DNA of 64,000 bases, taken from Bigelowiella natans CCMP2755 (Eukaryota; Protista; Cercozoa). Positions 1-64,000 of the stretch are shown here, piece after piece. Numbering within the stretch: position 1 is the stretch's first letter; each line of letters opens with the position of its first letter. The position numbers and the translations under genes are program-made. Below the pieces are notes generated by a model, which was not told the origin of the DNA, ran no database searches, and saw nothing but the letters and a program-made list of their open reading frames with translations. The stretch is from the NCBI GenBank assembly GCA_000320545.1, contig ADNK01002544.1, positions 77,974 to 141,973 of the forward strand, written 5' to 3'.

Positions 1-558
1 TATGTATTTTTGTGAGTAGTGTGTTGGTGTTGTTTATCTAGCTCAATATCAATTGGTCGCTGTAGAAATGACATCTATCGTCCTATTAACGATCTATCTA
101 TTTCATCATCATCATCATCATTGCCCCTCCCGTGTCTTATTCTTGTTGATGTATTATTGTCACAAGACATCTCTTCTTCTTCTTCTTCTTCTTCTTCTTC
201 TTCTTCCCTTCCCTCTGTCTTTGTATTCATGCAGACAACCAATCAGTCGGAGTTTGTTGTCCTCGTCGTGTGTAGTAAGTTGATCAATGAGCGAAAATCA
301 ATCTACTTACCCCTCTTAGTGTAGCAGTATCCTTTGTACTACTCTCACTACTTTTGCTTCTTTTACTACTACTACTGCTACAACTGCTACTACTACTACT
401 ACTACTACTACTACTATATGTTCTTCTGCAGACGGCTTATTTACCTCTCCCTCTCCCCACTATCCTATCTCCCCCTCTTTATGTTAAATAAATAGCAAGT
501 ACCTTCTTTTGTGTCTACTGTGTAGTATTCACCGCTACCTAATGTGTACGTAAATATA

Positions 559-594
<36 letters not shown>

Positions 595-736
595 CCTTAC
601 AATCCCTATGTATGCTAACCAATCAAAATTAGGTATTTTCATCAAGGCTCAATGCATGAATCATCCCCACCTCCCTCCCCTCAGGAAGAGGTAGATAACA
701 GGCATTTAAACCTTCATTTATGCTGCTAAGTCGGAA

Positions 737-768
<32 letters not shown>

Positions 769-2109
769 TTGCTACTAGTATTAGTCTTGCTGTCGCATAG
801 TTCTTCATGTAATTCAAATCTCTAGTGCCTACTACTCAAGTGCTATTAGACATATTGCTGTTGTTGTTGTTGATGATGATGTTTTCCAATATAATATATA
901 AATATCACCACGAAACGTCCATGCTCCTGCTTTTCCTACAGCACAATGTACAGTACACATTATTCACCCAAAATAATCGTGACAGCATCATCCTCGTTAT
1001 GTGGCGAGATAATATACTGGTATTGATATATAATATACTTTTGCATGCCATAGTCATCACGGCGTATTATGAAGGAGGCTAGTAGTAGTAGCAGCAGTAG
1101 TAGCAGTAGTAGTGGTGTTGGTAGTGCCTTATAGTAGTAACTACCAATAGCAAAAAGCAATAGCTGGAGAGCAGGTTTCTTTGGCAAGATCTTGACAAAT
1201 TCCTGATATGTACCGAAAACATGTGAGCATTATGATAAATTTGATTGGTAATACAATATGTTGTCGTTTTTTTCTTGTATCGAGGCTGTTGTTTTTGGAA
1301 CCCTTCCGTTTCATAGCACAAACCTGGAAAAAACCTGGAATTCGCACCTAGGTTGATGGTGTGATGGGTGCATAGTCAGCAAAACAGCATGCTATCGAGG
1401 CGATGACAAGAATAACGACGATGGCTACGAGCACTACACATCAAATCTCTATTTGCAACCAAAAGGCAAAGCAGTATCATTTCTAATGCCTTTGGCTCTC
1501 TTTGTGCTCAATCTTATTCTTTCTGGTGTAAGTGCAATTGGATTTATTGTTATTTGCTATTATTAATTAATACCCTGAGCAGATACTGTGCAGTTCCACT
1601 ACCGGCGTTAAATAATATGTCTTTTTAAAACAACAACGGCGACGATAACGACGGTGAGAGCAAATGATGAGGATGACATAATTATCACAAATTGGTTGGT
1701 TATTGATTGGTTGATTACCACTGCTACAACTATTACTATTGCCTACCAGCAAGCTCCTCGTCGCCTATCAAAGGTTTCAATCCTCGTACTAAGTTGTGGA
1801 AGTTCATTTCCTAATCATTGTTTCAAGAATAGCAGTATAGCGTTAGGTAGCAATCAACATAGCAAGAAGTAGTAGTAGTAGAAGAAGAAGAAGAAGAAGA
1901 AGAAGAAGCACAAAACTATAATACTACTACCACTACTACTACTACCGCTCATGCGACATAAAACACGTATAATATGTATTTGTTGGTGTCATTGTTGTTA
2001 TCATCAACTATTATCAATATCATCCACCAATCACTATAGTAATTTGGATTTTTGAGTGAGCTGTTTTGACATTTTCTCGCCCTTCATTGCAACCTTACAA
2101 GCAATACAC

Positions 2110-2699
2110 AGCACAATATTACCTGTACCATCGAATCAGGAAGTTTTTTGGCCAAATAGCCAAATCCAGCTTCCTTCAACAACTGCGAGGCCTAAAGGTA
2201 TTCACGCACCGTATCATCAAAATCTCTTTTCCCCCTCTGCTCTTTCTGCTGCTGCTACACTATGGCCGTTATTGAAACACCTTTTCTTCCCCATATTTGT
2301 CTTTAAGAGCGCCTGAGATATATTGCAGAAGGAGTGAGCAAATCACCGTCATTTGTTGATGATCTTTGTGCTCAAGATGGGTTTCATTGATAGCAGCAGA
2401 TGATGGATTAGTGACTCACCAAGTACTACCACTACTACTACCACTTCTGTACGCTATTAAACAAGAATCATGTTAGTTCCAAGAACATAGCAAGTCCGTA
2501 ACTCACACAATAATGTACAAAGATACACCGACCTACGGTCTGAATCAAGGTGTTAGGCCCCACACGAGCCAAGCCCACCTCTATTCGTGTTATAATAGCT
2601 AATAATTACAATTGGTACTTGCAATATTGCAAAACGCATTTGAGCCATGAATTGAGAACTCCTCTGACCAACTACCACTACCACCACCTCTAGAGAATA

Positions 2700-2739
<40 letters not shown>

Positions 2740-4199
2740 CACACATACACGAACACGAACATGCATAACATATAGCTATCAAACGCTTAGTTGACGATGA
2801 TGATGTAGCAAAAAATAGTTATAACAGGTTCATCATTGTAACCGCATTGTATTCAACCAACACGCAGTGCCGCCATTATCACCATCGCTATCATCACTAT
2901 CATCATAAAGCACCATACCCTTTTCGTCCCCACTTTCAGAGGCACCCATAGCCATGGAAGATCCTTGGGTTAATTCAAACATTTCAGTCAATCATTCTCA
3001 CATACATCGTCATATATTCAGCAAATCCTCATTGCTTCGCCTCTACTACTACTGCTAGTAGTATTAATACGAATTCTCGTTGATTTTTACCCAATGCAGT
3101 AGCTGCTGCCAAGGGGATAGTTGTTGCCTGTAGCACGTATATAGTTCCATACATTGTGTTTAACAAATATCAATCGATGGTTGACAACGTTGGCGAGCGA
3201 AATAATTATGAGGAAGTGATAGCAATACAGCCTATTTGAAGATTGTTGATAACAACTTAATGCTGGTGATAATGTAGATAACAAGTCAATCTTGATGACA
3301 ATGCTTTCACACTTTTATGCCTTTTTACAACGGACTGGAATTTGTCCAAATTGGATATTTGTTTGAATATCTTAATTGACAAACTCGTCATGAGCACTAT
3401 TTTGGGTGAAAGGGGGAAAAGGAAGAAGTGGTGGTGGGGGAGAGGGGGTTGGGCACAAAACAAAAGGGTTGTTTTGGTGTCCCTTTAACCTTGAGAATTG
3501 CAGCAGTATTAACAATTTCGGATTGGGTAATCAAATCTGCTGCCTGTGCCCGCACAAGAAAATATGACATGAAAATTAATCTAAGAATGATAAATGGGCT
3601 CATTATATATGAACTGCAGCGTGCTAACAGGTGAAAATGATCGCTACTACTATGGCGATGGAGTTGTCTTCAATCACGAACTAATCGATAACGAAACTCA
3701 CCGACAGTCTCCGACAAAATATGCAAATCATTGATTATGGTGGTGAAGGATGGTATTCCATAGAAGTTCAACCTGTGGGGTTTTGAGCCGTTGTTGTAAT
3801 CTTTGAGTGGGGGCACGTTGGCTATTGTAGTAATACCCTCCTCCTCGAATCGGCTGCCTTGGGTAATAGGAGGAGGCCTGGAGGGAGAAATATGTCCATA
3901 ATCATCAATTTGCTCTTGCACACGGAGAAACAGACGACAAACCCTATTTCCAGTGATAGATGCACGAGTCGACATTCCTGCGCCTTTTGGTGAGGGGGGG
4001 GGGATGAATAAATTGTTTTAACCTTGCAACAGCGTGTGTTTTGATGATGACAGCAGCGAGTCAAGCATTGGAGATTAGTATCGCTGCATAATTTTCTGCG
4101 ATGATTTCTACCTTGCCGTGAGACTGCAGCGTATACGTGCAATTGCGCGATTGAGAAGAGAACAGCGAGCAAGGCACGGAAAGTAGTAGGGGCTGCCAT
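2110..4199 (-). CDS. Multi-exon host gene of unknown function with an N-terminal signal-peptide-like leader; 3' end not resolved and probably extends below 2110
   Basis: ATG at 4199 gives MAAPTTFRALLAVLFSIAQLHVYAAVSR. Downstream GT-AG-bounded exons read AADLITQSEIVNTAAILK, ...SGALKDKYGEEK and ASQLLKEAGFGYLAKKLPDSMVQ. No family recognised. Confidence 0.45.
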
Positions 4200-4429
4200 T
4201 GTTACGAGCGTAGGGTTGTTGTTGTTGCGACTGACTACGGCTTCTTTTGTTTGATTTGGTGCGATGTTGTTGTCGTCCTTGTTGTCTGCAGAAAAAGCTT
4301 AAAAGAAGGGAAAAGGGACTGCATTTGTTCAAATATCATGAGTTTTTTGCAGGTCGTAGTAGGAAAATCCGATGTGTGATGGATACCTCACGAAAGCGAC
4401 TGAAATTTGTTCATAAATTGGTAATTCTG

Positions 4430-5820
4430 GGTTGTCGCACACGTCGAAATCCACCATTTGATGGCCTCCTCAACGCTTCAGTGCGTGAGGCGTGAAAGTG
4501 CTCATTTCTTTCGTCAGCGCTTGTGCTGCTCCATGCTAGTTCACCTGCTAGCCTGTTTGAGGCACATTCAACCATGCTAGCAGTGCCAATGACACATGAT
4601 GTTAGAAAGTTGAAGTGAACACGAATTTTGGATCTTGGATCCTTCCTTTCTCTGGTTCTTGAACCTTGTTGGGTCACTCGTCATGCAGCTGTCAGTTGTG
4701 ATGTATTCAATGTTTAGTTCGTGCCAATTTGCACGAATCCCGCTAGCTTGCTAGTCAGTCTAGCAGTCCTCACTGAAGCCAGTTCGAGGTGCTGCATTTC
4801 GCACATTGCAAGTGTCTTGTCACACTTTGGAGATGCAGTTTTTCATCGTTGTTCATTGTTCGATCATTGTTGGAACGTCGAACGAACACGAACCTTGAAT
4901 CTTGAACCTTGATGGTTCACTTTTCTTGGTGACTTGGCAATTTGGGGAGGACACGGATGAGTCAACGTGTCCAATGATCCTGTCAACCGCTCCAACGAAC
5001 AAAGTCGCTTTTTCCTTTCCTAGTTTCTTTCGTTTTCTTCTTGTTGCTTCTTGTGCTCTCCTTTCCAGCTTTCGTTTTTGCCTTCTTTCTTTCTGCTGGG
5101 GCCTTTCAGATCCTCTCTCGGAATCACCTTGCTCACTAGCTCACTGCATTGTTGTTTCTTGTGTGTGATCTGCAACACATCACACACTTCTTTCTGTCCT
5201 TGTTTTTTGGTCCAGTGGTGTTCGACGTTGCGGCTTCTGGACGTGTTGATGTGGTGGACAATTGCGCACACGCTACGCTAGCACGCATGCACGAGAGCAC
5301 GGCACACACCAGCACGGCCCACGCCAGCACGGCACGCATGTGGCACACTGGCACACGCCACTGGCCATGCGAGCATGCAAGCTCTGGCTGCAGCCTCTCT
5401 GAGGAAATTTCTCTGCTCCAGCACGTCAACCTGCTCCACGATTTGAAATGGTACTCGCGTGATGATGGCAAACAGTCCAGAATCAATGAGCACTGACAAG
5501 TGGCGAAACAACAGACACATTGACGAAATTGCGATGAAATGTGTCCAGATGTGTGTGCAGCCTGTCCAGCTGTGCACATGTGACAAGCCGCAGAAAGAGC
5601 TGGAGAGAAATTTGATGTCATTCAGGTCTGGATGAAGGTGCATGTTTTCTTCTTGCTAGCTTGGTGTGTCGTTGCATCATTGCCTCAGTTGTCATGCACT
5701 AGTGCAGTCTTTGCATGAACTGTCACAAGTTGCACGACACTAGGACAGTCTGTGGCGTGGAGTGAGTCAAAAGCGAAATCTTCAGCGATGTGAGGTGCAC
5801 AGCAGCTGGTTTCACATCAA
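4430..5820. other. Small TpA-depleted (hypermutated) intergenic island
   Basis: About 17 TA in ~1.4 kb, about 13 of them in CTAG. Rich in TGCA/CACA/CACG. Flanking genes have normal TA content. Confidence 0.75.
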
Positions 5821-6210
5821 CTTGACTAGTTATGTACTAGTAACATGCATCACATTACTGTGTCTATTGTGACTTGCTGATGCACAAATCTAGAAATGCG
5901 CAGCACCCGCAACATGCCACATGAACTCCATTTAAGCGGTCGGCACGCTTCGTGCGTACGTAATGACACGGTGTGACTAACAGATCACCGTCAGCTGCAG
6001 TTGCTACATATCGCACACACATGTCTAGAATTAGATGGACCATGTGTACACATGTCAGCACCGCCGATGTTTACCACAAGTTTTATTGAGAACATTTATG
6101 CACAGCGCATTGCATTCGTGCATTATTGCACATGCAGGCTACGGGACAAATGTCTAGTTGCAGATGTCCACACAAGTGTGGATTTGAGTCACAACCTTGG
6201 TCGATAGATT

Positions 6211-8300
6211 TTAGCGACACCTTGCTGTATAAGTGACGCTCCCAGCTCTCGTATCCCTTAGCTTACTCTTGCTTTTGTTACTCTCTGTCTTTGAACCTTC
6301 ACTTTCTTGGTACGTTGTAGAAGCACTATTTTCTGTCTGTTGCTCAAACAACCCTGCTGGCATCGTGAACCAAGCTTTGAATTCTTCAAAGGACACGTTT
6401 CCATCTTCGTTCTTATCAGCATGTTGAAAACAGTTTATTGCTGGGGATATTAGCATTTAAGTTAGCTGCACGTATCCATTTTATGAAACAAACCATTCAT
6501 TTTAGATAAGATACAAACTCATCGTGCTACATAATCTATCAAAACACATTACCTGTTGATTCTCCTATCTCTTCAGCACTGTATCGCTTGCCTTCGATTG
6601 TGATAAATTGATCATGAAAATTTTTGTCAAGAACGAAAAGAACCTGGTGAATACAAAATTGCAAAGGTGATATAAAATATTGCATTGATTACGTGAATGC
6701 TGATCTCGTATGCCAATATAATTTTAATCAACCAATCTTGATAGCAGACATTACGTTCAGTATAATTGAAAGATGCCACAACACGAAGTTACAATTGAAC
6801 GACGCCCTAAACTTCGCCTTTCACTATCAGCTTATTACGTTAAACATGGACGAAAAATAGCCCGTCATTTCTTTCAGTGTAATTTTCCCATCACCATTTA
6901 GATCGAACAAGGAGAACAGAAATTTCATCTCGCCGGATGAGCTATTTAGAGCCGGAATATGAAATAATAGAATTAAGTTGAAAATAGTGTTCTTTCTTTG
7001 AGGGGTGATGACATAAAACATAAATGAGAGAGATAAACCGAGGAACATGAGATATGCATTGATTGAAACAATGAATCACTGTATGATTTAGTAATATCTT
7101 TACAAAACAGCAGCTATCTATCTATTACTCAGTAGTAGTATTGGAAGTGTTGTTGCTCCTAGTAACCCCCACTAGAAGACCAACCCCTGCAATAAACTCA
7201 ACTTTATCGACCATTCCGTCTTGGTTGCTGTAAGTTAAGAAGTGTTGTAATAATACTGTCAGTATATGGATAAAGTAAGTCAGGACTTGGCAGCATAATT
7301 TAACGGTGTGAAGAAGATGAATCACATAGCAGAGTTTAAAAAGCCCCTTCTTAATCCCCCCTGCTCCTCTATCCGTTACCGATCAAACGCATCAAAAAGC
7401 GTATCAGATAGTTTGGCCATCAAAATAGAGGAAGATGTGGTACAACTTTTGCTCTCTGTCATTTTGCTGTGAAAACAAAATTGACTTCTGATGCATTGTC
7501 AACGCTACAAATCAGTATGTGTGTGCGTGTGCGTGTGCGTGTGCGTGTGCGTGTGTGTGCGTGTGCGTGTGTGTGCGTGTGCGTGTGTGTGCGTGTGCGT
7601 GTGTGTGCGTGATTTTATTCATTTATCCTACCAGAATGCAGAAATAAAATTTTTCTTTGAGATCTTCCCATTCTCACCAGAGTGTTCATCAAATATGATG
7701 AGTATGTTTTCCCTTTTCATATCATTACGGACGTTACAATAGAAATTCCTGAATGCACGCTTTTACGAAGTATAATTCAACTTATCTTTGTGAATAAATT
7801 CATTCATTCTTACTTACCGAGTCATATTTTGTAGTTTAAGATGTTCTCGTAAAAAGGAAAGCATTTTCCCTCCATCAGATTCGTCGGCCTGTATGAATTC
7901 ATACGATTGCCATGTCAGTCACATATGATCTCCGCTCTTTCACCCTACGTGCTTTACCTTGGCAACATCAAAGTAAGGTATACTCTGAATTAGCTCAAAA
8001 TCATCGAATTGTTCGTCTTCTTCATCAATGGCACCAGATCGACACCTATTGCTTTCATTCATTTCAGAATTGATGATGTGAGATTTGGGCATCTTTCTTC
8101 TTTTTCGTGGTACATCAAAGAGAGAGGCCGTTTGATGCAATTCTTCTCATTATTTTCCTGTCTCAAGTTCGAGTGCACGTATTTGTCGCTTCAATGAAAT
8201 GCAAGGGCTTCGAGAATTAAAGCCCATCCTTGAACTTGTCGCAAATTCAAAAATGATGGACAGTGCTGGTGATGATATCTCAGAGATGTATCGCTTCATC
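6211..8300 (-). CDS. EF-hand calcium-binding protein (NCS/recoverin/calcineurin-B-like), multi-exon; start approximate
   Basis: Exons encode EF-hand loops LFDAFDR|[28 protein letters not shown] and [21 protein letters not shown]. Stop at 6211-6213. Confidence 0.85.
7519..7610. repeat. (GTGTGC)n/(GT)n intronic microsatellite, representative of many (TA)n, (CA)n, (CT)n, (TAC)n and (CAT)n tracts in host introns
   Basis: Direct reading of the sequence. Confidence 0.9.
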
Positions 8301-8556
8301 TCGAGATCATCTCGAGAAGATCTCCGAGAATAATGATGATAGAATCTACAAGCACTGACACAGCTGTCCTCGAGGAGTGGGGTATGCAAGACAAACTGAA
8401 TTCTTGATCGATTCAATGGACAATCCTGGGGAAGAACTAGAGCTCACAATATAAACGGTACAAACTCAGTCAAACGACTCACAAGAATGGCGGCTAGGAA
8501 CCACACTAAAAGCGTGCTTCATACAGTAGTAACCAACACTGGACACGAATCTGGAG

Positions 8557-9576
8557 ATGGAGTGGACCTGGGCTGTTGCTCTACAAGTATTTGCCTTGTT
8601 TATATTATCTGGATTGGCCGAGATTGGAGGCGGGTGAGTGGTGTCCTAACGTGTACTTTAAATCAAAGTTTAATAATCAACTAGTCTCATTCTTGGTAAC
8701 ACACAGCGCTTGCGCCTCTACACAATTTAACATTTGTATTCACTATACATTGTTCCCTATGGTTACTATATTATAAAATATAGATGGCTGGTGTGGGAGA
8801 CTGTTCGGAGTGGCAAACCTTGGTGGTCAGTATAGATTGATTATCAGTACTAAATACCCTCACTTTAGCGAAGAAATATCAGAAGACAACACAAAACGCA
8901 AATATTGGATCGATTATACAGGTGGGCTGTAATCGGGAGTGTCGTCCTCGTAATTTATGGGTAATAGCTGTGCATGACTACTTTGTATGTGAGGGGGGTA
9001 AAGTAAAATGATTTGGGGTTTTCGGTAGATGAATTCAATGATTAAGACACACACATCTGTGCATATGGCATATTCAAATCATCAACAATTTGCTATTGAC
9101 AAGATATGAGTCAGTATATTGGTACTCGACGATCACCACGCATTCCTTATTGTTCATATTCAATATTACGACTACAGCTTCATCATTATCAATTGTTAAA
9201 TCACTTTTTGCATCGAGCGAGTTAGCGTCTGTGCGTTCATGGCTAACGAAGGATTTTGCATATATCACAGATTTATACCAACTTTGCAGCCATTAGATGA
9301 CTTTGGAAGACTCTATGCTGTTTACGGCGGTGTATTCATAGTTTTGTCCTTTTCATGGGTGGCCATTTTTGAGAACTTTAGACCGGACTTGGGAGATTAC
9401 ATCGGCAGGTTTTCGTGCATCATGTGACTACAATAGCATGCTGCCATCGTGATGATACATTCGATTTCGGTGAGGCAATTGTGTGAGGTACAATATACTG
9501 ACTATTTGATATCAGCGCAATTGCCCTTGGAGGAGTTCTGGTTATATTGTTTTGGCCAAGAAATGGCAACACTTAG
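8557..9576 (+). CDS. ynfA: YnfA/UPF0060-family small membrane protein (SMR-like), 5 exons
   Basis: Spliced product MEWTWAVALQVFALFILSGLAEIGG|GWLVWETVRSGKPWW|WAVIGSVVLVIYG|FIPTLQPLDDFGRLYAVYGGVFIVLSFSW...RPDLGDYIG|..IALGGVLVILFWPRNGNT*. The AEIGG and FGRxYAxYGGVFI motifs are typical of YnfA. Confidence 0.88.
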
Positions 9577-9719
9577 TGACTTTCAACAAAAATACCTTTG
9601 GCATCATGGTTTCCGATTGGCTTCACATTTTGGTTTCGCGGCAAAGTTGTGCAGATGTGTAGATATACACAGTGTCTTTAGGTAAAGTGGATAGCATATA
9701 TAGCCGCGGTTCAGAACAC

Positions 9720-9753
<34 letters not shown>

Positions 9754-11171
9754 TGTCTAGGCTACAATTATCTGCGTCATCTAGCCATCGACAACGACTA
9801 GACAAGCTCGCTATGTCCACATTAATTCACAAACTAGTATTTTAAATGGCTCTCTGGCTTTGTTAGGGCCATGCACTGCCTGCATCATCGATGTCTCATT
9901 GATGATCGACGCAAGTTACGCGATCGCGCGATGAACGCCAATACTAGGAAGAAATAATTGCTGCACGACGGCGGCGGTAGCACGGCATGGAAATCTGTGC
10001 GTGTGCTGCAGCTAGTGCAGCCGTCTGTTACTCGTCATTGCATACTAGTCTAGCATACTCCGGCACATCACTACTAAGACTACTAGCACGTGCGCCATGC
10101 ATGCTAGCTAGCGCTAGCTAGCATGCTACGCATGCGTGTCAATCTAGCTAGATCTAAATAGATGCTTAGATGCGCGTAGCGTGGATGTCATACCATTTCA
10201 TAATAATAACACTGTCTTGGCAAGATAATTGAGTAAGACCGCTGTGTAAAAACAGCAAGCACGATGCTAGCGAAGCACGCAGAGCATGCCATTTACTATA
10301 GTCATTCAATGTAGGTCAATGCCAGATGTATGATACTGTTGTAATTCACCATGCCCTGGATGCGTGAAGGGCCGTCGTCCTTAGCACTCACCTCCATGCG
10401 TAGAGGTGAGCGAATAACGTGGTTAGGATAAATGTTGAAACTACCTGTTTTGTGTGTCGGTTTGGGTACATAAACCCTCCAATTCAAACGTATCCATATA
10501 CGTCCCGTGATTCTTCTTTGCATGGCATGTACGATGACCAGAATCTATGTAAATTAGCTGTTTATACTGCTGCACGGAGGAAAACTGAATGCATCTGGCA
10601 TAGATGGCGCTATTTTTTCTTGGTTCCCATATTCTGTTGCAAACCAAATCAATATTTAGGAAACATCACTTTAAGTAAACCACTTATTTGAAAATCCGAA
10701 TTACCTTTGGGGGGTGAAAGATGAAAACAGCAATAACTGCGACAATTGCTACAAGGAGCAAGCAACAGATACCCTGAAGAAAAGGTCAGAATACAACGAT
10801 AAGCGGTTGCGACTTGGATGATGACAGAAAAGAAGATACTGATGCTCATGATATCACATGTGAAGACAAAGATATTCGGCTTACAACAAATTATCGATTT
10901 GTCTCTGTATCATATATGAAATCACTATCCGAGGAAACGACTGTCAAATGCCACATAACCAGATTATTGGTTGTATGACATATAAAAATATGGTTTTAAA
11001 AAATGCTACTAAATTAAGAAATATCTTAATTAATGCACTCTATTCATATATCGTAAGATTCTAGGGAAGAAATAACACAAAACATAGTCAAATGTGCTGC
11101 TCTACGCATTCTCCTTATCTTCCTACACTAAATTAGAATAGTCTATTGAAACTATAAGGAACATACCCCAA

Positions 11172-11627
11172 TTATTCTTGACCTCCAGACAGCGCAACAA
11201 TGCCTTCTTCGAATCTAGTGAATATTTATCATTATGATCAGCGTCGTCGTGACCGTCATCATCATTATAGTCATCTTCACATTCGTCATGCTGCAATCTA
11301 GGTGTAAGAAAGCAGCTCGTCTTCACGTATTAAATTAACAATGTAGCCCAAACAGAGCTGCATATCCTTCAAAAATGCTAACCTGCACTGTCGTCTTCCT
11401 GAACCTTTAGTCGTCAAGTTTTTATTACGGAGAAGAGGAAGAAGTAGGGAAAAGGCAGTGAGAAACAAGAGTAGCATCTCACAAGGATGGCAGCATGAAA
11501 TCGAAAGCAAAGTACCTCATACTATCCTCTGTCAACTCTTCCGTTTTTTCACAAACTTCTTGAAGATCTTCCCCTCTGCGTAATTGTCGCCATATAAATG
11601 GTCATGATCATTGTCATAAAAGATGTT

Positions 11628-11659
<32 letters not shown>

Positions 11660-12934
11660 TTGGAGAATCTGATCTATGGGCGCGAGCGATCTACGCATCT
11701 GCATGGCCGTTTACCACCACAATATTCAATTTTAAGCAATAACAACTCAAAACTCGTCACTATGAAGATAGCTACCACTACCTTTCAAGCGCAGCCTCTA
11801 TGTTTCTGTGCATCACTTCCTTCACTTCTGCCACCTGTTTTCTAGTCTCCAGCAATTTATCCAAACCATGCCTTTGCACCAATTTATGGCACACAGCATA
11901 CACGCGATTCTGTGGCACGATAATAAATAAAAACGTATTTAGAAGCAAATAATAGTGTATATCATCACTAGAACCCACGATTAAATGACTAAATATCTAA
12001 GCTTAAAAATAACAAGAAAACACCCATCATCACTATCATATTAACCCCTTTAGAAAGTGCGCGTAGCATGAACTGATTACTCACAAAACAAACAATCCAC
12101 ATTTGATTACTTGGATCTTCTCGTTCTGGGCTAAGAAACCTTTGGACATAGTTTTATTGCAAAGTAGCTGGGTTACAATCTCGAAAGAAAGAAGGTACTA
12201 TTTACTACAATGACATACCGAGGTCCATTAAAGTAAGTTCTGAAAACGGCACCGCTACCTATTTGACACATAATTTTAATTGAACAAATGTAATAGCAGC
12301 CACGCATTGACTATGATGATAGTTATGACACTCATATTACTACAAGTACCTCCCCAACTACTGCTAAGACTTCGTTGGATTGTGTACTGCTACAACAACA
12401 ACAACAACTACTACTACTACTACTACTATTACTACAGCTGCTGCTACTATTACTACCACCACCACCACTACTGCTGCTACTACTACTACTAGCACTACTA
12501 CTACGACGAGATTGAAAGCCTGTATATGTCATTACCAGGATCGCCGTTTTAAGTTCTCTCACGAAATTCTGTGATAGCGAAAAGTCGGTTCTGCAAGGAA
12601 ACAAAACAAAACAATAATAGGGTCAGGTTTCCTGATATCTTTTATACAAACTAGGATTCGGTTATATACTATGTGGTATGAGAGTACAACCTTGCTGCAC
12701 AACATATGCACACTTCTAAAGATCTTGGCCTCACTTCTGTCTCCTCTGATTGACACATTTATCACAAAATCCAAGCGAGAGAAAGATTATTCAATGTTTA
12801 TCAAGGTTGTCATAATGATGATAATCATAAGCTTGAATCTACGTGCTACCAATGTTATCCGGTGCTGTTTCTGTAGGGTATTCTTCATCATCTCCTGGTA
12901 GTAGTGATAAAATATCAGAAGAAAGCTCATGTAT

Positions 12935-12985
<51 letters not shown>

Positions 12986-13409
12986 CGTACATATTTGACC
13001 TTTTGTTGGCTCTCCTCCTTTGCCTCGTGCAGCTCTAAGAATAGTTCGATACAATGATGATGGCTATGATGATGGTAGGACGATGATGGATATAGGCAGA
13101 TCAGAATTGGAGTTCGTTGGAAAGATCTGTTTCTAGAGAAAGACGATTATTCCAACGCCTTCTTGCTCTCTGCCATTTTTGGGAAAAAGAGATGCATATA
13201 GTAGTTTTCTCTTTAGGCACAGTGTCAGGGCTGACTTGCCAGTTTTTCTAACCTTTCTGCCTCGCAATCTATGCCTTCTTTAACAACTATAACACGGCAA
13301 GAACCCTGACAATATTACTAGAATGAGAACTTATAAAGTATAGCCTAGATACACAAGAGCTCGTGACATTTGTACGTATATTCTCGTTCAAATCTAACAC
13401 ACGCGCGCG

Positions 13410-13476
<67 letters not shown>

Positions 13477-13803
13477 AGATAGCCAAATGGGAAGGACATA
13501 TAATGTATTTTCAAACGAATAATTTTATTTTCAATACCTTTCTCTCGAAGCTCTTCCACTCACCGACAGCAATATCAGAAAGGTGCTGAAAAACGGCACA
13601 TCAAGATTATAATATCGATTTACGTGAATCGAGGGAATGAATCGGTAATCTAATTATAAATTCACTTGAATTCACTATACTCATCAATATTCAATAACGG
13701 GGCCTAGTTCTTAATGTACGTGATAGCCATTTTTTTTACCTTATTCATCACGTCAGCTACGGTATCTTTGTAAACGCTCAACGATTTGTCATACGTATCA
13801 ACC
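11172..13803 (-). CDS. Multi-exon gene with a C-terminal R-SNARE (synaptobrevin-like) coiled coil; 5' end unresolved
   Basis: Exons at ~11780-11910 and ~11515-11575 give DKLLETRKQVAEVKEVMHRNIEAALER|GEDLQEVCEKTEELTEDSMR with the zero-layer Arg. The likely last exon is FEEGIVALSGGQE*. Further GT-AG exons lie upstream. Confidence 0.7.
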
Positions 13804-14353
13804 TGGAAAATTATACAGGTTTATCTATCTGTTACTATCATCAGCAATGTCATCACTAATGAGACAATTATCAACATAATCATCACTGTATGTTCTTCCT
13901 CTCTAGCCTCTTCATCTTTACCACGTTCATGCTAAACTATACTACTTTTCTACTATAGCAACCACAGTACTAACGATACCGACAAAAAGAAACAATAACA
14001 AACACAGTACATTATAATAGTCTTTGCTCTAATGCATGAGTACTACAATTACTGACGATATATTTTGAGACCACTTGTCGCAATGGCGATACAATCCCTG
14101 ACGACAACAAAATTTATGGGAGCACCGAAGGCCCATTCATTTGCAAATAAGTATTACGTTGAAATTTTGGAAACAAATGTTTACATCGTATAGTTGTATC
14201 ATTGATTCAGGAAAGAACGTATTTGCGTTCTTACAGTAACCACCTTGAATGATGATGTCGCCCCTCACCTCGACATGGAAATATCGGAGCAGGCTCTCCT
14301 TTGGGCTTACCTTGAATCACACAAGTTATAAGCTCTACCTTGGATTTAAGTCG

Positions 14354-14392
<39 letters not shown>

Positions 14393-16875
14393 ATATATCA
14401 CTTTCGCTAATAAGGCTTCTAAGAGTAATGTAAATATGTCAGTAAGAACAAACAGATTACGATGTGTCACCTTATCTAGATTGTGGAAACTTTTGTTGTT
14501 GACTGTAATTACCCCTCCGCCTCTCATGTTTCCCGATATCACCACCTTTGAAATTTGATTACAATCATGCATTCTTGCATTAGGCTTTATCGCACGCTAG
14601 AATAGTACATGCGTCTATTGCATATAAAATCTGCATATAAAGAAACCCCTGATCTATACTAAAAAGGGCCTGCATCCCCACCCTCTTCCCCCCCCCCCCC
14701 GTCTTTCAGTTGCCTCCTCCCGTTCCACCCTATACAACAAATATGCACGTCTACGCATACAGGGGCTGAAGAACCGCCATTAATGCTCCGAGGATCACCA
14801 AGAAGTGCCTGAGAATTAAGGAGAAATCGTAAGGGACTTTTCCCTCTGGTGTGGTATCAAATTGAGTTGATGTCGAGAATAAGCTGGAACAATGAAATGC
14901 GTTGCTAAATGATAAGCTTTTTCCCATGCCCATGAGAGGTAGTATTGACCTTCTTGAATTCCGCGTCGTCACTACGTACCACAACCATTTTGATGTCGTA
15001 TGAAATACAATTAGATTAGTACAGAATTAATGCAAGTTTCTGAATTAAGGTCGTTTTGCGTGACAAGCATTCCCATGCGCCAAGTTAAGTCTTCGTGTGT
15101 GGAGAAGATGTAAATGATTATTACCTCATGCCGCTCCTATTCTCCTCGGTTAGAGGTATTATTCGGTTTCGGTTCTCTGTATTCCACAAACATTATTGCT
15201 AAATAGAGATATTCTTCGGTTTCGGCTTTCTGTATTTTCATAAACATTATTGATGTATTTCTTTTGCCCCTGAACGACCTTCCCTTTCCTTCCCACCACA
15301 GTGAATTGCTTAACAAAATGAAGGACAATGTCAAGGAAGCTATAGTTTGGATGCCGCTTTAGCATGCATCAACATACCTCCTTCTCCTTCGTGACGTTCG
15401 AGGGTGAGTGCCTGATTTCACCTCTCTCTGCCTTCCTAGAAACTTGCGCAGCGAATCCCGACCTTATGATTGCTTCAATTCTGTTCTTATCCGTTCTATT
15501 TCTGTTTGTTAAATGGCAGCGGGGTTGTTCGCCGTGTCTCCTTCCTTCTTCGTTGAGGTGGTGTAGGAAGAATCTTTGTTATCTTGGTGACTGTTAATCC
15601 ACGAGATGATGATTTATAAGTCAAGGAAGTAGGAATTTATTCCTAGTAGTTTACCCGACATATATATGCCAAAGGTGTGTGTTGTAGGAGGAAGAATGAG
15701 GAGCAACCGATAGAGAAGAAATGACAAGCTACGACGATGTAGCTCCGATAATTCTAAGTCTTCTTTCAGCTCTACATGAAATACTGTGCATCATGGAATT
15801 TATTACCTAAGTTTAGTTCTCAAGCAAATTCCATGTGGATCAGTATGTGCGACAATGATTTGAACGAAAATAAATACAAAAACCTCCTGGCAGGAAGTAT
15901 ACCTGGTGACAAGCTCGGAAGACTAGAAACCATTTCCCGCGTTACGACCCCTCTCTGCCCTCTGCTAGCTTCGGAGCTAGCCTCTAGAAACATGTCAAAG
16001 AGGGATGCACATGGCGAGGGATCTTCACGCTTAAGAGTTTGGACCAACCTACTGCAAATACGATACCTCCTTGCCTAACTAAGATCTCTTATCACGAAGG
16101 TTGCATCGCCCGACCCGAAAAAGAAGACTGACCTCAAGAATAATCTGGGAAAGCTGTTTGGTGATATCGAGGTCAACAGCTTCTTATACTGCAGCGTTCC
16201 TTTTCTGATGCTCCATCTGAAACGTCACCTTTTTATCGAATCAGAAAAAGGCAGAGATGATCCTGAATCTGGTAGCTTCATATGTTGATGAGCCCCCTCT
16301 CCTATCAACTCCCCAAAATAGCGTCATTTCTTTATCAATAAATGAATATATATTTCAGAAAATCCCACAGAAAGTTTCGCTATTTACCAAGCTTCACATG
16401 GTCGTTGTTGTCAGTAAATAGATTGTCGCTTGCATTATTCTGATTGTCTTGTTATTTGTAGTAGTACAATAATCATGGCCACAAGTTGATGATAGATGAT
16501 AGATGCATGACGGCGTCCACGTTGACCCCAACATTATCTGCATGCAACAGGAATCTTCTAAATCTAAACCTGATGCTGTCGTTGTTTCTAAGCACGGGGC
16601 TGAAATCAATAAGGTAGTAGTGTAGTACTGCTGTTCAGCTCAGAGTGATAGTAGATAGAAAAGAGTAAATCCAGAGCTCTAATAGCACGATATAACCGCT
16701 TCTTGGTTGCCTAATCAATACATCGCGATGTAAATTTTAGGAGAGTTGCACCAAATCTGTTAATATTTAAGTGATGTCATTGTAACCATTATCGACATGA
16801 TCTCATCATTGTCATTACTGTCGTCATCATCATCTTCGTATTGGGCATCATTATCTTTATCACCTTAACGTTGTA

Positions 16876-17482
16876 GTCGATTAAAGATTTTACGGATACG
16901 ATGAAAGTGGAGATATCAGATCTATTAGATTTTCTCATGACTCTTCGGTCAGTTTCATCAACGTGAAGAATTTTTTATGTTGAGTTTAAATTCGTTTGCA
17001 TTCAATATTTTCCCTAAATTATTTAAAGGATGTGGGTGCAGCTAAAAGTGCCAGAAATGTCGGACGGAAACAATTTCGGTAAATACGAAAGTATGTGATA
17101 AGGAGAAGGAGAACGACGTAAACATTCTTCTTCGACTGAATTTTAAACTTTTAAAGTTTAATAGTTGGACAACTATGCAATTCCCTGAAAGATGACGCCG
17201 TAGGCTTCTTTGGATTATTTATTCCTATGCGCATTTGTTCATTTAGGGGTGGGAGTGCAAGAGGAAATAATCCAATTGTTGCTTGCAGGAAGGACCCCTA
17301 GTAAGTAAAGTTGTCAAACTGAAAGCAATTTTCTTGGGGTGGCATTGGGAAATACATCTGAATCAATGCTCTCAATTATCAGTTCTCTCGGTGTTGGAGA
17401 GTTCGGTTTCTTACTTTGTTAAGAGAGGCAAATTATTGACAAAGGTGTACGAGTTCAGAAAATGGAATTATTTTCCATTTCA

Positions 17483-17513
<31 letters not shown>

Positions 17514-18500
17514 GAAAGTATAGCAGTTTTCGTCGTTTTTACAATAGTTTCGCTTGTATTTTATATTTCTGACCGATTGCGATTTACTATCAAGGTTATC
17601 AAGTATCCGAATGTACAAGACTATAGAAAAGGGTTTCTCATACTTGTACACCAACATTAAATTTATTTCCCAACATCTCATTCAATCTAATAGTCAACAT
17701 CATCGTGACTACATCGTCAATCTATACACAAATGCTTTTCGAAGCATTTGTTTCATTAGTTCATAAAAGCATTTTATTTGATATACATACAGAGTAGAAG
17801 AGTTGGACGAAGCTCATTGGCACTGTCTTTTGAATGCCAGCTTGGACCTCAGGTAGGAATTATTCTGAAAAACGTTTCATATAACCTGGAAATATATCAA
17901 TACCTTGCTGTGACTTTAATAACGAGTCAAAATTGAGCAGTAAGACCAAAAGCAAAAGACTCATGTTTTTTTTGTAAACAGTTTTCCATAAATGAGGAAG
18001 AATATGAACTACCTGTACCTTTTAGATTTACCATTCATTCGATATATTTTTCAATTGATAAGGATTTTTATTATCATTATCGTAGAAACTATTGTGTGAC
18101 TCTAAAAGACACAATGACCAAAAACATCAAAAAAATAAAACAGCCAAGGTAAAAATACGTCAGATGGTATGCATAGAAGATAATATCCAATCTCTTATTT
18201 TTCATCGTGTGGATTCTTATTCATATTCGGGTTATGTGATGAGAGCAATTTTGTGGACGCGAAACTGTTTGCATACCATAATTTAATGTGTTGGCATTAA
18301 ATTAGGAGTAAAAATTTAGGTCAAAGTTTGTATTAGAAGATAAAGCCACAGCATCGGCACATGGTAATTACAGATTTCACTTACGATAGTGATGATGAAG
18401 GGCGCTGCAGCCACGTTTTGCATCGTTTACTCGATGTGCTATCAAACAAAGAGATGCACAGCAACATCAAGTCAATGCATCATTACGTAAATTATCAAAT
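16876..18500 (+). CDS. Probable multi-exon gene, unknown product; boundaries approximate
   Basis: A series of short AG...GT-bounded open segments, e.g. SIKDFTDTMKVEISDLLDFLMTLR, VLSVLESSVSYFVKRGKLLTK, VEELDEAHWHCLLNASLDL. Confidence 0.35.
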
Positions 18501-19050
18501 CAATGAATGATATCCAAGTCACTGACTCGTGCAGCATTCGCATCTTGGAGTACTTGTACAGATCTGCGTGATAGATTATTTTGCTCTGTCGGTTTTGTTG
18601 TTGCGCTTGCAAATTGATGGAATTGCACACGCTATAGCTAGCTAGCACGGCGCTGCACGCAAATTTTGATTAGCGCATTACCGTTCAAAATCAAGTGCAT
18701 TTTCTGTAGCTCTACTAGCCAACTAACTAGCTAGCACCATTCAACGACAGCTATGTTCACATGCATGCAAAACCTGTTTGAATTACACGATGCTTTGCTA
18801 TACTCATCTTTGAGTGGAGACCCTTGGCTAGTTGGGTGTGAGTCTAAGTGCACACCATGCCAGCACATCTAGACATGCCGCATGCATGCCTCTGCTAGCT
18901 CTGCCGTGCATGGAGGTGGTACAATTTTGAAGCGCAGCACAACTACAAGTTGCAATTACGATGCCGACACCGCACGCAAAACGCTGCTGCTACATGAAAA
19001 TGACAATGCAAAAACAATTTAATTTATAAATTCGATAAGAAATAATGCAG

Positions 19051-19578
19051 CTATGACAATGAAACGTCTCGGATGAAATGATTGCAATTTGAACTCAGCG
19101 CTTCTCCTTTCCTGGCAAATATATACAAGTAAACGGCGCGTAGGTCTGGTAGGACATCACCAAAAATCGTGTAATCATTGCATCCAATATCAACTCCCCC
19201 CCCTCCTCCTGCTCCTCCTCCGTAAGAACAATTCTCGAGCATGAATACGATATTCAATCCTGGAGGAGGAGACATACAAGTTATTTGTGTGAAGGGCAGT
19301 AAGTATTTATACTTGGCACGTTTTTGTATTTCGGGAGGACTAGGAAAAATGATATAAGGCCAATTACCACTACTATCACTACTACTACTACTACTACCAT
19401 ACTGCTATAGTGTACTGCTACTACTTAACAGCATATTAAATGCACGAAAATATCGTCACATTCATCAAAAACTGATAGGATCTTCCTCTACTACCACTGT
19501 CGGTCTGTTTTAAGCTTGAGAGATGGCGAGAGATGGTCATATAACTCTTGCACAATTGTGTTTAGGTACCTAGGGTGT

Positions 19579-19619
<41 letters not shown>

Positions 19620-21400
19620 AAGTTGTTTGTTGTGGAGCATGTGATGTGACGACGTTACAACTGTTTCTGGTATTATAGCTTGTATGCTTACTACTACTAC
19701 TTTTTATGGGTGAGGTCTCTTAAGCTACGTCGCAATAACTCTGCAATCGTGTGCCCCCTCTAATACAACATCATTCGTCATTATATGATTAGTGAAATAG
19801 TGCCTCGATGACGACTGAAAAGAACCGCAACCTTCCAATATGATATGCACACCTTTTTATCAAATATGCCCTGCTAGTTGTTTTCTTTCAATAATCACAT
19901 CTTCCTACGATAGTATCACCTTCACAATCATGATGTTTTCGTGTCCTGCCTTCCTCAATATGCTGTCGGAACGTCCTGTTGTTTATGTGATTCATTCGTG
20001 AATACCAATATCGTAGTACTAGGCAGATGCGGTTTCAGTAGAGATCGGTAGTAATAACGGTTGTAGATATAATCGCTTCTTTCTTATTCGTTTCGGGTGG
20101 TGGAAGGTTAGGCATGACAGACAATCCACACTCCATAACGTTTGTTCATCTATTACTTCAACTGCACGTATGGTCCCAAAACGAAACATGGGAGAGTTAT
20201 AACTATCTTGTTTTTAATATCATTTGTGGAATATCGTGTGAGCATCATCTCCCACAAATCATGTCGCCTCGGCTACTTCCACGTCAACTCATCGCTATCA
20301 CCAATATTTGATAGGCTATCACCAATATTTGATAGAAAGTCCCAAGATAACATCCAGGTAGAGTTCCCATCAGGATGATGCATACTGCTGTCTGTGAGCA
20401 TTCCAATATTCATAATGAATGATGTGATATATGATTTAGCAAAGAAGACTGGGTACATAAGTTTGTAGTATAGGTGTTATGGGTCGCAATAGTGCTCGTA
20501 TCCTGTGATGCTTATTTGTAGTTTGTGATTGTTTGTAGCGGCAGCGGTAGCATGGAATAATGACCTTTCGAAAAAGACACAAACTCTCCTTGTCCCGCAA
20601 ATAGAAAACTGGAGAACAAATGCAATAGCGGTAGTAACACAATCAGCACAATGGATATTAATCCCTGTAGGCGAGCTTGGACATCACGTAAGAACCAACA
20701 GCATGAATATCTATATTAAGCCGTGTAACGTCAAGATGCTCACAAAAAACAATTTTCTTGCATCTTGGTGCAAAGTAGCACCAACGACGAACGACTATCA
20801 CTACACAACAACTAGCAGAGTCAAGGTGCACAATAATAATACTTAATCGGATTCTTGAAAGTTGACCAGATGATACCTCGCCAAGCTGCCTTGAATTCAG
20901 CCTGGAAGAACACACACACACACACACACGCAAACGCACGCACGCACATTAACATTACAAAGATATCACTCTTAGATATACATTACATATATTATATTAT
21001 TTGTATAAAATATTCTGGAAATAACGTATAAATTGTATACGTTTAGATTGTTCGTATCTATCACTATATAAAATACAAATATGCAAATGCCAAGCTATTT
21101 TTAGAAGACAGCCACCCTTTCCTCTCGCTCAAAGTCTTCCTTCATTTTGTGCTCTTTTCGAACGCGCAATATCGAGTTCTTTGAAGCTGTCATTGTTGCC
21201 GACGGTGACGATGAAGTAGATGCCGACCTAAGATTGATGTTAAGCAGTCAAATACTCATTTTCTCAGAATGCTGTACATATACGCATATTTGCTCAAAGT
21301 TTATTCAGTTATCAAGGAGCCTACATTTCGTTCTCAATACCCGCTCGATGAAATTGAGCTTTCCCGGCTGATGCTGATGAATCCGTAAAATCAATGAATG
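19051..21400 (-). CDS. Probable multi-exon membrane-protein gene, unknown family; boundaries approximate
   Basis: Phase-compatible exons ...KEHKMKEDFEREER|AEFKAAWRGIIWSTFKNPI|KYSCCWFLRDVQARLQGLISIVLIVLLPLLHLFSSFLFAGQGEF, including a hydrophobic segment. Confidence 0.45.
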
Positions 21401-22848
21401 GCACATGTACTGATTGTGCGAGTCTACTAGAACATTTCCTCGAAGCATAACGCATAACAAATCATCTGTAGAGCAAAGCACTATCCATCCTTTGCATGTC
21501 GATTGGAAAACGGTAGTCTAAATAATTTGATACAAATTCCAACATTACTACCTCGCGGTGGATATAACCGCGTCATCCACGATTCTTTTATTTTCGTGGT
21601 CGAATCTAATCATTGCGCAATCGTTAGTTATTTTGTGGAATAAACATCGTTTTTTCAGGGCGTTGCTCCCGTAATCTTATCAACCTTACACTCTTTGATA
21701 TCGGGCGGCAATACATACTGTGTGTGGCACCGTTCTTTTGTTCCTACTTCCCCAAAACACACAATCGCAAGCAACTTCAACCAATTAGAGTACTTCCGCG
21801 AAGATAACTTGGATAACGATGATGGAATTTTGTCACGCTCGGCCCAAATAAATATAACTTTGGCGACCATCGAAGAAGTTTATGATGATATGATTTTGCG
21901 TTGTTAACCTTAAAATGCCCCCACCACTAGGTGGAGAGCTTTGTGCAAGCACTTCTTCAATGCTTTGCACAGAATCTATCTCGATTTGAACCTACGAATC
22001 CCGGATATCCGGGATATTACATGAACTAACCAAATTCTATTGCAATTACATATGACGACTATCACATTTTGCTCAGATATGAAAAATACACAAACCCTTA
22101 CCCGCTTTTTATCCTCAGATTCTAATTATGATGTTACACAACTTTTATTTCGACTAAACAAGGAAGAAAAATCCATGAGGATTTTTTTTTTGCATGAATT
22201 CAATCGTGATTTGTGAATTTTGATGAGAAAAACTGTCTCAATTTAGGCTGTATCGTTCTGCCACTGTGGCGCCCACACGGTCGGAGCGCTAAAATAGAGT
22301 CGTAGATGCAATATCGCTGGAAAGAGTGCGAATTCGAGTGAAATCATTCCGAGAACCGAGAACCAACAGAAGTTTCATTTTCTCTTTTTTCCACTGGAAA
22401 GAAGCAGTAATTTAGCCTAAAACTACCTCAACAGCTTCTTTCTCGTGAAAAATTAGAGAAAAGGTACGATGGCATTAAAACCCAAAATGCAGAGGAAAAC
22501 CATGAAAATTGTGCCGAAACCACTTGCCATTTGGCACTTACTTTAGTATTACTGCCTGTAGTAGTACATGGGACGACGATTGAATGCCGCTTCTAATTCC
22601 CTGCGCTCGTATCTACCGTCAATTAATCAGAGACGATTTTTCTAGTTTTTTCTATTTTTGATGGAGAACGATAATAAATCCATGGCTATTTAATCATGCG
22701 ACTGGGAACATTGAGTCATGATCGCCTACGAATGAATGGACAATCACAGAAGGAAATAAAGTACATTTCTACATTGCGTCATAAATTAATTTGTGTATCG
22801 TACATAAAACCGCAGTAGGAAACTGTTGCTCCATCGCTGATCAGAGCC

Positions 22849-23206
22849 ATGGCTGGGGAAGCCATCGCCGGCCAATCAGCAAATGGGGTGAGGGGCTATC
22901 AAATAAAACCGTGAAGAGGCGTTTATCATCATTTTTCGAATCGATTCATAGGGCAGACACGATTTATCTATGTATTTTGTTGTTCACAGGGCTCTGTTGA
23001 GTCAAAGCACCCATCCTCTCGTAAGATTCCGATGAAGACTATTGGAGATTGGGGAAGCTTTGTCCTTTTAGTGAATAACATGATGTCACATGGGCTTGTA
23101 GTTATGCCGCTAGCATACCAGGTAGTCGATTAAAATTTCTTCTTAGCTTGTAACATTTGAAATTGATAGCGATGATGATCTGTACGTGCAACGTACTGAG
23201 CAAGCG

Positions 23207-23245
<39 letters not shown>

Positions 23246-23394
23246 CACAACACATCCATAGATATAATACAACATGATGAGTTTCGAAATCAGTTAAGAA
23301 TGCCGGATTTAGTTTCATTTCTCTGTTGTGTAGCATACAGGATGGTTGGGAATGATAATCATGATCGGTACTTACGAAGCATTTGTAGTACATC

Positions 23395-23428
<34 letters not shown>

Positions 23429-24306
23429 TATTGTTGTTGTGGTAGTTGTAGCAATACAAATTCAAATCTTCACTTCTGCATTTTCGCTTATAATGCTCGA
23501 ATTTCCGCCTGCTTATGCCACAGCATCCTCAACGGTAGTCGACAGATGATACGTGCATGCATTGAGAAGGCAAGATGTAATAATGGACACCATTACATTG
23601 CGCAGGTTTATGCTCGTACATGTCGTCTTTCGGCATCTCATTTCTAGCGGAAGCAATGGTAGCTCCGATCATATCTTTGGTGAACATTTTGGTTGTTTGA
23701 CATTGCAGGCATCATGTTATAATCGGCAGCACATATCCTGCTTAATACGAATAACGAATGTGGATACTATTTGAATATGTGCGTGGAGTATACACGCATA
23801 TACGCACGCGCACATAAATCCGTAGACAACTCCCGTGTTTACACATAAGAGGACACCTTGGTGTATCTATTAGTTACTCCGATGATATGATTTTTGTAGT
23901 CGATCATTCCTGGAAATGAGAGGTTTCAAGGGAGGGTTACCTTCATGAGAATATGCGAGACTTATCTCTCGAAAAGGTGTTATTCGAACGTTGCTATTAT
24001 TGGTTGTACACGTCTTGAAGAATGTTCTCATTTGTTTCGACCTGTTTCTTGGCCAATCAACCGACTAGCGCTATTGTAGAAGCTACACACACTTAGAGTA
24101 GCAAGTATTACCACGTCGTCAGCACGTTGATACCATAGAGATTTTGGCCGAAACCCATACGTGAGGGGTGTATTGCTTATTCCCTCCAACGCCATCATGA
24201 TGATAACGTTATATAACCCAACTATCACCTCTTGGATAACCTCAAACGCATGTGTTGTAGAAGTAGTACTAGTAAAAGTCGTCAAATATATACACGTGTT
24301 TTAAAC

Positions 24307-24337
<31 letters not shown>

Positions 24338-24411
24338 CAAATAACATGTTAATGCCATTGCTGTTCGAAAGTCACTAAATCTTCCTCCTCTTCCTCCTTC
24401 CCCTCCCGGTG

Positions 24412-24442
<31 letters not shown>

Positions 24443-24696
24443 GCGACTACTACTATTATTACTATAACCATTACAATAGATCCGCTGCCATAGCTCTAGC
24501 ATTGTTTCTTACCTGGATTGTCGTGTCAAACACCAGTGCTATCGTGCTCACAGCACAGGTATTAGTATTCGTGTATTATTGTCAAGCATTCTTCTTGTTT
24601 GAGCGCACTTAATGATGGGAATGATGATGAAGAGGAGGAGGGTGCTGAAGAGGAGGAGGAAGAGAGTCAATCAATATGCTTTAGATATAATTCGAT

Positions 24697-24737
<41 letters not shown>

Positions 24738-24893
24738 TAATATATATATTATTAAACTAGACGGCCGATCAAGCCATGCTATCATCTGGAGCTGCCTGTG
24801 CCCTTGAGTATTATCCCCAATTTAGGTTGTTACTTCCCCTTCACAACACACGCGCACACAAACTAATACACACACACACAGACACATGCACAT

Positions 24894-24930
<37 letters not shown>

Positions 24931-25301
24931 TACGTGCTGAAAACAACGACAGCCACAACACCTGACACATTGTACTTGTAACCATTAATAGTTGCCCAGA
25001 TTTTGCCATTACTTCACGTGCTTTACCTCAATCCAGCATTAGCACTTCATGTTCATTATCTGATAACCTTGCTTGACCCCCCTTCCTCTCCTTCTTCTTC
25101 TTCCTCCTCTCTTTAGATTCAAATGCATAACGCAAGGGGCTAAGGAAGATTCGGTTTTTGGCAATTCTTGGGTGTGAAATCATCATCATCATCATCACCA
25201 CCATCATCATCATCATCAATATCCTCATTGCATGAGGGTAACAAATGCAAATAAGCGGCATATTTTAACATGCTCTCTCACACACGCACACGCACACGCT
25301 T

Positions 25302-25345
<44 letters not shown>

Positions 25346-25348
25346 CCA

Positions 25349-25398
<50 letters not shown>

Positions 25399-25693
25399 GC
25401 AGCACCTATATATCCCCTGCCCCCATTTTGCACCTTCTTCTGCATCGTTGATAGCACTCTCGGTTTGATGCTCTCTTGTCTCTCCTCTCTTTCTCTCGAT
25501 CGCACCATACGCATGGTTACTCCTAACTCAAATCCCAACACTAGCAAGCGTTGCTGAAATGAATGCGCATGTTATATCACCAGGTACTCTCCCTCGGCTT
25601 CGTCCTCACTTCGTGTATTACCATTCCCTTCTCTCTCGTGGATATCAGAGAGAATATGATGGCTCAGGTTTGTACATATGTGTGTTTTGTGTG

Positions 25694-25733
<40 letters not shown>

Positions 25734-26171
25734 ACAGAGCCCATAGTAAAAACTGATTGGTTTTGCTTTGTACCAGTCGGTGACGTTCATTGGGATATTC
25801 GTCATTATGGTGACGTGGACCAGCTTCTTCCTATCAAAGGACCTTGAAGACTCAAGGTGCTACCAGTAGTAGCTGCATGTATGCTACATTGCTATGCTCT
25901 ACATTGCTGCGGTGCTGACGATAATGGCGATGGTGATGATAATTGCGCTTGGCGGATACGATGATGACCGACAATGTGGGAGGTCATTTCCACGCTGGTG
26001 GTATGGTGATGATGATTTGACGATGATTTGATGGTGGTTTGACGGTGGTGTGATGGCTGGATAGAGTCCCTGTGATTGGCCAGTCTGGAAGAGGAGTTGG
26101 GTATCTACATATATTTATGTACATTTGCATATATGATATATTAGCCGTCGAGTGGTCTGTGTAACGTCTAC

Positions 26172-26209
<38 letters not shown>

Positions 26210-26472
26210 GACTTACTGCTATCAAGCAGCAAGTTGCCTTGTTCGAAACAATGCGTATTATAACAATCCCCCACGAGCATCGATGATGATGCTGCCCGTG
26301 GGCTAATCGTCGTATAGAATACAAATGCACCGATTCTCCTGACAATCCTTTTCTTTTTCCTAATATATTTATTCTTGCTGCTGCTGCTTGCTGCAGGTTT
26401 GTACTGTTCAACTTCGCATATGTGGTATATGCTCCGGCCTGGATTAACGAAAAACGGTTACTGTGTGTATAG

Positions 26473-26504
<32 letters not shown>

Positions 26505-26724
26505 TTGGTGATGTTGGTGATACAATACGATGGTGGTGGTGGTGATGATGATGATGATGATGATGAGGATGATGGTTATGAGGATGATGGTTATGAGGGT
26601 GCACTCTTATACTGCACAGCTGTTAAATAGTGCCGATATGTGAGAGGACAGCGTTAGCATATACCCTCTAAGCTCTATTGTAGATCGCTGCTGCTATGTC
26701 ATTCATATACAAATTATATATATT

Positions 26725-26763
<39 letters not shown>

Positions 26764-27239
26764 AATATACATATATATGTACATATCCGTTCGAATGGCC
26801 GCAAACACATAATACGCATACGTGATAACATACATTACACGTGTGATAGCATAACATCATCATGATTGCGCTATGCTGCTTACAGGTCCACGGTTGATAT
26901 CGAGTCCATACTTGTCTGGTCAACGCTACTCGGGGTGCGATTTCCTATGCTGAAAACGCCAAATTCAAACGACTCGGATTTGATCGTCATTGTTGTTGTT
27001 GTCGTCGTTTTCATTGTTTTATTTTCTTCTTTCTGCCCTTTTTGTTCTTCTTCCCTTTCTCTCTTGCCTCTGGCTAAGGCGATGGTCTTCATGGTCCCTT
27101 GTCTTCTCGGAGCTGTTGCTCTTGACTTTTCAAATGGTACTGGAGGAGGGGGGAGGGGGGGGGGGGGGGCACGGTTAGTTTACACGGAGAGTTAGCGCTT
27201 TTCGTTGTGGTGTTTTCCATTAGCAGTGCCTAACGTATA

Positions 27240-27278
<39 letters not shown>

Positions 27279-29720
27279 GTTACATATGTGCACAGTACAG
27301 ATATTTCTTCTCTCTCTTTCCCTCACAGGTCAAGACTTGCTTGCACTTCTCACACTAAAGAGTACACCGGTAAGTAGCCGCCGGCTAAGCTGCTGTTGTT
27401 GCCCTCATTTCTCTCTCTCTCTCTCTCCCTCTTTCTCTCTCTTTATTGACACTTCTGGCGTCGTATGCCACGATATAGTGAAGCAATATATTCTAATCAT
27501 CATCGTCATCACCATCATCGTCGTCGTCAGCGTCGTCATTGTAATCACCATCATCATACTCACCATAATCATTGGCGTTCTCCATCTCTCAGGTCTGGGT
27601 TCAAATATGCACGTACACGTACCCGCTATTCGAGACACTGTCTTCGATTCCAATTTTCAGCATCATCATGCGCTACAACCTCGTAGAGAACAAAATGTAC
27701 TATTTGCAATCATAGCAGTAGCGCCACTAAAAAATTTCATTGTAGTCTCTCTCTTGCTCCCTTTCTCTCTCTTCTCTCTCTCTCTCTCTCTCTCTCTCAT
27801 CCCCCCCTTCCTTTCGAGCGTGACGATCTACATCAACCATCATTTGATGCAATACCATGATTTTACTACAATAGAGTGATAAATGCAATAATCAGACAAC
27901 GAGTGAGCAAGATGTTTCTTTTCTTTTAACCCTGCATTGTTGTTCCATTGTTGTTGTGGTTGCATCGATCTGCATGGACATTCCATGTGACGTCGCCTTT
28001 AGATGCTCTTTCAAATGGGCGATTTTCTGGTCTGTTTGCCTCCCATGGTGAGTACGCGCTATTGCTATGATTACCTATACTATTCGTAGCAGTGTTGTTG
28101 TCATTTATTACTTAATTGAAATAATTATTCATATCATTAGTATTGGTGTTACCACTTTAGCAGTAGTAGTAATCGTAGCGGTAGTCGTAAAAGTAGGCTA
28201 ATACATACACACACATATATGTATTCGAGCTAATGCACACACACACACACACACACACATATGTAATTGAGAGTGTTGGCCGTGACCATTTCACACCATG
28301 GCGAAGACAGACGAAGATGAGCAGGAGGACCGCTCACATGCATGCTGCAACCGATGCCGTTTTACCCCCAGATCTGAGAAGCACATATCACGATTTAAAC
28401 ATGTAACACATGTGCTTTAATGATATTAGGGTTATTGCCCTTCCCTTCTATGCTGGCGACATGGTAATTGGTATGAGTAGAGCATGATGCTAGAAGAGAA
28501 GAGAGCCATATCCATAGGCAGGCAGGGAACAACATCCATAATTGGAATGCGTGGTTGACTTCACAGCAATACTCAAGTCGATGTGTAGTCTGCATTTCTA
28601 TGTTTGAGTGGTATGCTCGTGTCTTTTCACTGTCGGGCCTCTTCCTCGTCCTCCTTTCATCGCCCCTTGTTTCTTTAGCATCGTCAGTTAGCATGCATTG
28701 GGGTTGCCATAGCACGCACTGTTGATTCGTGCAACCATCCATCGTGCGAGTAGGTCAATGCTATCGTGTCATGGACGGGTATTCTGATTGCAGGTGATAG
28801 CATCACTGACAGTAGCAACAACAACAAACGGCAGCTACGACTGCTGCTACTGCTAGTGAGAGGCGTTGGATGATAAGACCAGAGAAAACATCTAGGATTT
28901 GTGTTTTTGCTTAATATAGTGGCAATAAACGGATTTATTATGCTATATCTTATCTACCACACAGGGCCTACGAATCTAATCATTCCTGCTTTGATATATC
29001 TCGCTGTCAGTAGAAAAAGGAAGGAGGTCACACCACCGTCATCACCATCATCATCAACATTCCACGTGCACTCTCTTCTTTCTCCTAGCAAACGACAAAT
29101 ACCCACAACGGCTCCATCGCTCGCACACTCTTACGCACTCTACCAAAAAGGACAGCATACATCTTCAATAATCCTCATTTCTGATCGTATTTCTTGCTAT
29201 AACAGTTGTTGTCGTCGTCAAGAAAGGCAGGGCGATCTCCCGCATCCAGTGCCCCTGCGCCACTTCTTCTCGACCGCAAGCGGCAGCACTATGAGGATGA
29301 TGGTGACAACAATGATTTTGGAGACGACGAGAAGAGACTCTTGGAAGACCCGCAGTAAGAATCTTCCTACCAACAAGCAACATGACAGACGATACCGAAG
29401 ATGAACATTAATACACGCAGGGCTTACAAAACTCTATGCGTGTGTCTTTGTTTTTTTTTTTTACACACAGAAACTCCGAAGATGATGACGAGTATGATAG
29501 CTTCGCCCCGACAGGTGGGGAAGGCAGTATTTTGACTTCTATTATGTCGCATATTATAAGAAGAATAGCACAATATTGTTCCTATTACGAATAAACCGTA
29601 AGCAAACATACAACACACTTATAATACGGGTTGCTATCACAGGGACAGTACATATAAATAATGTCACATTATGATTTCTATAGAGAAATAGATACATTTA
29701 TAATATAATATAGAATACAA

Positions 29721-29753
<33 letters not shown>

Positions 29754-30436
29754 TGATATTAGTATCTTAATATATTGATTGTTGATAAATTATTTGTCAC
29801 ACGAAAAACACACTCTCACACACATTTGACCAATGCACAGCTCGTTCATCCTCCTCTTCGGAGTCATACGTGGCTTTACCAGTCGAGTGGGAAGTGACGA
29901 GGAAGCTGATGGCACATGGAATAATAGGTAGTAGCAACAAACACATTTGCACTACTAAGTCTTCACATCAACAACTGATAGCTGCGTCGTAGTCTAATCT
30001 ATGTCTAAATAGGCAATTAATTCGCCTGTGAAAACGCAATTGCATGTGCACTCGGTGGTGTTGGGTTTTCCATGTGTTGTTGTCATCCTCTTCTTTCCCA
30101 TCATCATCATCGTCATCATCATTGCATGTTTGTGCTATTTGCAGCTGTGACTGCATCCGTGATGGTTTACGCTGCAACGTAAGTGCAAACAAACAATGAA
30201 CACATTTTCCTTCAAAACCTTCATCAACCACAATGTTGGAATGGCATCGCTAATGCAATTGCGCACATGTTTCGATACCGATTGTGCAGTGAAGAGAGAA
30301 CGAACAAAATCCATCAAAGTTCAATTTGCACGATGTTGTTCACGTTTCTGAAAAATGGAATTTTGTGTCTTGAGAAGGAGAATTTGCTTGATTTTTCAGA
30401 GTGGAAGGGATTTACGGGGTGAAGAAGGAGTTTTGA
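22849..30436 (+). CDS. Amino-acid transporter (Aa_trans/APC superfamily), more than 15 exons; terminal exons tentative
   Basis: Exons include KTIGDWGSFVLLVNNMMSHGLVVMPLAYQ, IPGNERFQGR, VLSLGFVLTSCITIPFSLVDIRENMMAQ, FVLFNFAYVVYAPAWINEKR, YPLFETLSSIPIFSIIMRYNLVENK, WAIFWSVCLPW and GPTNLIIPALIYL. Start context is GCCATGG at 22849. Confidence 0.85.
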
Positions 30437-30765
30437 TTTGCACCCGTGAGCAGCGCATCGAAAAAAATCACCTTGAACACCGTTCACATTTGCCACCGCC
30501 AATTGGTGTTCATTTGCACATTCAACATGCACCATGCACAGAAAATGGCACACGAGAAACTAGGAAAGCACACGAAAGCTCGTCCGTGCTGGCTAGCTGG
30601 CGTGCAGCATGCAACTGACGTGCAGACTGCAGACTTCCACGCGCATGCAACACCAGTCGGACAAACCCATCTGTTTGGCCCGCAGTGCGAACGGCAAATG
30701 CCAGGTGGCAGCCAAGCAATGCGTCCAACGTGCGTGCAACGTTTTGGGACCAAGTTTGAACGCTT

Positions 30766-31148
30766 TTGCACTGATTTTGCTTGTCTGCTCCAGTGCTCTT
30801 CAATGACCAGATGATTGCATCAACGACAAACCACCACCTGCAATTGTGGTGTCCACGTTCAAGGAGGCTGTCGAAATGGAAAAGCACTTTGTCACTGAGT
30901 CTCCACCGTGTGAATCACTTGGCATGAACTCAAACCTGGTGAAAGAATGCATCGAATTCTCAGCTGACAGCAGGTCATTGCAGAAATTGGGATGCGATGA
31001 AGTGCACAACACCAGCAACCCACTTGACTTTGTGGAAAAAGCAAGCCTTGAAGGTGAGACCAACTTCTTCGAGCATCGACCCACTCAACATCAGTTGGCC
31101 ACAGCAGCTGATGAGGGTGCAGACCTTGAACGTGGTGAGGATTTCCAA
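30766..31148 (+). pseudogene. Ribonucleotide reductase small subunit (R2), C-terminal fragment, intronless and hypermutated
   Basis: TDFACLL...KEAVEMEKHFVTESPPCESLGMNSNLVKECIEFSAD...LGCDEVHNTSNPLDFVEKASLEGETNFFEHRPTQHQ...EDF followed by CAA. Conserved Tyr residues are replaced by Cys/His, and the expected stop after EDF reads CAA. Confidence 0.9.
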
Positions 31149-32159
31149 CACAGCCGAAAGGTCTTCCATTCGCACGTGTTCTTCTCGGCTCGGCTGGACC
31201 ACCTTCAGGAGAAGTTTGGGAAAAATCGTGTCCGTTGCTGGGGATGTGATGTCCCCGATGTGCGGTCACGACTTTTGTTTTGGGAAAAACACCAATGTCA
31301 TCACAACTGTCACTTTCCACACGTTTGCCCAAAAAAATTGGCACGTTTGAAAACACAAAATTGGCACACTTGAAAGTGCAAAATTGGCACACTTGGGAGT
31401 GCAAAAGACACGTGTGGCAAAAACGCCCAAACGAAGTGACAAATCGATCGATTTTTTGGAGGTTCTCGTTTTTTTTTGGTGAAAACGTGGCACGGAGAAA
31501 ACGGAGAAAAAGCAGAAAACGCTCATCCAGAATTCCAGAACCTTCCACTGCGCACCGACAAACGACATCCTGCCCTCCAGCTGCCACAAACATTGACACT
31601 TTCCACGCGAAGACCTGAAAGCAAACGGTGTGAAACACAACGGTGTCGTGTTCCCGTTCCAATCTCCACGTTTTTTCCTTTCAGGTGAGTGAAAAGTCCA
31701 CTGCTGAAGAAAAAAACAGCAAATCTCCCACTCCTGAACAAGCAAACGACAAGAAAGTGAGCAAAAAAGGACACGATTGGTCTCGTTGTGTTGGCAAGGG
31801 CAGGGTCCAGTTTGGACATTGGGAAGACTTGCCAAAGATTGACGGCTCGGTGAACGATTTTTTGCTGTGGACCAAACGTCACGCAAACGTGACCGGAAGG
31901 ACGTCGAGTTCATCCACGATGCTTGATTGCCTTGCGAAGAACTTCACAAGAAGACCAACACCAGCACTGGAGGTGTCAAGAAGAAGAAGTTCTGCAAAGT
32001 GCTCGCCTGCTTTTCGATGGATGGTTTTCGTGGCATCACAAAAAGTGTCGAACACAAACACCACGTGTGCGACTGTTTCCTCCAAGTCATCACGCTCGGA
32101 CGTGAGTGCAGGGTGAAGTTTCTCCTTGGGCGTGCGGACTGTTTGGAACGTCTGAACGA

Positions 32160-32281
32160 TGACAACAGCTCCGATTCCGATGTCGACGGCTCCCATTGCT
32201 TCGGGGGTTCTTTTGCACTCTTCCAGAGTGACAACAGCTCTGATTCCGATGTCGACGGCTTTTGTGGCTTCGGGGGTTCCT
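32160..32281 (+). repeat. Imperfect tandem duplication, ~69-bp period
   Basis: GACAACAGCTCyGATTCCGATGTCGACGGCT...GCTTCGGGGGTTC occurs at 32161 and 32230. Confidence 0.8.
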
Positions 32282-32579
32282 TGGCTTCGGGGATTTTTTT
32301 GAGGACGAGGATGAGGTTGAGACACTCGACCCAAGTGTGAACGGAACACCACTCAAGGCGAAAAGGAAGAGAGTGGAAGACAAGGACGAGGACAAACACG
32401 AGGACGAGAACGAGTCTGAGGATGACAACCTGGTCAGCCCTCACGTTGGAGTTTGGAGGAGACGGCCCTGGTGCCATCTCCGTTGCGCGAGAGAAAAGAC
32501 ACGTGATTGATGAGGAGTGAGTTCACAGAGGTGCCCACCCTCCAACAGGCCCAGCCAGCTGGCCAGTTCCTGTCACTCC

Positions 32580-33700
32580 AGGAAGGGCACTGCCCTCCTG
32601 GTGCCCACTCGTTCTCTCGCGTGTTGCAAGACTTTGACCCCTGAGTCCAGTGAGTGGAGCAAACAGTGGAACAGGTCGTGATTTCGTGCACGAAACGTGC
32701 AGAAGTGCACGAAGACACAGGCCAAGGTGGCTCGCCCACCTGCAGCCTGTGCACCGTGAAACTTGAAGAGGTCAAGGATCCACGTGAAGTCCACAGGTGA
32801 GGGGTCCGTTCACCTGTGCGGCTCCCATCGGCCGCACAGGCACCTTGAAGTGAGGACAACACTTCCAGTGGGTGCTCGTGGACTGTGACTGAAAACGACA
32901 AGTCCTTTGCGGGTTCTTCCTTCTCCCCCCCCTTGCCTTTTGATTTTTGAACCAAAGCAAGGAAAGGGAGTCCCGTGAAAGTGACCAATCCCCCTCCCCC
33001 CACCCTCCCCACTGAGGATCACCTGCAAGCTCGTGGGGGGCGACGTTGTTCAGCTCGCTCAGTGTGTTTTGCACGAGCGCTGTCGTGAGTTCGCACTTTC
33101 GTTCACCGTTGCGCTGCAACAAAGAGGTGCCCTCTTTCGGAGGAACAAAACAACCCAGCACCAACGTTTTGTTCTCGAAGGAGCGACCTCCGAAGCTCGC
33201 ACCTCTTGCCACTTTGGGACAAAACTCCAAACTTGCAGCTGTTTTTCCCAACGATGGCAACTGTTGAAACAGCTGCACTTGCTGGCTTGCACTCACGACC
33301 CCCTCCCACAAGGGTGCTCCCTTGTCGTCCGTGTTCGAACTTTCAAACTTGACAAGAGGAAAAAAGGGAAGCGTGGCGGGCTTTGAAGGGGTTCGTGCGC
33401 AGCTGGTGTGAGCTGCAGGACTTCAATCCTGGTGAGCTGTGTCGTGCACAGAGCAGTTTTTCGTTGCGATGACAACGCACGCATGCGCGTGCGTGCGCGT
33501 TGTGTCGTGGTTTTTGCCTGCTCTGTCCACACGAGCAACACTGAAACAGTTCTTCTCAGTGACTGAGCTGGTGAGGTCACGTGTTTTTGCCTCTCACCAC
33601 GAGAGCGCACCACTGAAGGCGTTGCACATCGTGCTGCACACGCGTGCCACACTTCGCAACTTGTTGACAACAAGTTGAGAGGAAGGGCAGCGTGTCAGAA
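32580..33700 (+). repeat. Diverged copy of the unknown repeat family also at ~49.5-50.4 kb and ~51.8-52.9 kb
   Basis: Shared blocks GCCAAGGTGGCTC..CCTGCAGC..GTGAAGTCCAC (32720-32794 vs 51883-51956) and CACTTCGCAAyTTG....AGGGCAGCGTGT (33650, 50386, 52793). Confidence 0.7.
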
Positions 33701-35926
33701 CGCTGAGAGTCCATGGCCCGAAGTGTGCAGCTGCGACGTGCAGCCAGCGGGCGTTCGCCGAAGTGCGACAAGCGGCTGCGTGTGCAAGCAGCGGCAAGCA
33801 GGAGCACAGGGCAAGCACGCCAGTGCGACGTGGCAGCACAACGTCGTGCAAGGCACTGTGCTGCGACACGTGGCCACTGGTTCACTTGCTCTGGCAGCAC
33901 GCGTGCAAACCGTGCTGCACGCGCGTGCAGCTGCGTCCTCCTTGAACACAGAACTGAGACCGCCCACCAGCCGCCCTGCACCTGCTGTTTGCTCCAGTGC
34001 TTGCCAGCTGGCCGCCCACGCATCGCCACCTGCGCTGATCGTCCAACAAGAGCGCCAAGGAACCTGGTGCTGACGACCAAGGAGGTCCAGAGGCGTGAAG
34101 GTTCACAGCGGTTGACACCAGCGTGTGGTTGTGACCGATGCGCGTGCGTGCACGCTCCACCTCACAGGAGAACGCCAAGGAGCCTGTTTCCCGCGTGCAG
34201 GCAGTCGACGCGCAATTGCACCAAACGAAGGTCGTGAGTGCGTTGGCTGCTCCGCGTGAGGGCGGATTTGGGAACTTGCATGAACTTTGGCAAAGTCCTC
34301 CAATTCACTTTTTCACCTTTTTTTTCACCCAAACTTTCCCCCGCACTTTGGGTTTTCGCACACTGACCCTTCCACGTCTCAACCAGGACCAGAGGCAACG
34401 TGGAGGGCGGGGAGCACACGGAGGATGTTGAGGGCATGAAAGTGGACGTGGCCATGGACCGCTGCCAACACCGAAAACAGACTCGAAAGTCTTTGGTGGA
34501 CGAGGTCAGGAACTTCGAGAGTGTCGCACAGCGGAAGGTCGCAAAACAACTCTTTCTCCATTGAAGGAAAAGTCAGGACGAGCTTCAAGCAAAGAAGTGG
34601 GAAATCACGTGGCAATCCACGGCCTCTGGTGGCCACTTTGGAGCCTTCCGGCCCAGCCCCCAGGCCCACCAGGGCGGCCAGTGGGACTGAGCCCGATGCC
34701 AGTTGAAGGCCCAGGACCCCCCCTTCCCCCCCCGAGCTCTCACCCCTGGAGAGGCATTGTGCGACCCAAAGGACCAAGCTGGCAAGCCCCCTCGCACTTT
34801 TTCGGCCAAACCTTTGGCTTGGCGACACAAAACTTGTCGTCGCCCATCCAAGGCGGGTGAGGAGTGAACTCGGACCCCTTTTCGTGCAATTGCAGGGAAA
34901 AACGACACCTCCTTGACAAAGTTGGCCCCCCCTGCAGCCAGGGTGCTCGAGTTGTGCAACGGCTTTTCCTTTTGGTCTCCTTCGACACGCGAGGAGCACC
35001 CCCCAAAAAAAGTTGAGAGAGACGATGCTCCACTCTGTCGAGTTTTCAGCCTCCCACGGATCGTCCCTCCACGGCTCCCCTGAGCTGCACGTTGAGACCC
35101 GGAGTCGGCCCCGTGTCCTCACGTGGCACCTCCAAGTTCGTGCTTGACGACCTCCAACTCTCCCCAACCGTTGCAGCGTCGTGGTTGTCGACGTTGGAGA
35201 GTTTGGACCGCCCAGGATCGTGTCGAGCGAGCCAGGTTTCCCCTTCCGTCGACAGGATGATCGGCTCCCTGGCTGTCGCGGAAGGAAGACTCCTCTCTCA
35301 CCAGGCGGGAAAGCCACGATTTTTGTCTTTTTTGGCAGGAAAGTTGGTTTCGAAAAACTCTTGGGGGCCTTCCTGAGAACCCCCTGCACCCCCGGTGGGT
35401 GTTCTTGGTGTTCCCAAGTTGCTGGGGGTCAGTTCTGAGCGTTGGAACCGCTCAACTTTGGTGGGAGGCCTTTTCTTGCACTTCGCTGTTTGACAAAAAC
35501 CGGCACCTTGGCTGATCACTTGTTCCTTGCGTGGGTGCAACTTGGAACTTCCTGGTGTCTCCACCGTGCCAGCGTGCTCGTTGCACTTCTCCACGTCGGT
35601 CGGCTGGTCGGGTGGGCCACGGTGCTGTTTTCGTTCTCAGTTTGCGCTTCCTTTGCGCACGTTGCACTCGGTTCTGGGTGCTCTGGTGCTGGTCTGCACC
35701 GTTTTGCTCGTGAAGCGGCAGCAGTCGGAAACGTCCGAGAGGTCTTGTTGTGCCTCCCACTCACTTGGTTGTTCGTCGTGTGTTCGCCTGCACTGCGTCG
35801 CTTTTTGAGTGAGCCTGCCGTGCACAGCGCCTTGGCAGCGTTGCTCCTCGTTGCAAAAGTTGTGTTCAACGTGCTGAGTCCTGGTTTGCTGTTCCTTCCC
35901 TTGTCAGCGCGACGTTTGCAGGGACA

Positions 35927-37147
35927 GTGTCACAAGGAACGCACGTGCCAGCACCCGAGTCACTTCTCACGAGAAACTGCCTGGACTCCACCGGTTTGCC
36001 TCGCAACGAGCAAGCCGCCAACGACAAGCCTCGTTCAAACTGGGTTCGTCACCAACAACGGGCGCGCGCGTGTGAGAGGCACGCGTTCACTCACTGTCGA
36101 GGTGAACCAGTCACCACCGAGTTGCAACTCGGACTTGCACTGCGGATGCCAGCTGGTGCATCGTGTCTCGACATTGCCACAACGTTCAAGGTGCACGAAT
36201 CCGCAGTGCACAAAACTCCTTGGAGGGTGGTCGTTGCGTTGTGCAACGAGCACTCCATCGAGTTCCCTCTTGGAGAACTCGATGCCCTTCGACACACAAA
36301 AACTGAACTCCGCAGCCGTTCTGAGCTGGAGTGCTTGGAAGGCTGTGTCGGGTGCACGGACGGTTTGCTGACGAAGGTGAGGAAGCAAGGGCAGTCTGAA
36401 ACGTGTGCAAGCAAGCGCTTTCGAAGCCGCAAAGGCTTCGACGCTTTGAACTGCCAAGCCGTTTGCGACGCCCACGGAAGGTTCACTTTGTTCGAGACTT
36501 GTGGTGCTGGATCGCAATCCGATGCACAAGTGTTCAAATCCGTGGAGTTGAAGAGAGCTCTGTTGGACTCGAAGCTGCTTCCTGGTGGGTTTTGGGTCAC
36601 TGGCGACGCTGCACGCCCGGCCTCTGAGTTTTTGGTCGGTCCGCATTCCGATGCGGATGCCAAAGACCCAAAGGCTGACAACTTCAACTGGGCACAGAGC
36701 CAATTGCGAATCCGCATCGAAGTGGCGTTCGGCGGCAAGTTGGTCGGGCGCTTCGGCGTCCTTTAGAAGCCCACTCGAGTGGATCACGCGAGAGCTTCGC
36801 TCGTCGCAATGGCTTGTGCGAAATCGCACAACGCTGGAACGTCACAATCACGTGCGACTTGGAGCACCAACAGCACCACTGCGATCACAAAAAAAACACG
36901 CACGTGAGAACTCCTTGGGACTTGGTCGGCGAAATCATCGACGATGACCACGTCAGTCGCGGTCGATTTGTCCCAAGGAGGAGAGCAGGGCCACGCTTGC
37001 ACCTGTGTCAAACAAACACGGTGGCCCGATGGAGCTTTTGAAGGACGTTTGGTTCCACGCTGCAAGCCATCGTCACTGCCACCTGAGGGAAAGGTTGAAA
37101 CAGGGGGTCTGCGACTTGGGCGTGGTCCGACCCTCAAGCAGCGTTGA
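35927..37147 (+). pseudogene. PIF/Harbinger DDE transposase (DDE_Tnp_4-like), hypermutated relic; TIRs not identified
   Basis: LALRMPAGASCLDI (family GASYLD), GCVGCTDG (GCIDG), SRKGFDALNCQAVCDA, GSQSDAQVF, GDAARP (GDAAYP), FNWAQSQLRIRIEVAFG..LVGRFGVL*KP..ACAKSHN. Confidence 0.92.
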
Positions 37148-37657
37148 GCATCGATCCAAAACCAATGGCACCACCACTGCTGCTGCTGACGAGGGATGAT
37201 CGACTCAGCTGGTCAGGCACAACCGAGCTGCCAGCGTGGCGGGCTGCAGCAGCAGCCTCGAACACCGTTTCGATGACGTTGCGACGACAGCTGCTGCTGC
37301 AGCGAGCGGCGGCAGCAGCCTCAAGTGCAGTTTGAACGATGTCGTTTCGCTGTGTCAGTGACAGCTTCCAGTGAGCGGCAGCAGCAGCCTCGAACATCGT
37401 TCAACGGAAGTGATCGGAAATCCTCGGGCTGCGTCGTTTTCACCTTGCCGCTGAGGACAGCCGATCCAACTCTCAACGTCAGGTTTCTGACTCCTGGTGC
37501 ACTTGTCCCGAGACAGCTGCACCAACTTCTTGACACCCAGGCTCGAACAGCCCTGTGGTTCGGGTTGGCCTCCAACACGTCCAGACGTCAGCGAACCGCT
37601 GCAACACCGAACTCGTCAGCACCTTGCCTCTCCTGTGAAAAGTGCAACTTTGAACAC

Positions 37658-37728
37658 TGCGCCCACCGGGAATTGAACCCGGGACACTTGCTTGGAAGGC
37701 AAGTGTGTTGCCACTGCACCACGAGCGC
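37658..37728 (-). tRNA. tRNA-Gly(TCC), hypermutated and probably a pseudogene
   Basis: Minus strand reads GCGCTCGTGGTGCAGTGGCAACACACTTGCCTTCCAAGCAAGTGTCCCGGGTTCAATTCCCGGTGGGCGCA: a 71-nt cloverleaf with anticodon loop CTTCCAA and T-loop GGTTCAATTCC. The D-arm TGTAGTGGTA appears as TGCAGTGGCA. Confidence 0.9.
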
Positions 37729-37898
37729 TTGTTTTGTGTTGCACGTGTGCACGTGGACGCGTGTGCACACACAAGTTTCGAACACTGCTCACGAGAAAAA
37801 CACAAGGGAAAAGGTTGCACTGTGTCCACGAGGTCGACCTTCGGTCCACTTGACGGCACTTGGCTGCCGATGGCTTGCAAGCTTCGTTGTGCTTCAAA

Positions 37899-38090
37899 AC
37901 TGGAGGAGGCCGTGATGGGTCTCGAGGCCTTGTGGACAGGAGTCTGCGTGTGAGACTCACTCTCGTCCAGCGAGCGAAGAGTGGCACTTGTGTCCAGTGG
38001 CACGTTCGATGACGTCACCTGTTCTTGGTGCAGGTGCCTGGACTTTCTTCACGACGCGGTTGTGCCGGTTGAAGTTGCAGGTCAAGTGAA
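37899..38090 (-). pseudogene. Inverted, hypermutated Ty3/Gypsy RT fragment (N-terminal RT motifs)
   Basis: LTCNFNRHNRVVKKVQAPAPRTGDVIERATGHKCHSSL..DESESHTQTPVHKASRPITASSS aligns to the intact LAHNFIRHNRVIKRIQTPTPRIDDVIEHVIGYKYYSSLDKNESYMQTPIHKTSRPITAFSS (~41510-41693). Confidence 0.9.
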
Positions 38091-38385
38091 CAAGTCAAGT
38101 TTGGTGTTGACCTGCGTTGGGTGTGGAAAAGTGAGGAAAAGGAAGAGAGCACAAAGAACTGTGAAGGAGAGGGACAGGAAGTCCTTCGAGTGCAGCTGCC
38201 CTTCTTGCTTGAGGCTGCTTCACAGCGACAACCGAGTCGAAGTCACCCACGTGGGTTCCTTTGTCGTCGTTCTTGTCGTTGTCATCGTTGTCATTGCACG
38301 TTCCCGTCGTCGTCGACACCAATTCCCTTTGCACCAGCAGTGAGCAGCAGCAGCGTCCGTTGAGACACAGCAGCGTGCAGAGGTG

Positions 38386-38796
38386 AGGAAGTGGCACTTC
38401 GTCGTGTTCCCTTGCGGCCCAAGCACGCCAGGCGACGCACTTGCTGGTCAGAACCACGAGGCGTGCACACACAATGGCGTGGCTTCAGCGTCGTGGGTGT
38501 TTGCATTCGCACGTGCAGGTGGTGATGCGGTGTGCACCAACGTGGTCGTCGCTCAGACTTTCCTCCTGGAAAGCACACTCGTCAGGTTTGCACACTTTGG
38601 CTTCACTGTGCGGCTCCAAAAACGTGCCTTCCTGGCTGCAAGGACAAAACGGTGTGGGTGCTGCCTGCACAAGGCCGAATTGCCCCGAACCCTGAGAAGG
38701 TCGCTGCACTGCAACAGGCTCCTGTGCCCAAAAACGCAAAAAAAGTGAAGTCACTCCCACAAACAGCAGCGTGGACGCTGCGCAGGTCCGCTCCCA
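38386..38796 (+). pseudogene. Hypermutated Ty3/Gypsy RT relic, 5' of the insertion point
   Basis: RKWHFVVFPCGPSTPGDALAGQNHEACTHNG...FAFARAGGDAVCTN aligns to the intact RKWHFVVFPYGLSISGDAFSSQNYRAYTHDG...FVFVYVDDDIICTN (41700-42111). Confidence 0.95.
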
Positions 38797-39122
38797 TGTA
38801 GCGCGTACCACTACGCGGGCACAAGTCACGTGCGACAACAAAGGGGTTGTCGCGGATATAGAATATAGATAACGTAGATATTAATACAGCATAGGCACGT
38901 GGGTTCCGGCGGGACTCATGGCAGCACACCGGAAGTGTGCTGCCCCACGTGCGGCGGCATTCGCGAAAGCTTCGCGAATGATTACGCAGTGCACGATTTA
39001 ATAAAAATATAATCTTTAATAAAAATAAACACAACTCTTCAAAAGGAAGCAAACGTGCCTTTCCCCCCCCCTGCCTACTTGTGCACGTAGCGCCTCGGCC
39101 TGTGAACACCTTACGCGCAACA
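38797..39122 (+). repeat. 5' LTR
   Basis: TGTAGCGCGTA...TACGCGCAACA (10/11 terminal inverted repeat), AT-rich TATA-like tract and AATAAA signals. Confidence 0.97.
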
Positions 39123-39127
39123 ACCTT

Positions 39128-39150
39128 TGGCTTCCACACACGGGAAACGA
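39128..39150 (+). promoter_or_regulatory. Primer binding site complementary to a tRNA 3' end (G discriminator, Asp/Glu-like; identity uncertain)
   Basis: TGGCTTCCACACACGGGAAACGA, whose reverse complement TCGTTTCCCGTGTGTGGAAG-CCA resembles T-arm plus acceptor strand plus CCA. It begins 5 nt after the LTR. Confidence 0.75.
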
Positions 39151-39161
39151 TTTGACTAACA

Positions 39162-42100
39162 ATGTCACAGCAGCTAGAAGAACAGCAGGACTTTGGCTCG
39201 CAGGCCGTGCAAGGGCACGAGCAGAAACAGGAAAGGAAGGGCGATACGGACGCTAAGGAAGGAGGAGGAACACCTCCACAGGCACCGCCGGGACCAGCAC
39301 CCGGGATTAAGAAAGCAGATGCAGCAGCAGAGGCACTGGAGAACTTCTACGAGGCGGACGACGAGGACGTGGCCGCCGAAAGCAAGAAGGTCGTAATGGC
39401 ATTACGAGCCTTGCGACCCAGGGCGAGCAACTACGCCAAACTGAAAGTATCGATAGAATACAAGTATCAGACACATGATGTTTGGGCAGCTATCATGCAG
39501 GACATCATGGATTACGAAGCAGACTTACCTCCAGAGTGGGCAGCTTTGTTTAGGAACGACGGGGGTCTGGGCGCCTCGCGGGGGACGACCCAGAGCACCG
39601 TCAAGCAGCAGCAGCCGGTACAGCGGAACACCCAGTTCATGTCTGTTAAAACAGCACCGGTTATGATAACGAAATACAACGGGAAAAGAGGTGAGGCAAG
39701 GAGGTGGTGGAAGAACGCTAGGAGTATACTCTGCGACTTTACCCCTAACCCCACCGAAAACGACAAGCTCAAATGGCTAGCTATAATAAAGCAAGCCATG
39801 GACCTTTACGAGACAGGCAGGACCCGGATCAGGCAGCTAGAGAAAATACACACTACAGTTAGTGGGCTACGAGACGTTGAGGCGATAATGAAGGCTTTTG
39901 TAAATGAACAGGATGCTAACTCCCTACCCCAGGCTATTAGAAAATACAGAGCAATGATGCAGCATGAGAGAGAACCTGTTAGAGACTTTGCCACGCGCTT
40001 CCAGGATATGATCGACGAACTACATGATTTTAATTACAACACAGGTGATGATCAGGCAAGGTTTGAAGAGTTCAAGTTAAAGATAAAGGAATCCACTTAC
40101 GTTACGGAGAAAGGCTACACCACGATGGAGGCAGCAGTGCAGGCTATATCCCTACGCGAGCAGGAGCAGGACCGCAAGTTTACCAGCCCTAAGGTACCTG
40201 GCATAGGAAACATTAACGCTATTAAGCCGCAGCGAGACTGGTACAAGGACAGGGAAGGTAACCGACGTTGCGGATACTGCTCACGTAAAGGGAAACACAC
40301 CGCTAAAGACTGCAGAGACAGGAAAGAAGGACGACCCAGGATGACGATCAGGCAGCTCAACGAACACTACGAGAAGTTAAAGAGAAAGAAAGGCAGAGGA
40401 CAAGGATATAACAACAGCAAATGGCAAGGCAGCAACAACGGGAAGAACAATAAATATAAGAACAAAAAGCAGAACAGTATCAATGCTATACAGCAGCAGA
40501 TAAACGGAATATTAGATCACCTTAAGCAGGCGCCGACGAAGACAGCAATACCAGCAACGCAGGACCAAGACAAGCCCATGACCCTAGACGACATAAAGAA
40601 CTTAGGAGTATGCAACATTAATGACGAAGACGCTAACAGGACTATCAAAGTTGCTATGACCAAGGTTAAAGTTAAAGACAGCTACGGAGACTACAAGAAA
40701 CTACCTGCCCTTTGGGATAGTGGCAGCATGCCGAAGTCCTTCATAAGCCTAAGCACAGTAAGAAGGTTAGGACTATTGGATCAAGTGACTAAGAAAGAAC
40801 GTAAATATGCTCAAGCAGACGGAAGCTCTTCCATGAAGACCGTCGGTGAGCTAATGCTAAAGCTACAGATACCTGGCAGCGACGCGGAGACCCAAATCAA
40901 GACCCGAGTAGCCATGACTTTATCCATGGAACTACTCCTCGGACAGGATGCCCTAGAAAAATTAGGGGGGATCATATCATTCTACAATCACAAGATATAC
41001 TTTGCTAAGTTGCCAAAGAAGTCAGGCAGGACCATCAGCCAGAACATGATACGGCTTGACGAGTGGACCTCTGAGTCAAGCGTTAATGCGTTAGAGTTTA
41101 TGGACCTAGCGGACAACAAGCTACCTACACCTACCGAGCTACGGAAGAAGAACCCCGGCAAGACCATCCGACAGATAACGGAGCTACTGGACAAGACCCC
41201 CCCAGCTGATGATTGGGATATCGACAAAGGCAAAAAGTACATTAATAAAATATTAAACGAGAAGTACTCTGACATCACCAAGCCGACGACGAAGCCCTCC
41301 AGCAAGCTTACCCCAGTAAAGATCGAGCTAAAGAAGGGATACGAAGAGTGCATCATCAATGACCCAGAACATAGGCGACCGGAAGCGGACTGGGAAAAGA
41401 TAGAGTGGCAGATCAATGAATGGGCAAAGGAAGGGAAGATAGAGCCAAGCAACTCACCATGGAACGTGAGACATGTGCTAGCTAAGAAACCTACTTACCC
41501 TTTCTTCCGCCTGGCGCACAACTTCATCCGCCACAACCGAGTAATAAAGAGGATCCAGACACCTACACCAAGGATAGATGACGTTATTGAACACGTCATA
41601 GGATACAAATACTACTCTTCCCTAGATAAAAATGAATCATACATGCAGACACCCATCCACAAAACCTCCCGCCCCATTACCGCGTTCTCCAGCAGGCACA
41701 GGAAGTGGCACTTCGTCGTATTCCCTTACGGCCTAAGCATATCAGGGGATGCGTTCAGTAGTCAGAACTACAGGGCATACACACATGATGGGATGGCGTC
41801 TGTGTTGTGGGTGTTTGTGTTTGTGTATGTGGATGATGACATAATATGTACCAACACAGTCGTCGCTCAGATCTTCCTCCTGGAAAATATATTTATTAGG
41901 TTTGCACACTTCGGTTTTACTATTAGACTGCAGAAGTGTACATTCCTAGCTACAAGAATCAAGTGGTGTGGATATTACCTGGAGCAAGGCCGCATCACCC
42001 CAAACCCCGAGAAAGTAGCAGCACTACAGCAAGCCCCTAAACCTAAGAATGCAAAGGAGTTAAAGTCATTCTTGCAGACTGCAGCTTGGATACTACGTAG

Positions 42101-44135
42101 GTTCTCCCCTACCTACGCTAGGACTGCAGCTGCTTTTACTACTGCTTACCGGAAGGAGAACTCTGTAGGCCTCAGCTTCGCTAAGGTGTGGGCCAAGGCT
42201 GGCCTTGATGCCCACTTCGATAACCTAATAAAGTTATGCAGCAACACCCTATTGAATGCTAAGCTAGACACTACTAGACCAGCTACCCTATGGACAGACT
42301 GGTCTAAGCTAGGTATGGCTGCTGTACTTACCCAAGACCAGCAGATCATACGGGTGTGGGGCAGGGCCTGCACAGCAGCTGAGGCCAAGTACAGCCCTAC
42401 AAAAGGAGAGTATAAAGCCATGAGTGAGGCGCAGAGGAAACTAAGATACTACCTGCTGTCGGTGCCCAGCTTCACCTTAATGACTGACCACAAGCCCCTC
42501 CTAGGCATCGACCGCAAGCTCGAAGCGCCTAACGATGAGTATGCAGCTATGAGGGCGGACACGGAAGAGTTTAGGGACAAGAGGACAGTGGTCTACGCAC
42601 CAGGAGACAAGCAGCTTGCTGACTATTTCAGCAGGCTGTTCGAAAAGAAAGTCCCTACCCAGGTCACCCCTATGGTTAACGCGATTACCTTCGAGGACGG
42701 CGACTTCCTGCCTGAGCCAGAGGAGCTCCAGCACCTTCAAGAACACCTGGATAAATACAAACACAAGCATGAGGTACTTAGTGATAGGATATATGTATAC
42801 ACTAATAATGTTAGGCGTACCTACGTGCCACGGCGGACCAGGGGAGCCCTTCTCTTTACCGCCCATGGACCTGCACACGTAGGAGAAAACCATATCACTG
42901 CTCTACTCTACCATTACTACTGGCCCTACAAGCTAAAAGAGATAAGGACATACCTGCGTGGCTGCAGGTGCTCCAGCTTGAAGGCGGCAGGCGTCGCCAC
43001 CAAGGAGTCCAGCAAGAGCCGTGCATCTAAGAAAATCAAAGCAAGGAACTTCTTAGATATCGTGCAAATTGATGTTTATAAGTACGATGGCTATCACTAC
43101 CTTACCTTCGTTGATGTGGCCACTGGAAAGTGCTGGGTTAAAAAGATTATCAAGGTCAACGTTGCTAAGAAGAACAAAGGCTTATATAAGCAGAGGCTTA
43201 CTAACTGCTACCGTACCTGGGAGTCTGAGCTCCAGGCTATCCCTGATGAAGTTAGCATAAACAAGATACCAAAGAAGTTACATGTGGATAATGAGACCTC
43301 TCTTCTACAGCTACCACACCCTAATATTGATGCCTCACCTGTATACTATGCCCAGTCCAACTCCAAGGTAGAGCGACTCCACCGCACCTTGGCCAACCTA
43401 AGCAGGATAAATAGCACCACACCAGACAAGATACAAGGGTTAGTAAACGACACCTTCACGTCTGGGGGAGGTATCAAGGATAAGGAGAGGGAAGAAGGCG
43501 ACGACAACGACGACGATACCGAGAGCGAAGACGAGAAGGTCCCGTACGATGGCCGAGTTCTAAAGGAAGGACAGTATGTTAGGGCCAAGGTAAATCTGAG
43601 ATCGAGAAATAAACAAGACCCCTTCTGGGGTGGCGTTGCAAAGGTTACCGAGAGGAAGGGGAGGAAGCAGTACTACATCTATGATGGGAACAGGGTCACC
43701 TTGCGCCACATCAGTCACCTAAAGAATTATGATATCGGTGAGAAGCTCCTAGAGGATGTTAAAGTAAACCCTACTGTGTGGGAGCGAGCAATGCCTTGTT
43801 TAGGACCCCGACCTAAGTTCGATGTGGAATATGGAAACAATAAGGTCAGGGTGAACGACGATTGGCGCATGAAGATTGTCTATCTAGGCTACCCTGGATT
43901 ACGAAATATGGAGAGGGTAGCTACGAAAATAAAGGACGGAAAATATCAGCTACTCTACCTAGCTGTTCCCGACTTACCCTTTGAGCACTGGTATAAGGTC
44001 CTGGGGGACCTTGATGCAGAGGGCTGGTATGGACACGAACCTAAGGACGAAGGTGAGTTCTGGGTAAGCGACAAAGGAGATAAGGTTAGAGAGGAATCTA
44101 TTACCTGGTGGTTGGTGAAGTTCCGAAAGCGATGA
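39162..44135 (+). CDS. Gag-Pol polyprotein, 1657 aa: Gag with Zn knuckle, aspartic protease, RT, RNase H, integrase, SH3-like region and a C-terminal Dam-like domain
   Basis: CGYCSRKGKHTAKDC (knuckle); ALWDSGS (PR); SPWN..LDKNESYMQ..FPYGL..YVDD (RT); TDWS..GE..TDHKPL..LADYFSR (RH); H-x3-H...C, IDV..VDNE..SNSKVERLHRTL (INT). Confidence 0.97.
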   Translation: MSQQLEEQQDFGSQAVQGHEQKQERKGDTDAKEGGGTPPQAPPGPAPGIKKADAAAEALENFYEADDEDVAAESKKVVMALRALRPRASNYAKLKVSIEYKYQTHDVWAAIMQDIMDYEADLPPEWAALFRNDGGLGASRGTTQSTVKQQQPVQRNTQFMSVKTAPVMITKYNGKRGEARRWWKNARSILCDFTPNPTENDKLKWLAIIKQAMDLYETGRTRIRQLEKIHTTVSGLRDVEAIMKAFVNEQDANSLPQAIRKYRAMMQHEREPVRDFATRFQDMIDELHDFNYNTGDDQARFEEFKLKIKESTYVTEKGYTTMEAAVQAISLREQEQDRKFTSPKVPGIGNINAIKPQRDWYKDREGNRRCGYCSRKGKHTAKDCRDRKEGRPRMTIRQLNEHYEKLKRKKGRGQGYNNSKWQGSNNGKNNKYKNKKQNSINAIQQQINGILDHLKQAPTKTAIPATQDQDKPMTLDDIKNLGVCNINDEDANRTIKVAMTKVKVKDSYGDYKKLPALWDSGSMPKSFISLSTVRRLGLLDQVTKKERKYAQADGSSSMKTVGELMLKLQIPGSDAETQIKTRVAMTLSMELLLGQDALEKLGGIISFYNHKIYFAKLPKKSGRTISQNMIRLDEWTSESSVNALEFMDLADNKLPTPTELRKKNPGKTIRQITELLDKTPPADDWDIDKGKKYINKILNEKYSDITKPTTKPSSKLTPVKIELKKGYEECIINDPEHRRPEADWEKIEWQINEWAKEGKIEPSNSPWNVRHVLAKKPTYPFFRLAHNFIRHNRVIKRIQTPTPRIDDVIEHVIGYKYYSSLDKNESYMQTPIHKTSRPITAFSSRHRKWHFVVFPYGLSISGDAFSSQNYRAYTHDGMASVLWVFVFVYVDDDIICTNTVVAQIFLLENIFIRFAHFGFTIRLQKCTFLATRIKWCGYYLEQGRITPNPEKVAALQQAPKPKNAKELKSFLQTAAWILRRFSPTYARTAAAFTTAYRKENSVGLSFAKVWAKAGLDAHFDNLIKLCSNTLLNAKLDTTRPATLWTDWSKLGMAAVLTQDQQIIRVWGRACTAAEAKYSPTKGEYKAMSEAQRKLRYYLLSVPSFTLMTDHKPLLGIDRKLEAPNDEYAAMRADTEEFRDKRTVVYAPGDKQLADYFSRLFEKKVPTQVTPMVNAITFEDGDFLPEPEELQHLQEHLDKYKHKHEVLSDRIYVYTNNVRRTYVPRRTRGALLFTAHGPAHVGENHITALLYHYYWPYKLKEIRTYLRGCRCSSLKAAGVATKESSKSRASKKIKARNFLDIVQIDVYKYDGYHYLTFVDVATGKCWVKKIIKVNVAKKNKGLYKQRLTNCYRTWESELQAIPDEVSINKIPKKLHVDNETSLLQLPHPNIDASPVYYAQSNSKVERLHRTLANLSRINSTTPDKIQGLVNDTFTSGGGIKDKEREEGDDNDDDTESEDEKVPYDGRVLKEGQYVRAKVNLRSRNKQDPFWGGVAKVTERKGRKQYYIYDGNRVTLRHISHLKNYDIGEKLLEDVKVNPTVWERAMPCLGPRPKFDVEYGNNKVRVNDDWRMKIVYLGYPGLRNMERVATKIKDGKYQLLYLAVPDLPFEHWYKVLGDLDAEGWYGHEPKDEGEFWVSDKGDKVREESITWWLVKFRKR

Positions 44136-44141
44136 AGGTCT

Positions 44142-44186
44142 AAGGGAATAAGGAAGGAAGGAAGGAGCAACGTGACTTGGGGGAGG
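44142..44186 (+). promoter_or_regulatory. Polypurine tract region
   Basis: AAGGGAATAAGGAAGGAAGGAAGGAG followed by GGGGGAGG immediately before the 3' LTR. Confidence 0.8.
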
Positions 44187-44512
44187 TGTAGCGCGTACCA
44201 CTACGCGGGCACAAGTCACGTGCGACAACAAAGGGGTTGTCGCGGATATAGAATATAGATAACGTAGATATTAATACAGCATAGGCACGTGGGTTCCGGC
44301 GGGACTCATGGCAGCACACCGGAAGTGTGCTGCCCCACGTGCGGCGGCATTCGCGAAAGCTTCGCGAATGATTACGCAGTGCACGATTTAATAAAAATAT
44401 AATCTTTAATAAAAATAAACACAACTCTTCAAAAGGAAGCAAACGTGCCTTTCCCCCCCCCTGCCTACTTGTGCACGTAGCGCCTCGGCCTGTGAACACC
44501 TTACGCGCAACA
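44187..44512 (+). repeat. 3' LTR
   Basis: Matches 38797-39122 with no difference seen. Confidence 0.97.
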
Positions 44513-44678
44513 CCCACGTGCACAAGGACTGCACCTGCCTTTCCAGCTTTGCTGCAGCTTGCCGAAAGGGAACTCCCTGAGCCTCAGCTTCGCCTGGGTG
44601 TGGGCTGAGGTTGACCTTGACACCCACTTCAAGAACCCAACAAAGTTGTGCAAAGACACTCCGTTGAACGCAAAGCCT
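44513..44678 (+). pseudogene. Continuation of the hypermutated Gypsy relic, 3' of the insertion
   Basis: PTCTRTAPAF..RKGNSLSLSFAWVWAEVDLDTHFKNPTKLCKDTPLNAKP vs intact PTYARTAAAF..RKENSVGLSFAKVWAKAGLDAHFDNLIKLCSNTLLNAKL. Confidence 0.93.
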
Positions 44679-45081
44679 GTTGGAGTGCTTTGCACTCAAT
44701 GCGCGAAGTGCATGCTTGTGGCAGCAGTGGCAACGCCGGCGGGCGTTTGCAGGCTGCGACAAGCAGTGCAGAATGGGCTTCCAATGCAGGCAGGTTCTGT
44801 GCCTGCGACAAGGCAGGACAGTGCTCATGTGCTGCATCAGCCATGTGCCAGCAAAGGAAGTGGGCGCGTCTTCCTTCCTTCTGCAGCACGATGTCATGCA
44901 CGTAGTTCAGGTGATTTCGCCTGATGACAGTTGACTTGGCACATGCATGTGAAAAGGTCCGAACTCATCAGAGAATCGAGGCAGCCGCTTGTGCAGCTGA
45001 CCTCCCACCCTTCCTTCCTTCCTCCATCTGACTGTGCCACTAGCCTGCATTCTGCACCGCGCCGCCCATTCACTTCTAACA
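44678..45081 (+). repeat. ~400-bp direct repeat, copy 1 (copy 2 at 50430-50833)
   Basis: Near-identical at a constant offset of 5752 bp. Confidence 0.95.
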
Positions 45082-45149
45082 GGTTGTGAGCCTACGCGGC
45101 TTCCGCCGCCCAGTTACGCCCAAAAAAAATTTGGCTCAAACAGTTCAGT

Positions 45150-47250
45150 CTAGTAGAACTGGTTTGAAGGTGCCACGATACGAACTTGGTCGGTGATGGT
45201 CGGATTGCTAGGTGCTGGTGCACCGAAAATCCAACCAGTCTGGAAAGAATGAATCTGTGTTGGAACAAAACGAAATGTGATTACCCATAACTCAAAAACA
45301 AAAATTTGCAACCAAGCAAAACAACTTAACAGAGGGGCAAAACTTAAAAAAAGTCAAATCGACCAACTGCAACAAGGAACAAATAGCAAACAAAAAAAGC
45401 GAAATTAAAATGTTCCCCATCAAACACCAAAATGGAATCATAACCACAAAGTTGTTATGATCAAATTGGAACTCGAAAATGAAATTATAACCACTTGTGA
45501 CCAAAAAGTTGTTGTTATGATCAAATTACCCCTTGTTCCCTGGCAAGATTCCCATCCCAGGCATGTGCTATGAAACGAAATAGCGGGACACTGTTCTTCC
45601 CTGAAACAAATACCACAACGATCTAATAAAAAAAAACAATGGTCTCATCTAGATCTTTACAGATCAAGGAAAGATTTACGAACCTTGAGAACACGACCGT
45701 AGCATCAGAATATTGTGCACATCGGAGAATGGTGGATCACGACAAGTAGCTGAACCACCATGCTCTCCCATGCTGTAACAATTACAGGGAATGAATGAGT
45801 GACACACACGACAAAATGATAGTCCAGCATGCAGAAATACGATTCAAGGATGTGCACTCATAAGTGAATCTAAGAAACGCATACCATATGACAGTGAAAC
45901 GATTTGTGAATCTCTCGTACTTACTTGCACCATGCCAAATTCAAATGCATAAATTTTTCATAATGATGTAAACAAATCGAAAATGAAATTAATTCCAAGG
46001 AAAAGCATGCCAACCTGCGTTCGCTGCGGCCTGTAATGCCCGGAACGTGAGTGGTAAATCGCGGCTACCTGATGAACAAAGCAATTATTAACAGCCTCAT
46101 GCCGACACTGTGATGAGCGCGATTTGCATCACGGGGTTACAATTAAGAATCATGCACCGATTCACGACGCATACGTGCATTTTTTTTCCAGACAGTACCG
46201 CAATCATGATTGTGATATGCGGGCATGTGACCGCAAACACATGATACGAAAATAGACAACAAAATCACGGAGGTGCTGACAACACCTCCGATGTCGAAAT
46301 CTCCATGCATGACAATGCATCCAATGTACCTGCAGGGTTGCAGCGTCTTTACCGCTCGCAAGTCCTAGGTAACCTACATGAGGATGTTGAACGACGGTGA
46401 ACTTACGACTTGACCTAAGGAATGGGGGTTCGACGCAAGCGCCTTCTTGCGAAAGAAGAATGTTGCATCGAATAAAATCAAAGCAATTACCTTGGAGATA
46501 TCCCCGTTATTCGATGTCGATATTCATAGTCCTCCTGTCAATTCCGACCTGTTAGAGGTCAATTAGTAAGAGTCAACATTAATACCGAAATCGATAATTG
46601 TGGTCTGTACCGGCTGGTGTCGGAAACGAACCACGTAAGCTCTGAAGAACAATCGCTTACGCAGATGAAAAGGATCCTGAAAATAAAAAAAAAAACAATT
46701 GTTCAGCGCTATTGAGCAAACGAATACCGCAGGTAATGCTATCGAATAATCGAAGGACGATACTCGTAGCAACATTACCGACTAACGAATATTGCGACTC
46801 GAGATTAAATGATGTTGATACAATCAACATCATGCGATTGTGACAAAACAGAATTTCGGTATAGTCATATGTGACAAAATGTCATAGCTATCCTCCACGA
46901 CCAGTCTGTGAGCACGGTCAACTATGTGGGACGACAATGCAAAAAGATAACAGTCAGGAAATGGGTAGGGAACAGAATGGAGACGTCCATTCTACCTCCA
47001 CTTCATTAACTGACTGTGTTTCTAAATTATAGATCCCGTGTGACTCCTAAGTAATTACCATGAACATGAAAATTGCAAATGAAGCGTTTAGTTGAAAGCA
47101 CACACACGAACATATGACTCTCAAGCTCAATTATGAGAAGAGCATGTACCTCCGTCAGTGATGCTCCGAAGAACGGCCTCAACGAAATCTTAATGTCTTG
47201 TCTGCACGTTATAAAGATTTGCTAAGAGGCACAACGTAATAGTTGTGAAT
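45150..47250 (-). CDS. Probable intron-containing gene of unknown function, not TpA-depleted; 5' end unresolved
   Basis: AG/GT-bounded segments on the minus strand: DPFHLRKRLFFRAYVVRFRHQPVQTTIIDF, GYLGLASGKDAATLQ, TCRDPPFSDAQYSDATVVFS, GKNSVPLFRFIAHAWDGNLAREQG, TGWIFGAPAPSNPTITDQVRIVAPSNQFY*. Confidence 0.45.
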
Positions 47251-47857
47251 TACATTCACACAATTACCGCATAAGAGACGTATCGCTCTTACTCCATCCA
47301 GTCCTTCATAAATTAGCGGAATAATTTCACTCAAAACTTACAGATATTCATGCTCATATACAACCTTGTCAATGAGAAATAATTGGAAAGAAAATATTCA
47401 AAATGGAGATTAGACAACACACAAAGATGTGTAACACGAAGAGTTGAAGATATATCACAATCACAAATTCGACTTAGGAGAAGATGTAGAATCTATCACG
47501 AGGAATGATACTCTACTATCTATAAACTCGACAACAGGTTAGTCTACTTCGAAAATTGAAAACCACAGTATATATACTCGAAAACATAAAGGATGAAGCT
47601 AACTTTCACGTTTGGTCATCATACTATCTATCACATGAGTATACTCCCTACCTTCCCATCTCTCATATTGTCATCGTCTGTGTATGGTGTTGCACGAATA
47701 TAACCTCACCTAATGATAATAACAACCAACAGCCACGCTCAATGCATCGTGATTTCTATTTCCTACAATGAATGAGACCCTACCCCACCCCCCAGCCTTT
47801 CCTTACAGTCATTTAGTGTTAAACAAATGACTGAAGACACAACATATACATCTACAA

Positions 47858-49254
47858 GCCGAGGTACATTATGTACCTGCAGCTCTCTCTTCACGAATGT
47901 ACACATGCATGGTTATATGCGTATGCATATACCCATTGGCACAGCTTGATACTTACCCTCCCTCCCATCCCCTCTGCTCTTGGTGAGATGTTCCTTCGCA
48001 GTCCTCCCCTAATATCGTTAGATATCGATGTAATTAATATCGAACAACTATACATACGGGTTAGGGGATCTAAATATTTTTTTTTCAATTTTTCCCCCCC
48101 CCCCCCCCGGCCTCGAAATAATTTATAAGTTAAGAGTGCCATGCATAAATTACACAACAAAGGTGCTGAGGTAGATAACTACCTGCAACACCGCTCGATG
48201 AGCACACAACCAAGATTATAACTTTTCTTAGTCATCCTCCCCCCCCCCCTTACAATGTCTGACATCCAGCGGAATCTCTCTTGAGATCCTGAGGAGAAAA
48301 GAAATAAGCCAAATAATGTCATTAAGCGATTAATGATAAATGAGTTCACACAAAGTAATGAGCAGCTGAGGTAGATTAACTACCTGCAGCGTGCATAAAA
48401 TGAAGTATGCCATGGCCATGTTATGGACCTAAATGATAAATGAGCAAATGATTAATGAAATTTTAATTAGTGCTAAGCAACTACATGGATTTAAATGAAA
48501 ATGATGTTTTCATAATTTGATTATTATGATGCTGAGGTAAACTATGCACCTACAGCTTCTGTATTGGGTCATAGAGAAATTTGGGAGAAGGCGTCCTCGC
48601 TTCCCCCCCCCCCCCCCCCCCCCTTCCCCCTTCCTTCTCCATAACGACTCATCTCACCTTTCCTCATTCACGATTCTCGACGCCTCAGAGGATATTGTTC
48701 CGACCTAAATATCCAGATGTTCAGATACAAAGAAAATTTTTTCAGACACCTTCCCCCCCCCCCCCTCCCCTTCTCACCCCCCCCCCCTACTACTCTATTG
48801 TTTCGGCGGACATGTATCACCTTCAGAGGACCGCATAGCATTGAGGGCCTTGCCATCGGTCTGCAATATTTGCATGCAACATGCGGTTTAGGGAATATAA
48901 AATGCCGTGCAGACTTCCCCCCCCCCCCCCCACCCCCTTCCTCTCTCTGAGCCATCCTCATTTGGACACTCAAATTGCAACCACTTGCATGTAATGAATT
49001 TAGACTGCAACTATCGGCTCAGTGTGCTGAGGTACATCAGATACCTGCTGCAACGCATTGTTCCTGTGAGCCATTTTTCCTCCCCTCCCACTCCCCCCTT
49101 CCTCCCATTTGCATCACCTCATGCAAGTACCTGGCTTGTTCCAGCTGAGCGGTTTTTCAAATTTTTTTTTGGCCGCCCATGTCATCAATGATGATTGATG
49201 ATGAATGAACAATGCAAAATGATGAGCAGCTAAGGTGACTCACCTGCCTGTAGC
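47858..49254. repeat. Array of six imperfect palindromes GCTGAGGTA-N6-7-TACCTGCAGC interspersed with poly-C tracts
   Basis: Copies at 47858, 48165, 48365, 48531, 49026 and 49229 (degenerate). Confidence 0.8.
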
Positions 49255-50429
49255 TTGCACACAGAGGCGCTGGTCCGAAACGAATTTTCCCAATGAACAA
49301 TGAAGTTGCATGATGCAGCAACGCATCGAGATCCATCCTCTACTTGATTGAAAATGATTGAAGAAAATGATCGCACGAAAGCAAGGCAGCTAGACCACCT
49401 TGCGTTTCGCGGAACCCAGATCAACTAGGGGCCGCCTGCACCTGTGCACCTGATTGGGCCTTCCAGTTTTGCCCGGTCTTGCCTCCCAATGCACATCACA
49501 AATGCAGTTTGGGTCAGTTGTGTGTGCGAACATTTGCGTGCAAATGGTCGCACACAGTGTCTGAGATGGCTCCGCAATGCGGCCATCTTGCCGCCTAGTT
49601 TCTGGTCATGTTGTGGATGCATGCAAAATCCACAACTGTGAGTCAAAACTGTGTCATTTGCGGGCTCCTCAGTGAAGCCCTGCACCCATGATGGGAATCA
49701 CGGTCCCGGAAAGGAAATTGAAGCCAAGGCAGCTTCTCTGCCTTCAGCTTTTGCAACTTCATTTTCACATGTCCTGTGGATGTTTGTGTCGTCTGCAGAT
49801 GCATGCCCTCCCCATGCAACCACATTCATTCCCCTCCCCCCCCCTCTCCCTCCGCGCACCTTGCACCCCAGCCGTGGGTGCTTGTCTGGCGCCTTTGTTT
49901 CATGAGTGAGCGAACAAACATTTGAGCATTTGTTGCTTTTCTCACTCTAGCACGGGCATTTGAAGGAACACCGAAGTGGTGCTTTCCCTTTTTTTTTCAT
50001 TTTTTTTTCAGACATTTTTTTCAAGGGAGATGTCTCCGGGACATCTCCCGAGTTTCGTCACATTTTTTCCGAAACGATGCACCCCAATGGGCATCGCCTT
50101 TTCCCCCCTCTCTTGCTGATCAACAGAAGAGAGGAAAAGGGTGGCGTGGTCGTGGGACGTTGTCCCAGCGGTGCCACTGCAGGATCAATGATCCTGGCAG
50201 CTCGTGAGACTGAGCAGATCAGTTTTTCACGATGGCTGCATGCATGCATGCACGCATGCACGCGTGCCAGCCGTTGTTTTTGTCTGCTCTGGCTCTGGCA
50301 TGCTGGCCAGGACAGTTTTTGATGATGCGCATGGTCATCTTTTCTGTCCTGGAGCATGGGGCAACAACACATCGCCCGTGTGTTGCACTTCGCAATTTGC
50401 TGCACAGCAAATTGAAGGAAAGGGCAGCG

Positions 50430-50833
50430 TGTTGGAGTGCTTTGCACTCAATGCGCGAAGTGCATGCTTGTGGTGGCAGTGGCAACGCCGGCGGGCGTTT
50501 GCAGGCTGCGACAAGCAGTGCAGAATGGACTTCCAATGCAGGCAGGTTCTGTGCCTGCGACAAGGCAGGACAGTGCTCATGTGCTGCATCAGCCATGTGC
50601 CAGCAAAGGAAGTGGGCGCGTCTTCCTTCCTTCTGCAGCACGATGTCATGCACGCAGTTCAGGTGATTTCGCCTGATGACAGTTGACTTGGCACATGCAT
50701 GTGAAAAGGTCCGAACTCATCAGAGAATCGAGGCAGCCGCTTGTGCAGCTGACCTCCCACCCTTCCTTCCTTCCTCCATCTGACTGTGCTGCTAGCCTGC
50801 ATTCTGCACCGCGCCGCCCATTCACTTCCAACA
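50430..50833 (+). repeat. ~400-bp direct repeat, copy 2
   Basis: Near-identical to 44678-45081. Confidence 0.95.
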
Positions 50834-50895
50834 AAGCCAAGTGCCACAAAGTCAGCAACCCCGTGGACTGACTGGTCTGAGCTGGGGACGGCACG

Positions 50896-53200
50896 TTGGA
50901 GTGCTTTGCACTCAGCGCGCGAAGTGCTTGCTTGAGCAGCCAGCTGCAACGGCAGAGAAACCTGCGGGCGTTTGCAGGCTGCGACAAGCACGCAGCAAGA
51001 GGCTGCAAGTGCAGGCGAGTTCATAAGTTCTGTGCCTGCGACACGCAAGTCGCGGCACGTCGCTGCGTGCACCTCCTTTGTGCCAACAAAGGAAGCAAGC
51101 CTGGTGACCTGCTTGACTGATGGCACCATGCATCGCCACGTGGTGCACGTGGTTTGGGCACTTTCGCCTGGCCAGTGTGATGTGTGTGACCTGTGTTGCA
51201 TGCACGTGCAAAAAGGTCAGCCACGTCATCACAGAATCCGAACAGACCACCGTCTGTCCCCCCCCCTCTGCCTCTGGCGCACACCTCTTCTCCGAGGGAG
51301 CTCCTGCGTCCTGAAAAGGATGACAAAGTCAGCTTGCATCGTTGAGATGCCAATGACATTGACACGTTCAAAGAACAGCACCATTGGACTGAGGGAACTT
51401 GTCCACCTTTGACACCAAGCTCGGCTCCGGCCTTGCTGGGTTGTCCGTGTGGTCAACGAGGGAGTGACAAGTGAATCGTTGGCAAGTTGAGTGCAGCCAC
51501 GTGGTGAAAACGATGAGGAAGGTCCTGGCCACTTCGTCGTTGAGCAGCTCAGGCACACCAAGTGCCTGCAGCACCGACGACCGGCTCCGGCCGCGCTCGT
51601 TCAGGTGCCCAAACAACCAAAGTGCAGTTGCGCATTGAAGCACACCAAACCAGCAAGAGTGAAAACAAAAAGGAAACACCCAGCTGTGAACGTGTTGGGT
51701 GTGCAGCTGAGGCAGACCAACTGCCTGCAGCTGCGTGCACATCGACACACAAGGGAAGGGACCACCTCACTTCCTTTTCCCGCCTTCCCATGCAGCTGAC
51801 TTCTGTTGCCTGCAAAGTGAGCAAGCACAAGCAGAAGTTGGAGGAGGTCACACGAAGTTGCACGAAGAGTGCAAGTCTCAGAGCCAAGGTGGCTCCACTG
51901 CCTGCAGCTTTTGGGCTGCAATTTCAGGACGTGTTGCAGACTCGTGTGAAGTCCACGGCTGTGACCCAAAGTTGGACCATCCGCAGGCTTCTCAGTGAAG
52001 CTCTGCGGCAGCAATGGGGTCGTGTTGAGCACGACCCCGCAAAGAAAGTTTGAGCCAAGGCAAGTCAACTGCTCTCAGCCCAAACGTTCCAGGTTCCGTG
52101 GGAGCTGCAGAGTTTTGCAAAACCCACGGCCAGGGCCTGGTGGTTTTCACGTGACCCTGGCCCTTCCCCCCCTCCCTCCCCTCGCCACCCTGGTGCCTTC
52201 CGCACGGGGTGTGCGAGTTGGGTCCCCTTGGTTTGTGCGGCGGCGAACAAGTGTTCAAACGTTCGTTGCCGCTCGCACTCAGGTGCAGCTCTCTTGGTTC
52301 AAGTGCCAAAGAGCCTTGCATCCCGTGTGCAAGCGGACGAACACTCGAACACCCATTGTCGCTTGCACCAAAACTGAGGTCTTTGGTGTTGAACCAAAGA
52401 GCCTTCCCCTCCTTTTTTTTCCACGGGAGACGTCTCCGAGACACCTCGCCGGTCTCGTTTTTTTTTTCGAGACGTCACGAGGGGACGTTGTGTTTTTTCC
52501 TCCCCCTTTCCTTCCTGATCAACGGAAGGGAGAAAAAGGGAAGCGTGGGCGTGGAGTGCGCTTCGTGCCATCCCAGCGACACCACGTCAGGATCGATGGT
52601 CCTGGGAGCTCGAGGGGACGAGCAGAGCAGTTTTTCCCAACTGCGGCACGTGTGCATGCACGCACGCACACGATGCTCTCGTTGTTTTTGTCTGCTCTGG
52701 CTCTCCCTCGATGCTCGGGACAGTTTTTTGGTGGTTCGTGTGGTCACCTTCCCTGTCCGGAGCGCATGGCGTGAGCACACGCGTGCGCAATGCACTTCGC
52801 AACTTGCTGCACAGCAAGTTGGGAGAGAGGGCAGCGTGTTGGAGTGCTTTGCACTCAGCGCGCGAAGTGCTTGCTTGAGCAGCCAGCTGCAACGGCAGAG
52901 GAACCTGCGGGCGTTTGCAGGCTGCGACGAGCACGCAGCAAGAGGCTGCAAGTGCAGGCGAGTTCTGTGCCTGCGACACGCAAGTCGCGGCACATCGCTG
53001 CGTGCACCTCCTTTGTGCCAACGAAGGAAGCATGCCTGGTGACCTGCTTGACTGATGGCACCGTGCATCGCCACGTGGTGCACGTGGTTTGGGCACTTTC
53101 GCCCAGCTGGCGTGACGTGTGTGACCTGTGTTGCACGCGTGTGCAAAAAGGTCAGCCACACCGTCACAAAATCCGAACAGACCACCGTCTGTCGCTCCCC
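50896..53200 (+). repeat. Further paralogous repeat copies (50896-51270 matches 52838-53200; 49550-50430 matches 51870-52840)
   Basis: GTTGGAGTGCTTTGCACTCAGCGCGCGAAGTGCTTGCTTGAGCAGCCAGCTGCAACGGCAGAG... at 50896 and 52838; CTCAGTGAAGC block at 49668 and 51991. Confidence 0.88.
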
Positions 53201-54164
53201 CTCTTTTGGCGGGCTTGCGGTGGCTGCTGGTGCTTGTGCGCGGGACTGTGCTGTCGACGTCACCAAGTCAACACGCTGTCTCGTGTGCTTTTGAACCCTG
53301 GTGACGACTTGCGAGGAAAACAAGAGGTTGGCACAGGAGCAGAACAGGCAGTGGGTTCAGAGGGTTCACGAGGTGCAAGGAGCATCGTGCCCTTCGAAGC
53401 AAAGGAGAAGAGGAGAAGAAGCAAGCGTGTGAAACGATGCCCTGACAATGGACCGCACTTGTTCAAGTGGCAGAGTGAACGAGCCTGGAGGAACACAACT
53501 TGTGAAGGGAGGCAGCAGAGTCAACAAGCCTGGGAGAACACAATTGGCAGAAGGAAGCAGCAGGAGCGACACGGGTTGAGGCCGCAGAGGAGTCTGGGTG
53601 AGTGGAGTTGCATTGCTTGCACAGAGGGAGCAGTGTGTGACAATGCAGCTTTGACCAGGTGGTGCCAATGGTGACACAGACGTCAAACGCTTCAAGGGTG
53701 CATGCGTGCCTGACGTTGATGGCGTGCACGTCAACCACTGCGCACGTTGTGCATTGACAGCTGGTGCTGTCCAAGCAGAACGTGTGTCACGTGCATCAAG
53801 GATGTCAAGAGTTGCTTTGAGCACGATGGATCACGTCAATGGGTTTGCACGGTGCACGCGCAGGGTCGTGCAAGACCTGGTTGAGTGCACACGTTTGGCG
53901 GGCGGTGCCATTGCACGATGGGACGAACGACGTTGTCGTGCACAGCTCGTGCGTGCAAGAAGCTTGTTGTTTGTGCACGTGCAATGAAGAGCCTGGCTTC
54001 GTGCACATCGATGATCCCAAACCAAAACGAGTGGATTGGCGTTGTCGAGCGTGCAACACACGAGGCAGTCCGTGAAGTTGCAAGGTGCACTCATTGCAGA
54101 CACAGCAGTGCACTGTGCACGTGACGTGCATTGTGCATTGCGTGTCCATCGTGCAAACTGCCGG

Positions 54165-54580
54165 AGGGAGGTGGCTCACGACGGCCGAGAAACAAAGGTC
54201 GGCGTGCTCGTCACGCAAGAGACGCCTCCTCGTTCCCGTGACGAGGACGACCCCCATTGGGTCGGTCCATGCCGGGTTGCCAGGCGCATCGGAAGGAGGG
54301 TCTGTGGGACAATTGACACCTGCGAAGGAAAAGAAATTGGCAGGCAGGTGGACCACCTCAAAGTTTTCAACGTTGGTGACAACGTTGTCAAGGACCTGGT
54401 CCCGACGCAGGCGGGAGGACGTTGCCTCCAACTCCTCTCGCGAGTTGGGACTGCAGTGTTTCAGGACGTCATCCGACTTTCGTGTCCAGCACTTGTGAAC
54501 GTCACACGAACGCCTGCCGAGTGCATTGCTTCTCAACCCCACCCTGGCGAGAACGCACCAACTCAGCGGGTGTGTTGAGG
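54165..54580 (+). pseudogene. Hypermutated relic of a related Ty3/Gypsy pol C-terminus (post-integrase SH3-like region plus start of the Dam-like domain)
   Basis: EVAHDGRETKVGVLV...RSRDEDDPHWVGPCRVARRIGRRVC...RQVDHLKVFNVGDNVVKDL...PHPGE vs intact KVPYDGRVLKEGQYV...RSRNKQDPFWGGVAKVTERKGRKQY...RHISHLKNYDIGEKLLEDV...GYPGL. Confidence 0.78.
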
Positions 54581-55253
54581 AACCTCGCACGAACTTGGTG
54601 GAGCACGAACGTGGACCCGCAAGGCTTTCAACCACAAACGTTCCAAAGAAGTTTGGTGGTTGACTCGTGTGCCACCACCAAGTTGGAACCAGAAGTGCAC
54701 AGGGAGGTTCAAGAACCGTTGGGTTTGCGAAGGAAAGGGGGGACACCTTTCTTCGAGCAAAGTGGGTGGGAGCACGATGGAAGCAACAGTGGATTCAAAG
54801 GAAGCAGGTGCGAAAGTGGTTGTCTCTTTTCAAAAAGGCCCAACAATTTCAGTCTTTCCGTGCAAACAGCTGCCTTTGTCACCCACTTCCTTCGGTGGAG
54901 TCCCATTCGAGAACGTTCTGCGGGGATTCGGGGCGAAGCCCGAGATTGGGATTCATGAACACTTCAACACTTCACATGTCGCTCGGTCGTTTCCCCTGTG
55001 ACAGAGCCCATTTGAAACCTAGGCAAAAAAGTCACAAAGATCCAACATTGTGCCGATTCTTTCATGTTTGCAGCCCAAATGCAGGCCATTTTTCTGTTTA
55101 TCGCACTAGTTTGTACGCAAGATTGGTCTGAATTTGGTTTGGCAAGATTTCAAACAATTTGCATCGCAGGCAAAGGGGGGAAGAAGGCAAGGGGGGAGGT
55201 CATTTCGAAATTGACAATCTCATTGAGTTCATCAAATTCATCAAAGCTCAACG

Positions 55254-58200
55254 ATGGGTGGTAGCATTGGAATGTGCTATGCATCTGGACAGTCTGGACC
55301 ACGAGGTGGGGCATGCAACTTCAACTTCACATATGAGGAAGAAGCAGGTGGCAAAAAAGAGGTAAATGTGCAGGTCTCATCTTGTTCATCACGAGGATTT
55401 AACAACTTCGTCTAAATTTGAATAGGCAAAGACAGTTTGTGTACTATTTGACTTTGATGGCACCATAGGAAACACTAACAAAGCAGCAATGGAGGTAAAT
55501 CTCAACACTGAACGCAAAGAATGCGCATTACAAAAAACATCATTGCAGGTTGCATTTTGGGAACTCGCCCCTTACTTTGTAAGAATTGGTGATTTTGACG
55601 TTAATCTCAACACTTACGCTTCATTTTGTATCTAAGTGTATATATTTGAGTAGATCCTGGTCGTATTGAGGAGAAAAAGGAGAAAAAGACAGTGTGGGTG
55701 CGAAAGAATGCAGGTTTAATTCGTATGCGTTTTAAAAAATTATTGCTAAAAATTTTGACTACATATATTTCCAGGGCACTCATTCGAATATCTAATGAAG
55801 GTACTAAATAGGTCTTCTATGGATATGAAGATTATAAGATATAAACCCCCTCATTTATGATGCTCCGTATGACTAGGAAGTTGAAAAGGCTCGTGAACGA
55901 GTAGGATTGCCATCAATAGAGGATGTACGGAGGGTGATTACAAAATAAAATTTTACATTATTCATTTATTATATCAAATATTTCATTTCATAGTCGGGCT
56001 CTCATAATAGAAAACTCCTGCGAAAGATTGACAAAGGTATGTTGTCGCTAAAATGTAACACGATTACATCATCGACTTCCCTTTTGGTATCTAGCTCGAG
56101 CCAGACTCCGGTTGTGGCCACTTGAAGACACAAAGTTTTCCTCGTATGTCATGTTGAACTTGAAATAGAAATGTTGCTGTTTTCAAAGTAGTGTGACTCT
56201 TAGATTACTGGAGCAGGCCAAAGATGAAATGAACTCTGTGACACGGGTTATTCGAAAATTAAATCTGTATGATTGTGTCGTTTGGTATCATCGTTCAAAA
56301 GAAAGGATCACTAATTGATTATGAATTAAAGGTTCTTACTTCACCGACAGATGGCATTGAAACTGTAAGTACATCACTTGAAATTAGGTTTAAATATGAA
56401 AACGCACTCAAATGATTCTTGTGAACTCATTTGGCACATGACAGTTCTGTTTATACTTATTTGTATTATTATGCATTGTTATTAAAGCTGCTTTTGAACC
56501 TCGAAGATGATCATGTAAGCTAAGTTGTGATATTGTTGGAAGAGAGTTGAAATTAAAATTTTGGCGTCTAGATTCCATTTTCAATTGCGAGTACTAGCTC
56601 ACGCGATCGAATCTTGGTATATTCAAAAATTTGTTACACACAATGGAACATACGGCATTTGAACGGGTAAGATTTTTAGTGGATAACTTTTCCTTGCAGA
56701 CATGCCTTCGGAGCATCGGATACGACCACTACTTCCCAAATAACAAAATTCACAGTGGTTGGTAAATTTGTCAAATCATATTTTTATCTGAATTGTGAAC
56801 ATTAATTGTCACTTTTCCCATAATATGAACGTTGATGGCAATACATCTCGATGATCATACAGCTGAAAGTGATTTTAAACCGTCCCGTTTCAAGCCACAT
56901 CCAGATGTATATTTAAAAGGTTTTTCTTTTCTCACAGTCTTACAAAAATGATATTTTGAAATCTGATAATTTTAAATTTCATTCCATTCAAGTAATAACA
57001 CCATTGTTCAGCTTCTAGGGCGGAAGGTTTTCTTCCAAAATATTGTGTCGCAATTGAGGTTGACTTAAATCACTATTGTAATTACACAAATATTCATTAG
57101 TAAGAGAACACAAATTCGATAAGTCTGATTGGAATTTAGGATAGCGCAGTGGGAATTGCAGCAGCAGCTCATGCTAGAATTGGCTTTATTATCGGGTAAT
57201 TCAGTTATGACTCTATCTCTTCGTGAGGATCACTAAAAAACTCGTTAACTTTTCAGTTTGATTGTAGTTCTATCTTCATTTTGATTGTTTTAACAATGTT
57301 TTTTTTATGAATTAATTTTTTTCCCCTTACTTACTTGTTCATTGTGTCAATTGTCTTGCAGTTATGTGGGGGGATCCCATATTCCTAAAGTAATTAGAGA
57401 ACATCATGCTAGAGATTTACTCCGAGGTAAATATAGATTTGTTCATATCGGATACTCCATCTAATACCTAGTTATATATATTGTAAACGTTTAGGTCGGT
57501 TATCAAAGGATGGCCGAGGTGCAAACGTTGTTATAGAAGATATCCGAGATGCGCATGAACTTGTTAGGTCGTATTTTTTCCCTATTTCAACGTAAAAGTT
57601 GAAATTGATGAATTCCATCTGTTTAATTTAATAGAGTTTTCAAAACCTAATACTACATCCTAATTATTTTAAATAAGATGGTTTTATCGGGAGATTGAGT
57701 CAGGACGTTCGGTGCGTATCATAAAATGTTGACCGTTTCTGAAAGCACAGTATAATTTTAAATTGGGTTCATTTTTTTTATTTGAATAATGAAGGTTCCA
57801 CCAGGAAAGGTGACTATGGATGCTTTGCACGTAATCAGCATGGGCAAACACTATGCTAATCGAGGTAAGTATCTCTAGATAAAATACAGACACATTGAAT
57901 CATTATCACTCCTATTAGATACATGTTAACATTCATTTTACATTGTTCCTTTCTAAATTAGACAAAGTAATTGGCATTAACGAGAATTTTGTGGTATGAA
58001 TTTAAACACCAATCAATATTTAATTAAAAATTTAATGCCTTTTATCTCCATTGAATATGGAAACACCTATTAACAACGTACATGTAACTAATATGGATAG
58101 GTGGTTCCGTCACCAGTCCATACGAGGAGAAATCGAAGAGTTGCCACACCCGTTCGTTCTTGTAATAAGTGATTTTTATATAATTTTTGATTCTCATTCA

Positions 58201-59383
58201 TTTTCCACACAGATGATCAGATGATAGCTAATAGGCTTCGAATACTAACATCCGCATGATTTTGTTGATTTAGCTGGAAGTCGAAGAGGAAGTGATGCAA
58301 GTGACAGAGGTATGAATAACTTTGAGAAAGAATTTTATGACGCTGGGTAGAATCTAAGATAAAATGATGATAGATTGGAATGAACAAATAGTCCAGTCGC
58401 CGATCTATTAATGAAATAATCAATTTACTAGGCGCAGCTATCAATGCTCTAAGCGTGGGTGGTGGAATGTTATCAAGTTTTAACAGCAGCAGAGCCCCCG
58501 GTACAGGACTAAGAAAAACTGTTTTTCTTAAAATTTAAAATTACCATTTTATGTTTACAGGGTACTGAACTATGAACTATGCGCCCAATTATGCGTTCAA
58601 ACAGTTAGTGCCTCAGGAAGCAGGGGCAGTGTGTCTAGCCGACGTGGCAGCACAGATTCTACTAACAGCTACGTTGATCGTGAGTTTCTACGATATTTCG
58701 TTACAGACACTTGTTGAAATAACGAACATAAAGATATTTGATCTGGAACTTTCTTACACAACACAATGTACACGTTTGAATTCTCCACGGCAATAATCAC
58801 CAAAGTACGAAAATATATATTATATAAACTCCTTCCCTAGGGATCAATGGATTAACACCAATGGGCACACCAAAGACTAAACCATCGAATACAGCCGTGG
58901 TAATATTTATTAAAGCTAGTTAGTTAATTTGTAAGAAATGTTTTGAATGCTATACACATGTTCTCCAACTTTAGGTGCGAACAGGAAGCCCTTTATATCG
59001 TGCCACAAGCCCAATAGCTGGAGGTCAATTCACTTATTAAAACCGTTTTCAACTTTAACATTGAGCACAGGAAATAGTGCATTAATATATATTGTGATAT
59101 ATTAGGAAGAGGACCATATGGAATTGGAGGCTCTAGAAGAGCTCCAAGCCCAATCGACGTACGTGATTATTTCATGTTCGAATTTGTTAGAAGGAATGCA
59201 TTACGTCTCATCTGAGTGTGTGTTTTATTATTTGTACTTGCTGTTGGTTGTCAGGTGTGCCGTGCTCGTAGTTCTCACAGTCGTGGGGCAAGTTTATCAC
59301 AGAGTAGTCGGGGAGCCTTGGCAGCTGGTGTTGCTCACACACGTGGACACAGTGTCGGTGCTACTTTGAATCGCCACCGGTAA
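55254..59383 (+). CDS. HAD-superfamily hydrolase (CbbY/beta-phosphoglucomutase-like), many small exons; Ser/Gly-rich C-terminal extension tentative
   Basis: Motif I VLFDFDGTIGNT, motif II IPFSIASTSSRDRI, motif III RFKPHPDVYLK, motif IV CVAIE|DSAVGIAAA, then GYVGGSHI. N-terminus is MGGSIGMC. Confidence 0.88.
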
Positions 59384-60362
59384 CTGAAGGCTGGGCCATA
59401 CATGGCATGAGACCCATCTTGACACGTGTGTGCAAGCTATCAATGCATGCTCCAATGCGTAGTCATAATTGAATAAAAAGAGAGTTTATATACACGGTCG
59501 GTCGCCTAGCTAGTTAGGACGTCGACACATTCATACAAGGAGCTAGGTAAACAGGCTCAGGGAGCTCTAGCTAGCTAGAGCTAGATGGTCGTAGTTGTGC
59601 TGTCCATGCATCTAGACATGTGAAATGAACATCTGCACATGTCTAGATGTAGATGTTGAACCCTAGAACTGGCGAAATATGTTCAGACAATGCTCACCCC
59701 ACGCTTTTACAAAATCGAATGTAGTAGCCATACTGGCATGTCTAGATGTCACATGCTAGCATGATTAGGCATACACAGTCTAGCAGTGTACCCACGCTGT
59801 TACAAAAGTGACGACATCTACGCGGTCATGGATAGCTGCAAAACATGCGTATGTATAGATATCTAAGCATGATCAGCTAAACAGCGGCAAAGCACTTGCT
59901 AGCTTGGGTTACTTCAACGATTTTGATGCTGCTTAGCTAGCTAGCTAGTTAGCTCAGCCCTGTGCTTCATCAGCCATCGTCGTCTTCATCTCTTGCTGCT
60001 GCCCACCTGAAGTAGCGGCATTTTCCTCGATTCGCGGAGTTGCAGGAGGTACTGACCCGCTAGCGATGTTGTCATTTCTGGAATCTCTATTGTCGATGTT
60101 GGTGGTGCTTTCCGACGCAGTCATCGCCTTCCTGGGCATCATGCGCGTTTAGGCAAAATTAGTAACAACTAGCACCTAACTAGCTGAGCAAAAACCTGTA
60201 TCTTACGTGTATTTTACGTATTAAACCCCCATCTAGATGTGTGTAAAACGCAAGCTTTGTTGATATCAAGATGTTGACCTTCTAGCTTCCTCTCGGTCCT
60301 CTCGCAACTTCCGCTGTCTATTCAGATACTTTTCAGCCTGCGAATATTTATCCATGCACGCC

Positions 60363-61281
60363 TCAAAAGGCAGACTCACTCACGTGGGCATTCCGGCTCG
60401 ATAGAGTGTGTGGAATAAGGCGTCTGAGGGCTAAAAACTGATTTGGAAAAAGACGAGTTCTGACCTCCATTGCCTCCGTATCGCTCTTTCTACGGGCGTT
60501 TTTGCGGTTTATTCCTTGCGAAGAATTATCGTCCACCTTCAAGTGGAAAGCAATCACCAAAAAGCAACAACAGCAATTAACATCAACACCAGCATTGTCA
60601 CCGATATCCCCCACATATTGGCTAGCACACAGATCGGTTGACATCGTACAGATGTCATATCTATATATACATAGCTAAGTATAAATAGAACCCCACACAC
60701 ACACACACACATAAATATGAATATCTGTATGCAATATATAACATTCACAGGAGTCTAGCCGCGACCTTAAGAAGGACGACATCGTAGAGCAGAGTAGCGT
60801 TTGCTGGGATTTTAACTCCTCCAACAACACTGGGAGAATCGCCTTTGTCGCCCATCCGTCCCACGACACATAGAAGGAAGGGGGTGGGGGAGAGGAAGAG
60901 AGAGAAGCGACAAGAATACACACATCCACTCAAATATGACCGATCTACTGCTGGTGCTGCAGCTGATGATGATAATGATGCTCTTTACAAAAAAGTGCGG
61001 CTACGAATAAACAACAATCACTCATTAAAACTGTATATCTACACAGCAGCATGCTCGAAAGAATAGAGAAAGGCTGTAGGGATTAATACTACCAAATCCG
61101 GACGTGGGGGGAACTTCGATTAGCCTCTCGCTACCAGCTCGCATACCTGGCATTGTTATGACAAACAATGATGATAATGACAACATTATATTCAAACAAC
61201 ATAATAATCTCGCTAAGTAGTCGATTTAGAATAAATACCAGATTCTATTCAATAGATGCGAATAATGATATCCCCCCTTCT

Positions 61282-61326
<45 letters not shown>

Positions 61327-64000: not shown

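Follow-up and report, generated by a model that had tools for sequence, protein, structure and literature searches.

Two TA-free blocks in the Bigelowiella natans genome point to TpA-directed A:T to G:C mutation of silenced foreign DNA

Introduction

Two blocks of a Bigelowiella natans contig are almost devoid of the dinucleotide TA while the host DNA around them is rich in it, which raises the question of what process emptied them, when it acted and on which DNA. The window analysed here is the whole stretch of 64,000 nucleotides, and all positions refer to it. An A:T to G:C change at a defined dinucleotide of nuclear DNA goes against both the prevailing mutation bias and fungal repeat-induced point mutation (RIP), and an enzyme behind it, if there is one, would be a naturally occurring editor of adenine (or thymine) in DNA.

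The initial annotation considered such a system undescribed. This does not hold, since a 2026 preprint measured the same spectrum in the same species, namely TpA to TpG/CpA hypermutation in the integrated DNA of giant viruses and virophages (Mettrop et al., bioRxiv 10.64898/2026.01.13.699255); TA-directed hypermutation is thus already known in B. natans and is not discovered here. According to the available part of that preprint, 231 of 302 new mutations in mutation-accumulation lines fell in two viral regions, the GC-biased ones were all on TpA, and the block-confined rate was about 1000-fold over background. Its 211 mutations on 6169 TpA in 3132 generations work out at roughly 1.1e-5 per TpA per generation, at which 400 TA would be cleared in about 5e5 generations. 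The available text further counts 124 clusters, proposes from prediction only an ADAT2-like protein (Bn78255), names no thymine hydroxylase and likens the 5' T preference to that of ADAR. Our literature search for a TA to TG/CA spectrum found nothing beyond this preprint.

Two blocks without TA

The TA-poor features of the window are as follows (o/e, observed/expected).

30595-38796, no strand: TA-free block R1 (8202 b), an end state with 1 TA against 396 expected from base composition, AT o/e 0.38, G+C 56%
51025-55019, no strand: TA-free block R2, with 0 TA (bounding TA at 51024 and 55020), AT o/e 0.43, containing an LTR-like pair
50895-51269 and 52838-53204: the LTR-like pair within or at R2, 94% identical
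30019-30594, no strand: left transition zone, 8 TA in 576 b, AT not depleted, overlapping spliced, expressed exons (1-kb values: rhoTA 0.15, rhoAT 0.97)
4400-5800, no strand: third, intermediate island, 19 TA against about 95 expected, TG+CA 1.5-2x, AT near normal

The near-absence of TA first noticed at 30595-38796 and 51030-55019 was borne out by these counts; the sole TA left in R1 lies at 36764 in the context TTAG, and the stretch 49501-55019 holds 4 TA where 264 are expected. Host neighbours and a young LTR element (TA o/e 1.13) are TA-rich, again as annotated: the left flank has 2337 TA against 2664 expected (o/e 0.88), the right flank 660 against 767 (0.86), and 38797-49000 has 652 against 703 (0.93). 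TG and CA reach o/e 1.37-1.52 in R1 and R2 (CA 695 and TG 725 in R1) and AA/TT 1.3-1.4, AT lies at 0.38-0.43, and G+C is 56-57% in the blocks against 40-42% in the flanks.

Such blocks could be accounted for with no mutational process at all if they were an artefact of assembly or base calling. Fourteen DNA runs (11 samples) contain 99% of the sampled words of 29500-39400, and these runs, flagged as possible assembly sources, may come from the source sample itself, their platform not being on record. Against an artefact, the k-mer contigs of three of them (X1, X2 and X3) match the TA-free letters of both blocks at 76-87x. Contigs from X1 and X2 span 30127-33769 and 33822-38822, and contigs from X1 and X3 span 51229-52629 and 53366-61275, past the right edge, in each case with 0 differing letters. 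The depth of 76-87 over R1 is flank-like, indicating single-copy depth, and R1 is single-copy at 95% likeness, save for 33508-33841. We regard an artefact, as well as the native composition discussed below, as very improbable.

Both blocks are transcriptionally silent, with edges at most a few hundred bases from expressed host DNA. RNA depth is 0-0.5 over R1 and 0-1.6 over R2, compared with 3-6 and 20-33 over host exons, and no RNA run was listed as containing 29500-39400. At the left edge the RNA defines expressed exons at 30144-30178 and 30400-~30500 with introns at 29926-30143 and 30179-30399 (GT..AG), and R1 begins about 100 b past the last expressed exon.

Dead and young elements in the window

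The recognizable elements and relics in and around the blocks are listed here in order of position.

30813-31124, + strand: relic of a ribonucleotide reductase (RNR) small chain, C-terminal ~104 codons (Pfam PF00268, E 2.6e-10; PDB 2p1i, E 7.6e-21)
35813-36763, + strand: relic of a Harbinger (DDE_Tnp_4) transposase (Pfam PF13359, E 2.1e-10)
37658-37728, - strand: tRNA-Gly(TCC) gene inside R1 (ARAGORN; Rfam RF00005, 61.9 bits, with alignment)
37900-38077, - strand: inverted piece of an old gypsy reverse transcriptase (RT) relic, matching 41519-41692 of the young element at 71%
38386-38796, + strand: left part of the old gypsy RT relic, TA-free, matching 41700-42112 at 72.5% identity
38797-44512, + strand: young Ty3/gypsy element with identical LTRs (38797-39122 and 44187-44512)
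44517-44677, + strand: continuation of the old gypsy relic, matching 42135-42264 at 75%
44678-50833, + strand: nested LTR element 2, with LTRs 44678-45081 and 50430-50833 and the target duplication AAGCC
50853-50892, + strand: resumption of the old gypsy relic after element 2, matching 42280-42319 at 80%

The young gypsy element, whose LTR ends were placed from loose ends at 39122 and 44512 in the read contigs, is flanked by CCCA on either side, highly repeated and expressed. Its frame at 39156-44132 is open over 1659 aa, and the jgi/Bigna1 models 72851, 87804, 89981 and 87409 match parts (13-20%) of this polyprotein at 100% identity; protein-cluster matches are generic Ty3/gypsy clusters bearing animal phylum labels. 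None of the 48 TA in its LTRs is changed, which is compatible with a very recent insertion and also with a targeting that is not purely positional. Element 2 is mixed: its LTRs hold 3 and 1 TA against 19 expected, the interior has o/e 0.5-1, and 49100-50430 is nearly TA-free.

The Harbinger relic is 53-60% identical to two relatives, P0076 and P0077, the latter assigned by its source to Amorphochlora amoebiformis and matching at 60%. The upstream part of the RNR relic was not found, as tblastn with an RNR from a giant-virus metagenome-assembled genome (MAG) recovered only residues 248-350, and a search for longer relatives returned none; one giant-virus MAG RNR matches the relic at 43%, no closer than cellular R2 in PDB. 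Pfam searches on 143 stop-to-stop frames of the TA-poor domain (E<=0.01) gave only the RNR and DDE_Tnp_4 relics and weak DUF matches, and 130 frames of the flanks gave only EF-hand, UPF0060 and a weak PA28. Given that the loss of TA removes TAA and TAG, long open frames in the blocks are expected by chance.

The loss of tyrosine that had been read from these relics was reproduced in each of them. Where the young copy encodes Tyr, the gypsy RT relic reads otherwise at 8 of 8 codons (Cys 6, His 1, Gln 1), the RNR relic shows Y>C and Y>H relative to PDB 2p1i, and the Harbinger relic shows Y>C, Y>H and Y>R relative to its two relatives. The tRNA gene likewise carries UA>UG at positions 8-9 and, as proposed, a GGUA>GGCA change in the D-loop of the Rfam alignment, and still scores 61.9 bits. 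A further claim, that the RNR stop TAA became CAA, is plausible on the + strand, where the frame runs to EDF and then CAA; the RNR C-terminus presumably ends at EDF, and CAA would then occupy the expected stop site.

Direction, time and strand of the change

With the young gypsy copy as the reference, which is not the true ancestor of the relic, none of 62 TA sites is kept in the old gypsy relic: 27 read TG, 18 CA, 6 CG and 11 otherwise. In the main piece A>G and T>C number 35 each, against 14 G>A and 8 C>T. The two LTRs of element 2 differ at five places, two of them CA versus TG, two TA versus CA and one G/A. Since the LTRs were identical at insertion and now stand apart by CA/TG and TA/CA, the change took place in situ, after insertion. 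Among 18 places in 44001-64000 where the read contigs differ, eight are T>C or A>G, all eight on TpA, and one adjacent pair reads TG to CA. At 45569-47147 the variants resemble differences between paralogues, with a depth of 2-3x and a joint from 47207 to 49699 in both runs.

The choice of strand is shown to be independent from site to site. Counts of TG and CA per 100-500 b are binomial in both blocks (p 0.19-0.99) and not in the flanks (p<1e-4), a runs test on site fates gave 21 runs against 22.6 expected, and neither test detected strand patches in the blocks. Taken together, these data support a TpA-directed A:T to G:C change on both strands after insertion. Its action across unrelated dead elements (gypsy, Harbinger, the RNR fragment and the tRNA gene) and its sparing of neighbouring host DNA and of the newly inserted LTR element agree with the initial annotation.

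Editing of transposon transcripts by an ADAR-like enzyme, followed by reverse transcription and re-insertion, would be suggested by the 5' T preference, which the available preprint discussion compares to ADAR, and by the many retroelements among the relics. It is contradicted by the LTR pair of element 2, whose CA/TG differences require change after insertion, and by the equal hits on both strands with no strand patches. TA is likewise missing from the DNA transposon, the RNR fragment, the tRNA gene and the DNA that separates them, and the blocks are transcriptionally silent. The most resistant context is TAG, whereas the 3' G preference of ADAR would make it the favoured one, and the preprint's mutations, in its available part, arose in integrated single-copy DNA. 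We therefore consider this route the least probable of all.

A native composition of the source elements, including one set by GC-biased gene conversion, finds some support in element 2, whose LTRs had about 5 TA sites against 19 expected at insertion. The possibility, raised at the outset, that the depletion is intrinsic to active copies is to this extent correct, and the depletion would be heritable by copies that still move. A native composition could not leave a coding sequence without any Tyr codon, and the gypsy relic is changed at eight of eight; GC-biased conversion, moreover, would act without the TA and CTAG context rule described below. From a single non-TpA difference between its LTRs, element 2 is dated to about 3.6 million generations. 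The regained TA expected in the two blocks number about 2.7 and 1 is seen, a difference that is not significant.

A second target and a spared context

Conversion of TA alone, simulated on four source stretches, leaves AT at o/e 0.87-1.15 and CG at about 0.6, whereas the blocks show 0.38-0.43 and 0.79-0.85, respectively. In the relic, 4 of 21 isolated AT of the young copy are kept, and A>G occurs at 25 of 70 NAT as opposed to 19 of 140 NAA and NAG (p 5e-4). Although the counts are small and the reference is not the true ancestor, ApT may thus constitute a second, slower target. By context, A>G is found at 62 of 126 TAN, 3 of 24 GAA and 0 of 12 GAG.

The TA that survive are of a particular kind: 26 of 41 are YTAR (518 of 2920 in normal DNA, p 2e-10), 20 are CTAG (119 of 2920), and 25 are followed by G, making TAG the most resistant context. 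Within the island at 4400-5800, CTAG accounts for 12 of the 19 surviving TA where about 4 would be expected under simple sparing, an excess indicating that part of the signal may be local sequence. Site fate by flank gave TG 12 and CA 5 for YTAY and 3 and 3 for RTAR, a trend in the predicted direction that was not significant (p 0.62). These counts show an apparent hierarchy of targets, in which TA in most contexts would be changed fastest, CTAG/YTAR slowly and ApT more slowly still, with AA/TT runs spared. Any candidate enzyme must reproduce the sparing of CTAG.

Proposed mechanism

The best explanation as a whole, to which we assign a probability of roughly 0.7, is a TpA-directed A:T to G:C process that would act on silenced foreign DNA through a putative inosine lesion and would serve defence. 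Inosine would be read as G, targeting would follow the silenced state of the domain and not sequence copy number, activity would probably be episodic, and the defence outcome would be the destruction of Tyr and other TA-containing codons.

A>G on one strand is T>C on the other, so adenine and thymine chemistry look the same in sequence alone, and because TA is its own reverse complement a thymine route yields the same TG/CA outcome. In such a route the T of TpA in silenced DNA would be modified, for instance to 5-hydroxymethyluracil or a base-J-like form, and miscopied or misrepaired to C. The symmetric spectrum (CA 695 and TG 725 in R1) is described equally well by T>C as by A>G, the 5-hydroxymethyluracil of dinoflagellates is reported to favour TpA and TpC, and in the telomere repeats of kinetoplastids base J takes the place of a T that precedes A. 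To our knowledge, however, 5-hydroxymethyluracil is not recognised as a strong T>C mutagen, and the candidate put forward in the available preprint text is an ADAT2-like protein, with no thymine hydroxylase mentioned. We judge this chemistry unlikely.

Rather doubtful as well, slightly more so than a thymine route, is a process with no dedicated base-modifying enzyme, in which TpA steps in silenced DNA would be repaired or copied with errors, for instance through biased fill-in after nicking or mismatch processing. It was named as an alternative in the initial annotation and would also produce site-by-site, strand-symmetric changes. We know of no repair pathway with a TA to TG/CA spectrum, and the changes seen here are near-exclusively transitions with a four-letter flank rule. 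The block-confined rate of about 1000-fold given in the available preprint text would be more readily expected from an enzyme that has a binding pocket.

Within the preferred reading of TpA-directed mutation of silenced foreign DNA, it can be speculated that one conserved, DNA-acting candidate enzyme system of SAR algae, distinct from ADAR and ADAT2 as characterised, would change TA fast, CTAG/YTAR slowly and ApT once TA is gone, keep silenced domains TA-free at steady state and leave them outside the published detection rule. We put this forward tentatively, at rather less than even odds.

Comparison with known systems

Fungal RIP is alike in that transitions in a specific context accumulate in place to saturation in repeated or foreign DNA, with a shift in base composition and the destruction of reading frames in sharp-edged blocks. 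RIP requires duplicated sequence and a sexual cycle. R1 is now single-copy at 95% likeness except for 33508-33841, and the preprint's lines were passed through single-cell bottlenecks, a sexual stage being unmentioned in its available text. In direction the two are opposite: RIP converts C:G to T:A at CpA and creates TpA (PMC7296669, available part). Here TpA is destroyed and CpA/TpG are gained.

ADAR acts on double-stranded RNA and prefers 5' U and 3' G as neighbours. The 5' T/U beside the changed A is shared, but the resistance of TAG is opposed to the 3' G preference. ADAR traces would be strand-coherent through retro-copying, unlike the post-insertion LTR change, patch-free strands and non-retro relics found here. 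Enzymes of the ADAT/TadA type, deaminases of the HxE-PCxxC fold, act on the anticodon loop at U33-A34, i.e. with a 5' U next to the edited A, and would be similar in that the deaminated A is copied as G. BjADAT2, the one eukaryotic ADAT2 known to edit DNA, prefers GAA for A and TCG for C, favours hairpin loops and also makes C>T at TCG, according to the available part of its description (PMC10354150). In our data, GAA (3/24) and GAG (0/12) are among the contexts least changed, and C>T and G>A stand at background with no excess of C>T.

The closest system is that of the preprint, as far as its available text goes: it has the same species, the same TpA to TpG/CpA change on either strand with a gain of CpA and TpG, and the same class of target, foreign DNA, with DDE and RT domains enriched among its TpA-poor genes. 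In the window such foreign DNA is represented by the gypsy RT relic, the LTR pairs and the Harbinger transposase. The regions measured in the preprint keep TpA (3.3% and 9.2% of dinucleotides), whereas conversion here is complete over 8.2 and 4.0 kb, and its mutations lay only on TpA, whereas ApT is here also depleted beyond the effect of TA loss. As a long-term tier, ApT could be missed in 3132 generations, so that it would extend the description of the family without excluding membership.

The published cluster rule, which includes rho CpA+TpG >= 1.52 in 1-kb windows, recovers only 49001-51999 of the window, and its CpA+TpG cut is passed by one of eight whole 1-kb windows in R1, both in our own window phase. 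We therefore caution that, as judged in that phase, the rule may miss the most fully converted domains. A term search of the available preprint text found no mention of ApT, LTR or retrotransposon, and the ApT tier, the spared CTAG and the apparent failure of the cluster rule on the 8-kb block are absent from that text. The window therefore offers independent confirmation of TpA hypermutation from sequence alone and adds to the preprint's available account an end state, 8 kb essentially free of TA, as well as LTR pairs that place the change after insertion.

TA-free blocks and their surroundings

Two blocks of the window have lost the dinucleotide TA almost to the base. Around the left block (R1, 30595-38796), TA occurs at 30594, at 36764 and then next at 38799, which leaves 1 observed against 396 expected from base composition, and this lone survivor lies in a TTAG context. 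Around the right block (R2, 51025-55019), the TA at 51024 is followed by the next at 55020 with nothing between, and 49501-55019 holds 4 against 264 expected, as compared with 2337 of 2664 (0.88) and 660 of 767 (0.86) in the flanks. Both blocks have observed/expected ratios of 1.37-1.52 for TG and CA, 0.38-0.43 for AT and 1.3-1.4 for AA/TT, and their G+C content is 56-57% against 40-42% in the flanks. The absence of TA from both blocks, reported in the initial annotation, is thus nearly base-exact by dinucleotide count.

That annotation also called for a raw-read check, which supports the blocks at read level. Among sampled words of 29500-39400, 99% are present in 14 DNA runs from 11 samples. 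Contigs built from the reads of runs X1 and X2 span 30127-33769 and 33822-38822 with 0 differing letters at a depth of 76-87, like the flank, and those from X1 and X3 cover 51229-52629 and 53366-61275, again with 0 differing letters, the last spanning the right edge of R2 into host DNA. The TA-free blocks are not an assembly artefact at read level; all of these DNA runs carry a flag as potential source data of the assembly and have no platform recorded, so that this support is of read level and not of a second chemistry.

Both blocks are transcriptionally silent, with an RNA depth of 0-1.6 against 3-6 and 20-33 in host exons. The left edge of R1 lies ~100 b past the final exon that RNA supports in a spliced gene, and the last 576 b of that gene are partly TA-depleted. 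The process is very local: ~250 b ahead of the TA-poor transition zone, at 29700-29760, an extended (TA)n/(ATA)n microsatellite is intact. A mild TA shortfall is seen at 25001-26000 (47/70) and 63001-64000 (42/62), both rich in short dispersed repeats common to 7.5, 13.4, 23.2, 24.7-25.7, 26.7 and 61-63 kb. There is also a third, smaller depleted island at 4400-5800 (19 TA against ~95 expected, TG+CA 1.5-2x, AT normal), where a recurrent GCTAGC-like motif explains 12 CTAG and a Pfam search of the frames gave no match.

Anatomy of the domain

When the window is compared with itself, the domain emerges as a nest of LTR elements, in which an old gypsy RT relic was interrupted first by a second LTR element (element 2) and later by a young Ty3/gypsy copy.

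Features of the domain
30813-31124: RNR small chain fragment, last ~104 codons, cellular or viral in origin
35813-36763: Harbinger transposase relic
37658-37728: tRNA-Gly(TCC) gene within R1, score 61.9 bits
37900-38077: old gypsy RT relic, inverted piece (self-comparison)
38386-38796, 44517-44677, 50853-50892: old gypsy RT relic, main pieces (self-comparison)
38797-44512: young element; LTRs 326 b, identical; CCCA on either side
44678-50833: element 2; LTRs 404 b; target duplication AAGCC
50895-51269 / 52838-53204: LTR-like pair in the right block, 94% identical

The young element has a very high copy number and is expressed, with a poly(A) site within its LTR. Its ORF (39156-44132) encodes a 1659-aa polyprotein in which Pfam recognises RT, RNase H and integrase zinc domains. 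This polyprotein matches four gene models, jgi/Bigna1/72851, 87804, 89981 and 87409, with 100% identity across 13-20% of the query part. The summed DNA contig depth of its LTR (38797-39122, 44187-44512) is ~5e5 against 76; the LTR is abundant in RNA too, with poly(A) addition close to 39044/44434 and numerous RNA reads joining opposite strands inside it. The Harbinger relic shares 60% identity with a protein named by its source as Amorphochlora amoebiformis. Together these matches identify the window as nuclear DNA of Bigelowiella natans; protein-atlas matches that pointed to an animal reflect gypsy elements in general and are set aside. In the tRNA-Gly(TCC) gene, two TA losses both fall at positions variable among tRNAs, and the gene may therefore still work, judging from its sequence. 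Within element 2, C15-C20 homopolymer tracts recur at ~150-160 b spacing (48073-49117), where read contigs break, and X1 and X3 contigs run from 47207 straight to 49699 by way of 21 other letters, which implies a second copy of element 2 without the 2.5 kb found here.

Spectrum of change and change in place

When the relic pieces are aligned to the young copy, none of 62 sites that are TA in the young copy is still TA; TG is found at 27, CA at 18 and CG at 6, and the remaining 11 carry other pairs. In the main relic piece, A>G (35) and T>C (35) exceed G>A (14) and C>T (8). At the young copy's Tyr codons the relic reads Cys in 6, His in 1 and Gln in 1 of 8, with the same residue at 122 of 182 compared codons, and Tyr is likewise replaced relative to relatives in the RNR relic (Y>C, Y>H) and the Harbinger relic (Y>C, Y>H, Y>R). 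These alignments confirm the earlier observation of Tyr to Cys, His or Arg in all three relics, and the mutational reading, TpA to TG or CA, holds on the relic sites and on the LTR pair of element 2.

The LTRs of that pair were identical at insertion and now differ, so the change happened in place. The five differences are CA vs TG (two), TA vs CA (two) and G/A (one). This corresponds to 6 conversions in 10 TA site-copies, compared with a single other change across ~800 site-copies, a per-base excess at TA of roughly hundred-fold or more with a very wide error. At insertion these LTRs held ~5 TA against 19 expected, from which it follows that the parent element was already depleted yet still mobile.

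As a third kind of evidence, DNA contigs differ from 44001-64000 at 18 places. T>C or A>G accounts for 8 of them, all on TpA (45569-47147); the rest comprise an adjacent pair that changes TG to CA, a single T>C on ApT and 7 other changes. Given a depth of 2-3x single copy and the 47207-49699 joint in both runs, the data suggest that the differences at 45569-47147 stem from paralogous copies and not from new mutation. RNA run X21 differs from the DNA at 33399 (G>A, 4/4 reads), 49998-49999 (CA>TT, 17/19) and 53277 (T>G, 16/16), where RNA depth is almost nil; these are probably transcripts of paralogous copies.

Strand choice, second target and flanking context

Counts of TG versus CA per 100-500 b are binomial in both blocks (p 0.19-0.99), the flanks depart from a binomial (p < 1e-4), and site fates ordered along the relic give 21 runs against 22.6 expected (runs test). 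Each site takes its strand at random, a pattern that speaks against processivity along a single exposed strand.

ApT appears to be a second target that is hit more slowly. When TA-only conversion was simulated on four source stretches, AT stayed at 0.87-1.15 and CG fell to ~0.6, as against 0.38-0.43 and 0.79-0.85 in the blocks. In the relic, AT not adjoining TA is kept at 4 of 21 sites, the A>G rate is 25/70 at NAT against 19/140 at NAA+NAG (p 5e-4), and AC vs GT differences are present in the old LTR-like pair of R2. Most TA is gone and AT is near normal in 4400-5800, 30019-30594 and 49100-51024, and this sets the order, TA being converted before ApT.

Surviving TA in depleted zones (n=41) follows a flank rule, being YTAR in 26 of 41 (normal DNA, 518 of 2920; p 2e-10) and CTAG in 20 of 41 (normal DNA, 119 of 2920). 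TA regrown from CA or TG would be CTAG in 5-6% only, so the surviving CTAG are spared sites. On the product chosen per site in the relic, the rule gave the predicted trend, which was not significant.

Mechanism and comparison with known systems

We propose that the adenine of 5'-TA-3' is deaminated on either strand of silenced foreign DNA and that the resulting inosine would be copied as G, a statement to which, taken as a whole, we assign a probability of roughly 0.7. A thymine-directed modification would leave an identical footprint in the sequence; we regard it as unlikely. For adenine deamination, an ADAR-like enzyme would be a poor fit, since such enzymes prefer a 3' G and surviving TA is mostly CTAG/YTAR.

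In a 2026 preprint (bioRxiv 10.64898/2026.01.13.699255), 15 B. natans mutation-accumulation lines (3132 generations in total) are reported, in which two integrated viral regions took 231 of 302 new single-nucleotide mutations, 230 of the 231 being A>G or T>C, all on TpA and giving TpG or CpA. It further describes 124 clusters of TpA-poor, CpA+TpG-rich 1-kb windows, an enrichment of DDE and RT domains in TpA-poor genes, and an ADAT2-like candidate enzyme, Bn78255. Our literature search for a TpA>TpG/CpA spectrum found nothing beyond this preprint. The process proposed in the initial annotation, a TpA-directed change, stands on the relic and LTR evidence, and its claim that the process was undescribed does not. 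Amphioxus ADAT2 is reported to act on DNA in GAA context for A and TCG for C (PMC10354150); this does not match the pattern here, where the relic shows change in 3 of 24 GAA and in 0 of 12 GAG, and the mismatch keeps Bn78255 at the rank of a candidate.

From the figures in the preprint, 211 mutations over 6169 TpA and 3132 generations give ~1.1e-5 per TpA per generation, which we infer would clear 400 TA in roughly 5e5 generations. With this rate, the 1420 CA/TG sites would regenerate TA to a steady-state level of ~0.04 in R1, and the single TTAG is in line with this estimate. The young element, with 0 of 48 TA changed in its identical LTRs, would have to be younger than ~6000 generations at the measured rate, or else not a target. 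A test for continuing activity in the domain was not significant, as the domain age rests on one LTR difference.

By the preprint's cluster definition, 49001-51999 is the only qualifying stretch in our 1-kb window phase; R1 has a TpA rho of 0.00-0.31 and passes the CpA+TpG cut in 1 of 8 whole windows in this phase, because later changes (CA>CG, AT>GT/AC) dilute the signal. The published rule may thereby under-count those domains in which conversion has gone furthest. The locus exemplifies, in fully converted form, the phenomenon reported in 2026, and it supplies several features useful for finding the enzyme behind TpA hypermutation.
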